A stretch of DNA of 64,000 nt from the NCBI GenBank assembly GCA_965199495.1, contig CBDASK010000003.1, positions 4,128,001 to 4,192,000 on the forward strand, written 5' to 3'. Source of the DNA: Abditibacterium sp. GTDB lineage: Bacteria > Armatimonadota > Abditibacteriia > Abditibacteriales > Abditibacteriaceae. Position 1 is the stretch's first letter. Every line of letters starts with the position of its first letter. Both the position numbers and the translations under genes were made by a program. Of the stretch, positions 1-64,000 are shown in pieces. The notes under the pieces are model-generated. The model made no database searches. It was given only the letters and a program-made list of their open reading frames with translations, and was not told where the DNA came from.

Positions 1-1952
1 GCGCCGACGTGGCTCAGTTGGTCGAAGGCGTCACCAAGCTCAAGCACATTCGTTTCGATACCAAGGCCGATAAACAAGCTGGGAATTTGCGCAAATTGTT
101 TTTAGCGATGTCGGGCGATGTGCGCGTGATTATCGTCAAGCTCGCCGACCGTTTGCATAATATGCGGACTTTGGATCCGTTCGAGCAGCGCAAGAAAATC
201 GAAATTTCCGAAGAGACGCTCTATATTTTTGCGCCAATCGCGCACCGTCTGGGCATCTGGCGCATCAAGTGGGAACTCGAAGACCGTTCGTTCAAATATC
301 TCGAACCTGACGTTTACAAACAGATTTATTCCCTCGTTTCGCGCACGCGCGCGCACCGCACGCAGCAGGTGCAACGCGCCATCCAAAACCTCACCGACAA
401 ACTCGCTTCCGAAGGCATCAAAGCCGAAGTGACCGGGCGGCCCAAGCATTTTTATTCGATATACCAAAAGATGCTCAAGCAGGGCCTCAAATTCGACGCG
501 ATTCACGACTTGATCGCCTTGCGCGTCGTCACGCAATCGGTGCCCGATTGTTATCACGCGTTGGGCGTCGTTCACGGTTTGTGGATGCAGGTGCCGGAAA
601 TGTTTTATGATTATATCGCGAAACCTAAACCGAATAATTACCAGTCTTTGCACACCAAAGTTTTGGATAATGAAGGCGAAATTTTAGAAGTGCAAATTCG
701 GACTTTAGAAATGCACCGCAACGCCGAATTTGGAATTGCCGCACACTGGCGTTATAAAGCCGACCAGCCCGCCGAGAAAGCCTTTGGCGACCGTCTTAAC
801 TGGTTGCGTCCGGTGTTGGAAATGCAACAGGAATCGAGCGAAGATAATCAATCGTATCTCGACAGTTTAAAAATAGATTTGGCGGCGGAACAGGTATTCT
901 GTTTCACTCCGCATGGCGACGTAATTTATTTGCCCAACGGCTCGACGCCGATTGATTTCGCTTATCGCGTTCACTCGGAAATCGGCGACAAATGCACCGG
1001 CGCCAAAGTCAACGGGCGCATCGTGCCGCTCAGCCATAAATTGCACAACGGCGATATTTGCGAGATCGTCACGAGTCGCAACTCCAAAGGCCCCAAACGG
1101 GGCTGGCTCGATTTCGTCACGACGCCGCACGCCAAAGCGCGCATCAAAGCGCACTTGCGCCGTTTGGATTTCGACATCAATTATCGGCAGGGTTTGCAGC
1201 GCTTGGAGAAAGCTGCGCGCTCGGAACGCCTGAAATTGGGCAACTTGGCCGAAAACGCGGCCATCGAAACCATAGCCAAACAGATGGGGCAAAAAAGCGC
1301 GGGCGAGTTGGTCGCGGCGATTGGCTATGGCGAGTATTCGGGCGAAAACGTGTTGAATCGGATTCGCACCGAACTCGAAACCGAAAATCGCACCTGCGAC
1401 AGCGCCGAAGAAGTTTCGGGAGCAGCCACGGCGCTGCTGCAGAAGCGGCCCAACCTCGAAATCGTCGAACAGCAGACGCAGGGCGAACTGGCGTTTGGTG
1501 AGAAAAAAGAAATAGAGTTAGACCCGACCCATGCCGAGGGTTTGTCGTATCATCTGGCGCGTTGTTGCGCGCCGATTCATGGCGACGATGTGCGCGGTTA
1601 CGTCACGCGCGGGCGGGGCATTTCGGTTCACCGCGACGATTGCGCGAATTTGCGTCACTACGAAACCCTCGAACCCGACCGCATCGCGCCCGCCGTATGG
1701 GCCGACAATAGCGCTAAACCTTATCAGGCATTGATCGGCGTCGAATGCACCGACCGTAGCGGACTTTTGGCCGATATTACCGTTTTAATCGCGGGCAAAG
1801 GTGTTAACATTAACGCAGTCAATACATATCCGTTAAAGCACGGCAGGGCCAGATTAAATTTCGCTGTTACTATCGGTGGAGCGATGCAATTGGATGATTT
1901 AATGCGCGTGGTTAAAAGCGTTGAAGGCGTGGTTAATGTGCATCGTGTGTGA
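1..1952 (+). CDS. relA: Bifunctional (p)ppGpp synthetase/hydrolase (Rel/SpoT), 5'-truncated by window edge
   Basis: KLADRLHNMRTL, APIAHRLG, GRPKHFYSIYQKM, YQSLHT, EVQIRT, TGS domain (FTPHGD...DFAYRVHS), CC/ZFD (ARCCAP...HRDDC) and C-terminal ACT. Confidence 0.96.
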   Translation, partial: ADVAQLVEGVTKLKHIRFDTKADKQAGNLRKLFLAMSGDVRVIIVKLADRLHNMRTLDPFEQRKKIEISEETLYIFAPIAHRLGIWRIKWELEDRSFKYLEPDVYKQIYSLVSRTRAHRTQQVQRAIQNLTDKLASEGIKAEVTGRPKHFYSIYQKMLKQGLKFDAIHDLIALRVVTQSVPDCYHALGVVHGLWMQVPEMFYDYIAKPKPNNYQSLHTKVLDNEGEILEVQIRTLEMHRNAEFGIAAHWRYKADQPAEKAFGDRLNWLRPVLEMQQESSEDNQSYLDSLKIDLAAEQVFCFTPHGDVIYLPNGSTPIDFAYRVHSEIGDKCTGAKVNGRIVPLSHKLHNGDICEIVTSRNSKGPKRGWLDFVTTPHAKARIKAHLRRLDFDINYRQGLQRLEKAARSERLKLGNLAENAAIETIAKQMGQKSAGELVAAIGYGEYSGENVLNRIRTELETENRTCDSAEEVSGAATALLQKRPNLEIVEQQTQGELAFGEKKEIELDPTHAEGLSYHLARCCAPIHGDDVRGYVTRGRGISVHRDDCANLRHYETLEPDRIAPAVWADNSAKPYQALIGVECTDRSGLLADITVLIAGKGVNINAVNTYPLKHGRARLNFAVTIGGAMQLDDLMRVVKSVEGVVNVHRV

Positions 1953-1960
1953 ATTATAAT

Positions 1961-2058
1961 TAGCCACAAAAAGGCGCAAAAGAAACAATTTATTGGAAGC
2001 ACTCGCTATTGCGCAGTTGCTTCCAATAAATTGTTTCTTTTGCGCCTTTTTGTGGCTA
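1961..2058. repeat. Perfect 41-bp inverted repeat between convergent genes (palindromic element, probable bidirectional terminator)
   Basis: TAGCCACAAAAAGGCGCAAAAGAAACAATTTATTGGAAGCA at 1961-2001 and its exact reverse complement at 2018-2058. Confidence 0.9.
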
Positions 2059-2059
2059 T

Positions 2060-3670
2060 TCAATACACATCGCGTCCGTAGCGTCCATCTTTGCTCATTT
2101 GCGCGACATAGGCTTTGGCTTCGTCTTCCGATTTGCCGCCGTGCTGGGCGATGATTGAGTGCAGCGCCGCGTCCACATCTTTGGCCATGCGCGAAGCGTC
2201 GCCGCAGACGGTGAAGTGCGCGCCCTCATCCAGCCACCGCCACAACTGCGCGCCTTCTTCGAGCATGCGGGTTTGCACATAAATCTTCGCGTCCTGATCG
2301 CGCGAGAACGCCAGACTGAGTTTGTTCAACACGCCCGACGCTTGATAATCCTCGATTTCGGATTGAAACAAAAAATCGGTTTCGCGCTTTTGGTCGCCGA
2401 AAAACAGCCAGTTTTTGCCTTGCGCTCCGGTCGCCGCGCGCTCTTCGAGAAACGCGCGAAACGGCGCGATGCCGGTGCCGGGGCCGACCATAATGAGCGG
2501 CGTGTCGCCGTTTGTCGGTGGCCGAAAACCGTGGCTCGGCTGCACAAAAACGCCGACTTTGCCGTGCGTCAACGCGCGGTCGCCCAAGAAAGTTGAAGCT
2601 ACGCCTTTGCGCGTGCGTTCGCCGCTCAGACCCGAATAGCGCACCATGCCGACGGTGAGATGAACTTCATCAGGATGCGCGCGCAGCGAACTCGAAATCG
2701 AATACAAACGCGGGCGCAGTGGCGATAGTTTGGAAATCAGAAAGCCGACGTGCGAAGCCGATGTCGGGCGCGCCGAGGGATGATCGTGCAAAATATCCAA
2801 AACGTCGCGGCCTTCGAGATAATTGCCCGCATCGGTCGCGGCCAATTCCTCCAATTTGGCGCGGTCGTCGGCGTTAGCGGCCAAGCCTGATAAGGCTTCT
2901 AAAAACTCGTCCGAAACGCGATTGACGACATAAGCCGCCGAAAGCGCGATGCGCGCGGGAATGACGCGGCCTTCGGGCGAATGCGTCGGCTCGTCGCCGG
3001 TCGCTTGCAGTTCGTCCAAAATGTCCTTCACCAGTTCGTCGCAGTTTTCGGGATAAACGCCCAACGCGTCGCCGACTTCATATTTTAGACCCGAACCGCG
3101 CAGACCAAACGAAACGAAGCGCACATCTTTCTGCGAATCTTTGCGCGTTAGAGGGCGAATTTCTAAAATCGGCGCCGGAAACGGATTGTCGCGCGTATAG
3201 AGCGGCGTCTCCGCATTTAAGTCGGGCGGCGTGGCTGCTGTTGTTGAGGGCGCGGCGGGAATATCGGCGCCAGCAGGTTTGAGGGTGATGAGTTCTTTGA
3301 GTTTGTTTTTGGTTTCGCGTCCGCCCGGCGTGCATTTCGAGATGTCTGCGTCGGCGCCCGACGCAATCGCTTCGGCGTAGGTCTGGCAGACGTAGCCGCA
3401 CGAACCGCAGTCGAGTTGCGCCATCGCCGCCATCAAAACGCGCGAGTAGGGCTTATCCTGCGCCAATTCCAAACGCTCGTCGAGGGCGAGCGCCGGGTCG
3501 TGCCACGCAAACTCTTCGTCTTCTTCGACAACGCTTGCGACAGTTTCATCGGTGGCGACAGAAACTTTGCCGCCTTCATCGAGATTGAGCAGACCCGCGA
3601 AAAAGCCGTTGAGCCAGGCGCGCTGCGACGCCGAAAACGGCGCGGATTCGGGAAGTAGAGGGAGAGACAT
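2060..3670 (-). CDS. CysJ-like FAD/NADPH flavoprotein with N-terminal Fe-S domain, likely electron donor to NirA
   Basis: CGSCGYVC...CTPGG Fe-S motif, RLYSISSS, GVAST, MVGPGTGIAPFRAF, WLFFG, VCGDA, C-terminal RYGRDVY; start taken at MSLPLLPE (3670). Confidence 0.88.
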   Translation of the reverse strand: MSLPLLPESAPFSASQRAWLNGFFAGLLNLDEGGKVSVATDETVASVVEEDEEFAWHDPALALDERLELAQDKPYSRVLMAAMAQLDCGSCGYVCQTYAEAIASGADADISKCTPGGRETKNKLKELITLKPAGADIPAAPSTTAATPPDLNAETPLYTRDNPFPAPILEIRPLTRKDSQKDVRFVSFGLRGSGLKYEVGDALGVYPENCDELVKDILDELQATGDEPTHSPEGRVIPARIALSAAYVVNRVSDEFLEALSGLAANADDRAKLEELAATDAGNYLEGRDVLDILHDHPSARPTSASHVGFLISKLSPLRPRLYSISSSLRAHPDEVHLTVGMVRYSGLSGERTRKGVASTFLGDRALTHGKVGVFVQPSHGFRPPTNGDTPLIMVGPGTGIAPFRAFLEERAATGAQGKNWLFFGDQKRETDFLFQSEIEDYQASGVLNKLSLAFSRDQDAKIYVQTRMLEEGAQLWRWLDEGAHFTVCGDASRMAKDVDAALHSIIAQHGGKSEDEAKAYVAQMSKDGRYGRDVY

Positions 3671-3752
3671 GGGAAAGGATAAAGGCTGAGGGATAAAGGA
3701 TGAAATTGGGTTGAAGAAATTTTTATTCTTCATCCTTTATCCTTGTTTTTGT

Positions 3753-3834
3753 CCACGTCTTTCTGAACGAGGCGAGAGCGCAACGGAAGCCCCGTTGAAT
3801 ACGTTGCGTTCTCGCCACGCTCAGAAAGACGTGG
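3753..3834. repeat. Imperfect palindromic element between nirA and the flavoprotein gene
   Basis: CCACGTCTTTCTGA..GGCGAGAGCGCAACG pairs with CGTTGCGTTCTCGCC..TCAGAAAGACGTGG. Confidence 0.75.
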
Positions 3835-3918
3835 GAAAAGTCGGATATTGGATAACAGATTTCGGATGGCAGATAGCGGAATGGGCCAAGAGAATTAAAC
3901 CATAAGGTAATCTTCAAC

Positions 3919-5730
3919 CTATCCGATATCCGAAACACAAATCGCGCTCAAATCCTCCGTTGTCTGGCGCGCGCTCCAACTGTAAAAGCTCTCCAACACG
4001 TCGGCGCGCCCCGACAGATACGCTTGCAGCAACTTACGCGTCACAATCGGCGCGTTGTCCGCCGTCACGTCGCGCGCGATTTCGCGGGCGATATTCTGCT
4101 GGTCTGCGTAGCCACCGCCGACATAAAGATGATAACCCTCGACTAAATCTTCGTCGGGCGCAACCTCGACTTTGGTGCCCATCCATCCGATGTCGCCGAT
4201 ATAATGCTGGGCGCACGAGTTGTTGCAACCCGTCAAATGAATGTTGATGTTTTGATCGAATTCGATCTGGCCATCGAGAAAATCGGCGATTTGCAGCGCG
4301 TGCGTTTTGGTATGGGCGTTGGCATACTTGCAGCCCGCCGCGCCCGTGCAAGCCACCAAACCCGCGCGCACGCCCGACGCCTGAAAATCCAAACCCAACT
4401 CCAACAGACGCGATTCGACGGCAGGTTTAGCAGCATCGGGAATGTCGGCGATCAGCAGGTTTTGCCAGACGGTCAAGCGGCAATCGCCGCTGCCGTAAGC
4501 GTCGGAAATCTCGGCCAATCCGCGCATTTGCACGCTCGTCATGCGACCAACCGGTAGCACGACGCCGACATAATTCAAGCCGTCCTGCTTTTGTGCGTGC
4601 CAACCGATGTGACCGGCGCGATCTAACGGCGGACGCGTTTCGCATTCCGACAACGGCAGTTTGAGCGATTCTTCGCCCCATTCTTTGAGGGTTTCTTCGA
4701 GAAATTTCTCGTGGCCCCATTCGTCCAAGAGGTATTTGAGCCGCGCCTTTTTGCGGTCTGCCCGGTTGCCGTTTTTGATAAACACGCGCACCGCCGCCGC
4801 CGCGAACGGTACGCATTGTTCGGGCGCCAGCAAAACGCCCTCATCTTTCGCGAAATCTTGGTGGCCAGTAATGCCGCCAAACGCGCAGCGAAAATAGACG
4901 CCGGGCGCATAAGGCACCGGCTCGGTCTGGCGCAACTCAACAGCGCTAAAACCGATGTCATTGGTTTCTTCGAGCGTGGCAATCGCGCCGCCGCCATCGA
5001 ACGAGATATTGAACTTGCGCGGCAAACCATACATCTCGCGGTGATTGAGAATATAATAGTGCATCTCACGCGCGAGTTCGCGCACGTCATACAACTCGTG
5101 CGGATCTAAACCCGCCGTTGCTGAACCAGTGACGTTACGGATATTATCGGCGCCCGAACCGCGCGCGACCAAACCGGCTTCGTGCAACGCCAGCAGAAAA
5201 TCAACGGCATCGGCGGCTTTAATTTCGCGAATTTGCAGATTGCCGCGCGTGGTGCAATCGGCGTAGTCGCCGCCGAACTTTTTAGAAATGCGCGCCATCG
5301 AACGCAGCTGATCCGACGAAATCAAGCCGCCGTAAAAGCGCAGACGGCACATATACGAATCCTGCGCGGGCGCGACGTAAAACAAGCCGTGATATTTCCA
5401 CATCAACACATCGGTGCCCTTGGGAAATTTATCGGATTTGGCGTGTTCCACGATTTGATCCCAGCGGTCGAATGGATGCAGTTCGCACTTGGCTTTCTCT
5501 TCGGGCACCAGTTTTTTGCCCGCCTTTTCCTGCGCGGCAGCGGCTTGCAAAGCCAATTTGTCCGGCCCTTCGAGTGCAGCCACGTCCGCCGTGGCTGCTG
5601 TTTGGCCATTGGCGAACGAGGGTAAACCGCGTAAATTGCGTGTCAGACCGGCTCCGGCGGTGAAGCCGGAGAGGTATTCTTTTTGTTCGGCGGAAAAATC
5701 TTGCGCAAGGGTTTCGAGGGCTTCGCTCAT
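3919..5730 (-). CDS. nirA: NirA-family siroheme/[4Fe-4S] nitrite reductase
   Basis: MCRLR, TTRGNLQ, ADNIRN, LPRKFNI, ACTGAAGCKY and TGCNNSCAQH siroheme/Fe-S ligand motifs. Confidence 0.9.
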   Translation of the reverse strand: MSEALETLAQDFSAEQKEYLSGFTAGAGLTRNLRGLPSFANGQTAATADVAALEGPDKLALQAAAAQEKAGKKLVPEEKAKCELHPFDRWDQIVEHAKSDKFPKGTDVLMWKYHGLFYVAPAQDSYMCRLRFYGGLISSDQLRSMARISKKFGGDYADCTTRGNLQIREIKAADAVDFLLALHEAGLVARGSGADNIRNVTGSATAGLDPHELYDVRELAREMHYYILNHREMYGLPRKFNISFDGGGAIATLEETNDIGFSAVELRQTEPVPYAPGVYFRCAFGGITGHQDFAKDEGVLLAPEQCVPFAAAAVRVFIKNGNRADRKKARLKYLLDEWGHEKFLEETLKEWGEESLKLPLSECETRPPLDRAGHIGWHAQKQDGLNYVGVVLPVGRMTSVQMRGLAEISDAYGSGDCRLTVWQNLLIADIPDAAKPAVESRLLELGLDFQASGVRAGLVACTGAAGCKYANAHTKTHALQIADFLDGQIEFDQNINIHLTGCNNSCAQHYIGDIGWMGTKVEVAPDEDLVEGYHLYVGGGYADQQNIAREIARDVTADNAPIVTRKLLQAYLSGRADVLESFYSWSARQTTEDLSAICVSDIG

Positions 5731-5905
5731 ACTTTAAAGAATGAGCGGATGATGTTTCGTTTGTCCGCCGCGCGATGTTTGCTTTAGGTGAACTTTCGGT
5801 TAACGGAGTGTTTCGGATGTCGGATATCCTATGCCAGATATTCGGATTGTGCGAGGCAGGTGAAGTCTTCCCTTAGCGCCATCTGATATTCGTTATCCAA
5901 AATCC

Positions 5906-6538
5906 ATGCCCCTTCCTCTTTTAGATTACTTGCGGTTTTGCGTCGGCGCGCTCGCTTTAATTGCGTCACCGGGCGCCGATTTCTTTTATGTCGCCACGCG
6001 CGGTTTGGCGGGCGGGCCGCGCGCTGGCGTCGCTTCGGCGTTGGGCATCGGCGCCGGTTTGTTGGTTCATACCACTTTGGCGGCGACCGGTTTGACGCTG
6101 TTGTTGCTGGCCTCAAGCTGGGTTTTCAATCTCGTCAAATGGCTGGGCGCGCTTTACTTAATTTGGATGGGCGTCAAAATTTTGCGTTCGGGCGACGAAT
6201 TGTTGACCGCGACCGACGTGGCTCCTATGGGCTTCGGGCGCACTTTTCGGCAGGGCGTTTTGACCAACGTTTTCAATCCCAAAGTCGCTTTAACGTTCGC
6301 GGCGTTTTTGCCGCAATTCATTGACACCAAGCACGCCAATCCGCAGGAGCAAATGGCATTTTTGGGCGTCATGTTGTGCGTTTTGGCGACGCTGTGGTTT
6401 TGCGGCATCGGTGCGTTCGCCGGACAGTTGGGCGCGTTTTTGCTGCGCTTTCCGAAATTTGGCAAAGGCATTCGCGTGGTCGCCGGAACCGTTTTGTGTT
6501 TGCTGGGCGCGCGATTGGCATTTGTGCCGCGCGGATAA
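5906..6538 (+). CDS. LysE/RhtB family translocator
   Basis: SPGADF, GIGAG, GALYLIWMG, TNVFNPK motifs; hydrophobic. Confidence 0.92.
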   Translation: MPLPLLDYLRFCVGALALIASPGADFFYVATRGLAGGPRAGVASALGIGAGLLVHTTLAATGLTLLLLASSWVFNLVKWLGALYLIWMGVKILRSGDELLTATDVAPMGFGRTFRQGVLTNVFNPKVALTFAAFLPQFIDTKHANPQEQMAFLGVMLCVLATLWFCGIGAFAGQLGAFLLRFPKFGKGIRVVAGTVLCLLGARLAFVPRG

Positions 6539-6546
6539 ATCAATTT

Positions 6547-7320
6547 ATGAAACTGCGATTTTTAGGTTCCGGCACTTCCTACGGCGTGCCCTATGTCGGC
6601 TGCGACTGCGAAGTTTGCACTTCGGACGATCCGCGCGACAAACGTTTGCGCGCCTCGATATTAGTCGAGCAGGGCGACACCCAAATCATCGTGGATACCG
6701 GCCCCGATTTTCGCCAGCAGTGTTTGCGCGCGGGTGTCACACATCTCGACGCGATTTTGTGGACGCATCTGCACAACGATCACATCATCGGGCTGGATGA
6801 CGTGCGGCCTTTATCGGACAAGCAGGGCTATATTCCCGCTTACGCCGATGCAGCCACGTTGGAGCGCTTACAACAAATTTTCGATTATGTCTTCGTGCAA
6901 GACCGCGATCATCCCGGCTTTCCGCGCGTGACGCCGCACGTTGTCGAGCCGGGACAAAAGTTACAATTCGGCGAAATTCAAGTCACGCCGCTACAAATTT
7001 TTCATGGCACGCGCCCGATTTTGAGCTACCAATTCGAGCATAACGGCCACCGCGCGGTTTATGCCACCGATTGTTCGGCGATTCCCGATGAAAGTATGAA
7101 AATCATGCGCGATTGCGATGTTTTCATCGTGGATGCGCTGCGCCATGCCGAACATCCCAACCATTTCAGTCTGGCGCAAGCCTTGGAAGCCATCGAAAAA
7201 ATTAATCCCAAACGCGCATTTTTGACGCACTTGACGCACGATTTGGGGCACGCCGTCACCGAGGCCGAATTGCCCGCGCGCGTGCGCATCGCGACCGATA
7301 ATTTGGAGTTGCAAATCTAA
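6547..7320 (+). CDS. MBL-fold metallo-hydrolase (PhnP/YycJ-like)
   Basis: FLGSGTSYGVP..CDCEVC, DTGPD, THLHNDHIIG, YATD, HLTHD; start at ATG 6547. Confidence 0.9.
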   Translation: MKLRFLGSGTSYGVPYVGCDCEVCTSDDPRDKRLRASILVEQGDTQIIVDTGPDFRQQCLRAGVTHLDAILWTHLHNDHIIGLDDVRPLSDKQGYIPAYADAATLERLQQIFDYVFVQDRDHPGFPRVTPHVVEPGQKLQFGEIQVTPLQIFHGTRPILSYQFEHNGHRAVYATDCSAIPDESMKIMRDCDVFIVDALRHAEHPNHFSLAQALEAIEKINPKRAFLTHLTHDLGHAVTEAELPARVRIATDNLELQI

Positions 7321-7321
7321 C

Positions 7322-8077
7322 ATGATGATTTCGCTGGAAGGCCAAACCGTCGTCGTGACGGGCGGCGCGCGCCGTTTGGGACGCGCCGTGGCTCTCGAAT
7401 GCGCGCGGTCGGGCGCGAACGTCGCCATCACATTTCGCACTTCTCACGATGCAGCCACGCGCACCGTTCAAGAATTGCGAGCCATCGCGCCGCACGCGCA
7501 ATTCGCGGCTTTTCCCTTGAACATATCTTTGAGTAAAGAGGTTGTCAAGTTCGTCGAAATCATAGAAAATGAATTTGGCGGCGCGACGGCTTTGGTTAAT
7601 AACGCCGCGATTTTCGAGCGCACGCCGGTTGAGACGATGGATGAAGCCGATTTCGATGCGCATATGGATGCGAATTTGAAAGGGGCTTATCTGCTTTCGA
7701 CGCATTTCGCGCGTTTGTTCGAGCGTGGAAACGGCGGGCATATCGTCAATTTCGCCGATATTCACGCGTGGCGACCATTGAGCAACTATGTTCCTTATTG
7801 TGTTTCTAAGGCGGGCGTCGTGATGCTGACGCAGAGCATGGCCAAGGCGTTGGCACCGCGCGTGCGCGTCAATTGTATCTGTCCGGGCACGATCCTTTTG
7901 CCGCACGGGCAGGGCAGCGCGGAAATGGGCGACGAGGCGGAACTCGTGGCGCGCATTCCGTTTGGGCGCCTGGGAACCGAAGCCGAAATCGCGCGCGCGG
8001 CGGTGTTTTTGCTGGGCGGCCCGGCGTTTATTACCGGCGCGATTTTGCCCGTTGATGGCGGCGAAAGTTTGCGTTGA
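7322..8077 (+). CDS. SDR oxidoreductase, pteridine reductase/FolM-like
   Basis: TGGARRLG, VNNAAIF, YCVSK (YxxxK), VDGG. Confidence 0.88.
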   Translation: MMISLEGQTVVVTGGARRLGRAVALECARSGANVAITFRTSHDAATRTVQELRAIAPHAQFAAFPLNISLSKEVVKFVEIIENEFGGATALVNNAAIFERTPVETMDEADFDAHMDANLKGAYLLSTHFARLFERGNGGHIVNFADIHAWRPLSNYVPYCVSKAGVVMLTQSMAKALAPRVRVNCICPGTILLPHGQGSAEMGDEAELVARIPFGRLGTEAEIARAAVFLLGGPAFITGAILPVDGGESLR

Positions 8078-8186
8078 AATCGTTGGCGCGTAAAAAACGT
8101 CATACTGTGTGCGCGCTGATGATATTGTGATTTTGAAGCCACGATATTTGCCAGAGTGCGCTGATTATTGGAATTGGAAAGTTCAA

Positions 8187-9173
8187 ATGGAACACGTTTT
8201 AATTGCCGAAGATAGTTTGGAAATCTCCGCGCTGATGGTGATATCTTTGCGTCTGGCTGGCTATCAGGTTTCGCAGGCGCACGATGGAAATCAGGCGCTG
8301 GAAATGGCGTCGTCTTTGCTGCCAGATCTCATATTGATGGACGTGATGATGCCCGGCATAGATGGATTTCAGGTCGCCGGAAAATTAAAAGATCAGGCTG
8401 CGACTACGGACATTCCGATTATTTTTGTGACCGCCAAAAGTGAGATTCCCGATAAAGTTCAGGGACTCGAAACGGCGGTGGATTATATCTCCAAACCGTT
8501 TGCCATGCCCGAACTGGTGGCGCGCGTGCGTTCGGCTTTGCGCATTCAACGTTTGCAGGTCGAGCTGAAGAAATCCAACGAAGAACTTTCGCGTTTGGCG
8601 CTGACCGACGGTTTGACCGGTTTATCGAATCGGCGCGGTTTCGATCAGCAGATCGAAGACGAAATTTGGCGCGCGCGGCGCTTCAATCACGGTTTGGGTT
8701 TGCTGATTTTCGATTTGGATCGCTTTAAAAGCGTCAACGACAACTGGGGCCACACGCAGGGCGACATCGTATTGCGCGCGTTCGCTGAAGTGTTGATGAA
8801 CTCGTCGCGTCGCGTGGACAAAATTGCGCGTTTTGGCGGCGAAGAGTTCGCGCTCTTGTTGCCCGGCACCGATGCCGAGGGCGTCGAGTTCGTCGGCGAG
8901 AAAGTGCGCGAAGCCACGCAACAGATGGAGGTTGAATGTCCGCCGTGCGGCGATGTCGTTTTGCGCGTCACTGTGTCGGTCGGCGGTATCACTCTGCCGA
9001 CGCTGGCCGAAAATGGCCCGTCGGTGGCTGATTTGGCGCGCGGTATGTTCGAGGTGGCTGACCATTGTTTATACGCCGCCAAAAATGGGGGCCGCAACCG
9101 CGTGGTGACGATGTCCGCAACCGAAAATGAGATCGTCAGTCGGGTGCAGATGGCCTCTCAACTCAGCCCGTAA
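8187..9173 (+). CDS. Response regulator-diguanylate cyclase (REC-GGDEF)
   Basis: LILMDVMMPGIDG, DYISKPF, TDGLTGLSNR, DLDRFKSVND, RFGGEEF. Confidence 0.93.
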   Translation: MEHVLIAEDSLEISALMVISLRLAGYQVSQAHDGNQALEMASSLLPDLILMDVMMPGIDGFQVAGKLKDQAATTDIPIIFVTAKSEIPDKVQGLETAVDYISKPFAMPELVARVRSALRIQRLQVELKKSNEELSRLALTDGLTGLSNRRGFDQQIEDEIWRARRFNHGLGLLIFDLDRFKSVNDNWGHTQGDIVLRAFAEVLMNSSRRVDKIARFGGEEFALLLPGTDAEGVEFVGEKVREATQQMEVECPPCGDVVLRVTVSVGGITLPTLAENGPSVADLARGMFEVADHCLYAAKNGGRNRVVTMSATENEIVSRVQMASQLSP

Positions 9174-9230
9174 CGCGCGCTTCAAACTAATAAGGCTCAT
9201 ATATTGCAACGAATCGAAAACGAGGGCGCT

Positions 9231-9692
9231 ATGACTTCCTTTGATATTCCCACTGGAAATGGCGGGACAATCGTTGAATTGGCCGCGCGCAAGCGTATTT
9301 TGGTCGTCGAGAGCGAAAACTCGGCTGCCGACGAATTGATTCGCATTTTGGAAGACGAGGGACACATCGTCGAAAACGCGTCCAACGCCGGAACTGCACT
9401 CTTGCATCTGCAACAGTTCAACCCGCAGTTGGTTTTGCTGGGCACCTACTTGTCCGATATGCCCGGCTATGAATTGACGGCAATTTTGCGCGGCGCGCCG
9501 CAATATGGCGCGCAGTTTCGTCATGTCGGATTATTATTCGTGGCCGACCGTCACAAGTTGCTCAAGCACCGTTTCGTTGGCGCGCCCGAAATCCCCATCG
9601 CGCAATACATTTTCAAACCGATCGACGAGGACGAAGTGCGCAGCAAAGTCGCGCGCGAAATCGAAAAGCGCAACCAAATCACGTTGTCCTAA
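9231..9692 (+). CDS. Atypical single-domain receiver protein
   Basis: RILVVE, PQLVLLGTYLSDMPGYEL (Gly at the phospho-Asp position), YIFKP. Confidence 0.8.
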   Translation: MTSFDIPTGNGGTIVELAARKRILVVESENSAADELIRILEDEGHIVENASNAGTALLHLQQFNPQLVLLGTYLSDMPGYELTAILRGAPQYGAQFRHVGLLFVADRHKLLKHRFVGAPEIPIAQYIFKPIDEDEVRSKVAREIEKRNQITLS

Positions 9693-9727
9693 AACGCTGG
9701 CTCCGAGATTGCTTTATCCTTTACCCG

Positions 9728-10231
9728 ATGAGAATCGAGTGGGATTTAAATTCGCGTCTGCGTGTGCGACCAGCGCACGAACACGATTTGCGGCCTTTGG
9801 AATGGCACGGCGGGCGCGATTTGCGCTCGTTTTACGAGGAAGTCTGGGAAAAACACGGCGCGCAGGAACTCTGTTATCTGGTCGCCGATTTCAACGGTTT
9901 TCCTGTTGGACAAGTTTTAGTGATTTGGAGCGGCAAACCCTCGCATCCTCATTTTCCCGACGTGCAATCCCTGCGCGTTCATCCGGCGTTTCGCGGGTTG
10001 GGCATCGGTTCGCGTTTGCTCGAAGCCGCCGAACAGTGCGCGCGCGAACACAGCCACGCCGAGTTGGGCTTGTCGGTCAGCATCGAAAATCCCAAGGCAC
10101 ACCGTTTATACGAGCGCTGTGGCTACGTCGTGCGCGGCGAACCGTATTTGGACGAGTGGAGCTATTGCAACGCGCGCGAAGAGTCGGTCACGCTCAGCGA
10201 AGTCGTGGTTGATTTAGTTAAACAATTGTAA
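9728..10231 (+). CDS. GNAT family N-acetyltransferase
   Basis: VHPAFRGLGIGSRLL acetyl-CoA motif, NPKAHRLYERCGY. Confidence 0.9.
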   Translation: MRIEWDLNSRLRVRPAHEHDLRPLEWHGGRDLRSFYEEVWEKHGAQELCYLVADFNGFPVGQVLVIWSGKPSHPHFPDVQSLRVHPAFRGLGIGSRLLEAAEQCAREHSHAELGLSVSIENPKAHRLYERCGYVVRGEPYLDEWSYCNAREESVTLSEVVVDLVKQL

Positions 10232-10252
10232 ATTTGGCGATTCTACGACAGT

Positions 10253-10288
10253 AAAAAAGGCGACGAATTTTAAATTCGTCGCCTTTTT
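10253..10288. terminator. Bidirectional intrinsic terminator
   Basis: AAAAAAGGCGACGAATTT-T-AAATTCGTCGCCTTTTT between convergent genes. Confidence 0.85.
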
Positions 10289-10300
10289 GTTTCGTCAAAA

Positions 10301-10825
10301 TTACTGCTTTGTCCGTTGTTCCAGCGCGCCTTTAACTTTGATGCGCGGCAATTCGGCTCCGGCGGTGGCTGTTCCGTTGATGCGCGGCAAAACCACGGCG
10401 GGCCGCCCCAGTTCGCGCGAGAAGTAGACGCGATAGTTGCCGAATTCCTGTTCGCGCGAAGAAGTCGTGATGACGCGGTAGACCTCGCCGCGTTTGACCT
10501 TGAAGCTCACCGCGGCATCGGGGCCATCGCCGCTGTCATCGTCTTGCGCGATCAGATTATAATCGCCGCTGGAATCGCGACGATAAATGAAAAGTTCAGA
10601 ATCCAAATCGTTGGATGTCATATCCACTTCGGCGGTGCCGCTACTGGCCACTTCCGTCACAAAAATATCGTAGTTGCGATTGTCGGTTTGATCGAAAAAA
10701 TCGCTGCTATCAATCGTTCCGTCCACTGTAAACGGCCCGCCGCTGTTGGAGTTGTGCGAGGAACCGCCGCCGCAACCGGCGAGCATAAGGGCGGAAGTGA
10801 CGCCTAAAGCGCCCAAGTATTTCAT
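10301..10825 (-). CDS. Lipoprotein with PPC-like (pre-peptidase C-terminal) domain
   Basis: Lipobox MLAGC followed by GGGSS; SNDLDSELFIY...QDDDSG.GPDA motif. Confidence 0.75.
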   Translation of the reverse strand: MKYLGALGVTSALMLAGCGGGSSHNSNSGGPFTVDGTIDSSDFFDQTDNRNYDIFVTEVASSGTAEVDMTSNDLDSELFIYRRDSSGDYNLIAQDDDSGDGPDAAVSFKVKRGEVYRVITTSSREQEFGNYRVYFSRELGRPAVVLPRINGTATAGAELPRIKVKGALEQRTKQ

Positions 10826-10905
10826 GTGAAGAAGTTGCATTTCGAGGGAAGCGGACGCGATACAGTTAAGAAAGTTCAAATCAATTTTCGTATTAGGAAA
10901 ATTTT

Positions 10906-11811
10906 TTAGAACGCGCACAAATCGCGCACCGCCGCAAAGCGACGCTCGACTTCTTCCATTCCTAAATCGCGCACGCCGCCCAGCGAAAACTGCTGCACCG
11001 TGCAAGAAGCCACGGCGCCGCCATAGACGATGGCGCGGCGCAAATTGGCGTCGCTCAAATCGCCGGTTTTGGCCAGATAACCCATAATCGAACCGGCGAA
11101 CGTATCGCCCGCGCCCGTTGGGTCAACGACGGCATCGAGCGGATAGGCCGGAACGCTAAACAACGCGTCGCGCGTCAGCATCATCGAACCGTGTTCGCCC
11201 TTTTTGATGATAATGGCGCGCGGCCCCAAACCCAAAAGTTGGCGCGCGGCCTTGAGCAAATTATCTTCTTCTGTCAGCATGCGCGCCTCGCCATCGTTCA
11301 AGACCGCGATGTCCACGCGCTTGAAGACTTCCAAGACCGTGTCGCGCGCCAGATTAATCCACAAGTTCATGGTGTCGCACAGCACCAATTTCGGGTTTTC
11401 CACCTGATCCAAAACCTGCAATTGCAAACCGGGATTGATGTTGGCTAAAAAAACCAGTTCGGCTTTTTTATAGTTTTCGGGCAAGGTCGGCTCGAACGTT
11501 TCAAAGACGCCCAACTGCGTTTCGTGGGTAACAGCGGTGTTGAGGTCTTCGTTGTAATCGCCTTTCCAGCGAAAGGTTTTGCCGCCTTCGATGCGCTGCA
11601 AACCGGCCAGATCAATGCCGCGATTTTCGAGAAATTGCGTGTGCTGCGCGGGGAAATCATCGCCGACGACGCCGACCAATTGGACGGGTGCGAAAATCGA
11701 GGCGGCGGCAGCGCCATAGGTCGCGGCGCCGCCGAGTGCGTTATCTACGGTTCCGGCGGGCGTCTCGATGGAATCGAGCGCGACCGAACCGACTACTAAA
11801 ACGGAATTCAT
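10906..11811 (-). CDS. PfkB family carbohydrate/nucleoside kinase
   Basis: VVGSVALD, LGGAA, GVVGDD, DPTGAGDTFAG; start MNSVLVV. Confidence 0.92.
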   Translation of the reverse strand: MNSVLVVGSVALDSIETPAGTVDNALGGAATYGAAAASIFAPVQLVGVVGDDFPAQHTQFLENRGIDLAGLQRIEGGKTFRWKGDYNEDLNTAVTHETQLGVFETFEPTLPENYKKAELVFLANINPGLQLQVLDQVENPKLVLCDTMNLWINLARDTVLEVFKRVDIAVLNDGEARMLTEEDNLLKAARQLLGLGPRAIIIKKGEHGSMMLTRDALFSVPAYPLDAVVDPTGAGDTFAGSIMGYLAKTGDLSDANLRRAIVYGGAVASCTVQQFSLGGVRDLGMEEVERRFAAVRDLCAF

Positions 11812-11888
11812 GAACGGGCGAGTTAAACCTATTTGATTTGGCGGGACAAACGCAAAATGCCGCACAGAGCAATTCTGCGCGGCATTGG

Positions 11889-12031
11889 AGCGAATAAATT
11901 CGCAGCCACACATAACTGTCGGCCTACGCCGACACGTCACAACTTGGATAACGAAGAACCGTTCCTCATCATTCTATTTCCTTTGTGTCGGCGCAGGCCG
12001 ACAACTATTTGTGGCTGCGAATTTATTCGCT
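11889..12031. repeat. REP-like inverted doublet, family A (GCGAATAAATTCGCAGCCA...TCGGCCTACGCCGACA)
   Basis: 47-bp arms at 11889-11935 and 11985-12031 with 4 mismatches; same family as 41286-41398. Confidence 0.85.
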
Positions 12032-12430
12032 TTGTTTCTCCACGGGCACTGCCGCCACGCGTTCCGGCGCGGTTTCTGTTTTATCCGCGACTTTCGCGTC
12101 ACCGGGTTTCGCCGCCACAACCGGCGCTTTGGGCGTTTGCGCGGCGGGATAGCCGTTGATGATGCCCGCCGCCGCCAAACGTTGCACGGCGGCAAACGCC
12201 CAGTGATCGCGTGGCACGTCGGGAAAAAAGCCAGGCATCTCTTCGGGCTTCATTGTCGAATCGGCCTGCGCGATTTTCGTTGGCACCGTTTTCGCGGCGG
12301 GCGCAATAATCGGTTTAGCCGCGACTTTCGCGGGCGCAACTTTGGCTTTGGCCGCAGTTTTGGCGGGCGCCGCCTGAACAACTGAAGCGCACAACGCGCA
12401 CGCGGTCAGGGAAAATACGAGTTTTTTCAT
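12023..12430 (-). CDS. Small secreted protein with one SLH motif and Ala/Lys/Pro-rich linkers
   Basis: Signal peptide MKKLVFSL...[31 protein letters not shown]. Confidence 0.85.
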
Positions 12431-12504
12431 GGGAATTTGCAACTTGTCAAACTGACATTTAACAGACAGCCGAAGCAGCCAAATGTTCCGCGCCAAAACG
12501 CGAT

Positions 12505-12999
12505 TTACAGCGTTTGCGGCGGCTCGAAAATCATCGCGAATTCTTCGACAAATAATGCAATTTGTCGCCCGCGAAACGCGAACCTTGCGCGCGCTTCGAT
12601 GCGCGCGGACACGCGCACATTTTCGCCGTTTAAAGTTTGAATCGTCCAAAACGGTGCCGCAATGGGAAAGCTCGGCCCGCAAATGCGCAGTCGAAAAGTT
12701 TGGTTTGCGCGCCGAAAAATCAAATGCTTGCTGTCGCGTTGCCAACTCAAGTTTTCGATTGTTTTCGGATAACCCCAGATTTCGCGCCCGCCGATTTTCG
12801 AGGCTTCCGAATTTACGCTCATCTGCACCACGCGCGGCCCCAGCCACGTCGGAACGGCCAGCGCGTGTTCGAGATACGGGCCGACGGGCGACGACGCGTA
12901 ATTCACCAATAATCGCAGCGTCAAAGGCGACGCCAAAAACGCGACGGCTTGTCCGGTCAAATGCCACGGCGCGGGCGGAATCGAAATATCTTGATTCAT
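12505..12999 (-). CDS. Acetoacetate decarboxylase-like protein
   Basis: [30 protein letters not shown]. Confidence 0.8.
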
Positions 13000-13044
13000 C
13001 GAACGTCAAACGATTGTCCCGATTAAGCGTTGCGCCGCCAACGC

Positions 13045-13080
13045 AAAAGCGCCCGCACCAAAACCGGTGCGGGCGCTTTT
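13045..13080. terminator. Intrinsic terminator downstream of tkt
   Basis: AAAAGCGCCCGCACC-aaaacc-GGTGCGGGCGCTTTT. Confidence 0.85.
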
Positions 13081-13094
13081 ATTTTCTCCAAACG

Positions 13095-15086
13095 TTACTT
13101 CAAATTCTTCACCGCTTCCACGACGTGGCTGCTCGTCATACCCAGCTCTTCCATCGCGGTGTCGCCGGGCGCGCTCAACCCGAAACGGTCAATGCCGAGG
13201 GGAATTCCGCCGAAACCGACGTATTTCCACCACAAATAGGTGACGCCCGCTTCAACCGAAACGCGGCGCGTGATCTTCGACGGCAAAACCGATTCTTTAT
13301 ATTCATCTTCCTGGCGCTCGAAACGCTCGAAGCACGGCATCGAAACGACTCTGACGCCGCCGCCCAATTCTTTCGCCGCAGCAACGGCGAGTTGAACTTC
13401 CGAACCGGTCGCGAGGATAATCGTGTTCAACTCTTCGGTTTCCTTGACCAAAACGTAGGCGCCCTTGAAAACGCCTTCGCGCCGCGTCGCGACATCAGCC
13501 ACGTCGAGGAACGGCAAATCCTGACGGCTGAGTGCCAGCAATGTCGGGCCATCTTTTCTGTCCAAAGCCGCGACAAACGCGGCGGCGGTTTCTTCGGCGT
13601 CGGCGGGGCGAATCACGTCGAGATTGGGAATCACGCGCAAACCTGAAACGGTTTCGACCGGTTGATGCGTTGGGCCGTCTTCGCCGACGCCGACTGAATC
13701 GTGGGTGAAAATATACAAGACCGGCAAATGCGACAGCGCGGCCAGACGAATCGGCGGGCGACAATAATCGGCGAACACCAAAAACGTCGCGCCCGACGGA
13801 CGGAAAATGCCGTCGTAGGCGATGCCGTTCAAAATCGCGCCCATCGCGTGTTCGCGAATGCCGAACCAGATATTGCGGCCCAAAACGTCTTCCTTGGAAT
13901 AGTCGCCGCCGTCTTTGATATAGTTTTTGGTCGAGCCGAACAAATCGGCGCTGCCGGTAATCAGAGCGGGGACTTTCTCGGCCAAAACCTGCATGATTTC
14001 GCCGCCCGCATTGCGCGTGGCTGCTTTCTTTTTCTCGCCGCCAAATTCGGGAATCGAAGCCAACAAATCGGCGGGGATTTCGCCGCTCAAGTTGGTTTCG
14101 AGTTCTTCTTTCAAGGCCGGATTGTCTTGGCCCCACGCTTCGTAGGTGCGATTCCAATGCTCGTGCTGCTCGGCGTGCTGCTTTTTCAAATCACCGAAAT
14201 AATCGCGCACGTCGGGGCCGATATAGAAATTTTCGTCGGCGGGCAAACCCAGCAATTCGCGCGCGGCGGTTAAGAATTTGACGCCGCCTTCGCCGTGCGC
14301 TTTCTGGCTGCCAGCGATCTCGACGATGCCGCGCCCGATTTCGGTTTTGGCGACGATGAGTTTGGGTTTGCCATTTTTGTTCGATTTGGCCGCGTGAATC
14401 GCCGTCGAAATCTCGCCGAAATCGTGGCCGTTGATGACTTGAACGTCCCATTCGATGCTCTCGAACTTCTTCACCACATCGCCCGATTGCGTGACTTCGG
14501 CCATCGCGTCGAGCGTGACGCCGTTGGCGTCATAAATCAAAATCAGGTTGTCCAAACCCAAATGTCCGGCCAGCGTCACCGATTCCAGACCGACACCTTC
14601 CTGCAAACAGCCGTCTCCGCACAGACAAATGACGTGATAATCCAGAATTTTGGCGCGCGCCGTATTGAATTTTTCCATCGCGCGCTTGGCCGAAATCGCG
14701 TAGCCGACCGAGTTGCCGATGCCCTGACCGAGCGGCCCGGTCGTGGCTTCAACGCCGGGCGTTTCGTGGAATTCGGGATGGCCGGGCGTAATCGAATGCA
14801 ACTGGCGAAATTTGGATAAATCGTCGGTCGAAATGTCGTAACCCGCGATGCACAGCCACGAATACAGAAACATAGAGCCGTGTCCGGCGCTCAAAACGAA
14901 GCGGTCGCGGTTGAGCCATTTTGGGTCGGCGGGATCGCATTGAATAAGGCCGCCGCCCCACAAAGTCGCGCCAATTTCGGCGCAACCGAGCGGCAAACCC
15001 AAATGGCCAGAATTAGCTTTGTGGACGGCGTCCATCGCGAGGCCGCGCATTTGGTTGGCGGCAGTTTGAAGAATTTCGGTATTCAT
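13095..15086 (-). CDS. tkt: Transketolase
   Basis: [56 protein letters not shown]. Confidence 0.97.
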
Positions 15087-15151
15087 AATCGAAGGGGAAG
15101 AGTAGGGCCAAAGCGCGCAATTTGTCCGCGTGCTCGCCTTTCGCAGTGGTT

Positions 15152-15305
15152 ATTTTATCATTTCGAGTGCCAACAGCGTTCGTAGAGACACCGACTTGTC
15201 GTGTCTAAAACGTCAGACTCGCCGTTTGGTAAAAGCAATTTTAACGTTTTAGACACGACAAGTCGGTGTCTCTACGAACGCTGTTGGCACTCGAAATGAT
15301 AAAAT
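15152..15305. repeat. Perfect 62-bp inverted repeat containing a GTAG-REP doublet, between divergent tkt and malic enzyme genes
   Basis: Arms 15152-15213 and 15244-15305 are exact reverse complements; REP core GTAGAGACACCGACTTGTCGTGTCT at 15182-15206. Confidence 0.92.
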
Positions 15306-15312
15306 TTAAGTC

Positions 15313-16737
15313 ATGTCTTCTCGACCGTCTCCGTCTTACTCGCTCACTTTGCGCATCGAATATCCCAATTCCGTTGGAATGTTGGGCCGCATAACTTCGC
15401 TGATTGGCGAAATGGGCGGCGACATCGGCGCCATTGACATCGTGACTTCGACCAAAGGTGTCATGACGCGCGACATCACCTTTTCGGCCAACGATGTCGC
15501 GCACGGCCAGGAAATCGTCAACGCCGTGCGCGCGACTGGTTTGGTGGATGTCGTTCAGGTTTCGGACAGAACTTTTCTGCTGCATTTGGGCGGCAAATTG
15601 GAAATCACCGCCAAAAACCCGATCAAAACGCGCGACGATATTTCGATGCTCTACACGCCGGGCGTTTCGCGCATCGTCGAGAAAATCGTCGAAAACCCCG
15701 ACGACGCTTATAATTTGACCATCAAGAAAAACACCGTCGCCGTCGTGACCGACGGAAGCGAAGTTTTGGGTTTGGGCGCGGCTGGCCCGGCGGCGGCGTT
15801 GCCAGTTTTAGAAGCCAAAGCGATTTTGCTCAAAGAGTTCGCTGGCGTCGACGCATTTCCGCTTCCGCTCGACGCGCAGGGAGACGCCAATTTCGTGGCG
15901 GCGGTCAAAGCGATTGCGCCGTCGTTTGGCGCGATTCATCTGGAAGACATCAAGGCGCCGCGCTGTTTTCGTCTCGAAAAACAGTTGCAAGAAGCTTTGG
16001 CAATTCCGGTTTTTCATAACGATCAGCACGGCACCGCGATTGTCGCGCTCGCGGGTTTGATGAACGCTTTGAAGTTGGTGCGCAAGAATCCTGAATCGCT
16101 CAAAGTCGTGATTAACGGCGCCGAGGCCGCCGGTGTAGCCACGGCGTGGCTGCTCGAAGCGTGGGGCGTCAAAGATGTGATCGTGTGCGACGAAAAAGGC
16201 ACGCTGGGAACCTTTCGCGCCGATGTTGACGACTCGACATTGCGCCATTTGTGCGAGACGACCAATCCGCGCAAAGTCGAAGGCACATTGGAAACCGCGC
16301 TGCAAGGCGCCGATGTTTTGCTGGGCTTTGGCCGTCGCCGCGTGTTGGAAGCGGGCGCCATTGGCACGATGGCCAAAGACCCAATTGTTTTCGCGATGGC
16401 CAATCCCTATCCCGAAGTTGATCCGACTTCCATCGAAGGCGTGGCGCGCGTCATCGCGACCGGCAAAAGCGATTTTCCCAACCAAATCAACAATATGCTC
16501 GCCTTTCCCGGCGTGATGCGCGGCTTGTTAGATGCGCGCGCCAGCACGGTGAACAACGAAATGAAATTAGCCGCCGCCGCCGCGATTGCGGGTATCGTCG
16601 GGCCGGATGAATTGAACGAAGATTACGTGATTCCCAGCGTTTTCAATCGCCGCGTTGCGGGCGAAGTCGCCAAAGCCGTCGTCAAAGCCGCGCAGGCGAG
16701 CGGCGTTTCGCATCGCATCGCGCGCGCGAGTTTGTAA
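15313..16737 (+). CDS. NAD(P)-dependent malic enzyme with N-terminal ACT domain
   Basis: ACT domain, YTPGV, VAVVTDG, HLEDIKAPRCF, DQHGTA, FAMANP.PE, NQINN.LAFPG. Confidence 0.9.
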   Translation: MSSRPSPSYSLTLRIEYPNSVGMLGRITSLIGEMGGDIGAIDIVTSTKGVMTRDITFSANDVAHGQEIVNAVRATGLVDVVQVSDRTFLLHLGGKLEITAKNPIKTRDDISMLYTPGVSRIVEKIVENPDDAYNLTIKKNTVAVVTDGSEVLGLGAAGPAAALPVLEAKAILLKEFAGVDAFPLPLDAQGDANFVAAVKAIAPSFGAIHLEDIKAPRCFRLEKQLQEALAIPVFHNDQHGTAIVALAGLMNALKLVRKNPESLKVVINGAEAAGVATAWLLEAWGVKDVIVCDEKGTLGTFRADVDDSTLRHLCETTNPRKVEGTLETALQGADVLLGFGRRRVLEAGAIGTMAKDPIVFAMANPYPEVDPTSIEGVARVIATGKSDFPNQINNMLAFPGVMRGLLDARASTVNNEMKLAAAAAIAGIVGPDELNEDYVIPSVFNRRVAGEVAKAVVKAAQASGVSHRIARASL

Positions 16738-16752
16738 ATTTCGGGCGAAATT

Positions 16753-16784
16753 AAAGCCGCGCCGATAGGTTTCGGCGCAGCTTT
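16753..16784. terminator. Intrinsic terminator between convergent genes
   Basis: AAAGCCGCGCCGA-taggtt-TCGGCGCAGCTTT. Confidence 0.7.
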
Positions 16785-16798
16785 GTTTTCGTGTCGGC

Positions 16799-17689
16799 TT
16801 ATTCTTCGTCCGGATCGGTGAGAACTGCGGTTATGAAGCTATCCAGATAAGATTGATTGATGGTGTTCAAGGTCTCCGCAATTTTGGGCGGAGGGACAAC
16901 TGTGACTTCCGGTTTGCCGTCGTTGGCTTGTCCCATTCCCACTTCGGATTTGACGAGACCTTGCAGCAGTTGAATCAAGCCTCCGATTTGTCCTGTCTTC
17001 ATATTTTGAGTGGGCGTCTGTGCATCAGCCAACGCCAAAACTTGATTGAACGAATCTAACGCGCCTTTAAAGTCGCGCTGATTCATATCAACTTCGCCTC
17101 TTTTGATCAGAGCCAACAGACGATAACCCGAATCCCCCTTGCTGTATTCGGTGATTTGCTTCAACTCTTGCTGCGCCAAATCGTATTGTTTAGTGGCGGC
17201 GTAAGCGTTGGCCAATGCAAAGTTAAACGGCGCGAGAGTCTGTTTGCCTTCTGCTGTGTTGGCGTCCGTTATTTGAGTCTTGAGACTTTCGATGAAGGTT
17301 TTGTATTCGGGAATCGCTTTGTCGAATTGGCCCTGCGCGTCATAACTCCGCGCGAAACCAAAATGCGCGAAAGCGTGCGAACTTTCGTCATCGTTGTCGG
17401 GCAACGCGAGAATTTTCGTCCATTGCTGTTGCGCCTCGTCATACATTTTGCGGCGATAATACGATTCGCCCAGCAAAGTCAACGCCTCGCCAGTTTCTTC
17501 GGGCGATGCAGCCACGGCGAGCGACTCGGCGACATCCTTAGTGGCGGCCTCATATTTTTCGCTTTTGAAATCGCGTTGGCCCGCCGCAAGCGCGGTTTCG
17601 TAAGTCGTCGGTTGCGCGTCTTGCGCGTGGCTGCTGTTGGCAAAGCCCGCACACAAAATCGCGCAGAGAACGAGAGTTGAATTTTTCAT
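16799..17689 (-). CDS. Secreted tetratricopeptide-repeat protein
   Basis: Signal peptide ending SSHA; TPR-like helices (LGESYYRRKMYDEA, FARSYDAQGQFDKAI, LANAYAATKQYDLA). Confidence 0.8.
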   Translation of the reverse strand: MKNSTLVLCAILCAGFANSSHAQDAQPTTYETALAAGQRDFKSEKYEAATKDVAESLAVAASPEETGEALTLLGESYYRRKMYDEAQQQWTKILALPDNDDESSHAFAHFGFARSYDAQGQFDKAIPEYKTFIESLKTQITDANTAEGKQTLAPFNFALANAYAATKQYDLAQQELKQITEYSKGDSGYRLLALIKRGEVDMNQRDFKGALDSFNQVLALADAQTPTQNMKTGQIGGLIQLLQGLVKSEVGMGQANDGKPEVTVVPPPKIAETLNTINQSYLDSFITAVLTDPDEE

Positions 17690-17736
17690 AAATGCGGAGT
17701 TTTAACGCGAATGATTTTCCAAAGTTTCAACGAATT

Positions 17737-19074
17737 TCAAATCTCGAACCAGAACTCTGAGCCGACGCCGACTTCGCTGTTGACGCCGATAATTCCGCCG
17801 TGCGCTTCGACGGCCAATTTGCAAAAGGTTAAACCTAAACCGGTCGAGAATTTGGCGCCCTTTTGACGGTTTTCGACCTGGCCGAATTTATCGAAAATTT
17901 TATCCTGAAATTCGGGCGCGATGCCCGGCCCGTTATCCCTCACGGCGAAGTAGGTTTTGTTGGGCGTCGGCTCGGCGCTCAAAGTAATTTCGCCGTCGCG
18001 TGGCGTGAATTTGAGCGCGTTGCCGACCAGATTAATCAAAATGCGTTCAAGCAAATCGGGATCGGCTTCGACGGTTTTCTGCTCGCAACGCGCGATAATT
18101 TGGGCGCTGTCGCTATCTTCCATCGGGCGCGCGATTTGGATGACGCGCGTCAACAAAGGCTTTATCTCGACGGTCTGACGATGAATGGTAAATTCGCCCG
18201 CTTCCATTTTCGAGACATCCAACAAGGCGTTGACCATGCCCAATAAACGTTGGCCCGAACGGTGCGAAATGTGGACGACCTCGCGCTGGCTTTCGTCGAG
18301 CGGCCCCAACATTTCGGCTTCGAGCATTTGCAGCGGCGCCAAAAGTCCGGTTAAGGGCGTGCGCAAATCGTGGACGAGCATCGCCGTCAGGTTGTCGCGC
18401 ATACTTTCGGCGCGCTGAATTTCGCGATAGGCGCCTTCGAGTTCGCGGTTCTGGCGCGCGGCGCGGCCCAGCAAAAACGTGATCAAGCCCAGAAACAAAA
18501 AGCCGACCAGAGTTTCGATCCAAAACGTGCGCCTCGCATCGTCGGCGGCTTGATTGGCATTGGTCGAGCGCGATTCCAAAAGTTCGTTTTCGCGGCTGCG
18601 CATATCCGTGACAATGGTTTCGATGCGCCGGTTTTCGCGCTCCGCCGCGCCGCTTTCGACCAGATCGGTGGCGGCAGTTAAGCCCTTGGTTTTGCGCAGC
18701 GAAATACCGTGTTCGGCGATTTTTAGACGCGAGGCGACCGCCGACTTGAGAATCGGAACGCGCGACTTTTGCTGAGAATCGGTCGCCGCCACGCTCAGGT
18801 TACCCAGCGAAACGCTCAGACTTTCGCGCGCCGTTTTGAAAAAATCGAGATACGACGCATTGCCCGTCAACACATACGAACGCTGCGCACTTTCGGCGTC
18901 TTTGACCAGCCCCGCCACGTTTTCCAGTTCCGAAACCACGCTCACCGTTTGCGACAGCTCGCGATTGCCCGCGATAAGTTGCTCGATATTAAAATAAGCG
19001 ACAACGGCGTTGAGGCCCAGCGTGAGGCACACCAAAACTCCGATGAAGATGTGGCGAGACGAAAGCAGACGCAT
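17737..19074 (-). CDS. CHASE3-domain sensor histidine kinase
   Basis: Two TMs, DAESAQRSYVLTG (CHASE3), VHDLRTPL, NLVGNALKF, DNGPGI, GLGL. Confidence 0.93.
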   Translation of the reverse strand: MRLLSSRHIFIGVLVCLTLGLNAVVAYFNIEQLIAGNRELSQTVSVVSELENVAGLVKDAESAQRSYVLTGNASYLDFFKTARESLSVSLGNLSVAATDSQQKSRVPILKSAVASRLKIAEHGISLRKTKGLTAATDLVESGAAERENRRIETIVTDMRSRENELLESRSTNANQAADDARRTFWIETLVGFLFLGLITFLLGRAARQNRELEGAYREIQRAESMRDNLTAMLVHDLRTPLTGLLAPLQMLEAEMLGPLDESQREVVHISHRSGQRLLGMVNALLDVSKMEAGEFTIHRQTVEIKPLLTRVIQIARPMEDSDSAQIIARCEQKTVEADPDLLERILINLVGNALKFTPRDGEITLSAEPTPNKTYFAVRDNGPGIAPEFQDKIFDKFGQVENRQKGAKFSTGLGLTFCKLAVEAHGGIIGVNSEVGVGSEFWFEI

Positions 19075-19160
19075 GAAAAGGTGAGGGTTTCAGTGTTACG
19101 TCTTCCACAAAACTTCGCCCACGCCAATGGGTGAAAATAGGGGTTTGGAACGTTTTGTTG

Positions 19161-19201
19161 AAAAAGGGCCGCAGAACTCGAAAGTTCTGCGGCCCTTTTT
19201 T
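19161..19201. terminator. Intrinsic terminator
   Basis: AAAAAGGGCCGCAGAACT-cgaa-AGTTCTGCGGCCCTTTTTT. Confidence 0.85.
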
Positions 19202-19219
19202 ATGCGTGCGAACAACGTC

Positions 19220-20269
19220 TTACTGTGTCCACGAAGCGTCGTAATTTTCGCCCTGTGTGTCGTTGGTCACAGCCACGCCCGCCGGTTGCGTGCCGGTTGC
19301 CGCGACGTTGGCGACATAAAGCTGGCGTCCCGCTCCCAAAGCTGTGTTGGCGTCCCATACCAGACGATTGCTGTCGGGGCTAAAGCTGGGGTTGAGTTGG
19401 TTGAAGCCGCCCGTCGGGCCATCGCCGATAACGGTGCCTGTCGGCGAAAGCAATTGCAGGCGCGCCTGACCCAGCGTCGGCGCGTTGAAGACGACGATGC
19501 GCTGGCCGTTGGGTGAATAGCGCGGATGCGCGGCGGAAGTGCCCGTCGCCAGAACTTGCGCGTTGGCCGCCGTGGCTGCTGTTGTGGCCGGTGTGATGAC
19601 CGCCAAATCGTTGAGATTGGAGTTGCCCGCGTTGACTAAAAAGCCCAGCAAACGCTGGCTATCGGGATTCCACGAGCCGTCGAACGAGGGTTGCGTCGGA
19701 TCGGCGAACGTCACCTCGCGCTGGTTGGCGCCGGTCGCGTCCATGATATACAAGTGGCGCGTTCCGCCACGCGTGGACTGCCACAAAATGCTATTGCCAT
19801 CGGGCGAAAACACCGGGCGCGTGTCCTGCGGCGCCTGAGCGGCGGGGCCGGTATCGTTGGTCAGGCGTTGCGGCGTGCCCGAACCGTCGGATTTGATGAC
19901 GTAAATTTCCGAGTTGCCATCGCGCTGCGAGGAAAATACCACGCGGCGCCCGTCGGGCGAGCGCGAAGGGTTTTCGTCAACCGCGTCGTTGGTGGTCAGG
20001 CGGCGCGCGTTGGTCGCCGCCGTTCCGTTGAGGTCAAGCGAGTAGATTTCGGGATTGCCGTCGCGCGTCGAAACGAAAACAATGCTGCCCGCGCCCAACG
20101 CAAAACCGCCGCCGCCAGTTCCGCCTGCCGTGCCCAGACCGCCGTTGCCCGAACCGGGTGTCGGCAAGTTGCTGCCACCACCGCCGCCACAACCGGCGAT
20201 CATCAAACCGAGGCCAGCGCTGGCGACCAAAAGCGGCAACTGAGCGCCGCGCAAAGAAAGATTAAACAT
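19220..20269 (-). CDS. TolB-like PD40 beta-propeller lipoprotein
   Basis: Lipobox MIAGC; repeated SPDG...VFSS.RDGNSEIY units. Confidence 0.88.
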   Translation of the reverse strand: MFNLSLRGAQLPLLVASAGLGLMIAGCGGGGGSNLPTPGSGNGGLGTAGGTGGGGFALGAGSIVFVSTRDGNPEIYSLDLNGTAATNARRLTTNDAVDENPSRSPDGRRVVFSSQRDGNSEIYVIKSDGSGTPQRLTNDTGPAAQAPQDTRPVFSPDGNSILWQSTRGGTRHLYIMDATGANQREVTFADPTQPSFDGSWNPDSQRLLGFLVNAGNSNLNDLAVITPATTAATAANAQVLATGTSAAHPRYSPNGQRIVVFNAPTLGQARLQLLSPTGTVIGDGPTGGFNQLNPSFSPDSNRLVWDANTALGAGRQLYVANVAATGTQPAGVAVTNDTQGENYDASWTQ

Positions 20270-20350
20270 AGTCCCCCCAATTTTACCTCAATTGCGCCGC
20301 TTTGCCATCCGATTTTAGCGCCGATGTAGAGCAATTTTTTGCTGTTGAGA

Positions 20351-21280
20351 TCAAATCGGTTTGCGCGCGAGGGCCATAATCGTCTCGAAGTGCGGCGGCG
20401 CGCTTTCGCGATCCACGCGCGAAACTTCGATTTCGCCAAAACCCGCGTCGCTCAGCAAACTCGACATTTCGACGGGCGAAAACCCCAGCCAAACGTGCGC
20501 ATAAAGTTCGCGCGCGGCCTCGAACTCGTGGCGCACCAAATCGAAAACCACAATTTGTCCGCCCGGCTTCAACACGCGCGCCGCCTCAGCCACGGCGCGG
20601 TCGGGATGCAAAACGTGATGCAACGTCTGGTGCATCAACGCCAAATCTACCGCGCCGTCGTCAATCGGCACGTTTTCCATGTCACCCAACCGATATTCCA
20701 AATTCGACAATCCGTTGCTCGCCGCCAACTCGGCGCCGTATTCGCGCATTTTGGGCGAATTATCAACCGCAATCACACGCTTGGCGCGCTGAGCCAACAA
20801 AAGCGAAAGCGTCGCTTCGCCCGCGCCCAGATCGGCGATTTCGAGTGGCGGCAACAAGCGCAAAAACATTTCGGATAATGCTTTCCACGAACGGCCCGGC
20901 ACGTAATCGCGCCCGAATTTTCCGGCCAATTCGTCGAAATGCGTCTTCAAAGCGTCGCTGCGTTTTTCCAGTAATAATCGCAACGCCTCATCGTCGTGCG
21001 CGGACTGGGCGATTTCGGCCTGACTGCGCTGCAAAACATCTTGCACCAAAGCCTTCATGCCGGGCGGCGTGGCTGCTTTGTAAAGGTTCTTCTGGCCGAC
21101 GCGCCGCAACTCCACAAATCCGCCGCCCTTGAGCTGCGCCAGTTGCATCGAAATCCGGCTCTGGCCCATGCCCAAAATCTCCTGCAACTCGGCGACGCTG
21201 AGTTCCTCGCGGTCGAGCAGACGCAATACGCGCACGCGGTTGGCATCGCCCAAAATTCGCAGCGCCTTGAAAAATTCCAT
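20351..21280 (-). CDS. sahR: ArsR-HTH plus SAM-methyltransferase-like regulator (SahR family)
   Basis: ArsR HTH (ELSVAELQEIL.MGQSRIS), DLGAGEA, IAVDNS, RVLKPGG; divergent from ahcY. Confidence 0.85.
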   Translation of the reverse strand: MEFFKALRILGDANRVRVLRLLDREELSVAELQEILGMGQSRISMQLAQLKGGGFVELRRVGQKNLYKAATPPGMKALVQDVLQRSQAEIAQSAHDDEALRLLLEKRSDALKTHFDELAGKFGRDYVPGRSWKALSEMFLRLLPPLEIADLGAGEATLSLLLAQRAKRVIAVDNSPKMREYGAELAASNGLSNLEYRLGDMENVPIDDGAVDLALMHQTLHHVLHPDRAVAEAARVLKPGGQIVVFDLVRHEFEAARELYAHVWLGFSPVEMSSLLSDAGFGEIEVSRVDRESAPPHFETIMALARKPI

Positions 21281-21328
21281 TGGGAGCCAGTTTAGATAAA
21301 GAAGCAATGAGCGCCTATTGCACTAATC

Positions 21329-21344
21329 ATCAATCTATCTTGAT
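21329..21344. promoter_or_regulatory. Candidate SahR operator ATCAA-N6-TTGAT
   Basis: ATCAATCTATCTTGAT in the sahR/ahcY intergenic region. Confidence 0.75.
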
Positions 21345-21395
21345 TTGTTGATATTGTGTGGTATAATTTCAAGCTGAACGGAGAAAACCAAAATT

Positions 21396-22892
21396 ATGTC
21401 CACAATTTTAGCCGAAGACAAAGTCGCCGCCAAAGGCGCACAGCAAGCCAAACTCGATTCGATGGTTGCCGATATTGACGTCAACTTTACCGATTACAAA
21501 GTCGCCGATATTGCGCTCGCGAGCTGGGGCCGCAAAGAAATCAACGTCGCCGAACACGAAATGCCCGGCCTGATGGCGATTCGTAAAAAATACGCCGCTG
21601 ACAAGCCGTTGCAGGATGTGCGTATCACCGGCTCGTTGCACATGACGATTCAGACCGCCGTTTTGATCGAGACTTTGGTCGAATTGGGCGCCGATGTGCG
21701 TTGGGCGAGCTGCAACATCTTCTCGACGCAAGATCACGCCGCCGCCGCGATTGCAGCCACCGGCACGCCGGTCTTCGCTTGGAAAGGCGAATCATTGGAA
21801 GAATATTGGTGGTGCACCAATCAGGCTTTGTCGTTCCCCGGCGACCTCGGCCCGCAAATGGTCGTGGACGACGGCGGCGACGTGACGTTGTTGATTCACA
21901 AGGGCTACGAACTCGAAAATGGCGACGACAAATGGGTCAATTCCGCGTCGGGCAGTTTGGAAGAGAAAGTCATCAAGAACTTGCTCAAAACGATTCAAGC
22001 CGAGACGCCGGAGCGTTGGCGCAACGTGGTGAAAGAGTGGAAAGGCGTTTCGGAAGAGACGACGACGGGTGTTCACCGTTTATATAAGATGCAGGCCGAG
22101 GGCAAATTGCTCGTTCCCGCCATTAACGTCAACGATTCCGTGACCAAATCGAAGTTCGACAATCTTTACGGTTGCCGCGAGAGTTTGGCCGATGGAATCA
22201 AGCGCGCGACCGACGTGATGTTGTCGGGCAAAGTCGCGGTGATTTGCGGCTACGGCGATGTCGGCAAAGGTTCGGCTCAGTCGCTGCGCGGATTGGGCGC
22301 GCGCGTTGTCGTCACCGAAATCGATCCGATTAACGCGCTACAAGCCGCGATGGAAGGCTATGAAGTCAAGACCGTCGAAGACACGTTGGGCTGGGGCGAT
22401 ATTTACGTGACGACGACCGGCAACGTGGATATTCTCCGTTTGGAACACATGGAAAAGATGAAAGATCAGGCGATTGTCTGTAACATCGGCCATTTTGACA
22501 ACGAGATTCAGGTCGACAAACTCAACAACGCGCCGGGCGTCGAGCGTTTGGAAATCAAGCCGCAGGTTGACCAATACACCTTCCCCGACGGCCACCAAAT
22601 TTTCATGTTGGCCGAAGGCCGTCTGGTGAACTTGGGGTGCGCGACCGGACATCCGAGTTTCGTGATGTCGGCGAGTTTCGCCAACCAGACTTTGGCGCAG
22701 TTGGATTTGTGGGCTAAGAAAGATGAATACGAAGTCGGCGTTTACGTTTTGCCCAAGAAATTGGACGAGGAAGTCGCGCGCTTGCATCTGGAGAAAATCG
22801 GCGCGAAATTGACCGTGCTGACCAAAGAACAAGCCGATTACATCGACGTGGCTGTTGAAGGCCCGTATAAAGCCGAGACTTACCGTTATTGA
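21396..22892 (+). CDS. ahcY: Adenosylhomocysteinase
   Basis: [64 protein letters not shown]. Confidence 0.98.
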
Positions 22893-22906
22893 ATTTCGGC
22901 AAATAG

Positions 22907-22942
22907 AAAAAGCCGCGCCCGAATTTTCGGGCGCGGCTTTTT
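22907..22942 (+). terminator. Intrinsic terminator after ahcY
   Basis: AAAAAGCCGCGCCCGAA-tt-TTCGGGCGCGGCTTTTT. Confidence 0.85.
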
Positions 22943-22964
22943 GATTTGCGGCAAACTCGTCTGT

Positions 22965-23618
22965 ATGCCAGCGACGCTCGATTTTCAGGAGATATTGCGC
23001 AATCCCAGCGAAACTTATGAAGAGGGATTGCGCTTTTTTCGCGGCGAGGGGCTGATGAACCAAACGCTCAAACAACTCGCCGCCGATTTGGACGCGCGCC
23101 ACATTGATTACGCTGTGATTGGCGCGATTGCGCTTAACCAACACGGCTATCGGCGCTTTACTTCCGACATCGACATTTTGCTGACGTCCGAGGGTTTAGA
23201 GCGATTTCGCGCCGAGCTGGTTGGCCGTGGCTACCGTCCGGCATTTGAAGGTGCGACGCGCAAATTCCGCGCGACGCAGGAAAATGTACCAATTGAAATT
23301 ATCACGTCGGGCGAGTTTCCCGGTGATGGCCGCGCCAAAGCGGTGAGTTTTCCTGAACCTTCGCAAGTCGCAATTGAAATTGACGGCGTGAAAACGGTGA
23401 ATCTGGAAAAACTGGTCGAGCTAAAATTAGCATCGGGCGCTTCGGGTTTGGGGCGCCGCCGCGATTTAGGGGATGTGCAAGAACTGATTCGCACGCTGAA
23501 TTTAAGCGCTGGCTTTGCCGAGAAAATTGACGCTTCGGTGCGCGCGCTTTACTTAGAATTGTGGGGCGAATTGCAAGCCGCGCGCGAACAAACCGGCGCG
23601 CCCGACGCGGATTTTTAA
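22965..23618 (+). CDS. Putative nucleotidyltransferase-fold protein
   Basis: YAVIGAIAL..HG..RFTSDIDILL (G-x...DxD), LVELKL...RRRDLGD. Confidence 0.7.
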   Translation: MPATLDFQEILRNPSETYEEGLRFFRGEGLMNQTLKQLAADLDARHIDYAVIGAIALNQHGYRRFTSDIDILLTSEGLERFRAELVGRGYRPAFEGATRKFRATQENVPIEIITSGEFPGDGRAKAVSFPEPSQVAIEIDGVKTVNLEKLVELKLASGASGLGRRRDLGDVQELIRTLNLSAGFAEKIDASVRALYLELWGELQAAREQTGAPDADF

Positions 23619-25552
23619 TTTGGCACGGGCGCCGTGGCTGCTCCGTTGGCGGCTTCTTTCGCTTTCTCCTTCTCCACTTTCTTCTCGACTGCCACAGCTT
23701 TTTTCTCGGCTTCCTCGACTTTCTTCACCACTTTCTCGACCTTTTCTTCGGCGGCTTTTTCGCCGGGAATGAGCGTGATTATTGTGTCGTTGGCGTTCGG
23801 TTCGATCTGGCTGTCGGCGGCGATGACGAACAGTTCGCCTTTTTCGGTGATGAGAAAGAGCGGAATCGCGTAAACGCCATAGCGGTCACGCAGGTCTTCG
23901 TAAGTAAATTCGGCGCTCAGTTTGGTGGCTTTCACGGTCGCACCTTTGGCGAACGCTTCGTTGAGTTGCGTCCACGAAGTGCCCCGGTCGAAGATGAGAC
24001 GCCCGCGTTGGTTTGGCCCGACCGATTCGTGGCGCGCGTGACCCGCGCGTTTGAATGAAAGCTGGAACACGCCCGCGCGCCCGAACAATTCGATGTAATT
24101 CATGCAGGCGAGCGCGTTGACTTCGTCGTTGCGCGTCAGAGCCACGAGGCGTCCGTATTCGCCTTGTTCGGCGGCTTCGTGCGCGACCTTCGACATAATC
24201 GAAGTATGTTGCGCGGTCAAACCGGCCATCTTCGCCGCCGCCGTGTTGCTCACATCGGTATCCACCATCAGCACGCTGATGCCCGCTTTTTTGAGCGCCT
24301 CGGCAATTTTGCGCGACCAATCGTTGGCGCCCACGATCATCACGCCGTTGGGCGCGGGTTTGGCGATGCCCAATTTCTTGGCGACAAAACTCGCCGTCAA
24401 ACCATAAAGCGCGACGGTGCCGACGATAATCACGACCGTGACTGGCACGATGGATTCGGCGCCCGACAAAGGTTCGTCCATCGCGAGTAGGCGTTGCGCA
24501 AAAATAGAAGCCACCGCCGCCGCCACGATGCCGCGCGGCGCCATCCAACTCAAAAATAATTTCTCTTGCAGCGTGACTTTGGTGCCGATGGTCGAAAGAA
24601 ACACGCTGAGCGGGCGCGCGACAATCACCATCAATACCAGAAACGCGATGCTGCCCCAGCCGATTTCTCGCAGTTCTTCGACGCGCAGACGCGCGGCCAG
24701 TAAAATAAACAGTCCCGAAATCAACAAAACGCGCAGGTTTTCTTTGAACTCGACGATGTGGCCGACGGCGATCCATTTCTGGTTCGCCAAAATTACGCCC
24801 ATCAGCGTAACGGCGACCAAGCCCGATTCGGCCTGCAAGTGATTGGAAAACGCGAACGCGCCCGCGACAAACGCCAAAACCGCCGGGTTTTGCAGTTCGT
24901 CGGGAATCCAGAAGCGCCGCAGCAAACTCGCGAGGGCACCCGCCGCGACTAAGCCGACGCCACCGCCAAAAAGCAGCGTTTTGCCAATCGAAAGCGCGAT
25001 AAATTGCCAACCGTCGGAATGACCGACAATCGCCTCGAACACGATGACCGCCAGCACCGCACCAATCGGGTCAATGACGATGCCTTCCCAGTTGAGAATC
25101 GAAGAAACCTTGGCCGTCGGTCGCACATGGCGCAAAAGCGGCCCGATAACTGTCGGGCCAGTGACAACCAGAATCGCGCCCAGCAAAAGTGCGACGCCCC
25201 AGTCTTGAATGCCGACGAGGTAATGCGCGCCCAGCGTGCCCACGACCCACGTCGCGAGCGCGCCGACCGATAATAATCGCCACAAAACCGCGCCGACATG
25301 AGGCAATTGACTAAGACGCAACGTGAGACCGCCCTCGAACAGGATGACAGCCACGGCGAACGAGATAATCGGAAACAGTAGTCCGCCGAAAACTTTGTTG
25401 GGATCGAGAATGTGCGTTACCGGCCCCGCGATGAAGCCGAAGACGAGCAGCAACAAAATCGCGGGCAGACGCACGCGCCAGCCCAGCCACTGTGCGCCGA
25501 TTCCTAAAACTATGGTGAGCGCGATGCCCACTAAACGCTGATGTTCTTCCAA
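23615..25552 (-). CDS. CPA1 family Na+(K+)/H+ antiporter with C-terminal RCK/TrkA-like domain
   Basis: ILFEGG, VTGPTV, EGIVIDPIG, APRGIVAAAVAS, MIVGAN; start placed at TTG 25552 because the longer ORF start lies in a palindromic repeat. Confidence 0.9.
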   Translation of the reverse strand: MEEHQRLVGIALTIVLGIGAQWLGWRVRLPAILLLLVFGFIAGPVTHILDPNKVFGGLLFPIISFAVAVILFEGGLTLRLSQLPHVGAVLWRLLSVGALATWVVGTLGAHYLVGIQDWGVALLLGAILVVTGPTVIGPLLRHVRPTAKVSSILNWEGIVIDPIGAVLAVIVFEAIVGHSDGWQFIALSIGKTLLFGGGVGLVAAGALASLLRRFWIPDELQNPAVLAFVAGAFAFSNHLQAESGLVAVTLMGVILANQKWIAVGHIVEFKENLRVLLISGLFILLAARLRVEELREIGWGSIAFLVLMVIVARPLSVFLSTIGTKVTLQEKLFLSWMAPRGIVAAAVASIFAQRLLAMDEPLSGAESIVPVTVVIIVGTVALYGLTASFVAKKLGIAKPAPNGVMIVGANDWSRKIAEALKKAGISVLMVDTDVSNTAAAKMAGLTAQHTSIMSKVAHEAAEQGEYGRLVALTRNDEVNALACMNYIELFGRAGVFQLSFKRAGHARHESVGPNQRGRLIFDRGTSWTQLNEAFAKGATVKATKLSAEFTYEDLRDRYGVYAIPLFLITEKGELFVIAADSQIEPNANDTIITLIPGEKAAEEKVEKVVKKVEEAEKKAVAVEKKVEKEKAKEAANGAATAPVPN

Positions 25553-25614
25553 ATAAATTCCCTTGAAAAAGTCGAAGTCAAAAAGACCGATGGAGTTCTC
25601 ATCTGCGATAACTC

Positions 25615-25760
25615 CCGCTTTGTCATTCTGAGCGAAGAGAGGCACGAACGAAGTCGAAGAATCCATGCGTTATAACCGGAACGCAGGATTGAGAAAAACT
25701 TCAGAGTTATGGATTCTTCGACTTCGTTCGTGCCTCTCTTCGCTCAGAATGACAAAGCGG
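25615..25760. repeat. Perfect 52-bp inverted repeat, family B (TGTCATTCTGAGCGAAG...GAAGAATC)
   Basis: Arms 25615-25666 and 25709-25760; explains the identical MDSSTSFVPLFAQNDKA ORF starts on both strands. Confidence 0.92.
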
Positions 25761-25791
25761 AGAGCATCACTATCGTAGCATTAACTGCCGA

Positions 25792-26538
25792 TCAAAATTC
25801 GTTGATTTCGTTGGTGTCCAAACCAATTTTGCGTTGCAACGTCGCGCCGGGCAGGGCGAAACGAAACGTCATGTCGTGGCCGTCGCCGGGAATGTTGACC
25901 AAAACTTCGTCTTGCGCCTGTTCCAGTTTTGCCATCTCGAAATCGGGGTGTTCCAGAAACAACGTCCAGCCGCCGATTTGCGGGTTGGGCAGGGCGTTGA
26001 TGATTTGCACGTTTTCGTCGTAAACCGGAAATATCGGCAATTGCGTGGGCGATTCTGAGCGCAGAATCATCAATAAATCGCCCGCCGAAAAGTTGAGCGC
26101 GCGCACGCGAAATCCGCGACTGGCGACGCCTTCGATGAGTTCGTGAAACGGCGTCATCGGATCGTCACGCAATTCATTTTCGCCTTCGATGGGTTCGCTC
26201 CACAGCTCCTCGCGATCAATTTCGCTGGAATCCTGTGCGTCGGTCGTTTCGGGTTCGAGCGTGAAAATCGCGCGCGGCCAATTCGCCGACATTTGGTCGC
26301 CGCGCATTTCGATCTGCACCGGCTCGAAGAAATCGCTTTCGAGCATCAGGCCCAGAAAGTTCTTCTGACTATCGTAAAAGGTATCAACCGGCGCGACATC
26401 GGGCGGCAAAGTGCCCGCCGCGAACAGGTTCGTCGGATGCGAAATAACGCGCAACAACGCCAACAGTTGATCGGGCTTGAGCAGAAACATCAACCATTTT
26501 TTGGTTTCGCGCTGGGGCGCAGATTCGGAATTTTGCAT
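25792..26538 (-). CDS. Hypothetical protein with apparent internal domain duplication
   Basis: 248-aa ORF directly downstream of aroQ; DQLLALLR...LMLESDFFE resembles GDLLMILR...LFLEHPDFE. Confidence 0.65.
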   Translation of the reverse strand: MQNSESAPQRETKKWLMFLLKPDQLLALLRVISHPTNLFAAGTLPPDVAPVDTFYDSQKNFLGLMLESDFFEPVQIEMRGDQMSANWPRAIFTLEPETTDAQDSSEIDREELWSEPIEGENELRDDPMTPFHELIEGVASRGFRVRALNFSAGDLLMILRSESPTQLPIFPVYDENVQIINALPNPQIGGWTLFLEHPDFEMAKLEQAQDEVLVNIPGDGHDMTFRFALPGATLQRKIGLDTNEINEF

Positions 26539-26578
26539 AACGTGAAAGTCAGTTTAGGAAACGCGAAGCCTTGCCCGG

Positions 26579-27010
26579 CTAATCATGCGCCAGTTCGGCG
26601 GCGGCGCGCAAGCCGAGTTCGTAGGACAGCGTGCCAAACCCGGCGATAGTGCCGACGCAAACTTCCGAAATGACCGAATGATGGCGCCACGCTTCGGCGC
26701 GCGCGGCGGTGTTGGACAAATGAACTTCGATGACCGGATGCGGAATCGCGGCGATGGCATCGCGCAGCGCATACGAATAATGCGTCCATGCGCCCGCGTT
26801 CAGCACGACGGCCTGCGCCTGAGTTTGATGCAACTCGTCAATGATGACGCCTTCGTGATTCGATTGGACGCACTCGACTTCAACGCTCATTTCTTGGCCC
26901 AACGTCATCAAGCGTTCATTGAGCGAATCGAGGGTTAAAATGCCGTAAATATCCGGCTCGCGCGAGCCGAGCAGGTTGAGGTTAGGGCCGTGTAATACGA
27001 GAATTTTCAT
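26579..27010 (-). CDS. aroQ: Type II 3-dehydroquinate dehydratase
   Basis: HGPNLNLLGSREPDIYG, QSNHEG, NAGAWTHYS, IEVHLSN. Confidence 0.97.
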   Translation of the reverse strand: MKILVLHGPNLNLLGSREPDIYGILTLDSLNERLMTLGQEMSVEVECVQSNHEGVIIDELHQTQAQAVVLNAGAWTHYSYALRDAIAAIPHPVIEVHLSNTAARAEAWRHHSVISEVCVGTIAGFGTLSYELGLRAAAELAHD

Positions 27011-27021
27011 AGTTTGAGTTT

Positions 27022-27108
27022 CCGTAGAGACGCCGATTTATCGCGTCTGAAACGTGGAAATTGCGGAAAGTTTTATATTTTAGAAGCGATAAATCGGCGT
27101 CTCTACGG
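27022..27108. repeat. GTAG-REP doublet (REPIN-like)
   Basis: CCGTAGAGACGCCGATTTATCGCGTCT and inverted AGAAGCGATAAATCGGCGTCTCTACGG; related to the core at 15182. Confidence 0.88.
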
Positions 27109-29115
27109 GGCGGTTGTTGCTATTATCTGTTTCAAACGCGCTTCCAATTCGTCGGCGTCGTCGTAGGTATCTATGCTACCGCCGCCGCCAACGGCGGCGG
27201 CCATTTCGCGATTGTGCGGCGCGATGAGTTTGGCTGCCGCGACATCTTTGAGCGCGCGCTCCGCCAGTTTACGCGCGCGCGTGCTTTGACCTTCTTGTTT
27301 CAGTCGCGGCGCCAACAGAGCCACGCCGCGCGCGAAGTCCAAATTAACTTGATCGTTATCGGATAGCGCCGGATAGCGACCGTAAGGCGCGTCCCACAAA
27401 TCCATTAATGTTTTCAAATCGTCGTAGCCGCGCGCGTCTTTGTGTTGCAACTGAAACTTGGCGCGCGTCAGCAAAAAATAAGAAGAAAGCGGCTCGCGTT
27501 TCAATGCCTCGCCCATCCATTTTTCGTAAAGGTCGGGCCGATTGTTGGCCTGCGCCACGCGCGCTAACGTCAGATAGTTCGCCGAACGGTCGGGCTGCAA
27601 TTCAATCGCGCGCTGCAACGCCGCGTTGCTATCCAAACCGTTGGCGCTTTGCAAATAACCCAAATTCGCCTGCAAACGCGACGAACCGGGCGCAATCGCG
27701 ACGGCTTGCTCGGCGAATTGCAACGCCTGCGCGCGCGAACCCAAATCGAGCAAACGCTGCGATTCGTTGTAAGCATCCTGTCCCTGCGCGGCCTGCTGTG
27801 TGCCAAATCCGGCCAAAGCCAACAGCAAAGTCGCGCCGATCCAACCCAAATTCAAGTTGCCGCGCGGTTCTTCAATTTCATCAATCGGCGCGGGCATTTG
27901 CAACAATCCCAGCGCAAGCGCCAATAAAATCACGACTGGCGTCGCGCCCCATCCGGCGTCGAAACAGCCATGAACGATCATCGCGATTAAAGCGCCGATG
28001 GCGCCCGCGCGCAACGCCCAACCTTCGTCGCGGCGCGCGCGCCAACCGTTGCGTAGCGCCAACGCAAAAGTCGCGGCCAAAATTAATAGCGCGGGCACGC
28101 CCGATTCGGCGGCGATTTGCAGCCACGATTCGTGCGCACTGCGCGCCGTTCCAGCGGGCGCGAACTGCGGATACGAACCGGAAAACGCGCCCGGCCCAAA
28201 ACCGAACACGGGGCGCGCTTCGATCATTTTGAGCGTGCCACGCCACAGGTAAACACGAAACATCGTCGAGTTATCGTCGGAGCCACGCGCCGCCAAAAGT
28301 CGCGGCACCACGGTTTTGGCGGCCAAGGCGCCGAAAACTAACGCCAACACCAAAACGGCGGGCAACATTTTGCGAAACACCGTTTTAAATGCGGCGGGCC
28401 GCGCCGCACGCAACGCGAAAATCGTGATGATCGAACCGACGAAAGCCGCCAACAATCCGCCTTTGCTCGACGTGACGGCCAGAGCCGGAAGCAAAATGAG
28501 AAACGGAATCGCGCCAACAATGGCGAAATTACGATTGCGCCAAACGTTCCAGACCGCGAGCGGCAAACCGATGGAAAGTGGAATCGCCAGGGCCAGCGCA
28601 TTGGCGAACAAATTGGGATTGAGAAACGTGCCGAACTGGCGCGGATCGTGTGTTTGGAAAAAATTAAATAACGCTTGTCCGCCTAAATATGTCACGCCCA
28701 AAACCGCCGCCGCGATGAAACCCAATTTTTGTGTGGGCCGGGGAAAGGCGCGAACGATGAAGAAAAATAAGAGCGCGCCGGTGATGCGGCCCAATTCGAG
28801 CCACGCGTCGTGCGCATAAGTGCCGGTAAGAACCGTCAGCAAACTCCAACCGAGAAACAGACTCAGACATGCAGCCACGGCGTCGAAGCGCGGGACAGGC
28901 AAACGTGAAATCGCGAGTAAAATTGCCACGCCCGCCAACAATAAAGTGAAAAGCGCTTGGGGCCAGAAATTGTAATCGCCGGGCCAAAAATTGGCGATTT
29001 GCGTGGGCGCGCACAACAATAAAATGAGCGCGCCCGCCCACGCGAGCAAACCGAAAAGCGAATCGAAACCGAGCGCGCCCGTTTTCTGAACCGGCGCTGC
29101 GCGCGCGCCGCGCAT
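27103..29115 (-). CDS. O-antigen ligase (Wzy_C)-family membrane protein with C-terminal TPRs
   Basis: Multiple TMs, GTFLNPNLFA, TSSKGG, RVYLW...PVFGFGPG, AHESWLQIAAESG, TPR-like C-terminus. Confidence 0.88.
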   Translation of the reverse strand: MRGARAAPVQKTGALGFDSLFGLLAWAGALILLLCAPTQIANFWPGDYNFWPQALFTLLLAGVAILLAISRLPVPRFDAVAACLSLFLGWSLLTVLTGTYAHDAWLELGRITGALLFFFIVRAFPRPTQKLGFIAAAVLGVTYLGGQALFNFFQTHDPRQFGTFLNPNLFANALALAIPLSIGLPLAVWNVWRNRNFAIVGAIPFLILLPALAVTSSKGGLLAAFVGSIITIFALRAARPAAFKTVFRKMLPAVLVLALVFGALAAKTVVPRLLAARGSDDNSTMFRVYLWRGTLKMIEARPVFGFGPGAFSGSYPQFAPAGTARSAHESWLQIAAESGVPALLILAATFALALRNGWRARRDEGWALRAGAIGALIAMIVHGCFDAGWGATPVVILLALALGLLQMPAPIDEIEEPRGNLNLGWIGATLLLALAGFGTQQAAQGQDAYNESQRLLDLGSRAQALQFAEQAVAIAPGSSRLQANLGYLQSANGLDSNAALQRAIELQPDRSANYLTLARVAQANNRPDLYEKWMGEALKREPLSSYFLLTRAKFQLQHKDARGYDDLKTLMDLWDAPYGRYPALSDNDQVNLDFARGVALLAPRLKQEGQSTRARKLAERALKDVAAAKLIAPHNREMAAAVGGGGSIDTYDDADELEARLKQIIATTAP

Positions 29116-29206
29116 GGGAGAAGAAATCACGCGATTCAGTTTAATGGCGCCTCCATACAAAAGACGATTTCTCGCGTTTAAAAACGTGACGCGCTAAAAT
29201 AGCTTT

Positions 29207-30211
29207 GTGCGCTTTCTTTTTGCCTTCATCTTCCTGCCCGCCGTGGCTGCTCATTCCCAATCGAACTGGAACGGCCCGTTGCCCGCTGAAAACGCGCGGC
29301 CACTCAATCAAATTTTTCTGCATTTGCCGCCCGCTAATCCCGACGTTCTCGACAAAAATCAAAGCGCGTTGGGAATTCAACTCGACATCGCCAACAATTT
29401 ACTGATTCCCAATCCCGACGCGGGTGGAAGCGTCACCGAAGATTTCGAGACGCAGCGTTTAATGTTAGGTTACCGGCGCGGTCTGGGCCACGATTTGGAA
29501 GTGCGCGTAGACGGCCAACTCATCGCGCGCAACGGCGGCTTTGAGGACGCGCCAATTGACGCCTATCACCGCTTGTTTGGCATCAAGGCCAATGGCCAAG
29601 ACCAGCCGCAGGGCCGCTTTAACATTCCACGCAACCGTTCGATTCTGGCGTTTCAAAATGCCAACGGAAGCGGAATTAGCGAGGGCAGCGCCTTTGGCGT
29701 GGGCGATACGACTTTGAGTTTGCAACGCCAACTTTCGCGCGGCAAATTCGCCAGTGCCGCGCGTTTGGGCGTGAAATTGCCGACGGGAAGCGGCAACAAA
29801 ATTCTGGGTTCGGGCGGCTTCGATGGCGGCGCGAGTTTCGATGCGCGCTTCCAATTCGCGCGCAATTGGGCTTTGTTTGGCAACGCGGGCGCCTACACTT
29901 ATGGCGGCGCCGATGTGCCCGACGCCAAAAATAACGGAGTGAGCGGCGGTTTGGGTTTCGAGCGTCGCGTCGGCAAAGGCCAATCCATTCTGGCACAAAT
30001 CAACGCCGACAGCCGCGTCGTCACGACGGGCAACGCGTTCGCGGATAGAACGCCGGTTATCGCGTCGGTCGGCTACAAACGCCAATGGAAAACCGGCGCG
30101 TTATGGGCGTTCTTTTCGGAAAACGGCGATTATCACAATTACAACGCGCCATTTTTCGGCAACATCGCGCCCGATTTGACGCTGCGCTTCGGCTACGAAT
30201 TTCGGCGTTGA
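29207..30211 (+). CDS. Outer-membrane beta-barrel protein (DUF3187-like)
   Basis: Signal peptide, GPLP.EN..P, IDAYHRLFG, KLPTG...GSG..D, terminal LRFGYEF. Confidence 0.72.
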   Translation: MRFLFAFIFLPAVAAHSQSNWNGPLPAENARPLNQIFLHLPPANPDVLDKNQSALGIQLDIANNLLIPNPDAGGSVTEDFETQRLMLGYRRGLGHDLEVRVDGQLIARNGGFEDAPIDAYHRLFGIKANGQDQPQGRFNIPRNRSILAFQNANGSGISEGSAFGVGDTTLSLQRQLSRGKFASAARLGVKLPTGSGNKILGSGGFDGGASFDARFQFARNWALFGNAGAYTYGGADVPDAKNNGVSGGLGFERRVGKGQSILAQINADSRVVTTGNAFADRTPVIASVGYKRQWKTGALWAFFSENGDYHNYNAPFFGNIAPDLTLRFGYEFRR

Positions 30212-30216
30212 AAAAG

Positions 30217-30249
30217 AAAAGCTCCGGCGCGCAGGCGCTGGAGCTTTTT
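30217..30249. terminator. Bidirectional terminator
   Basis: AAAAGCTCCGGCGC-gcag-GCGCTGGAGCTTTTT between convergent genes. Confidence 0.8.
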
Positions 30250-30250
30250 G

Positions 30251-31369
30251 CTATTTCCCATCGCGTTTTCGCAATCGCTTGATTTCTTTCAAACGTTCCT
30301 CGCTCTCTTCGGCTTCTTCGATGAGCGTCATCTGCGCCGAAAACGCCGATGGCGGCGCGGGTTCGCCCAAATATTCGTAGGCGCGCCGCGTTATGCGACG
30401 GCCCGCCGGAGTGCGCGCTAAAAAACCAATTTTGAGCAGATACGGCTCGACGACATCAACGAGCGTATCGGATTCCTCGTTGAGCGTGGCGGCTAAGGCT
30501 TCGATGCCGACGGGGCCGCCGTCGTAAACGTCTTTGATGACGCTCAAAACCGCGTGATCTAATCTGTCTAAACCCAACTCGTCAATGCCTTCGAGCTTCA
30601 GGGCGTCGCGCGCGACTTCGAGCGTAATATCGCCGTTCGCGCGCACCAGAGCGTAATCGCGCACGCGGCGCAATAAGCGGTTAGCCACGCGCGGTGTGCC
30701 CCGGCTGCGGCGCGCGATTTCAAAGGCGGCTTGCGCGTCAATTTCGGTTTGCAAAATGTAGGCGCTGCGCCGCACAATCGAAACCAAATCTTCCTCGGTA
30801 TAGAAATCGAAGTGCTGCTGCAAACCGAAACGGTCGCGCAGTGGCCGCGTCAACATCGCCGGTCGCGTCGTGGCGCCGATAATGGTGAACTTTTCCAACC
30901 GAATCGGCAAAGGTTTGGAATACATGCCTTTATCGAGCGTGAAGTTGACGATGTAATCTTCCATCGCCGAATACAAAAACTCTTCGACGATACGCGGCAA
31001 ACGATGAATTTCGTCAATAAAGATAATGTCGCCCTCTTTGGCGTTGACCAAAAAGCCCATCACGTCGCCGGGCCGCTCCAACGACGGGCCACTCGTCAAA
31101 GCGATGTCGCGGCCCAATTCTTCGGCCATAATGTATGCGAGGCTCGTTTTCCCAAGGCCGGGCGGCCCAGATAACAACAAGTGATCCAGACTTTCGTGGC
31201 GCACTTTGCTGGCATCAATCGCGATTTTTAGGCGCTCGACGGCTTCACGCTGGCCAATATACTCGGCCAGACTTTTGGGGCGAAGTCCCCAGTTCCATTC
31301 CTTTTCGCCGCTGGATTTGCCGCCCTCTTCGGGCAGGTCGTCGGGCGAGACAATGCGTTCTCGTGACAT
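30251..31369 (-). CDS. ruvB: Holliday junction branch migration helicase RuvB
   Basis: LRPKSLAEYIGQ, GPPGLGKT, FIDEIHRL, GATTR, LRDRFG, RGTPRVANRLL, GGPVG, EPYL. Confidence 0.96.
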   Translation of the reverse strand: MSRERIVSPDDLPEEGGKSSGEKEWNWGLRPKSLAEYIGQREAVERLKIAIDASKVRHESLDHLLLSGPPGLGKTSLAYIMAEELGRDIALTSGPSLERPGDVMGFLVNAKEGDIIFIDEIHRLPRIVEEFLYSAMEDYIVNFTLDKGMYSKPLPIRLEKFTIIGATTRPAMLTRPLRDRFGLQQHFDFYTEEDLVSIVRRSAYILQTEIDAQAAFEIARRSRGTPRVANRLLRRVRDYALVRANGDITLEVARDALKLEGIDELGLDRLDHAVLSVIKDVYDGGPVGIEALAATLNEESDTLVDVVEPYLLKIGFLARTPAGRRITRRAYEYLGEPAPPSAFSAQMTLIEEAEESEERLKEIKRLRKRDGK

Positions 31370-31413
31370 CTCAAGCAGTTTAACTAAAACCAGTGAAACC
31401 GTGCGCTGGTTTT

Positions 31414-32157
31414 TTATTTCACGCTTTCGCGCCGACCCGCTTCCCAGCGATAGGGCACATCCGATAGATAAAACGCGTTGGCCAGAATCGGTTGGGCGCC
31501 CGCGAATCGCGGGTCGTCGAAGAAAGTATTAGCGCGCACTTCGACATGAACCGGTATGGGATTCCACTTCTTGCGGATGCCTTTGACCAAAATCATCGAA
31601 TGCGTCTGGCGTTCATAATCGAAGGTGTAGGGCAGTGGCCCAGCGTAGCGGCGCGCGGTTTCGATGTCGGGAAACGGCGAATTCGCGGGCAAGGGCGACG
31701 GCGTGGCTATATCAGCAGCCACGGCGAGATGAACATCGGGCGCGCGCGTTTCGATATTTAGGGTTTGGCCCGCCAATTCAAAGCGCGTGCGGGCGAACTG
31801 ATAGTTGTAATGCGTGAAAAGATTGCCCACATATTTCATCAGAAGTTTGTCGGTATCGGAGCGCAGAATTTGCAAACCGTGCAGGTTGCGGCCCGCGCGA
31901 TTGCGGTAGCGCGCGAAGATGCGATAGCCCGCTAAAAAGAAATTTTGGCCCAAAGGCGCGGGCAAGAAAGACGGGCGCAAAGCGCGCGTCCCCACCAGAG
32001 CCACGGCGACGAAGCCGAAGTTTTCGTAAACGTCGAGTTCTAAGCCGGGCGCCAAAAGCGGTTGCAGCGTTTCGCGCGGCAGGGCGTAGGCCAAAACCAG
32101 ACAATGCTCGAAGTGCGCGCTGACGGGAAACGGGTGGCGTTTGAGACGGTGAAACAC
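31414..32157 (-). CDS. DUF2071-like conserved protein
   Basis: LAYALP...LQPLLAPGLELD, GYRIFARY, GLQILRSDTD, GNLFTHYNY. Confidence 0.7.
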   Translation of the reverse strand: MFHRLKRHPFPVSAHFEHCLVLAYALPRETLQPLLAPGLELDVYENFGFVAVALVGTRALRPSFLPAPLGQNFFLAGYRIFARYRNRAGRNLHGLQILRSDTDKLLMKYVGNLFTHYNYQFARTRFELAGQTLNIETRAPDVHLAVAADIATPSPLPANSPFPDIETARRYAGPLPYTFDYERQTHSMILVKGIRKKWNPIPVHVEVRANTFFDDPRFAGAQPILANAFYLSDVPYRWEAGRRESVK

Positions 32158-32216
32158 GGATGATATTTTAACGCGATGAAGCAGGATTGCTGAGTTTCGA
32201 TTTAACTATGGGGCAC

Positions 32217-32858
32217 ATGAAATCCCCCTCGATTTTTCGCGCCGCCCTCATCGCTGGTTTTGCCGCCGCCATTTTGCCCTCGATTGCTCACGCGCAAAGC
32301 CGTTCGCCGCGCATTGGCGCCGATGTCGGTTATTCTTATTTGCTCGATTCCAAAGCGCGGAGTGTTTTTGGTTCGGGCGTCACCGATATTGGGTTGGGCT
32401 TTGGCAACATTTCGCCTTCCGTGGATGGGAAAACGGGGTTGGACGTTTCGATTTTGCGGCCCAGACAGACCGAGAACGGCATCAAATCCGACGCCTTAGT
32501 AATTTCGGCTGGCCCCGAAATTCGCAAGTTGTATCTGCCCGGCTTTAACCGCGCGATGGGGCAACCGCAGCAGCAATTGCCGCCGAGCGTGTTTCCGCCC
32601 GGCACGAAAATGCCGAAACAAATCGGCGGCTTACCCTCGACTTTGCCTTATTATGGCGCCAGCCTCAACCTGGTTTACGCGCAAGTGGATGCGCCCTCGG
32701 AGGGCGTGGACGGCAACGGATTTGGCGTCGGCGGTAGCGTGTTCGCGGGCATTTCGTTCAATGATCGCTTCTATTTGGAAGGCCGCGTGCGCGCCAACTC
32801 GGCGGTTAAAGGTTTCAACTTCTCGCGCGCCGGAATCACGGCGGGCATTCGTTTTTAA
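32217..32858 (+). CDS. Small outer-membrane beta-barrel-like protein
   Basis: Signal peptide (IAHA), alternating beta strands, PYYGAS, C-terminal AGIRF. Confidence 0.7.
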   Translation: MKSPSIFRAALIAGFAAAILPSIAHAQSRSPRIGADVGYSYLLDSKARSVFGSGVTDIGLGFGNISPSVDGKTGLDVSILRPRQTENGIKSDALVISAGPEIRKLYLPGFNRAMGQPQQQLPPSVFPPGTKMPKQIGGLPSTLPYYGASLNLVYAQVDAPSEGVDGNGFGVGGSVFAGISFNDRFYLEGRVRANSAVKGFNFSRAGITAGIRF

Positions 32859-32869
32859 GGGTTTCAAAT

Positions 32870-33574
32870 ATGGCCACTCAAACCCTCAATACCGGCGCCC
32901 GTTTGACGCCGTTTTTGCTGCCGCAACCCGCGCGCATCGGAATGTTAGTTTTGCCGGGCGGCGGCTACCAAAATCTGGCGACCGACCACGAAGGCCAGCA
33001 GATTTGCCAATGGCTCAATGCGCGCGGCACCGATGCGTGGATGCTCGAATATCACGTCGCTTTCACAACTCCTGCGCCGTTATTGAACAAACCGCTTGAC
33101 GATGTCGGCGCGGCGGTCAAGGCGGTGCGCGCCGACAAGCGCAACCAAAAGTTAGGCATCTGGGGATTTTCGGCGGGTGGTCATCTGGCGGCGATGGCAG
33201 CCACGGCGCCCGCATTGAAATTCGATTTAGCGATTTTGGCTTATCCGGTCATCGAAGTGAGCGGCTCGCTGGCTCATAAGGGTTCGGCGGATAATCTCAT
33301 TGGCCAAAATCCAACGCCGCTGCAAATCGAAGCGTATTCGCCGCTACGCCGCGTGTCGCTCGATACGCCGCCGACGTTTCTGTTTTCGACCTCGGAAGAT
33401 ACGACGGTGCCGCCGCAAAACTCGCTGTTGATGGCGCAGGCGTTGGCCGATCATCGCGTGCCGTTCGAGATTCACGTCTATGAAAAGGGCGGGCACGGCG
33501 TGGGATTGGCTTTGAATAATCCTTATTTGAAAAGTTGGAGCGAGCGTTTGGAAGCGTGGCTTTCGCTGCGTTAA
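32870..33574 (+). CDS. Alpha/beta hydrolase (acetyl esterase-like)
   Basis: PGGGY, GFSAGG nucleophile, D.TV, GGHG. Confidence 0.9.
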   Translation: MATQTLNTGARLTPFLLPQPARIGMLVLPGGGYQNLATDHEGQQICQWLNARGTDAWMLEYHVAFTTPAPLLNKPLDDVGAAVKAVRADKRNQKLGIWGFSAGGHLAAMAATAPALKFDLAILAYPVIEVSGSLAHKGSADNLIGQNPTPLQIEAYSPLRRVSLDTPPTFLFSTSEDTTVPPQNSLLMAQALADHRVPFEIHVYEKGGHGVGLALNNPYLKSWSERLEAWLSLR

Positions 33575-33650
33575 GTCAATCGCGCGAAATCCGCCGAATT
33601 TGGCTGTTATACTGCCCGGTTGTTTCCCCGCAAACAACTAAGGTAATATC

Positions 33651-35018
33651 GTGTCCCATCTTCAAAATGGCAACGGCCATCATCCCGAACACACTTCGGA
33701 GTTCGACATCAAGTCGATTCCCGAAATCAAAATTCCGCCCCGCGTTTTGATGGGCGCCGGGCCTTCGGCCTCGTATCCCGAAGCCCTGCGCGCGATGGGC
33801 GCCAACACTCTGGGCCATCTCGACCCCGAATTTTTGGGCATCATGAACAACGTCGGCGCCATGCTGCGTCGCGTTTTCAAAACGAACAATCCCATCACCG
33901 GCGCCGTGCCCGCGACTGGAACTGGCGGCATGGAAGCGGCTTTGTGTAACCTCATCGAGCCGGGCGACGAAGTTTTGTGTTTGGTTTTTGGCTATTTTTC
34001 CAACCGCATGAAGCAGATGTCGGAGCGCATGGGCGCCGTCGTCACCGTTATCGAGCGTCCGTGGGGCACCGTTTTCACGCCCGAAGAAGTCGAAACCGCG
34101 CTCAAAGGCATGAAAAAGCCGAAATTGGTTTCGGTCGTTCACGCCGAAACTTCGACCGGCATTTTGCAGCCGATTGACGAAATCACCAAACTCGCGCATA
34201 AATACGGCGCTTTGGTTGTCGTTGACGCCGTGACGAGTTTGGCCGGTTGTCCTTTGCTCGTTGACGAATGGGATTTGGACGCCGTCTTTTCAGGCACGCA
34301 AAAATGTATCGGTGCGCCTCCCGGTCTGTCGCCGATCACGTTCAGCCCGCGCGCGATGGACGCGATTCGCGAGCGCAAAGTGCCCGTGCAAAGTTGGTAT
34401 TTCGATATGTCGCTGGTCGAAACGTATTGGGGCGATACCGGCGGCGGGCGCGCTTATCATTACACCGCGCCCTCCAATGCGCTGTTCGGTTTGCACGAAG
34501 CGTTGCGTCTGACGCTTTTGGAAGGTTTGGAGAATCGCTGGGCGCGCCACGAACTGCACTCCAAAGCGATTATGGCCGGTTTGCTTGAACTCGGTTTGGA
34601 ACCGTTCGCGCAGGAAGGCCATCGTCTGTGGCAAATCAACGCCGTCAAAGTGCCCGACGGTTTGGACGACCAATTGATGCGCACTCGGTTGTTGCGCGAA
34701 TACAACATCGAAATCGGCGCCGGTCTTGGCCCGGTCAAAGGCCAGATTTGGCGTATCGGCGTAATGGGTTATTCGGCCAATCGCTCCAACATTTTGTTGG
34801 TGCTTCAAGCGATGGAAGACATTCTGCGCGACATGAATTATCCGGTGAAATCGGGCGCCGCCAACGACGCCGCGCAAAACGTTTATCACGAACACGACCG
34901 CCAGAACAAAATGAAACCGCGCCCAAAAATCGAATTGCAAACCGCGCCGGACGACGAAAACGTCGGCGAATCTATTCCGTCGGAAAGCGTCGCGCGCGGC
35001 GTGGCTCATCGTGGGTAG
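33651..35018 (+). CDS. Alanine-glyoxylate/serine-pyruvate aminotransferase (class V PLP)
   Basis: LMGAGPS, GTGGMEAA, VHAETSTG, VDAVTS, SGTQKC..APPG, WRIGVMG. Confidence 0.92.
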   Translation: MSHLQNGNGHHPEHTSEFDIKSIPEIKIPPRVLMGAGPSASYPEALRAMGANTLGHLDPEFLGIMNNVGAMLRRVFKTNNPITGAVPATGTGGMEAALCNLIEPGDEVLCLVFGYFSNRMKQMSERMGAVVTVIERPWGTVFTPEEVETALKGMKKPKLVSVVHAETSTGILQPIDEITKLAHKYGALVVVDAVTSLAGCPLLVDEWDLDAVFSGTQKCIGAPPGLSPITFSPRAMDAIRERKVPVQSWYFDMSLVETYWGDTGGGRAYHYTAPSNALFGLHEALRLTLLEGLENRWARHELHSKAIMAGLLELGLEPFAQEGHRLWQINAVKVPDGLDDQLMRTRLLREYNIEIGAGLGPVKGQIWRIGVMGYSANRSNILLVLQAMEDILRDMNYPVKSGAANDAAQNVYHEHDRQNKMKPRPKIELQTAPDDENVGESIPSESVARGVAHRG

Positions 35019-35034
35019 GGCAGGTTCAATTGGT

Positions 35035-35070
35035 AAAACGCGGGAGAATTTCGCTTCTCCCGCGTTTTTT
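35035..35070 (+). terminator. Intrinsic terminator
   Basis: AAAACGCGGGAGAA-tttcgc-TTCTCCCGCGTTTTTT. Confidence 0.85.
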
Positions 35071-35076
35071 GGTTTG

Positions 35077-35284
35077 TTTGGTAATTTCTTTCTGCGCGAG
35101 CGACTGTTGCATCTTGATTGTCTAATGCGGAAATGTAGGGGCGGGGTTCTCCCGCCCAAAATGTCAATGCGACATCGAACTTAATCTGGGGGCAATACGT
35201 TCCGGGCGGGAGAACCCCGCCCCTACATTTCCGCATTAGACAATCAAGATGCAACAGTCGCTCGCGCAGAAAGAAATTACCAAA
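35077..35284. repeat. Perfect 81-bp inverted repeat containing a GTAGGGGCG-type REP doublet
   Basis: Arms 35077-35157 and 35204-35284 are exact reverse complements; REP core GTAGGGGCGGGGTTCTCCCGCCC at 35135-35157. Confidence 0.93.
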
Positions 35285-35327
35285 ACCCCGCCACGGAAAA
35301 CGGCCCTATACTCCTTCTCCCAATTTT

Positions 35328-36602
35328 ATGACCCAAGAACGCAACTGGCGCGATGAAGCCATTGATGAATCGCTTGGCGGTTTCAATTACGAGAATCATA
35401 TCGAGGCGATGATGGCGGCGATTCGCCGCTCGCAGCCATCTTGGCCGACCAACATCGTGCAGGCCAATCGTCCGCGTTCGCTCGATTTCTTGCGCGAAAA
35501 CTGCGCCGATGTGCGCTCACTTTTGAGCGCACCGCACGCTTTTACCGGCGACGACGATGACGAGGGCGACGAAGTCTGGGCCGATTGGGTTGAGGTCGAG
35601 TGGCAAGGCAGCCACGTCGAGTTGGTCTATTTGGGCGGCGAGTATAATTCGCGCATTATTTGTTTGTCGCCCGATGGAGATGTCGAAAAATTGGCGCAGT
35701 TCGCGCGCGCGATGCAAGATTTCGCGGCGCGTCCGGCCAATCGCAGCCTAATTTTTAACGCCGGTTGGGAAGACGCGCCGCACTTGGACTCCGAGTTGGG
35801 TCGCGTGACGTGGGACGATATTACTTTGCCCGACAACATTTTGCGCGATTTGCGCGAAGCCGTCGAAGGCTTTTTCGCGCAACGCGAAATTATCGAATCG
35901 TTTGGTTTTACGTGGAAACGAGGCGTTTTGTTGGTCGGCCCGCCGGGAACTGGCAAAACGATGGTTTGTAAAGCCGCCGCCGCGTCGTTGCCCGATTTGC
36001 CGTTTTTGTATGTGCGCAGCTTGGACGGCTACAATCCCATCGGCCAAGTTTTCGCGCGCGCGCGCAAGTTGGCGCCGTGCATCGTGGCGTTCGAGGATAT
36101 TGACGGTTTAATTTCTGCCGAAAATCGCACGGTTTTCCTCAACGAAATGGACGGTTTCGCTTCCAACGAAGGTTTGCTAATTATCGCCAGTTCCAATCAT
36201 CCCGGCAAAATTGACGAGGCGCTTCTCAAGCGTCCGTCGCGTTTTGATCGCGTGTTTCATCTGGGCTTGCCCGAAAAAGAGGAGCGCCGCGCGTTTTGTG
36301 AGCATCTGCTGCACCGTTCGAGTTTGACCGAGCGCCTGACGCCCGATTTCGATAGCGAATCATTGGCGCAGCAAGTCGCCGATAAAACCGATGGTTTTAC
36401 TCCGGCTTATCTCAAAGAAGCATTTCTGGCGGCAGCGCTAAGCCGCGCGCACGCGGGCGAAACGCAGTTGGATCAGGGTTATTTCGACGCGGTGTTGGAG
36501 CAGGTCGAAGAATTGAAATCGCATCTGAAACGCTTGAAAGACCCCGATGCGCTCGCCGAAATGCGTTCGGGCAACGAGTCAATTGGGTTTCGCGGACGCT
36601 AA
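35328..36602 (+). CDS. AAA+ ATPase
   Basis: RGVLLVGPPGTGKT, VAFEDID, FLNEMDG, SSNHP..IDEAL..RPSRFD. Confidence 0.92.
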   Translation: MTQERNWRDEAIDESLGGFNYENHIEAMMAAIRRSQPSWPTNIVQANRPRSLDFLRENCADVRSLLSAPHAFTGDDDDEGDEVWADWVEVEWQGSHVELVYLGGEYNSRIICLSPDGDVEKLAQFARAMQDFAARPANRSLIFNAGWEDAPHLDSELGRVTWDDITLPDNILRDLREAVEGFFAQREIIESFGFTWKRGVLLVGPPGTGKTMVCKAAAASLPDLPFLYVRSLDGYNPIGQVFARARKLAPCIVAFEDIDGLISAENRTVFLNEMDGFASNEGLLIIASSNHPGKIDEALLKRPSRFDRVFHLGLPEKEERRAFCEHLLHRSSLTERLTPDFDSESLAQQVADKTDGFTPAYLKEAFLAAALSRAHAGETQLDQGYFDAVLEQVEELKSHLKRLKDPDALAEMRSGNESIGFRGR

Positions 36603-37040
36603 ATTATTCGCTGTGTTCTGACCGGGCAACAGGTCGAGGCAAGACCAACCGGCGCTTAATAGCAGGATTAATTTGACGAGTTCCAAACCGATATAAATCC
36701 AGTGAAATGGAGCGGGCGGTGGCTGCTGCCCGGCCAGAATTTGCGTGACGCGCGCATCCAAAGTTGGAAGCAGCCACGCGCTCTGTAGAGCGACGATAGC
36801 GGCGACTGCCAACAACTTGAACATCAGGGCGCGCGATGGGCGCAGACGAAGTAAAATCGTGACAGCAAGGATGGCCGCCGCGATTTCGACTTTGTTGAGG
36901 GCGCCAAAAACGTGGCGACCCACATCCAGCCCGATGGCCAGGATGACGCTGGGCGCGGTGAACTTGACGGGCGTTTCTAAAAACGAAATGCCCGCCACCA
37001 AACCCGCCCAGATCAAACACAAAGCTGCCAGCGCTTTCAT
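36579..37040 (-). CDS. Four-helix membrane protein (DUF4149-like)
   Basis: GISFLETPVKF.AP, GLDVGRHVF..LNKVE, H..YI.LELVK. Confidence 0.72.
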   Translation of the reverse strand: MKALAALCLIWAGLVAGISFLETPVKFTAPSVILAIGLDVGRHVFGALNKVEIAAAILAVTILLRLRPSRALMFKLLAVAAIVALQSAWLLPTLDARVTQILAGQQPPPAPFHWIYIGLELVKLILLLSAGWSCLDLLPGQNTANNLASAKPN

Positions 37041-37435
37041 CACGCGGTTTTCTCCAAGGTCACCGTTAGCAGCATAGTGCCCGCCGTGCGCGCGGTCACG
37101 TTATGGCGCACGCCCGGCCACAAAACTAACATCGCATCGGTCGTCAACTGATGCGTTTCGTCGGGCGTCGCGATCTCGAAATCGCCTTCGATAATTTGAA
37201 TCGTCACCAAACCCCGCGCCGAATGTTCGGGCATCGATCCGCCAGATTCAAAGGCAAAAGCGACCATCGTCACGGCGCCGTGTTGCAGCAGCGTGATCTG
37301 GCGATGCCCACTTTGTCCGTCGTGAACTTCGGCGCGCAAATCTTGCGCGATTCGCTTCAAATCAAAGGCATGCTGCGGCCCGGCGAAACGCTGAACTGGT
37401 GGCACGCGCAGACGGGATTCATCGGAATTATTCAT
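37040..37435 (-). CDS. Cupin domain protein
   Basis: FESGGSMPEHSA.G.VTIQIIEG...PGVRHNV. Confidence 0.85.
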   Translation of the reverse strand: MNNSDESRLRVPPVQRFAGPQHAFDLKRIAQDLRAEVHDGQSGHRQITLLQHGAVTMVAFAFESGGSMPEHSARGLVTIQIIEGDFEIATPDETHQLTTDAMLVLWPGVRHNVTARTAGTMLLTVTLEKTA

Positions 37436-37498
37436 GAGAGTTTTTATTTCCTTGGCGCTACGGAGTTTACGCGCAAACCATAAACCCCGCCGCGTCCG

Positions 37499-39292
37499 TT
37501 AAGAAACCAAATCGCTTTTTCGCTCGGTCTCGCTGACTGCTTCGCCATTGGGTTCGCTGACATCGCGCCCGCTTTCCGCCGCGTAAATGCGCTCGCGCAC
37601 TTCCTCGACAATCGCCTGCTCGCGCTCGTAACGGCGCTCCGATTCGACGGCGTCATAGGCATACGGGCCGCAGGTGACAATCGGAATTTTCTCGAAATTA
37701 AGTGTCGGCGGCGGCGACTGCATCTGCCATTCCAAACCGGTTGCGCCCCACGGATTGGCGGGCGCGCGTGGCCCATATTTTAGCGACCACAACAAATAGA
37801 AAAACGGCAGGGCAAAACCGACCGCCAAAATTGTCGCGCCCGCGCTCGACATGACGTTAAGGAACTGCATTTCGGGCGGATAAGCGTGATAGCGGCGGTG
37901 CATGCCCCACATGCCCAGCAGAAACTGCGGGAAAAACGTCAGGTTGAAGCCGATAAACAAGATCATCGCCGCGACTTTGCCCCACGTTTCGCTATACATA
38001 CGGCCCGTCATTTTGGGCCACCAGAAGTGCAAACCCGCCAAATAAGCCGACAATGTGCCGCCAACCATTACATAATGAAAATGCGCGATAATGAAATAGG
38101 TGTCGTGCAGATAAATGTCGGTCGCGAGCGCCGCGCAGTGAAGTCCCGTCAGGCCGCCAATGGCGAACAGGCCCATGAAGGCAATCGTATACCACATCGG
38201 GACGGTGAGTTGAATCGAGCCTTTATACATCGTCGCCGTCCAGTTGAAGGTTTTGACCGCCGAGGGAATGGAAACCATAAACGAAAGCAGCGAAAAAACC
38301 ATGCTGGCATAAGGCGATTGGCCCGCCACAAACATATGGTGCGCCCACACCAAAAAGCTGAGGATTGCGATGGCCAACGACGAGAACGCCACGAATTTGT
38401 AACCGTAAATTGGCTTGCGCGAGAAACAGGAGAGAACTTCCGAGATGCACGCGAACGCTGGCAAAACCATGATGTAAACGGCGGGGTGCGAGTAGAACCA
38501 GAACATGTGCTGGAACAATACCGGGTCGCCGCCCAGTTTCGGATCGAAAATCCCCACGCCCAATAATTTCTCGATGATGACACAAATCAGCGTGATCGCC
38601 ACGACCGGCGTGCCCAAAACCTGAATCAAACTCGCCGCGTAAATTGACCACACGAACAACGGCAGCCGAAACCATGTCAGGCCGGGCGCGCGCATTTTGT
38701 GGATGGTGACGATGAAGTTGAGGCCCGTTAGAATCGAAGAGACGCCCGCCAGAAAGGCGCCGATGATGACCCACACCACCATGTTGTTGGAATAGGTCGA
38801 GGAAAGTGGCGCATAAAATGTCCAGCCGGTATCCACGCCGCCCGATAGCATCGCGACAACAGCCACCGATGCGCCCGCAATATAAAAATAAAACGAGAGC
38901 ATATTGAGCTTGGGAAATGCGACATCGCGCGCGCCCAGCATCAGGGGAATCAGGAAGTTACCCAACACCGCAGGAATGGCCGGAATCAAAAAGAAAAAGA
39001 CCATGATGATTCCGTGCGCGGTGAAGGCGCGGTTATAGGTATCGGCGCCCAACAGACCCTGCGGCTCGATGAGGTTGTAGCGCACCATGCCCGCCGCCAA
39101 ACTGCCGACGATGAAGAAAATGGAAACCATCACCAGATACATCATGGCGATGCGCTTGTGATCGAGAGTGTAAATCCACGATTTCCACGAGAAATCGTTG
39201 TTGAGATAGGTCTCCTGCGGCGCCTCCTCGTTCAGCGTGAGCGGCGTTTCGGCGGGCGCGAGCGGAGTGGGATTTTTGAAGGCTTCGGTCAT
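37499..39292 (-). CDS. ctaD: Heme-copper oxidase subunit I, A2-type
   Basis: [31 protein letters not shown] (YS motif of A2 type), WAHHMF, AHFHYV, GMHRRY. Confidence 0.95.
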
Positions 39293-39356
39293 AAAAGCGA
39301 GTCCTCTGTCGGAATCGCTTTGAAGTGTGGGCGCGCCGTGGCTGCTAATTCATCCG

Positions 39357-40061
39357 CTAAACGGCGGATTGAGAACGTTCGTTGTTGACTTCGATTAAAC
39401 CCTGGCGCGCCGCCCACACTGCGGCCTGTACGCGATCCGACACGCCCAATTTGCCGATGATGTGTTCGACATGTGTTTTGATGGTGGATTCGGCGACGAA
39501 TAGAATCGCGGCGATTTCGCGGTTGGATAGGCCGGTGGCTAAGAGTTGCAAAACCTGCGTTTCGCGTTGCGAGAGCGGCGAAATCAGTTGCGATGAATCA
39601 ATCGTGCGCGCGTCGAGGCTGTGGAGCGAGCGGCCCAGTTCCTCGCGCGAGAGCAGCATCTCGCCGCCAGCCACGGCGCGCAGGGCGCATAAAAATTCGT
39701 CGAGTTGAACGCCCTTGAGCAGGTAACCCGCCGCGCCACCCGCGACCGCGCGCGCCAGATAAGTCGGATTGTCGTAAGTCGTCAGCATCACGACGGCGGT
39801 GCGCGGCAATTCGCTTTTAATTTTCGCCAGCGCTTCCAAGCCATCGCCGCCCGCCATGCGAATATCGAGCAAAACGATGTCGGGCCGTTTGGCGCGCGCC
39901 AATTCGATGGCTTCGCGGCCCGACGCGGCTTCGCCCACGATTTGGAATTCGGTGTCTTCGAGTAACGAACGCACGCCGCCGCGCCAAATCGCGTGATCGT
40001 CGGCCAAAACGACGGTGACTGTTGGACTTTGGGACATAGATTGGCGCGGCAGAATTCTCAT
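39357..40061 (-). CDS. NarL/DosR-family response regulator
   Basis: LADDH, LLDIRM, GYLLK, LSQRETQVL...GLSNREIA..LFVAESTIKTHV. Confidence 0.93.
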   Translation of the reverse strand: MRILPRQSMSQSPTVTVVLADDHAIWRGGVRSLLEDTEFQIVGEAASGREAIELARAKRPDIVLLDIRMAGGDGLEALAKIKSELPRTAVVMLTTYDNPTYLARAVAGGAAGYLLKGVQLDEFLCALRAVAGGEMLLSREELGRSLHSLDARTIDSSQLISPLSQRETQVLQLLATGLSNREIAAILFVAESTIKTHVEHIIGKLGVSDRVQAAVWAARQGLIEVNNERSQSAV

Positions 40062-41245
40062 TAAGTTGACGATGAATTGACGCGAAAACGTGCGCTAATC
40101 CCCGTGCCTTCGCCGGGCGCCGATTTTACCTGCAACTCGCCATCCAACAGGCGCGCGCGCTCGGCCATGCCCGCCAATCCGACGCGGCCATTTTCGCCCG
40201 TCAATTTTTCGGGCGAAAACCCGATGCCCCAGTCGCGCACCCGCAAAGTCAATTCGTCGTTTTCGCGTTGCAAAGCAACTTCGGTGCGCTGGGTTTGCGC
40301 GTATTTGCGCGCGTTGGTCAGGGCTTCCTGCGCGATACGATAGACCGTGGTTTCCAGATTTTTATCGAAGCGCTCGTCGCCGACATTACACAGCCACGTC
40401 GCCTCCCATCCCGCGCTCGTCGCTTCTTCTTCGAGCAATTGACTCAGCGCCTGCACCAAACCTAAATCGTCGAGTGCGAGCGGGCGCAACCCATTAATGA
40501 GGCGCCGCGATTCGGCGACGGCGTCGCGCAAGTAGCGCGTGCCGGTTTCCCATTCGCGCGCGGCGCGCTCGCCTTGGCCCTGCGATTGAGCGCGCCCAAA
40601 GGCTTCCAAGTGCGCGTGGCTGGCCATCACCAGTTGCGTCAGGCCGTCGTGTAAATCGTAGGCGACGGCGCGGCGTTCTTCTTCCTGTGCGGTGATTAAT
40701 CCCGACACCAGACCGCGCTGGCGTTCGAGCATCTGCAAATTATAAATCGCAATCGCCGCGTGCGCGCCCAACGCCTGCACCGCCGTTTCGTCGGCGGGCG
40801 TGAACGCGCCGCCGCCCGTTTTGTTGGTCAAATACAAACTGCCAATCACGGTTTCACCGCGTCGAATTGGCACGCCTAAAAATGAACTCATCGGCGGATG
40901 GTTGGGCGGAAAACCAACCGACGCCGGATGATCCGCCAACACATCAATGCGCAACGGCTCGGCGCGTTCGAGCAGTAAACCCAGCACGCCCGCGCCGTGC
41001 GGCAACTCGCCGATGGCGGCTTGTTGTGCGGGCGAAAGTCCGACGGCGATGAAGTGCGATAACACGGTTTCCTCGCCGCGCCGCACGCCCAGCGCCGCGT
41101 ATTGCGCGCCCGCCAAAACGCGCGCGGCCTCGGCGATGCGTCGTAGCGCTTCGAGGCCCGATTGCGATGTCAAAATATCCAATGCCACGCGATTGGCGGT
41201 TTCCAGAACGAGCGCGCGCTGATTGTTGAGAGTTGCTTCAGGCAT
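40061..41245 (-). CDS. DevS/DosT-like GAF sensor histidine kinase (HisKA_3)
   Basis: GELPHGAGVLG...HPASVGFPPNHPPMSSFLGVPI...LYLT; EERRAVAYDLHD; QEALTNARKY; DWGIGF; GLAGMAER. Confidence 0.92.
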   Translation of the reverse strand: MPEATLNNQRALVLETANRVALDILTSQSGLEALRRIAEAARVLAGAQYAALGVRRGEETVLSHFIAVGLSPAQQAAIGELPHGAGVLGLLLERAEPLRIDVLADHPASVGFPPNHPPMSSFLGVPIRRGETVIGSLYLTNKTGGGAFTPADETAVQALGAHAAIAIYNLQMLERQRGLVSGLITAQEEERRAVAYDLHDGLTQLVMASHAHLEAFGRAQSQGQGERAAREWETGTRYLRDAVAESRRLINGLRPLALDDLGLVQALSQLLEEEATSAGWEATWLCNVGDERFDKNLETTVYRIAQEALTNARKYAQTQRTEVALQRENDELTLRVRDWGIGFSPEKLTGENGRVGLAGMAERARLLDGELQVKSAPGEGTGISARFRVNSSST

Positions 41246-41285
41246 AAGTAGTGCGGAAGATATTTTTCGGCATCAGCCAACGTTT

Positions 41286-41398
41286 CAATGCGATATAAAA
41301 TCGCAGCCAAGAAAGTGCTCGGCCTTCGCCGACAACGGCCCATGACACTTGTCGGCGAAGGCCGACCACTTTCTTGGCTGCGATTTTATATCGCATTG
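41286..41398. repeat. REP-like inverted doublet, family A
   Basis: 50-bp arms at 41286-41335 and 41349-41398 with one mismatch; shares TCGCAGCCA and TCGGCCTwCGCCGACA with 11889-12031. Confidence 0.88.
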
Positions 41399-41546
41399 GG
41401 GCACACGCAAAATACCGCTTTTCTTTCTTCCGACTACTTAATTGGCTGGACTTGAGTTATTGCGAGCCAGTTTGCCAGCTACAAATACAAATCGGCTGTT
41501 TCGCGGATGAAAAATGCGCCCTGTTCGGGGATAATGAAAGTTAATC

Positions 41547-42581
41547 ATGCTTCAATCCCCAAAGGCTCCGCACGAAGTTTTGCACGAAATTTCGCAACGC
41601 GATTTTCCGTTTAGCGGGACGCCCGAAGAGCAAATCCGATTTCTGCTGCAGTTCGCGATTCTGGCGCCGTCGAGCCACAACACGCAACCGTGGTTGTGGG
41701 AAATCGAAGGCGATGAAGTGACGCTGCGCGCCGACCGTTCGCGTTTGATGCCCGCGCTTGATCCGCTTGGACGCGAACTGATCCTGAGTTGCGGCGCGGC
41801 GCTGGGCCATTTTCGATTGGCGGCGCGCTATTTTGGTTGCGCGGCGATTACTCAAATGTGGCCCGACGAAAACCAGCCCAATTTATTGTGTCGCGTGCGA
41901 ATTGTGCCGGGCCGTCCGCCGACCGACGACGACCAAGAATTGTTCTCGTTTGTCGCCAAACGCCACACGCATCGCGGCGAATTTGAAACGCGTGAATTAC
42001 CCGCTTCGTTGTTGCGCACTTTACAAAGCGACGCCGAATCCGAAGAAGCCACGCTGCACTTTGCGCGCGACGAAGAACAGCGCCAATCGTTGGCCCGGCT
42101 CATCGAGCGCGGCGATGTTGAGCAAAACCGTGATGGCGCCGTGCGCCGCGACGTGGCTGATTGGATGTCGCCGCCCGGCGCGCGCCGCGATGGAATCCCG
42201 ACGAGTGCGCTGGGCATTCCCGATTGGCGCGCGCAGACCGCGCCGCTCGCGCAGCGTTATTTCGATCTGGGCGAGGCGACCGCGCAAAAAGATAAATCTC
42301 TGGCGATGGGCGCGCCGGTTCTCACTGTTTTAAGCACATCGGGCGATGACGAGCGGGCGTGGCTGCGCGCCGGTCAAGCGCTGGGCCGCGTGTTGTTGCG
42401 CGCACGTTCGGAAAATGTGTGGGCCAGCTTTTTCAGCCAGCCGGTTCAGGTGGACGGCGCGTGGAGCGAATTGCGCTCCCTGCTGGGATTGCACGATTAT
42501 CCGCAACTGGTGTTTCGTCTGGGCTACGCGTCGCCCGTAGCAGCCACGCCGCGTCGCCCGGTCGAAGAAGTTATCGTCTGA
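41547..42581 (+). CDS. Acg-family FMN-binding nitroreductase-like protein
   Basis: AILAPSSHNTQPW, DPLGRELILSCGAAL, KRHTHR, WLRAGQALGRVLL, PQLVFRLGY...TPRRP. Confidence 0.9.
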   Translation: MLQSPKAPHEVLHEISQRDFPFSGTPEEQIRFLLQFAILAPSSHNTQPWLWEIEGDEVTLRADRSRLMPALDPLGRELILSCGAALGHFRLAARYFGCAAITQMWPDENQPNLLCRVRIVPGRPPTDDDQELFSFVAKRHTHRGEFETRELPASLLRTLQSDAESEEATLHFARDEEQRQSLARLIERGDVEQNRDGAVRRDVADWMSPPGARRDGIPTSALGIPDWRAQTAPLAQRYFDLGEATAQKDKSLAMGAPVLTVLSTSGDDERAWLRAGQALGRVLLRARSENVWASFFSQPVQVDGAWSELRSLLGLHDYPQLVFRLGYASPVAATPRRPVEEVIV

Positions 42582-42588
42582 TAGCCGA

Positions 42589-42648
42589 TAATCGGATTAC
42601 TTGTAATCGGATTACTTGTAATCGGATTACTTGTAATCGGATTACTTG
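42589..42648. repeat. Tandem repeat, 4 x 15 bp (TAATCGGATTACTTG)
   Basis: Four exact copies between convergent genes; the last includes the stop codon at 42642. Confidence 0.95.
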
Positions 42649-45600
42649 CCGATTAAATTTTCGGCGGCCAACAATTTTTGCAAATCATCGGGCGAGAGGG
42701 GCCGCGCGTAAAAATAGCCCTGCGCCTGATCGCAACCAAACTGTTGCAAACATTCGACTTCACCGATGACTTCGGTTCCCTCGGCGATAACTTTGAGTCC
42801 TAAAGTGTGCGCCAGTTGAATAATCGCGCGCACGATAACGCTGTGACCTTCGGTTTTGTCGAGGCCGGAAACGAATTCGCGGTCAATTTTCAAAAAGTCG
42901 AACGGAAAAGTGCGCAGATAAGCCAGCGACGAATAGCCCGTTCCAAAGTCGTCAATCGCCAGTTGCACGCCCAGTTTCGAGAGGGCCGTCAACACTTCGA
43001 GCGATTCGGCGGTGCGCTCCATTAACACGGTTTCGGTGATTTCCAGTGTGAGCAGATGCGGCGGTAAACCGCTTTCTTCCAATGCTGCCGCCACATCGCG
43101 CACCAGGGCGAGATGCGAATGTTTGTCGTCGTTGCCGCGCGCGTTGGCAGCCACGCCGCTGTGGAACTGGCGCGGCGACACGTTGACCGCGACCATCAAG
43201 GGCGTTTCGCGGCCCTGATTCCATTGGTGCGTCTGGCGGCACGCCTCGCGCAAAACCCAGCGGCCCAACGGCACGATCAGGCCGGTGGCTTCGGCGATGG
43301 GCACGAACTCGGTCGGCGAAATCGCGCCGCGTTGCGGATGTTCCCAGCGCACCAGAGCTTCGACGCCGCAAATCGCGCCGGTCTCCAGTTCGACTTTGGG
43401 TTGGTAAGCCAAACCCATTTCGTGGTTGGAAAGCGCGCGCCGCAGTTCGCCCTCGATTTCCAAGCGCGCCAGCGCGCTCGCGCTCAGGTTATCGCGAAAC
43501 ACTTCATAGCGGCCTTTGCCCAGACGTTTGGCCTCATACATCGCGGCGTCGGCGTTGCGCAATAAGGTATCGGCGTCAATGCTCGGCTCGGAAAACGCCA
43601 TGCCAATCGAAGGCGAAGTGTAAACCTCGCGCCCGTCCAAAACGAAGGCTTCCGACAACAAGGTCACGATGCGCTCCGCGACCACAAACGCGTAATTGGG
43701 ATCGTCCAGTTGCTCCAGCAAAACCACGAATTCGTCGCCGCCAAAGCGCGCGGGCGTGTCTTCGGCGCGCAGCGTTTTTTGCAGACGCGACGCGACCTCG
43801 CACAGCAAAACGTCGCCTTTGTCGTGGCCCAGCGAATCGTTGACCCACTTGAAATTATCCAGATCGATGAACAAAATCGCGGTCAGCGTTTCGCCGTCCG
43901 CGCGGGCGAGCGCGCTTTTGAGGCGGCTATTAATCAGCGCGCGATTGGCCAACCCGGTTAGCGGATCGTGGAACGCTTGATGGTTGAGGCGCTCTTCCAT
44001 GCGGCGCTGCTCGGTGATGTCGGAAAACGAAGCCACGACGCCGCCAAAGTGGCCGCGATCTTCGGGCAGAGGCGTGGCGTTAACCGACAAATCCACGGTT
44101 TCGCCGTTGGGGCGGCGCACGGAGTAGTGCATCGCATAAACCGGCTGGCGCTCGCGTTCGACGCGGCGAAACACGGTTTCGCTCAGTTGCAACGGCGTGC
44201 CGTCCAGCAGCGCGTCGCCCCACTGCGGGTCGTCGTAGGTCAGGCTCCACAATTCTTCGATGGGGCGCCCGAAAACGCGCGCGGCGGCGGCGTTGGCAAA
44301 GATGATATTGCCGTTGGCGTCATAGAGCATGATGGCGTCGGCGGCGGTTTCGGCGATGCGCGTCAGGCGCGTTTCGGTGCGACGACGCGCGCGCTCGGCG
44401 ACTTTGCGCGCCGTGATGTCGAGGCACATTCCCAGCAATTTGACGGGCGCGCCGGACGCCGTTTCGTCCTGATTTTCGCCCTCATGTTCCGCATGATTCT
44501 CGCCCAAAACTTTGCCTCGGTGTTGCCAGTGAAGCTCGCAACCGTCGGTGCGTTGCACGCGCACTTCGAGCGAAAACGAGATGCCGTGACTCCACGCCAA
44601 CTCGTAGGAGTGACGCAGCAGTTCCCAATCTTCGCGATGAACGTAGGTTTCCCACTCTTCTAAATTGCGCGGAAACTCGCCTTCGGGCAAGCCCAGCAGA
44701 TGACTGATGTTGCCCTGCCATTCCAGCAAAACATCCGCGTCGCAACGGATTTCGTGCGCTGCGGGCGCCGTGGCTACAAAAAAGCAGTCGCCCGCCGCCA
44801 ATGCGGCCTGCGCCATTTCCTGATGCAATTCCTGCGAGCGTGCGCGCGCGCGGTCGGCGGTTTCGAGCGCCTGCAAAGTCGCGTTGATATCCGAGGCCAG
44901 ATGGCCCAATTCGTCCCCGCCATGCGCGCGCACGCGCTGGCCGCCTCCCATATGCAAACGCACCTGCTGCACATCTTTCGACAATTGCGAAAGCCGCCGC
45001 AGCACCAGACTTTCAACGGGCAGTAAAGCTAATGCGCTGGCCAAAACGCTCATGCCCAGCAATACCCAGCCAAAAATCGCCAGCGTGGCGTGGCCCTGAT
45101 TGACCGTATCGCGCGCCGTCACGACTTTCAACGCCCAACGCGGAACTCCGTAAAATCCGCGCACGACCTGAAACCCCGCGACCTGATCCCAACTTTGCGG
45201 GATAACCTCGACTGAGGTCGCCCCTTTATTGCTGACTTTGCTATTGCTGACTTTGCCCTCGTGTTCGAGCAGTTTTCTCGAAAGTTCGCCTGGCAGAGAA
45301 TTTAAACCGATCAACTCAATTTGGTTGCGGGAACTCTTCTTATAATACGAAAGGCGTTGCGGCGTAAGAAATCGTCCCACGATCATAGTGCCTTTGCGGG
45401 CGTTGTTTTGCTTGGAATCGTAAATCGGAAACGACACAATTTGCAGAGGTCTCTGCGACAAACTGATGATTCCGATATGGTTGGTTTTGATCGAGGGCAA
45501 AGCAAACAGCGAGTCGCCGGGCACAAAATGCGCTTTCAGTTCGGGCCACACCGGAGCCGGTTGATGAAGGTCACGATTCCAACTCTGAGAGTAGATTGGG

Positions 45601-45929
45601 CGCGTCTTGTTGTCGAATAAACCGAGGTAATCCACATCCAGTGGATCAATCGTTGAATCGTTGAGATTGGATTTGATAAAACTCGCGTCGCGCGTGTCCA
45701 TGAAGCGACAAAGTTCTTCCCAATTCGCCCAATCCACGAAAGATTGCGCCAGTTCATTGCCCTGCTGGTCGAGCGATGCGCGCGCGTCGGCCATCACATA
45801 AATCATCTGCCGCTTTTCGGCGCGCTCAAAACTACTCAGCAGGATGCCGCGCATGACCGCCCACAAAAGCAGCATCGCCACCAAAAGCATCACGCTCATT
45901 AAGAGCAGTGTTTTCCACCGTAAAGTCAT
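42642..45929 (-). CDS. Membrane sensor CHASE4-HAMP-PAS-PAS-GGDEF-EAL protein
   Basis: DWANWEE (CHASE4), DELGHLA (HAMP), PAS repeats, HDPLTGLANR, RFGGDEF, EALVRW, DDFGTGYSS. Confidence 0.93.
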   Translation of the reverse strand: MTLRWKTLLLMSVMLLVAMLLLWAVMRGILLSSFERAEKRQMIYVMADARASLDQQGNELAQSFVDWANWEELCRFMDTRDASFIKSNLNDSTIDPLDVDYLGLFDNKTRPIYSQSWNRDLHQPAPVWPELKAHFVPGDSLFALPSIKTNHIGIISLSQRPLQIVSFPIYDSKQNNARKGTMIVGRFLTPQRLSYYKKSSRNQIELIGLNSLPGELSRKLLEHEGKVSNSKVSNKGATSVEVIPQSWDQVAGFQVVRGFYGVPRWALKVVTARDTVNQGHATLAIFGWVLLGMSVLASALALLPVESLVLRRLSQLSKDVQQVRLHMGGGQRVRAHGGDELGHLASDINATLQALETADRARARSQELHQEMAQAALAAGDCFFVATAPAAHEIRCDADVLLEWQGNISHLLGLPEGEFPRNLEEWETYVHREDWELLRHSYELAWSHGISFSLEVRVQRTDGCELHWQHRGKVLGENHAEHEGENQDETASGAPVKLLGMCLDITARKVAERARRRTETRLTRIAETAADAIMLYDANGNIIFANAAAARVFGRPIEELWSLTYDDPQWGDALLDGTPLQLSETVFRRVERERQPVYAMHYSVRRPNGETVDLSVNATPLPEDRGHFGGVVASFSDITEQRRMEERLNHQAFHDPLTGLANRALINSRLKSALARADGETLTAILFIDLDNFKWVNDSLGHDKGDVLLCEVASRLQKTLRAEDTPARFGGDEFVVLLEQLDDPNYAFVVAERIVTLLSEAFVLDGREVYTSPSIGMAFSEPSIDADTLLRNADAAMYEAKRLGKGRYEVFRDNLSASALARLEIEGELRRALSNHEMGLAYQPKVELETGAICGVEALVRWEHPQRGAISPTEFVPIAEATGLIVPLGRWVLREACRQTHQWNQGRETPLMVAVNVSPRQFHSGVAANARGNDDKHSHLALVRDVAAALEESGLPPHLLTLEITETVLMERTAESLEVLTALSKLGVQLAIDDFGTGYSSLAYLRTFPFDFLKIDREFVSGLDKTEGHSVIVRAIIQLAHTLGLKVIAEGTEVIGEVECLQQFGCDQAQGYFYARPLSPDDLQKLLAAENLIGK

Positions 45930-46142
45930 CAGAGAAAGAGTAACAATGAGTTCTGTTACCCAAAATGCACTGAAATGGCCTTGGCCGGCTGTGCTTGTGG
46001 AAATTTTCTGCGCGGGGAAGAGATAAATCCGCGAATCGGTGATGAAGACGCGAAGATTTTCCTTTCTAACATTTTCCTCGGTGAAAATTAGAAAGGAAAA
46101 TCTTCGTCCACTTTCATCAATCGCAAATTCAACTTCAAATTA

Positions 46143-47789
46143 TCACTCGCTCTCGCGTTCGTAGCACGAATAATAATACGGCGTGGCTGCCTCAAACTCA
46201 CCGGCGCAGGTGTCCACCATTTTATACGCTGGAACGATGCCGAACTCTTTGCGCCGCGCGCGAATTGTCATTTCGTCAATGCCGGTCAACTCGGAAATAT
46301 GCGCGTCGTGGAAGCCCAAATGTTTGGCTTTGTCCATCAATTCGGGCGTCAGTTCGTCCAACTTCAGGCCGCGCAGCAATTTCTCCATATCGGATAATTT
46401 CGCCAGTTTGCGCAAGAACCAGCGATCAATGCGCGTGATTTGAAAAATCTCTTCGACCAACAAGCCCCGGCGAAACGCCTCGAAAATCATGAAGATGCGC
46501 TCGTCGGTCGGCACGCGCAATTTTTCTTCCAATTCCATTTCGGACAAAGACGACGTGCCCTTCTCGCGCAAACCCGTTACGCCAATTTCGAGCGAGCGCA
46601 ACGCCTTCATAAACGCGCCTTCAAAACTGCGGTCAATCGCCATGACTTCGCCGGTCGCTTTCATCTGTGTCGTCACGCGCCGGTCGGAGCCTCCGAATTT
46701 ATCGAATGGCCAACGCGGAATTTTGCAGACGATGTAATCCAAAGCTGGCTCGAAGCAAGCCAACGTTTTCTGCGTGACGGCGTTTTGAATTTCATCAAGA
46801 TGAAAGCCGATGGCGATTTTCGCCGAAACGCGCGCAATCGGATAACCCGTCGCTTTCGAGGCGAGGGCGCTCGAACGCGAGACGCGCGGATTGACTTCGA
46901 TGACGTAATACTGGCTCGAATTCGGATCAATCGTCAATTGCACGTTGCAGCCGCCTTCGATGCCCAGTTCGCGGATAATATCGAGACTGGCGCTGCGCAA
47001 CATTTGATATTCTTTGTCGGACAACGTCTGCGAGGGAGCCACGACGATGGAGTCGCCCGTATGAACGCCCATCGGATCGAAGTTTTCCATGTTGCAAATC
47101 GTGATGGCGGTGTCGTTGCCATCGCGCATCACTTCGTATTCGACCTCTTTCCAGCCGACCAGATAACGCTCCAGCAAAATCTGGTGAATTAGCGAACGTT
47201 CGAGGCCGGACTTAACGAATTGTTCGAGTTGTTCATCGTTCCACGCGATGCCGCCGCCAGTTCCGCCCAGCGTGTAGGCCGGGCGAATAATGAGCGGATA
47301 GCCCATTTTATCGCGGAACTCGCGCGCCTGGTCGGCGGTGTCGCACACGACCGATTCGGGAATCGGCTGGCCGATGCGCTTCATCGTCTCTTTGAACAAA
47401 TCGCGGTCTTCGGCTTTTTTGATCGAATCGAGCGGCGTGCCGAGCAATTTGACGTTGTATTTTTCCAAAATGCCAGCTTCGGCGAGTTGGTAAGCCAAAT
47501 TCAAACCGGTCTGTCCGCCCAGCGAAGGCAGCAAACCGTCGGGCCGTTCGAGCGCGATGACCTGTTCGAGAAACGGTAGCGTCAAAGGTTCAATATAAAC
47601 CGCGTCGGCGGTTTCGGGGTCGGTCATGATCGTCGCCGGATTGGAGTTGACCAGAACGACGCTAACGCCTTCTTCGCGCAATGAGGCGCAGGCTTGGGTT
47701 CCGGCGTAATCGAACTCGGCGGCCTGTCCGATGACGATGGGGCCGGAGCCGATGACCATGACTTTTTTGATGTTGGGATTTTTGGGCAT
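46143..47789 (-). CDS. carB: Carbamoyl-phosphate synthase large subunit, N-terminal half only (548 aa)
   Basis: [55 protein letters not shown], ends at [24 protein letters not shown]. Confidence 0.95.
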
Positions 47790-48293
47790 TTATTCTGAAA
47801 GTGAGGCGCGTCCCGTTTCGATGGGGACGTAAAGATGAAAAGCATCGTCCAAGAGTTCTGTGAACTCGAAGCGGTCGTAGAAGCGGCGCGAATTTTCGTT
47901 GAGCGCCCACAATTCTACCACAGCGATGCCGATAAGGTCAGAGGCTTGTGTCGCGATCTCGAAAACCGATGACATCAAGGCGTGCCCCAGACGCTGGCCC
48001 TGAAACTCTTGCGCGACCGCCAAACGTCCCAGATGAACCGAGGGCACTAAGCGCGGCCAACCTTTACGGACATCTGTGGGAAAATCCGCAAGGGCAACTG
48101 TGCCCGCGCTTAAAGTGAAGTATCCGCAGATGCGCGTCTCCTCTGGTTGCACCGCGACGTAAGTGCGCGACGATCCGTTGCGCGCGTTTTGACGCGCGAA
48201 GCGTTGCAAGTAAGCATTGAGTTCTGGCTCGCCGCAATCGAAATCCTTGCGATTATGCCGCGTGTCAAGCGGTTCGATGAAGAAACCGCTCAT
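47790..48293 (-). CDS. GNAT toxin (TacT/AtaT-like)
   Basis: H.RKDFDCGEPELNAYL...A, GYFTLS, LGRLAV..EFQGQRLG, FYDRFEF; overlaps upstream antitoxin. Confidence 0.9.
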   Translation of the reverse strand: MSGFFIEPLDTRHNRKDFDCGEPELNAYLQRFARQNARNGSSRTYVAVQPEETRICGYFTLSAGTVALADFPTDVRKGWPRLVPSVHLGRLAVAQEFQGQRLGHALMSSVFEIATQASDLIGIAVVELWALNENSRRFYDRFEFTELLDDAFHLYVPIETGRASLSE

Positions 48294-48511
48294 CGGCGGA
48301 TTCCCAGAATTAAGCGTTTGGCGTCGCGCCGTGCGCGCTTCAATTCTTCGCTCGGCGGAGGCGGGTTTTGCAAAACGTCGAGCAGAATCTTTGAATCGCG
48401 CGCCGACAGTTTGGTGACGTGAAAGCCGTCTTCGCCGGGTGCTGAGGCTTCGAGATTATCGGTCATTTCGTCAGTCGGGTTTTCGATGTCGAATTTTTTG
48501 GTGGTCGCCAT
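48290..48511 (-). CDS. DUF1778/TacA-like antitoxin
   Basis: LSARDSKILLDVLQNPPPPSEELKRA; 4-bp overlap with the GNAT gene. Confidence 0.85.
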   Translation of the reverse strand: MATTKKFDIENPTDEMTDNLEASAPGEDGFHVTKLSARDSKILLDVLQNPPPPSEELKRARRDAKRLILGIRR

Positions 48512-48549
48512 GGTTGTCTTCTTCGATGAAAATACAAGTCAGAGACGAT

Positions 48550-49059
48550 CTAAGAAATTGCCTCTCTTTTGCGCATCATCCTTCTTACGCAGCTTTTCTC
48601 GTCTCTCTTTTCACGTTGCTCTTCCTCGTATTTTTGCATTCGCAATGGTTCGCGTTCTTTGTGAATTCTATCCCATAGAACGCTCAGGCCCTCGTGACCT
48701 ACTGGCTTGCTCCAACTGCTACTTCCTTTCATATCAATGGTTCTTGTCTCGTCTAAAAGTAAGCTGTATTCAGAAGCACCGTAAGAATTTCTACTGATGT
48801 AGCATATCTTTACCACGACACCGCCTTGAGTTGTTGTTTCGTAAAATTTGTATTCGAGGCGCCGTTCCTGACGCCCCAAATCTGAGTCGTAGTTTTCACT
48901 GTAGAAATCGTAAGGTTCACCGTTGTTTTTGCCTTTCCAATCTGCGTTAGGAATAGCACATATCTTATGGAGGACTGTATCCAGAAATGCTCTTTTTTCT
49001 GGGGCTTGGGCGTAATCTGGCAGTGGGTTTGTCCAACTGTTTGTTTTGAAGGGCCACAT
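48550..49059 (-). CDS. Hypothetical protein, AT-richer than flanks
   Basis: 169-aa ORF with atypical codon usage; no recognised motif. Confidence 0.55.
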   Translation of the reverse strand: MWPFKTNSWTNPLPDYAQAPEKRAFLDTVLHKICAIPNADWKGKNNGEPYDFYSENYDSDLGRQERRLEYKFYETTTQGGVVVKICYISRNSYGASEYSLLLDETRTIDMKGSSSWSKPVGHEGLSVLWDRIHKEREPLRMQKYEEEQREKRDEKSCVRRMMRKREAIS

Positions 49060-49071
49060 ATCGTTTCTGAG

Positions 49072-49203
49072 CTAAAGTTTACTGCCTTCGCGGAGCGAGG
49101 CGCAGGCTTGGGTTCCGGCGTAATCGAACTCGGCGGCCTGGCCGATGACGATGGGGCCAGAGCCGATAACCATAACTTTTTTGATGTCGGGATTTTTGGG
49201 CAT
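49072..49203 (-). pseudogene. carB: Orphan 5' fragment of carB (43 aa)
   Basis: Translates [43 protein letters not shown]; 49086-49203 matches 47672-47789 at 110/118 nt. Confidence 0.93.
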
Positions 49204-49302
49204 TCTAAACCATTAAAGGTTACACATAATCAGGCCAATGAGGAACAGAAGCGAATTTTATCAAGCCAAGATGCCCTCGGCTCTGATGTTCTTTAATTCA
49301 AA

Positions 49303-49665
49303 TTACCGATTGAAAACAAACAAATACAAAACAAAGCCGATGAGAAGAGTGTTTGTGACGTTGATTAACAGTGGGCTACGCTTGAAGCCGCGATACCAAT
49401 CGAAGCGATTGAGACCTCTGTTGAGAAAATAAAGCGCGCCATAAACGATAATCGCGATGAGAGTGCTGGTTACGCTTACCCAAAAGTCTGAAAAAAAGTG
49501 TCCACTTTCTCGGATCAAACGCGAAGTCCAACTGACAACAGCGCCAATTGTAACTACAACCCAGATGGTAACGGCAAACGGCGGCTCGCGCGAAGGAGGA
49601 ATTGTGTTGCCGAGCCGATCTTTCTGAATTTTCGACTCTTGCGGGCGCAGCGATAAGAATTTCAT
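49303..49665 (-). CDS. Hypothetical 3-TM membrane protein
   Basis: 120-aa ORF with three hydrophobic segments, AT-richer. Confidence 0.6.
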   Translation of the reverse strand: MKFLSLRPQESKIQKDRLGNTIPPSREPPFAVTIWVVVTIGAVVSWTSRLIRESGHFFSDFWVSVTSTLIAIIVYGALYFLNRGLNRFDWYRGFKRSPLLINVTNTLLIGFVLYLFVFNR

Positions 49666-49748
49666 CGGCAGTAAATAGATGCCACATTTAACAGAGATTT
49701 GTCGTGCGATTTATTGAGTTGCTCAATGAAAAACGGAGTGTCCGCCAT
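49662..49748 (-). pseudogene. Truncated GNAT toxin remnant
   Basis: MADTPFFIEQLNKSHDKSL..., similar to MSGFFIEPLDTRHNRKDFDCG; ATG overlaps the antitoxin stop (TGATG); KCG continues after a one-base frameshift. Confidence 0.7.
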
Positions 49749-49951
49749 CAACGGCGCGCCGCCATTTTTCGGTAGCGCGCGACGGCTTGTTTCAACGCCT
49801 CGTTGGGCGCGGGCGGATTCTCCAGCATTTCGATCAGCGCAATCGAATCGCGCTCCGAAAGCGGACGCGGAAACTCGTTATCGTCGCGCGGTTGCTCGAT
49901 TTGGTTACCCGTTTCGGGTTTGTCAATGATGGCCATGATTTTCCTCACCAT
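49748..49951 (-). CDS. Second DUF1778/TacA-like antitoxin
   Basis: LSERDSIALIEMLENPPAPNEALKQA. Confidence 0.85.
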   Translation of the reverse strand: MVRKIMAIIDKPETGNQIEQPRDDNEFPRPLSERDSIALIEMLENPPAPNEALKQAVARYRKMAARR

Positions 49952-49972
49952 TTAGTTTTGCACAAACCCACG

Positions 49973-51223
49973 CTAATTCGCCGGATGGAGCGCAATCCAC
50001 GCTTCAATACGCGCGAAAGCGGCGGCGTTATTGGGATCGCCCGCTTGATAGGGGAAATTTTTGTTGAGGCCCGTCAACTTGGACAGCGCTTCGCCAGCCC
50101 ACCAACTATTGACGCTTGGATCGTCTTGATGATCGCGCAAAAGCCTTAACAAAACCGGCGCGGCGCTCGCGTCGTTGCGCTCGGCGAAACCCGTCGCCGC
50201 CACCAAGCGCACACCAGCCACGCCGTCTTCGAGCTTGCTTTTGAGACGCGGTTCCAACGCCTCGAACTCGGCGCCTTTTAGCCAAAACGCACGAAATACG
50301 GCCTCGCGGCGCACTTTGGCATCGGCGTCGTCAATCAAAGCTGGCAGCGCCGCGCGCACGGCGGGTGAGGCAATCGGCAACGCGTAAATCGCGCGATAAC
50401 GGAGTTCGGCGTCATCGGATTTCAAGAACGGAATGAGCCTTTGCAACGCCGCGTCGTCGGGCATTCGGCTTGCCAGAAAATAAATCGCTTCGTAGTGCAA
50501 CAAAGGTTGCGCCGCGTCATCGTTGATTAAAAGCGCGATTGTATCCGCCCGCCCCATTTTCATCAGTGCAGATTCGGCCTGCGCTTTGAGCGGCTGTTCG
50601 TCAAGCGGAATCGTATAAATCGTGCCAAATTTATCGGCGGTTGGCGCGGGCGCGGGCGGCGCGCTCCGAAAAATGCGGACGATTTCGGGATAAAACGACG
50701 CGTAATCAAACGGGCCGTCCTGCTTTTGAGGAAATTCTGCGTCATAGAGAATTCCAAAACCACTCTTCAGAGCTTCCAAATTACTCACGCCGCGCAGTTG
50801 ACGCGTTTGGTCGTCAGAACGCAAATCATCGTGAAGCAAATTCATCGTCTGCGCGGGATATTTCTTCAGCGTCTTGCACGCCAGTTGTCCGCTTTCGGTA
50901 GAGAAATATTGAGCATTGCCCTGTTTCTCGGCCAAATCCGCTTGCGCTTCCGGCGTCAATTTCTCGTGATCGGGCGTGCGCCAGGGCAAACTCGTATAGA
51001 GAATTTCGCCCGTCAATTGCAGCGTTCGCGGAATTTGCGCCAGCAATTCGTAAAGTTGCGGGACGGCTTGCGCTTGTTCTGGGGCGGGCATTTGCGCGAT
51101 TTGCGTGACCGCGATGAACTGCGCGCGGTCGGTCGCGTGGTTAGAAGAAGCATCGGCCCGCGCGCCGTGGCTGATGGTGAGGACACCGAGTAAAAGCGCG
51201 CTGAGGCGCAGCAATCGAAACAT
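49973..51223 (-). CDS. Secreted HEAT-repeat protein
   Basis: Signal peptide (GARA); HEAT-like units LKSDDAELRYRAI, LIDDADAKVRREAV, LEDGVAGVRLVAA. Confidence 0.75.
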   Translation of the reverse strand: MFRLLRLSALLLGVLTISHGARADASSNHATDRAQFIAVTQIAQMPAPEQAQAVPQLYELLAQIPRTLQLTGEILYTSLPWRTPDHEKLTPEAQADLAEKQGNAQYFSTESGQLACKTLKKYPAQTMNLLHDDLRSDDQTRQLRGVSNLEALKSGFGILYDAEFPQKQDGPFDYASFYPEIVRIFRSAPPAPAPTADKFGTIYTIPLDEQPLKAQAESALMKMGRADTIALLINDDAAQPLLHYEAIYFLASRMPDDAALQRLIPFLKSDDAELRYRAIYALPIASPAVRAALPALIDDADAKVRREAVFRAFWLKGAEFEALEPRLKSKLEDGVAGVRLVAATGFAERNDASAAPVLLRLLRDHQDDPSVNSWWAGEALSKLTGLNKNFPYQAGDPNNAAAFARIEAWIALHPAN

Positions 51224-51293
51224 CGCGCGTTTTGACACGCCCGGTGATGCGCCAGTTCCGATGAACGAATCAATTGTTCCTAACCAAGAAAAC

Positions 51294-51324
51294 AAAAACG
51301 CCCGCGTTTTTGGCGCGGGCGTTT
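51294..51324 (-). terminator. Intrinsic terminator downstream of carA
   Basis: AAAAACGCCCGCG-tttttgg-CGCGGGCGTTT. Confidence 0.7.
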
Positions 51325-51363
51325 CTAACTTTATTTAATTCTACAAGGCGAAAGAAATCATTT

Positions 51364-52479
51364 CTATTCGCCCTTCACCAGCGCCGCGAATTTATCGAAC
51401 AAATACGCGTTGTCCTTCGGCCCCGGCGAGGCTTCCGGGTGATACTGCACCGAAAACACCGGGCGCGTCGTGTGGCGCAAACCCGAAACCGTTTGGTCGT
51501 TCAAGTTGATATGCGTCACTTCGACTTCACTTGGCAAACTCTCGGCTTCGAGCGCGTAACCGTGATTTTGGCTGGTGATGTGAACGCGGCCCGTCGTCAA
51601 ATCTTTGACCGGATGATTGGCGCCGCGATGGCCGAACTTCAATTTATAAGTCTCGCCGCCAAACGCTTGGCCTAACAATTGATGGCCCAGACAGATGCCG
51701 AATATCGGGCGATTCTGGTTTTCGTCCATTAATTGCTGGATGACTTCGATTTCGGCTTGCAGCGAACGCGGGTCGCCCGGCCCGTTGGCGAGCATGATGC
51801 CGTCGGGCGCGTGTGCCAGAATCTCGTCTTTGGTCGCGTTGCACGGCAAAACCACGATTTCCAAATCGCGTTCGACAAGTTCGCGCAGAATGTTGAATTT
51901 GGCGCCATAATCCAAAACCACGACGCGCTTTTTCGCGCCGCGCGGCGGAATAACATCGGTCGGTTTGTCGTCGGCTTTGTCCCAGAAATAGGCGGTTTTG
52001 GTCGAGACATCGCGTGCGTAGGTTCCGGCGTCGTAGGGCGGCAAATTTTTCAGGATTTCCAAACCGGCTTCCGGCGAATGTTCCGTCGTAATCATGCCGA
52101 GCAATACGCCGCCGTCGCGGATGTGTTTGGTCAAATGGCGCACGTCAATGCCCTGAATCGAGACAATGTTGTTCTCGCTCAGATAGTCGTCGCCCGATTC
52201 TTGCGAGGCGTAGTTCGACGGAATTTCGCACATCTCGCGCACGATGAAGCCAGCCACGCGCGGCACGATGGATTCGCGGTCACGCGATGTCACGCCGTAG
52301 TTGCCGATAATCGGATAAGTCAGGGCGACCAATTGCCCGGCGTAAGACGGGTCGGTCAGAATTTCTTGATAACCGGTCATCGAAGTGTTGAACACAACTT
52401 CGCCCGTCGCGGTGCCGGTGGCTCCTACGCTTACGCCTTCGTAAAAGGTGCCGTCAATGAGAATTAATCGTGCTTGCAT
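51364..52479 (-). CDS. carA: Carbamoyl-phosphate synthase small subunit
   Basis: GEVVFNTSMTGYQEILTDPSY, NGPGDP, GICLGHQ, FGHRGANHPV, SQNHG, QYHPE. Confidence 0.97.
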   Translation of the reverse strand: MQARLILIDGTFYEGVSVGATGTATGEVVFNTSMTGYQEILTDPSYAGQLVALTYPIIGNYGVTSRDRESIVPRVAGFIVREMCEIPSNYASQESGDDYLSENNIVSIQGIDVRHLTKHIRDGGVLLGMITTEHSPEAGLEILKNLPPYDAGTYARDVSTKTAYFWDKADDKPTDVIPPRGAKKRVVVLDYGAKFNILRELVERDLEIVVLPCNATKDEILAHAPDGIMLANGPGDPRSLQAEIEVIQQLMDENQNRPIFGICLGHQLLGQAFGGETYKLKFGHRGANHPVKDLTTGRVHITSQNHGYALEAESLPSEVEVTHINLNDQTVSGLRHTTRPVFSVQYHPEASPGPKDNAYLFDKFAALVKGE

Positions 52480-52571
52480 TTTGCTTGGGTAATAGAACGG
52501 AGGCCGTTCTGTTGAGTGTGTTTCAGTCTGTCAGACAAGTGTCGGTCGTGTGTATATGATTTGCTATGGCT

Positions 52572-53870
52572 CTAAAGAACGCGTTTGCCAGCGACGAAAG
52601 TCGCTTTAACGCGGCCTTTCACCGTTTGGCCCAGCCACGGCGAGTTTTTCGACTTCGACGCGATAGCAGCCACGTCGAGCGTCCACTCTTCGTTTGCGTC
52701 GAAAACCGTTACGTCGGCGCGCGCACCAACGTCTAAAGTTCCGCCTTCTAATCCCAAAACGCGCGCGGGCGCAATCGTCATTTTTTCGATTAACTGCGAC
52801 AAAGAAAGCGGCCCATTTTTCACCAAAGTTTGCAGCGAAATCGGCAGACTGGTTTCCAAACCGATGATGCCAAACGGCGCCTGATCGAACTCGCGATCTT
52901 TCTCGTGCGCGGCGTGCGGCGCATGATCGGTGGCGATGCAATCAAGGGTGCCATCGGCGAATCCGGCGATAATGGCGTCGGCGTCTTCTTGCGTTCGCAA
53001 CGGCGGATTCATTTTGGCGTTGGTGTTGTAGCCGCGTACGGCTTCGTCGGTGAGTCCGAAATGATGCGGCCCCGCTTCGCTTGTCACGCGCGCCCCCATA
53101 ACTTTGAATTGACGCACAATTTCAATGGCGTTTTTCGCCGTGATATGCAAAATGTGCAAATGAACGCCGGTTTCGCGCGCCAGAGCGCACGCTTTATAAA
53201 CCGCGATTTCTTCGCTCACGCGCGGCATTCCGCGCAAACCCAACTCATTAGAAACCGCGCCTTCGTTCATCACGCCGCCGCCTTTGCCAACTCCGGCGTG
53301 GCCGCCGCCCGTCAGCGCGATGTCTTCGCAGTGCAGCATCACGCACAAATCGAGCGTATTGGCGTACTGAAAAACGCGGCGCATGAAATCGGCGTCTTGA
53401 AGCGGAAACGCATCGTCGGAAACCGCGACGGCTCCGGCGCTTTTGAGGTCGGCGAATTCGGTCAACGCCTCGTTTTTGGCCGCGACCGAAATCGAGGCAA
53501 TCGGCAAAACGCGCACGCCATTGCCCTCGGCTTTCGCGCGATTCAAAATATCTTCGACGACGCTGCGATTATCAATGGTCGGCACTGTATTGGGCATCAC
53601 GCAAACCGTAGTAAATCCGCCCGCCGCCGCCGCCGCCGTCAAAGTTTGCGTGTCTTCTTTATATTCCTGGCCCGGCGTGCGCCCATGAACGTGAATATCA
53701 ACGAAGCCGGGCGCAACGATTAAATCGGTCGCATCGAACATCTCGGCGTCGTCCGCCGAGATGTTCGGGCCGATTTGCGCGATTACGTCGCCGTCGAGCA
53801 GCACATCAGCGAGTTGGTCGAAATTGTTGGCGGGGTCAATGACGCGCCCGTTTTTGATGAGTTGTTTCAT
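52572..53870 (-). CDS. pyrC: Dihydroorotase
   Basis: PGFVDIHVH.R.PG, MPNT.P, HCED, KMNPPLR, IATDHAPH, SKSKNSP. Confidence 0.96.
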   Translation of the reverse strand: MKQLIKNGRVIDPANNFDQLADVLLDGDVIAQIGPNISADDAEMFDATDLIVAPGFVDIHVHGRTPGQEYKEDTQTLTAAAAAGGFTTVCVMPNTVPTIDNRSVVEDILNRAKAEGNGVRVLPIASISVAAKNEALTEFADLKSAGAVAVSDDAFPLQDADFMRRVFQYANTLDLCVMLHCEDIALTGGGHAGVGKGGGVMNEGAVSNELGLRGMPRVSEEIAVYKACALARETGVHLHILHITAKNAIEIVRQFKVMGARVTSEAGPHHFGLTDEAVRGYNTNAKMNPPLRTQEDADAIIAGFADGTLDCIATDHAPHAAHEKDREFDQAPFGIIGLETSLPISLQTLVKNGPLSLSQLIEKMTIAPARVLGLEGGTLDVGARADVTVFDANEEWTLDVAAIASKSKNSPWLGQTVKGRVKATFVAGKRVL

Positions 53871-54076
53871 AGATAAGGTTTGATGAGGCGGACGCGGAAG
53901 AGCGGAATGTAAAGCAGTTCGCCCAACGAAGTTTTCAGCTTGATGATTTGGTCATCGTAATCTACCAGCGTGCCGCTATCTTTCATTGAGCTATCGCCGC
54001 CGACTGTCCACACATCAACGCGATGACCGCGCAATTCTTCGAGTAATTTCATGAGTTTTTTATTTGAAGGGGCCAT
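53867..54076 (-). CDS. Small hypothetical protein (possible Sm/SH3-like beta fold)
   Basis: LRGHRVDVWT...SGTLVDYDDQIIKL...LYIPLFRVRLI; overlaps pyrC start. Confidence 0.65.
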   Translation of the reverse strand: MAPSNKKLMKLLEELRGHRVDVWTVGGDSSMKDSGTLVDYDDQIIKLKTSLGELLYIPLFRVRLIKPYL

Positions 54077-54260
54077 CGGTTTTCGACCACGGCGAATCGC
54101 TTTTCGAGGGCTTACCTGAAGCTGCTTTTTGAGGCTGGGGTTGCGGCTCTTTTTGTGGTGGCGCCGGACGCGATTTTTTGCGATTGGAGCGCGCGAAAAT
54201 TCTCAATAAGAGCGCGCCTATAACAAAAATATATTTGATGAGATGCGGATCGAATTTCAA
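54060..54260 (-). CDS. Small single-TM protein
   Basis: Hydrophobic N-terminus with Pro/Lys-rich tail; overlaps pyrB stop. Confidence 0.55.
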   Translation of the reverse strand: MKFDPHLIKYIFVIGALLLRIFARSNRKKSRPAPPQKEPQPQPQKAASGKPSKSDSPWSKTDGPFK

Positions 54261-55192
54261 GATTCTTCGCCTCCCATCAACTGATAAAGCACCGCCATGC
54301 GAACAGCCACGCCGTTGGTGACCTGATTCAAAATCACGCTTTGCGGCCCATCGGCCACATCATCCGAAATCTCGACGCCGCGATTAATCGGGCCGGGGTG
54401 CATCAAAATCGCGTCGGGTTTGGCCAATTTTAATCGGCGCGCATTAATGCCATACAATTTGGCGAACTCAGACGTATTGGGCAAATACGCGCCGTTCATC
54501 CGTTCGTTTTGCAAGCGCAGCGTCATCACGACATCGGCGCCTTCGACGGCGGCGTCGCAATCGGAAGTGACGCGACACGGCAATTGCGCAAATTCGGGCG
54601 GCAACAAAGTTTGCGGGCCGCACAACGTCAAATCGGCGCCCATCGTGAGCAAGCCGTGAATATCAGAGCGAGCCACGCGCGAATGCAACAAGTCGCCGAT
54701 AATCGTGACTTTCAGACCTTCGATTGCGCCTTTGTGATGGCGAATCGTCAGCAAATCCAAAAGTCCCTGCGTCGGGTGTTCGTGCTGACCGTCGCCCGCG
54801 TTGACGATGTGAAAATCGTAGCCGAACTTGCCCGAATATGAAGCGGCTAATTCGGGCGCGCCCGAACTTTGATGGCGAATCACGAAGCACTGTGCGCCCA
54901 TCGCGGCCATCGTCAAAAGCGTATCTTTGAGCGTTTCGCCTTTGGAAACGCTCGACGTGGCTACTGTTAGCGAGCTGGTGTCAGCGGACATCGTTTTGGC
55001 GGCCATCTCGAAACTGGCGCGCGTGCGGGTCGAAGGCTCGAAGAATAAGGTGCAAACCGATTTGCCGCGCAACGCGGGCGTTTTCTTGATTGGGCGCGCC
55101 AAAACTTCGCGCATGGCGTCGGCGGTGTCGAGATATTGATTGATTTCGGCGCGCGACAAATCGGCGAGACCGAGCAAATGTTTGGGTTTCAT
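54257..55192 (-). CDS. pyrB: Aspartate carbamoyltransferase catalytic subunit
   Basis: FFEPSTRTRASFE, SKGETL.DT, NAGDG.HEHPTQ, GDLLHSRVARS, HPGPINRG. Confidence 0.97.
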   Translation of the reverse strand: MKPKHLLGLADLSRAEINQYLDTADAMREVLARPIKKTPALRGKSVCTLFFEPSTRTRASFEMAAKTMSADTSSLTVATSSVSKGETLKDTLLTMAAMGAQCFVIRHQSSGAPELAASYSGKFGYDFHIVNAGDGQHEHPTQGLLDLLTIRHHKGAIEGLKVTIIGDLLHSRVARSDIHGLLTMGADLTLCGPQTLLPPEFAQLPCRVTSDCDAAVEGADVVMTLRLQNERMNGAYLPNTSEFAKLYGINARRLKLAKPDAILMHPGPINRGVEISDDVADGPQSVILNQVTNGVAVRMAVLYQLMGGEES

Positions 55193-55201
55193 AACGGCGT
55201 C

Positions 55202-55726
55202 CTATTGGATAATTATCTCGTCCGCGTTGTCCGTTTCGCTCAAATGCACTTTCACCGTTTGCGATTTTTCGGTCGGGATATTTTTGCCGACGTAATCAGC
55301 GCGAATCGGCAATTCGCGATGGCCTCTGTCCACCAGAACCGCGAGTTGCACGCCCGCCGGACGCCCGAAATCGGAAAGCGCATCCAAAGCCGCACGAATC
55401 GTGCGACCGGTGAACAAAACGTCGTCCACCAAAACCACGACTTTGCCCGAAACATCGAATGGAATCTGCGAAACCTTGGGCGAGGCGGCGCGCAAATGAT
55501 AATCGTCGCGATGTAGGGCAATATCCAAAGCGCCTTCCAAAGGTTTGGCGCCTTCGATTGTTTCCAGATGAGCCGCGATGCGATGCGCCAAAGGCACACC
55601 GCGCGTGCGCAGACCGACGATGGCGAGATTCGCCGTGCCGCGATTGCGTTCGGCGATTTCATGGGCGATGCGCTTCAAAGCGCGCTCGATGTCGGCGCTG
55701 TCGAGTAGGGTTTTAGAGTTGATCAA
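55202..55726 (-). CDS. pyrR: Pyrimidine attenuation regulator/UPRTase PyrR
   Basis: [46 protein letters not shown] start at 55726 preceded by GAGGT. Confidence 0.95.
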
Positions 55727-55740
55727 AAGAAACCTCGCAC

Positions 55741-55864
55741 AAAAAAACGGCCCAATTCGCGTTTTGTAGAACGCGAATTGGGCCGCCAGAAAACGCGCGC
55801 ATGGGCGCGCCAAAAAGTTGAATCATGGTTGAACCTTGCGCGCCTCGCTGGACGCGCTTAAAAG
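55741..55864 (-). promoter_or_regulatory. PyrR-dependent transcription attenuator (PyrR-binding loop plus terminator)
   Basis: Minus strand CTTTTAA-GCGC-GTCCAGCGAGGC-GCGC-AAGG (55834-55864) fits the PyrR loop pattern; terminator CGGCCCAATTCGCGTT hairpin plus U-tract at 55741-55785. Confidence 0.88.
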
Positions 55865-55981
55865 AACGAATCAAAGGATAAAGCGAAATTCGCTGGGCGT
55901 CAACGTTGCAACTCGGTATTCGTTTTGCTAAATTCGTAACTCTTGCGGTTGCTAATTTGGGCGACGGCACTCCAAATTCCC

Positions 55982-56647
55982 ATGAACAATTCCGAATTCT
56001 CGCCGGTGAGCGGCGAAACCATTGACGGCGCTTTGAACTGGCGCTATGCGACCAAACAATTCGATTCGTCGAAGCAGTTGACGGACGAGCAGTGGAGCGT
56101 TTTGCAAAATTCGCTGCATCTGGCGGCTTCGAGCTTTGGCTTGCAGCCGTGGAAGTTCGTCGTCATTTCCGACCCGGACAAAAAGGCGGCCCTCGTGCCC
56201 GATGCGTGGGGCCAAAGTCAGGTCGCCGACTGCTCGCATTTGGTGGTTATCGCCGCCAAAAAGACGATGAGCGTCGAAGACGTTGACAAACTGATGCAAG
56301 CCACGGCGGCGGCGCGCGGCGCCGATGCGACTTCTCTGGACGGCTACAAAGGCATGATCGTCGGTGGCCTGAGCGCGCGCACGCCCGAATGGATCGCGGC
56401 CTGGAATGCACGCCAATGTTATATTCCTCTGGGATTTTTACTCCAGTCCGCCGCGCTAATGCAAATTGACGCCTGTCCGATGGAAGGTTTGGTGCCCGAA
56501 AAATTCGACGAGCAGTTGGGTTTGACCGATTCGGATTACACCTCGGTCGTAATGTGCGCATTGGGCTTTCGCGCCGACGACGATAAATACGCCGACTTGG
56601 CGAAAGTGCGCTACGAAACCAGCGATGTTTTCGAGTTCATCGGTTGA
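55982..56647 (+). CDS. NfsB-like NAD(P)H nitroreductase
   Basis: WRYATKQFD, AASSFGLQPW, DACPMEG, ALGFR..DD....KVR. Confidence 0.92.
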   Translation: MNNSEFSPVSGETIDGALNWRYATKQFDSSKQLTDEQWSVLQNSLHLAASSFGLQPWKFVVISDPDKKAALVPDAWGQSQVADCSHLVVIAAKKTMSVEDVDKLMQATAAARGADATSLDGYKGMIVGGLSARTPEWIAAWNARQCYIPLGFLLQSAALMQIDACPMEGLVPEKFDEQLGLTDSDYTSVVMCALGFRADDDKYADLAKVRYETSDVFEFIG

Positions 56648-56663
56648 TTCAACCAAAGCAAGC

Positions 56664-56701
56664 AAGACGGCGTGGCTGCATTAAGCAGCCACGCCGTCTT
56701 T
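56664..56701. terminator. Terminator hairpin built from an inverted pair of the GCAGCCACG motif
   Basis: AAGACGGCGTGGCTGC-attaa-GCAGCCACGCCGTCTT, 16-bp stem between convergent genes. Confidence 0.85.
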
Positions 56702-56722
56702 GTGTCGCAGGTTTCAAAGCGA

Positions 56723-57577
56723 TTAGCGATTCATATTCATATTCGCCGTCATTTGATTGATGTCGCGGACGATGGTGTCCATGCTCGTCATGTCAATCGG
56801 TTTGCCCATGAGCGCGGGCGTAACACCGGGTGGAACCGGCGGAAGCGGCGGGCGCAGTTCGCTGCCGGGCGCTTTGATTTGTTTGGCGACGTTGTAAATC
56901 AAAATCGTGTGGCCCACGATGTCGGGCAAATACTGGCCCGCATAGCCTTTGAGGGCATCGTCCATGCCCGCGTTGGTTTCGCTGGCAAAGAGCGCGATGG
57001 TGTTCTCGTGGTCGGCGGTTTGTCCGGCCATATACATTTTGTCGAAGTTATCGCTTTTCGCTTTTTTTAGCGCATCGTAGACCGCCATGTGAGGCGCGCT
57101 CAGCATCGGCATCATCGTCATGTTTTTGGCGCGCATCAGTTGCATCAAATCGTTCTGCGCTTTGGTGTGGCCCATCAAAATCACCTGCGCAGTCTGGCGC
57201 ACGCCCGCGTTTTTGGATTTATTCAGTGCCAACTGTGCGAAAGTGATTTCGGCCAGATTGCCCTCGGCGGCGCGCGCGCCAAACAGTTGGTCTTGCGCCG
57301 ACATCATGCCGGGCATCGGCATTGTGCCAGTCGCCATCATGCTCGGCGCTGGCGTCATGTTATCCTGCGTCATGTTGCCCTGCATCGAGTTTGCGGGCAT
57401 CGCGTTGGGCGGAGTGGGAATGTCGAGAATATCGTCGGCGGGGCGCACGAAACCGGGCGTCGTTCCGGGCGTGGTGTTGGGAATCATCGGCACCGTATCG
57501 CCCGCCATTTGCGCCTGAGCCGCAGCCGCCAGCGCGCTCAAAGCGGCGGCAGTGAGCAGAGAAGATTTGAGTTTCAT
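56723..57577 (-). CDS. Secreted DUF4142-domain protein with Met/Pro-rich N-terminus
   Basis: Signal peptide (AQA); DQLF...AAEGNLAEI..AQLAL, FDKMYM..Q..DH. Confidence 0.85.
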   Translation of the reverse strand: MKLKSSLLTAAALSALAAAAQAQMAGDTVPMIPNTTPGTTPGFVRPADDILDIPTPPNAMPANSMQGNMTQDNMTPAPSMMATGTMPMPGMMSAQDQLFGARAAEGNLAEITFAQLALNKSKNAGVRQTAQVILMGHTKAQNDLMQLMRAKNMTMMPMLSAPHMAVYDALKKAKSDNFDKMYMAGQTADHENTIALFASETNAGMDDALKGYAGQYLPDIVGHTILIYNVAKQIKAPGSELRPPLPPVPPGVTPALMGKPIDMTSMDTIVRDINQMTANMNMNR

Positions 57578-57810
57578 TGGAGTGAGAAAAGCCGCCATGA
57601 GAAGTGTTGTTGGTGCGGCTGAGAGCGGATTGTCAAATCGTATGCCCCGGATTGACTTAATCGAAGCGACAGGGGATTCACGCGCAAATTACAGGGAAGT
57701 CACCCGTGCCGCGTTGCGTCCCTTGGTTGGCTTTGACGCCAAACTGAAAGCCTCGATGGGACGCAATAAAACGCGACGAACTCCGCCCAAAATCGGGCAA
57801 ACTACGTTCG

Positions 57811-58494
57811 ATGAAACCCCTTCTCATTGTCCTCGCTGCGCTGATTGTGGGCGCTCCCGTCGTTTATGCGCAGGACGAAACGCCGTTGGCAATTGCGAGC
57901 GTGCCGCAACGCGCCAAAAATGCCGAAGCGTTCGCGCCGCGCGGTTGGAAAATCGAGAAAATCGCGCGCGGCGATCTCAATCGCGACGGGCGCGCCGATG
58001 CCGCGATTGTTTTGGTCGAAGCCAAAGATTCGCACGTCGAAGCGGGCGTGCCGATGGGCCGCCAGCGCGCGCTCGTCATCGCGTTGCGCCAGAGGCGCGG
58101 TTGGAAGCGCGTCGGCTTTAGCAACCAATTATTATTGGGCACGCGCGGCGGCGGCGCGTTCTACGGCATGACCGATGCGCCCGTCGAAGTTTCGATTCGC
58201 AAAGGCGTCGTGAGAGTCGGCATGGAGTTCGGTTCGCGCGAAGTCACAGCCACGACGCACCGTTTGCGCTGGGAACCGAAGCGCCGCGCGGTCTACGTGA
58301 TTGGCATGGATTCGATTACGCGTGACCGGGCGACTGGCAATCACCAAGATATGAGCGTGAACTATCTGACGGGCGAAAAACAAGTTACGACTTCGACGTT
58401 GGGCGGTAATGTCGGGAAAACCGTCAACAGCAAAATCGCGCGCCGGTGGCTCTGGTTGGGCGCCGTCAAAGAAGACGACCGTTATACGCTGTAA
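57811..58494 (+). CDS. Secreted hypothetical protein
   Basis: Signal peptide (VVYA); FAPRGW.IE....GDLNRDGRADA. Confidence 0.7.
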   Translation: MKPLLIVLAALIVGAPVVYAQDETPLAIASVPQRAKNAEAFAPRGWKIEKIARGDLNRDGRADAAIVLVEAKDSHVEAGVPMGRQRALVIALRQRRGWKRVGFSNQLLLGTRGGGAFYGMTDAPVEVSIRKGVVRVGMEFGSREVTATTHRLRWEPKRRAVYVIGMDSITRDRATGNHQDMSVNYLTGEKQVTTSTLGGNVGKTVNSKIARRWLWLGAVKEDDRYTL

Positions 58495-58586
58495 CGCGAA
58501 CTGACGTTTGCGAATCGCGGGCGAGTTGAACTTAAACGCACTTTCGGCGTCCGCCACACGCGCGGTTGGAAAGTGCCGCATTTCGC

Positions 58587-59243
58587 ATGAACGCATTGAA
58601 TTCCTGGATACTGGCGCAGGGCGGACTCGCCGGTTTGGGCGTCGAAATCGCCCGCTACTCGCTCGTCGTTTTTTCGGTTGTCTCGTTGGCCGTCGTCATC
58701 GAGCGGGCGCTGGTTTTGCGCCGCATCCGCCGCGACGAAACGGCGCTTTATCCCCAAATCATCGCGCAATTGCCCGCAGTGAGCAGCGAAATCAACGCGC
58801 CGTGCGTTGCCATCGCGCGCGCCGGAAAAGAGCAATTGGAACGCAATGTGGCGCGCATCCGCGAGGCGACCGAAAGCGCGACGACGCTTGAAATCGCGCG
58901 TTTGCAGTTCAACTTGCCGATTCTGGCGAGCGCGGCTTCGACGGCGCCTTACATCGGATTATTCGGCACGGTGCTGGGCATTTTGGCGGCGTTTGGCGAA
59001 ATCGCGCGGTCGGGACAGACCGGCGCCAGCGTCGTCGCGGGTGGCATCACCGAGGCTTTGACGGCGACGGCGTTGGGTTTGGGCGTGGCGATTCCGGCGG
59101 TTTTGGCCTACAACTATTTTTCGGGACGCGTCAACGCCCTCGCGCTGCAAATCGAATTGCATGCCCTCGAAATCGCCGCGCGCCTTGAAGAACTCGCCGA
59201 AGAAAAATTGGCCGCAACGGGGGAGGCGCAAACCGATGCCTAA
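58587..59243 (+). CDS. MotA/TolQ/ExbB proton channel protein
   Basis: STAPYIGLFGTVLGI, GITEALTATALGLGVAIPA. Confidence 0.93.
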   Translation: MNALNSWILAQGGLAGLGVEIARYSLVVFSVVSLAVVIERALVLRRIRRDETALYPQIIAQLPAVSSEINAPCVAIARAGKEQLERNVARIREATESATTLEIARLQFNLPILASAASTAPYIGLFGTVLGILAAFGEIARSGQTGASVVAGGITEALTATALGLGVAIPAVLAYNYFSGRVNALALQIELHALEIAARLEELAEEKLAATGEAQTDA

Positions 59244-59667
59244 AGTCACTGGCGGCGTCAATCGCCGTCGCACGGCGCCGATGGCCGAAATTAACATCAT
59301 TCCGCTCGTGGACGTGATGCTGGTTCTGCTGATCATTTTCATGGTGACGACGGCGTTTACCAAAGACACCGAATTGGGACTGAAATTGCCTCAGGCCGCG
59401 AGCGGCGTTGCGGCGCCCCAGCAGAACCGCGATTTGACTATCGCCTTGACGCGCGCGGGCGCGCTCATTGCCGATGGCCAAAGCGTGACGCCCGCGCAGT
59501 TGCCCGCGTTGATGCGCGCCCGCCTGAAAAGCGACCCGAAAGTGAAAGTGATTATCAAGGGCGACGGCGGCGTGGCTTATGAGCGCGTGGTGAAAGTGAT
59601 GGATAGCGCGCGCCAGGCCGGGCTGACCAGCGTCTCGCTGGGCACGCGTCAATCCGACGAAAAGTGA
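59236..59667 (+). CDS. ExbD/TolR family protein
   Basis: EINIIPLVDVMLVLLIIFMV, IKGD..V.YERVVKVMD.ARQAG. Confidence 0.93.
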   Translation: MPKVTGGVNRRRTAPMAEINIIPLVDVMLVLLIIFMVTTAFTKDTELGLKLPQAASGVAAPQQNRDLTIALTRAGALIADGQSVTPAQLPALMRARLKSDPKVKVIIKGDGGVAYERVVKVMDSARQAGLTSVSLGTRQSDEK

Positions 59668-61124
59668 GTTGTGCGGAAACAGAACTTACGACGATGATGC
59701 GATTCGATTTGTCCAACTGGCGCCGGGGAATTTGGCCGCTCGTGATGGGTTCGCTGGCGTTGCACGCGCTGATCTTGTTGCTGGCAAGCCGCATCCCCGC
59801 CGCAGCCACGCCGCCCGACGAGCGCCTCGTCGAAGTTCAATTGGCGCCCGCGCCAACAGTCGTGCCAACGCGTCAACCGCCAGCCAAAACCAAGAAATCG
59901 CCGTTGCCCATCGCTACCAAAAAGCGCGCGATTCAGCCCCAACTAACGCAACCGCGCCAAAAGCCCAGAGTTGTGCCGACGCGCGCGCCCGTTGTCGCGC
60001 CGCTTCCCACGCCGATTGTGACGACTCCGCCGCCACGAAAGCGCGTGACGCCGGTCATCGCGCCAACGGCGTTGCCCGTCGCGACGGCTGTGCCGCAACC
60101 GAGCGTGGCCGCCACGCCGATTCCCCGGCGTTTGCCGCCTTCGTCGAACGCCGCGCCAACACCGACGGCGCCGACGAAAAGCAATTCGACCGGCACAGGA
60201 AAAGGCGAAGGGAGCGGCGAGGGCGCCGGGAAAGGCGAAGGAAACGGTGAGGGCGCGGGGAAGGGTGAAGGTAAAGGCGCGGGCAAAGGGAGTGGTGAAG
60301 GCAAAGGCGAGGGCAGCGGCAAAGGAAACGGAAACGGTAGCGGCGAAGGAGACGGAAACGGCGAGGGCAGCGGCAAAGGTAACGGAAATGGTAGCGGCGA
60401 AGGAGACGGAAACGGCGCTGGCAAAGGAAATGGTAACGGTAACGGTAACGGAAATGGAAGTGGCGACGGAAACGGCGCGGGTGGCGGGAACGGTTCGGGC
60501 GCTGGCGGCGGCGGAAATGGCGGAGGAGGAGGCGGAAAAGGGGGCGGCGGGCCGTTTGGTGTGGGCGGCGGGGGCGGGCAGGGCGCGCGGCGCATCATCT
60601 ATGTTTTGGATGTTTCGCCGAGCATGGAAGATCGGATGGAGCGCGCCAATGCCGAATTGAGTCAGGCGCTCGATAATCTGGTGCCGGGCGAAACCTTCGA
60701 TATTATCGCGTTTGATGCGAAGGCTTATCTGCTCGATAAAGCACTGTTGCCCGCGACGCCCGCCAACCTCGCGCGGGCGCGCAAGTTTCTGGAAGACCTG
60801 CGCTTGGATGTGCAAGAGGGCCGAAGTAATGGCACCAACTTGCAGCTGGCTTTGCGCCGCGCGCTGCAAACCCGCGCGGTCAACGTCGTCGTCGTTATCA
60901 CCGATGGCGAGCCGACCATCGGACAAACCGATTTCGCGGCGATTGCGAAAAAAGCGCGCCAGCTCAATAAAACTAAAGCGCGCATTGATACCGTCGGTCT
61001 GGTCGGGCACAACCCCGACGGTTCGCAGGATACGTTCGATGCCGGGCGTTTGCTGCAACAGATCGCCCGCGAAAGCGGCGGCCAATTCAAAGCCGTCGAA
61101 GACGAAGGCGCTGCACTGAAATAA
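59664..61124 (+). CDS. TonB-like membrane-anchored protein with Pro-rich and Gly-rich spacer and C-terminal vWA domain
   Basis: TM with SLALH (SxxxH), Pro/Thr-rich segment, GE/GN/GK repeats, MIDAS DVSPS...GTN...ITDGEPT; exact start uncertain (59664 or 59694). Confidence 0.85.
   Translation: MSCAETELTTMMRFDLSNWRRGIWPLVMGSLALHALILLLASRIPAAATPPDERLVEVQLAPAPTVVPTRQPPAKTKKSPLPIATKKRAIQPQLTQPRQKPRVVPTRAPVVAPLPTPIVTTPPPRKRVTPVIAPTALPVATAVPQPSVAATPIPRRLPPSSNAAPTPTAPTKSNSTGTGKGEGSGEGAGKGEGNGEGAGKGEGKGAGKGSGEGKGEGSGKGNGNGSGEGDGNGEGSGKGNGNGSGEGDGNGAGKGNGNGNGNGNGSGDGNGAGGGNGSGAGGGGNGGGGGGKGGGGPFGVGGGGGQGARRIIYVLDVSPSMEDRMERANAELSQALDNLVPGETFDIIAFDAKAYLLDKALLPATPANLARARKFLEDLRLDVQEGRSNGTNLQLALRRALQTRAVNVVVVITDGEPTIGQTDFAAIAKKARQLNKTKARIDTVGLVGHNPDGSQDTFDAGRLLQQIARESGGQFKAVEDEGAALK
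60306..60413 (+). repeat. 54-bp near-perfect tandem duplication inside the Gly-rich coding tract
   Basis: GEGSGKGNGNGSGEGDGN encoded twice (60306-60359, 60360-60413). Confidence 0.85.
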
Positions 61125-61195
61125 GCCGCCCAAACACCGCTTGCTAAACTCTAATCGTTGGCAGTCTGCATTTAGCACGCGCACTTCCGAAAATT

Positions 61196-62047
61196 ATGAA
61201 TAACTCACTTTCTCCGCTCGCTGTTGGCGTGATGACCGGACTTGCTGATGGCCCGCTCGCCGGTTTGCAAACCGTGCGCGACGCCGATATTGGAACGGTT
61301 CATTTGCAATATCCGGCGCGGTTCGACAACGCCGATGGCATCGAAGCGATTCGCGATGCCGTCCGTCAGACCGGCGTCGCGATTACCACGGTTTTCTGCG
61401 GTTTTGAAGGTGAATCTTACGCCGATATTCCCACTGTTATCAATACGGTTGGTCTGGTGCCCGAAGAGCCACGCGAAGCGCGCGTCGAGAAAATCGAGCA
61501 GATTTCCAAGTTCGCGCGCGAGTTGGGCGTGGCACGCGTCGGCGCGCACATCGGTTTTATTCCACACGACAAATCCGATCCGCGCTATGATGCCCTCGTC
61601 GAAACCGTGCGCGGCATCTGCGACGCGTTGGCGGCGCGCGAGCAGGTTTTCGCGCTCGAAACCGGACAGGAAACCGCCGAATCGTTGAAAGAATTTATTT
61701 CGGACGTGAAACGCGATAATTTAAAAGTCAATTTCGATCCGGCCAACATGATTTTGTATGGCACGCAAGAACCGATTCCAGCGACCGAACTGCTGTTTCC
61801 GTGGATTGATGGCGTGCATTGCAAAGATGGCACTTGGCCGACGCAGGAAAACCAATTGGGACACGAAACTCCGTTCGGCGCGGGCGCGGTTGATGCGGCG
61901 GCGTGGCTGCAAACATTGATCGAATTGGGCTATCGCGGGCCGTTGACCATCGAACGCGAAATTAGTGGCCCCGACCAATTGCGCGATATTGTCGCGGCGA
62001 AAGAGTTGATCGAAAGCGTTGTGGGCGAAGCGGGTGTTGAGAATTAG
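61196..62047 (+). CDS. Sugar phosphate isomerase/epimerase (AP endonuclease 2 TIM barrel)
   Basis: HIGFIP, LETGQE, NFDPAN, VHCKD, G.GAVD, GY.GPLTIERE. Confidence 0.9.
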   Translation: MNNSLSPLAVGVMTGLADGPLAGLQTVRDADIGTVHLQYPARFDNADGIEAIRDAVRQTGVAITTVFCGFEGESYADIPTVINTVGLVPEEPREARVEKIEQISKFARELGVARVGAHIGFIPHDKSDPRYDALVETVRGICDALAAREQVFALETGQETAESLKEFISDVKRDNLKVNFDPANMILYGTQEPIPATELLFPWIDGVHCKDGTWPTQENQLGHETPFGAGAVDAAAWLQTLIELGYRGPLTIEREISGPDQLRDIVAAKELIESVVGEAGVEN

Positions 62048-62081
62048 AAAAGAAATTTGATTCGCCAAGATAATATTAATT

Positions 62082-62120
62082 AAAAACGCCTCGATTGAAA
62101 ATTTCAATCGAGGCGTTTTT
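62082..62120. terminator. Bidirectional terminator
   Basis: AAAAACGCCTCGATTGAAA-a-TTTCAATCGAGGCGTTTTT. Confidence 0.88.
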
Positions 62121-62136
62121 GGATATGAATAAAATT

Positions 62137-62208
62137 TACCGACAGTAGGAATCGAACCTACATCAGCGGATTAGAAGGCCGCGGCTCTATCCATTGAGCT
62201 ATGTCGGC
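62137..62208 (-). tRNA. tRNA-Arg(TCT)
   Basis: GCCGACATAGCTCAATGGATAGAGC...CT-TCT-AA...GTAGGTTCGATTCCTACTGTCGGTA; no encoded CCA. Confidence 0.9.
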
Positions 62209-62289
62209 GATTTTGTAACGCGCGAGGAAAACGCGCATCAAAAAACGCAAAAAGCGCGATAAAAAATCGCGCTTTGAAGTTGCATTCTC

Positions 62290-62360
62290 AGCAGGGAACG
62301 GGAATCGAACCCGTACTATCAGTTTGGAAGACTGAAGTTCTACCACTAAACTACCCCTGC
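62290..62360 (-). tRNA. tRNA-Gly(TCC)
   Basis: GCAGGGGTAGTTTAGTGGTAGAAC-TTCAGT-CT-TCC-AA-ACTGA...GGGTTCGATTCCCGTTCCCTGCT. Confidence 0.92.
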
Positions 62361-62394
62361 GAATCTCGTTCTGGGACAACGAGAAAAATCTCTA

Positions 62395-62469
62395 TCGGGA
62401 CGACTGGATTCGAACCAGCGGCATCTTGCTCCCAAAGCAAGCACTCTGACCAAGCTGAGCTACGTCCCG
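62395..62469 (-). tRNA. tRNA-Pro(TGG)
   Basis: CGGGACGTAGCTCAGCTTGGTCAGAG-TGCTTGC-TT-TGG-GA-GCAAG...GCTGGTTCGAATCCAGTCGTCCCGA. Confidence 0.93.
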
Positions 62470-62533
62470 TAAAAGCGAAAGCGCAGTATGACGGTTTTAT
62501 GGGTTCGCGTCAAGCCCCATTTAAACCGCTGGT

Positions 62534-63586
62534 TTAAGGGACGCGCGCCTGAGCTGCTTTAATCAAAGCGGCTTTGGCGAAAGCGCCCCAAAACGGCGTC
62601 GGGGCGTAATTCCAGTTTTGGATCGTGCGCGGCGAGGCGTCGGGGTGAAACGTCCAGCCCGTCCAACTCAGATTGTTGCTGTCGAGGTAGGCCAAAATTT
62701 TGGGCGCCCACTCTTGCGGCGCGATTTTGGCGTTTTGCATGTCTTTGGGATCGGCGCCGACTTCACCCACGAAAACCGGGTAAGTTTTGGCGATCTCGCC
62801 GACGTGCGGATCCCAATTTTCGGGCGCGCTGCCCTTCCACGGATAGATGTGCGAGCCGTAAACGATGCCGCCTCCGCCCCGGTCATCGAGCGCGGCGCCC
62901 TGAGAAATTTGGGACAAATCGTAGCCCCAATCCAAACCGCCCGCGATCACCAGATTGCGCGCGCCGCCCGCGCGAATCACGCCGACCAGCTTCTGCATTC
63001 CCGGCGTGTGGTAAACCAAGGGCCGCTCCTGGATCGTCTCCTGCACCGCGCCACCCTCTTTCCAGACCTCCCAAGAAACGTCGTGCGGCTCGTTGTATAA
63101 GTCGAACAAAACGGCGGGATTGTTGGCGTAATGCTGCGAAACCATCGCCCAGAAAATTTGCGAGAAATCGTCGGGCATTTTGTGCTGCCCGATGTTCGCC
63201 CCCATCTGACCGGCGTTCGACCAGTGCAAATCGAGCGCGACGTACGCGCCCTTTTCGCTGGCCAAGGTCACGACTTGATCCACCAATCGCCGGTAGGCCG
63301 CGCCGCCATCGTCTTGGCCGGGCGCTGTGCCCAGCCAGCGATCTTGGGCCAAGGGCAGACGAATCACGTTGGCGCGCCAATCGTCGCAGGCGACACGCAC
63401 CGATTCGAGAACGTGATCGCCTTCGTTGCTCCATTCCAGAGAAGGCACGTTGACGCCGGTCAAACGCACCGCGACTCCGGCCTCGTTCAAAATGCGATTG
63501 CCCGCAGTGTGCAACGCCAAAGGCGCGCCGTGCGCCATCAACGTCAGCATCCACAAAAGCGTCATAACACCCAGAAACTTGAGCAT
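62534..63586 (-). CDS. Secreted glycoside hydrolase family 5 (cellulase-like)
   Basis: Signal peptide, GVN, NVIRLP, LDLHW, DLYNEP (acid/base), SHIY, VGEVG (nucleophile), WTGW. Confidence 0.92.
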   Translation of the reverse strand: MLKFLGVMTLLWMLTLMAHGAPLALHTAGNRILNEAGVAVRLTGVNVPSLEWSNEGDHVLESVRVACDDWRANVIRLPLAQDRWLGTAPGQDDGGAAYRRLVDQVVTLASEKGAYVALDLHWSNAGQMGANIGQHKMPDDFSQIFWAMVSQHYANNPAVLFDLYNEPHDVSWEVWKEGGAVQETIQERPLVYHTPGMQKLVGVIRAGGARNLVIAGGLDWGYDLSQISQGAALDDRGGGGIVYGSHIYPWKGSAPENWDPHVGEIAKTYPVFVGEVGADPKDMQNAKIAPQEWAPKILAYLDSNNLSWTGWTFHPDASPRTIQNWNYAPTPFWGAFAKAALIKAAQARVP

Positions 63587-63605
63587 GATAAAAATTCGAG
63601 CCAAA

Positions 63606-64000
63606 TCAAACCGCAGAGTTTCCCGATGTTTCCTCGGCAAACACCACGCTCGCCTCGCCCTCGCTCGCCACAATTTCGCCCAGCTCGAACGCTTTCACTC
63701 CCTGTTCTTTCAGGTGCCCAATCGTAGCAGCCACGTCGCCTTGCTCCACGACCAATACCATGCCGATGCCCATATTGAACGTGGTAAACATCTCGCGTTC
63801 TTCGACGCTGCCCTCACTTTGAATCAAATCGAAAATCGGTGGCATGGGCCAACTGCCGCGTTTAATCTGCGCCACAACATTTTCGGGCAAAGCGCGCGGA
63901 ATGTTCTCGTAAAACCCGCCACCTGTAATATTGGCAATCGCCTTGACTTCGACGGCTTCGAGCAACGACAAAACCGGCTTCACATAAATCTGCGTCGGCG
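63606..64000 (-). CDS. purM: Phosphoribosylformylglycinamidine cyclo-ligase, 3' part only
   Basis: PTQIYVKP, ANITGGGFYENIPRALP, EMFTTFNMGIGM. Confidence 0.93.
   Translation of the reverse strand, partial: PTQIYVKPVLSLLEAVEVKAIANITGGGFYENIPRALPENVVAQIKRGSWPMPPIFDLIQSEGSVEEREMFTTFNMGIGMVLVVEQGDVAATIGHLKEQGVKAFELGEIVASEGEASVVFAEETSGNSAV

Follow-up and report, generated by a model that had tools for sequence, protein, structure and literature searches.

An orientation-dependent dispersed word in Abditibacterium, a probable self-DNA uptake signal

Introduction

A 64,000-nucleotide stretch of an Abditibacterium genome, referred to here as the window, is strewn with copies of one short word on both strands. 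The question that it raises is whether this abundance is genuine and, if so, what process has built it. According to the original prediction, the word is a lineage-specific uptake or self-recognition sequence unrelated to those already described, or else the site of an abundant chromosome-organising or recombination protein. To our knowledge, sequence-specific DNA uptake is established only for two host-associated families. Our literature search returned no uptake-sequence report for Armatimonadota and none, by title or abstract, on this motif in Abditibacterium.

Results

The original prediction had listed 17 plus-strand and 15 minus-strand copies of the 9-mer GCAGCCACG in the window, and every coordinate proved exact. 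It had expected about one copy by chance; 100 dinucleotide shuffles gave 0.94 +/- 0.85, and none of them reached 32. The heptamer AGCCACG, put at about 75 copies against about 11 expected, was counted 78 times (47+31), with about 11 expected under order-2/3 Markov models. The 9-mer motif is thus real, but its description was too short, as the word extends 3' by [G/C/T]CG. The full word is WGCAGCCACG[G/C/T]CG, which is asymmetric and 10-13 bp long, with the core AGCCACGBCG. The following sites in the window are referred to below.

5..63738, both strands: dispersed word WGCAGCCACG[G/C/T]CG, with 50 strong AGCCACGBCG sites (27 on +, 23 on -), mostly in coding sequence
5576..5598: close inverted pair inside a NirA-family gene (3919-5730, -)
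13121..13132, -: single word in a transketolase gene (13095-15086, -), a housekeeping coding copy
46179..46190, -: single word in a carbamoyl-phosphate synthase large-subunit gene (46143-47789, -)
52665..52677, +: single word antisense to a dihydroorotase gene (52572-53870, -), an antisense coding copy
56664..56700: perfect inverted pair of two full words with a 5-nt loop, followed by a T-run, between convergent genes 55982-56647 (+) and 56723-57577 (-)

From its arrangement, the inverted pair at 56664..56700 may be used like a terminator, as for DUS and USS pairs.

The complete 4.8-Mb genome (G000) carries 1,783 copies of GCAGCCACG and 2,801 of AGCCACGBCG, the latter divided 1,407/1,394 between the strands, in keeping with the predicted lack of strand bias. 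Variants of the core with a single change reached 0-4% of the count of the consensus, so that ten positions are sharply specified, and sequence information around the word was limited to ~13 bp. AGCCAC is the most frequent 6-mer of the genome. At ~1 copy per 1-2 kb, more than 10-fold over-represented and non-palindromic, the word has the features expected of a DUS or USS. AGCCACGBCG exceeded three synonymous-codon nulls (5 shuffles each) by 10-26x and was enriched in all six frames; the enrichment therefore survived the codon-aware comparison under which, according to the original prediction, it might have vanished. We conclude that the over-representation in Abditibacterium is real and large.

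These results bear on the view that the word is a by-product of codon or amino-acid bias, of a decayed mobile repeat or of the avoidance of deletion-prone direct repeats. The word does read mostly as Ala/Val/Thr-rich peptides, and in one related genome (G004) its core sits in a REPIN-like hairpin. Codon and amino-acid bias was rejected, however, by the three codon nulls and by the use of the rarest Ala codons, and a mobile-repeat origin in G000 by the lack of information beyond ~13 bp. Together with the spacing results given below, this by-product view is already largely refuted, and we give it next to no credence.

The density of the word within genes was twice that between genes, and 91% of the sites in G000 were coding, in agreement with the predicted location of most copies in coding sequences, in several frames and on uncommon Ala codons. 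Among tripeptides, VAA, AVA, AAT and ATA ranked 2, 3, 5 and 11. Amino-acid identity beneath the word was lower than background in five of the six more distant comparisons. Between close relatives 18 of 24 sites were conserved, compared with 29% of random 10-mers; in the G004 group 17 of 121 sites were conserved, under the 20% background. USS and DUS likewise lie at tolerant protein positions, according to the accessible part of an earlier study (PMC2817400). Two small contigs held 0 and 2 sites against 14.6 and 38.3 expected; 10-kb windows had a mean of 5.9 sites, and 19 of 471 held 0-1, these being mostly low-GC islands (island contents were judged by eye). The island depletion that the original prediction had proposed as a check was thus seen. 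The one 16S rRNA gene found had no strong site against 0.9 expected. These results show that close relatives retain the word at orthologous positions and that it lies at tolerant codons in all frames and is scarce in newly acquired DNA.

Replichore polarity, which would have spoken against an uptake signal, was rejected: the word occurred 1,407 times in leading and 1,392 times in lagging orientation with no gradient from origin to terminus, whereas the genome's own KOPS, used as a positive control for polarity, was divided 300 vs 79. Leading- and lagging-oriented copies were also alike in spacing (0.22/0.36/0.66 vs 0.15/0.31/0.73). This bears on a further view, that a primase or helicase reads the word on each template strand, as a site of priming or of replication restart. 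The length of an Okazaki fragment is ~1 kb, which is comparable to the exclusion length described below; however, the two classes of copies were equal in number and spacing even though KOPS shows stable replichores, and ten members of the genus replicate without such a word. We regard a role in priming as highly improbable.

The spacing of the copies depended on their relative orientation. Same-strand pairs at 45-600 bp numbered 122 against 460.6 expected, whereas opposite-strand pairs numbered 462 against the same 460.6 (p 1e-47). The original prediction that copies are evenly spread therefore holds within each strand but not between strands. The same-strand repulsion extended to ~1 kb, rose in strength with match quality and showed no 5' vs 3' directionality (233 vs 223). 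It persisted between copies in genes transcribed in opposite directions (5 vs 20), by which an effect of the transcribed strand was rejected, and it did not depend on how far the identity of two copies extended (0.26, 0.30, 0.19), by which deletion between direct repeats was rejected. Among 1,542 frequent 8-mers it was confined to this word, and 89 other frequent 10-mers clustered instead of excluding one another (2,284 vs 1,362). In G004, cores borne on REP-like repeats kept free copies at a distance (5/14.0 and 6/15.5 within 600 bp), behaviour not expected of a passive repeat. These data show that gain of the word saturates per strand over ~1 kb. The alternative offered by the original prediction, the site of a chromosome-organising protein, fits worse than an uptake sequence, since a site for a double-strand protein of this kind should repel copies of both orientations.

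Control sequences carrying genuine uptake signals behaved in the same way. In 400-kb sequences and with close pairs left out, pairs at 45-300 bp gave 5/24.1 (same-strand) and 19/22.0 (opposite-strand) for USS (G434; p 0.002) and 6/16.2 and 26/16.1 for DUS (G507; p 0.0003). Chi (G401; first 100 of 1,300 sites) showed no same-strand exclusion (12/11.4) and was polarised by contig. Same-strand-only repulsion is a new observation: genuine USS and DUS genomes show the asymmetry too, and Chi does not. A literature search found no description of orientation-dependent spacing of uptake sequences, although subscription papers and supplementary Fig. S9 of PMC7811141 may bear on this claim; by term search, the accessible text of a 2025 survey of 177 DUES genomes makes no mention of orientation, spacing or distance.

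Strand-specific saturation would be expected of any directional enzyme and points to a directional reader without being specific to uptake; the word could accordingly be an intracellular recombination or repair site read in one direction (an unpolarised Chi-like, loader or nicking site), needed every few kb per strand and acting on broken ends, mismatch tracts or post-uptake single strands. No polarity would be required if breaks were two-ended or if either new strand could be repaired, and HIP1 is said, in the part of the report available, to act partly Chi-like in transformation (10.1101/2024.09.10.611283). However, the real Chi sites sampled were polarised and lacked the exclusion; the near absence of the word from small contigs and islands fits an outside filter, though it does not require one; and the change of word from lineage to lineage within the family has a known parallel in uptake dialects. 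We consider a recombination or repair site unlikely, but worth keeping in view.

The word was carried by three of the 401 genomes searched in the phylum, and because the three form one clade, known from assemblies only, they represent one evolutionary event. Ten members of the genus lack any such word. An all-prokaryote pair scan returned at least 113 stretches, and among the 80 flanked loci listed only five, from Abditibacterium or Abditibacteriales, had at least 5 strong sites; among the matches listed from at least 120 IMG/VR virus stretches with the inverted pair, none had more than 4. Other Abditibacteriaceae lineages have hyper-abundant words of their own. These sister words, which include the palindromes GCAAGTACTTGC and TCGAGTACTCGA and of which several palindromes centre on GTAC, have no single invariant core in common with WGCAGCCACG[G/C/T]CG. 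In G004 the core lies inside a REPIN-like intergenic hairpin of 60-70 bp that starts with GTAG and forms inverted doublets ~44 bp apart. Such switching of words resembles the DUS dialects, lineage-specific variants described within one family (PMC3630211, as far as the accessible text goes).

Palindromes around GTAC also suit a methylation-gated signal, in which a lineage methyltransferase would mark one strand and the mark would be read in uptake or repair, as with HIP1 or in Campylobacter. The asymmetric AGCCAC, the top 6-mer here, resembles type IIG sites that are methylated on one strand. Against this, ten sharply specified positions are long for a methylase, and within PF02384 and PF01555 across five relatives no enzyme was unique to the three genomes that carry the word. 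One methylase that they share adjoins a DpnII endonuclease, and its orthologue in G006 is frameshifted; the other methylase is also present in G009. A methylation-gated signal is improbable in our judgement.

The competence machinery that an uptake signal calls for was found in the genus: ComEC in 13 of 13 genomes, ComEA in 12 of 13, DprA and pilus ATPases in five of five, together with PilB, PilT, PilC, PilD and pilins. The same competence genes were equally present in the ten word-less members, and alignments of ComEA, ComEC and DprA revealed no feature limited to the word clade. We identified two candidate readers. The first is a ComZ-like giant pilin of ~1,300 residues in a pilus operon (G000:C3:872628-880963), duplicated in the word clade, where the duplicates are the last gene or genes of a minor-pilin cluster. 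It resembles the tip pilin ComZ of Thermus thermophilus (PDB 6qvi) in a putative pilin domain with an inserted beta-solenoid, in lying at the end of a minor-pilin cluster and in a model that aligns along the whole chain, but it differs in size (~1,300 vs 550 residues) and in its extra beta domains. The model (pLDDT 82.6) aligned to 6qvi with Z 8.7 over 320 residues at an rmsd of 10.2, a score tied with ice-binding solenoids. Searches of the giant pilin gave no Pfam family, no sequence match to a solved structure and nothing credible by Foldseek; atlas leads were below 0.9, and a first metagenome scan gave no matches. The giant-pilin paralogues of G000 and of G011, both of which bear the word, share only 57-59% identity; extra paralogues occur in G012, G002 and G228, in which no word was seen; the word-bearing L252 and L253 have single copies at the locus; and the giant pilin of A. 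utsteinense is only 33% identical. The second candidate is a basic minor pilin (G000:C3:2782784-2783359), which was not found in G004. In comparisons of these two pilins across relatives, neither tracked the presence of the word cleanly. A receptor of the ComP/ComN type, known or predicted for DUS and USS, was not identified for the Abditibacterium word. Thermus DNA uptake lacks sequence specificity, according to the accessible text of PMC6561018.

Discussion

The interpretation that we favour, with a probability of roughly 60%, is that the word is an orientation-sensitive self-DNA uptake or transformation signal of a third family and has accumulated by molecular drive, through bias in uptake and recombination. 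The uptake part of the original prediction is partly supported, in that the nulls, the lack of polarity, the scarcity in islands, the lineage restriction, the tolerant sites, the competence genes and the strand-specific spacing all fit it. A pilus-tip or entry-pore protein would bind the word in a fixed orientation, and each copy would help one strand of a fragment of ~1-1.5 kb to enter or recombine, or help the fragment to do so from one end. Little would be gained from a further copy that points the same way, whereas a copy that points the opposite way would serve the other strand and stay favoured. Such orientation-specific reading would explain the trend of the family's words toward inverted pairs or palindromes. 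The accessible texts report that ComP favours double-stranded DUS (PMC12061091) and that a second USS within 100 bp gave no rise in uptake (PMC7811141); the strand-specific uptake step is consequently one that we infer, and the word may instead have a directional reader that acts after uptake or inside the cell.

A wider proposal is put forward tentatively, and we doubt it more than the uptake reading itself. Abditibacteriaceae could be a third family with sequence-specific self-uptake, whose different lineages have five or more words, unrelated or only loosely akin to one another (an asymmetric intragenic one, palindromic or paired ones, and one borne on a REPIN), read by a giant ComZ-like tip pilin; uptake words, DUS and USS included, would act strand-specifically, which would account for their occurrence as inverted pairs and would allow such words to be tested for in genomes without knowledge of function. 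If so, self-recognition words would have arisen independently, and been replaced quickly, in a free-living soil lineage, and a natural comparison is offered by sister clades of a single genus that do and do not carry a word. From the same-strand repulsion follows a testable prediction on the part that signal orientation plays in uptake or in later recombination; public complete genomes and published uptake maps allow it to be checked.

Among the known systems compared, cyanobacterial HIP1 and methylated RAATTY of Campylobacter are signals of one kind. The word is like cyanobacterial HIP1 in being hyper-abundant, lineage-wide and intragenic, and HIP1 has been linked to transformation efficiency (10.1101/2024.09.10.611283, accessible part); unlike HIP1 it is non-palindromic, the sister words GCAAGTACTTGC and TCGAGTACTCGA being the palindromic, HIP1-like ones, and the methylase search described above found no cognate enzyme for it. 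Chi (RecBCD/AddAB) and KOPS (FtsK) are also short asymmetric words read in one direction, but both are replichore-polarised and Chi lacks same-strand repulsion. REP/REPIN repeats are associated with RAYT transposases. The G004 repeat answers to the description of these repeats in its hairpins, GTAG start and spaced inverted doublets, whereas the G000 word stands alone in genes, without flanks or hairpin.

With USS (Pasteurellaceae) and DUS (Neisseriaceae) the word shares a 9-13-bp asymmetric form, a density of ~1 per 1-2 kb, unpolarised occurrence on both strands at tolerant genic positions, enriched tripeptides, scarcity in acquired DNA, some copies paired in inverted orientation where genes end, variants that differ between lineages of a family, type IV pili with ComEC, and the same-strand-only repulsion of both control genomes. 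It differs in sequence and phylum, in being denser in genes than between them, and in the reach of the repulsion (~1 kb vs 0.3-0.45 kb). Close inverted pairs are 2-3x enriched in G000, most of them coding, and contain 5% of its sites, compared with 19% of USS and 46% of DUS sites in the control genomes.

An over-represented word in the G000 genome

The original prediction of an uptake-like signal had started from 32 copies of a 9-mer read by eye in the window, and every coordinate proved exact; 0.94 ± 0.85 copies were expected, and 32 was never reached in 100 dinucleotide shuffles. The window (G000:C3:4128001-4192000) holds ordinary housekeeping genes. AGCCAC/GTGGCT is the top over-represented 6-mer throughout G000, the source genome (4.81 Mb, 3 contigs), where the full word reads W-G-C-A-G-C-C-A-C-G-[G/C/T]-C-G and its information is confined to ~13 bp. 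With the AGCAGCCACGGCG context (349 copies) as the reference for single-change counts, changes in A-G-C-C-A-C-G or the final C-G left 0–15 copies, and the position preceding CG was G in 349 copies, C in 198, T in 139 and rarely A (12). AGCCACGBCG was used as the definition of a strong site for counts; such sites occur once per 1.7 kb genome-wide and, as claimed, are balanced between the strands (1,407 + 1,394).

For the codon analysis 3,813 genes were called in G000 (83% coding), and three kinds of synonymous shuffle (across the genome, inside each gene, and conditional on the adjacent bases) were run five times each. The enrichment survived this codon-aware null: 1,129 strong sites were seen in sense orientation versus 44–118 after shuffling, and 1,416 in antisense orientation within genes versus 55–73. 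A codon effect as the cause of the word is ruled out by the three shuffles and by enrichment in all six frames, where several had been claimed. The word does use GCA and GCT, the two rarest alanine codons, in line with the impression that its codons were uncommon, and its placement is mostly intragenic, as had been suggested (64 strong sites per 100 kb in genes, 30 outside). Among enriched tripeptides VAA ranked 2, AVA 3, AAT 5 and ATA 11. We regard the reading of the word as a by-product as the least probable of all.

The check for replichore polarity found none (1,407 leading vs 1,392 lagging strong sites), and strong-site density is flat from origin to terminus. GGGNAGGG, which we take to be KOPS, was split 300 leading vs 79 lagging, with replichore marks at ~2.02 and ~4.34 Mb; GGGCAGGG, a KOPS-like word in the phylum, is the most polarised 8-mer of G000 (205 vs 20). 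That the word serves as a priming site is very improbable. Strong sites are scarce in DNA that looks newly acquired, in line with the proposed depletion in islands: two small contigs, probably plasmids, carry 0 and 2 strong sites vs 14.6 and 38.3 expected, and 19 of 471 10-kb windows hold 0–1 vs a mean of 5.9. These site-poor windows are mostly lower-GC blocks whose gene content, judged by eye, is phage- or island-like.

Strand-specific spacing, and comparison with USS, DUS and Chi

The claim of an even spread held within each strand, where copies avoid each other, but not for opposite-strand pairs, which are nearly random. Same-strand pair density was 0.11 of random at 0–100 bp, 0.37 at 500–600 bp and ~0.9 beyond 1.2 kb, whereas opposite-strand density was 0.9–1.2, with a 2–3-fold excess below 25 bp. 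At 45–600 bp, 122 same-strand pairs of strong sites were seen vs 460.6 expected, and 462 opposite-strand pairs vs 460.6 (p 1e-47). The exclusion strengthens with match quality (best-best 0.0–0.24, weak-weak ~1), shows no 5'/3' direction, and is equal for leading- and lagging-oriented copies. It persists when a gene border lies between the copies, also between genes transcribed in opposite directions (5 vs 20), and so depends on the DNA strand rather than on transcription. Among 1,542 frequent 8-mers the strongest exclusions were all fragments of the word. Selection against deletion-prone direct repeats is ruled out, because the exclusion is independent of the identity length between two copies and 89 other frequent 10-mers were clustered instead of excluded.

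Controls were modest, one genome and about 400 kb each for the Pasteurellaceae uptake signal sequence (USS; G434 was read, one of two AAGTGCGGT-rich genomes, with G410, among 61 searched) and the Neisseriaceae DNA uptake sequence (DUS; G507, the one GCCGTCTGAA-rich genome among 51). At 45–300 bp, observed/expected pairs over all sites were 5/36.0 same-strand vs 19/33.8 opposite-strand for USS (p 0.003) and 18/55.4 vs 37/55.4 for DUS (p 0.01). After removal of sites in close inverted pairs (62/330 USS, 192/417 DUS), they were 5/24.1 vs 19/22.0 and 6/16.2 vs 26/16.1. USS and DUS thus share the strand asymmetry of the Abditibacterium word, at a shorter scale. Unlike the word, Chi lacks it (12 vs 11.4 at 45–600 bp in G401, first 100 of 1,300 sites). 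The same-strand-only repulsion of USS and DUS (G434 and G507, L167-L206) was observed here, and we found no description of it in the literature searched.

Distribution and conservation

Repetition in relatives, as proposed, found the word enriched in 3 of 13 genus genomes: G000, G011 (2,548 sites) and G004 (912), which form one clade in the ComEC tree (support 100/100). The other ten have 41–105 strong sites each, similar to the reversed control, and no comparable word was seen in them (samples of 100–160 kb from five, 12–20 kb from five). No other genome among the 401 searched in the phylum exceeded ~4 strong sites per 100 kb. Among the matches listed of an all-prokaryote word-pair scan, named word-rich loci carried only Abditibacterium genus or order names, which identifies the lineage as Abditibacterium. 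Orthologous sites were kept in close relatives in 18 of 24 cases, vs 29% for random 10-mers; word-free genomes kept 0–1 of 18–65, and the G004 group 17 of 121, under the 20% background. Amino-acid identity beneath the word was below background in 5 of 6 distant sets.

In G004 the core AGCCACG lies inside a GTAG-started repeat, in inverted doublets ~44 bp apart, with 103 copies in 240 kb (G004:C8:1000001-1240000, L127-L138), of which 20 lie in aligned coding DNA, which covers 62%. These hairpin doublets, with arms containing the core, are REPIN-like, and may be linked to RAYT. Total AGCCACG density is taken as equal in G004 and G000 (84 vs 96 per 100 kb), and free copies are fewer in G004. In pooled counts from two regions of G004 plus another two word-rich loci, free cores avoid repeat-borne cores on the same strand (5/14.0 at 30–300 bp, 6/15.5 at 300–600 bp). 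Read most simply, the signal in G004 would now be provided by the repeat, which has taken the place of copies in coding DNA.

Competence machinery and candidate readers

The suggested search for competence genes found ComEC in 13/13 genus genomes and ComEA in 12/13, DprA with several PilB/PilT ATPases in 5/5 genomes, and one type IV pilus operon in G000 (C3:861101-880963) with pilB, pilT, pilC, pilD, four pilins and two tandem 1,300-residue PilX-like pilins. The tandem pair is present in all three word genomes, with a single copy at the locus in other genus members where found; named homologues are from Abditibacterium. A model of this giant pilin (residues 21–1220, pLDDT 82.6, pTM 0.84) aligned chain-wide with Thermus ComZ (Z 8.7, 320 residues, rmsd 10.2), level with ice-binding beta-solenoids (Z 8.0–8.7), and its N-terminus with minor pilins (Z 5.9–6.4). 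ComZ is described as a tip pilin that binds DNA irrespective of its sequence (PMC6561018). Against the giant pilin as receptor, its G000 and G011 versions are only 57–59% identical, genomes where no word was seen have extra paralogues, and word-bearing loci elsewhere have single copies. At L233 the only copy is 47% identical, and 1 strong site lies in 23.6 kb. A second candidate reader is a minor pilin with a net charge of +15 (G011 homologue +7, 88% identical; distant homologues +1 to +4), not found in G004.

A methylation-gated signal is quite improbable; a search of two methyltransferase families found none confined to the word clade. A DpnII-type methyltransferase orthologue is frameshifted in G006 (L292, G006:C42). 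Diversifying selection on a 600-residue minor pilin (G000:C3:868592-870448) is likely, because it is 49% identical between G000 and G011 vs 76–98% for operon neighbours. G000 has about 45–49 pilin-like genes, most of DUF1559/H-X9-DG type. The ComEC metallo-beta-lactamase motif H-x-D-x-D-H is altered in the word clade (L114-L124), differently altered in G009/G010 and intact in G006/G007/G008; ComEC frames are short in G005 (546 aa) and G012 (558 aa).

A putative uptake signal

The word is real, selected or driven, and clade-specific: it is asymmetric, gains saturate per strand on a scale of roughly 1 kb, and it is imposed on proteins. We did not find it in the literature searched. It behaves uptake-like in all genomic tests run except terminator share, and its membership among uptake sequences is putative. 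We read it as a putative uptake or transformation signal (probability about 0.6), in which biased uptake plus recombination would fix mutations creating the word. DUS spacing reportedly matches the conversion-fragment length of 1.1–1.7 kb (PMC2397512). For an orientation-blind double-strand receptor every close copy would be redundant; the data require that word orientation decides the strand or end used. The oriented step may lie at the pilus, ComEC or the cytoplasm. Some transforming activity of the Crick-strand single-stranded DUS is reported, with a preference for double-stranded DUS (PMC12061091). A directional site acting inside the cell, in recombination or repair, is unlikely.

Other words in the family and minor observations

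Regions of genomes from the family, together with loci fetched via the giant pilin, yielded four further words, at about one per 1–1.5 kb, evenly spaced and mostly palindromic or in inverted pairs; they are mostly intergenic, and the G000 word differs in being denser in genes:
G017:C14:300001-500000, AGTACGGTCGA, 217 copies over 200 kb, with 79 inverted pairs at close range; up to 300 bp, further pairs number 1/30 and 3/30
G020:C1:2700001-2760000, TCGAGTACTCGA, palindromic, 71 in 60 kb; also in G022, G024 and G250
G014:C6:300001-400000, sample region for GCAAGTACTTGC, palindromic, ~3,290 sites in G014 and ~3,060 in G018; also at five metagenome loci
L241 and L244, AAGTACGCCT, hyper-abundant
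L241, L252 and L253, further-word loci in other Abditibacteriaceae lineages

No hyper-abundant word was seen in 11–40 kb each of G023, G228, G015, G013, G016, G019 and G021, or in 6–8 kb of G026-G028. AGCCACGGCG can be aligned to AGTACGGTCG; their common descent is speculation.

In the window, three tRNA genes lie at 62137–62469 (−), and carB, the carbamoyl-phosphate synthase large-subunit gene at 46143–47789 (−), appears split or halved because it covers profile positions 2–545 of 1052 only. CTAG and GTAC are strongly avoided in G000 (0.04 and 0.11 of expectation). Other G000 repeat families (GTAGAGACACC.. and GTCATTCTGAGC..) are without the word, and a CRISPR-like array at G000:C3:2766484-2775007 has 131 repeats with a 66-bp period.
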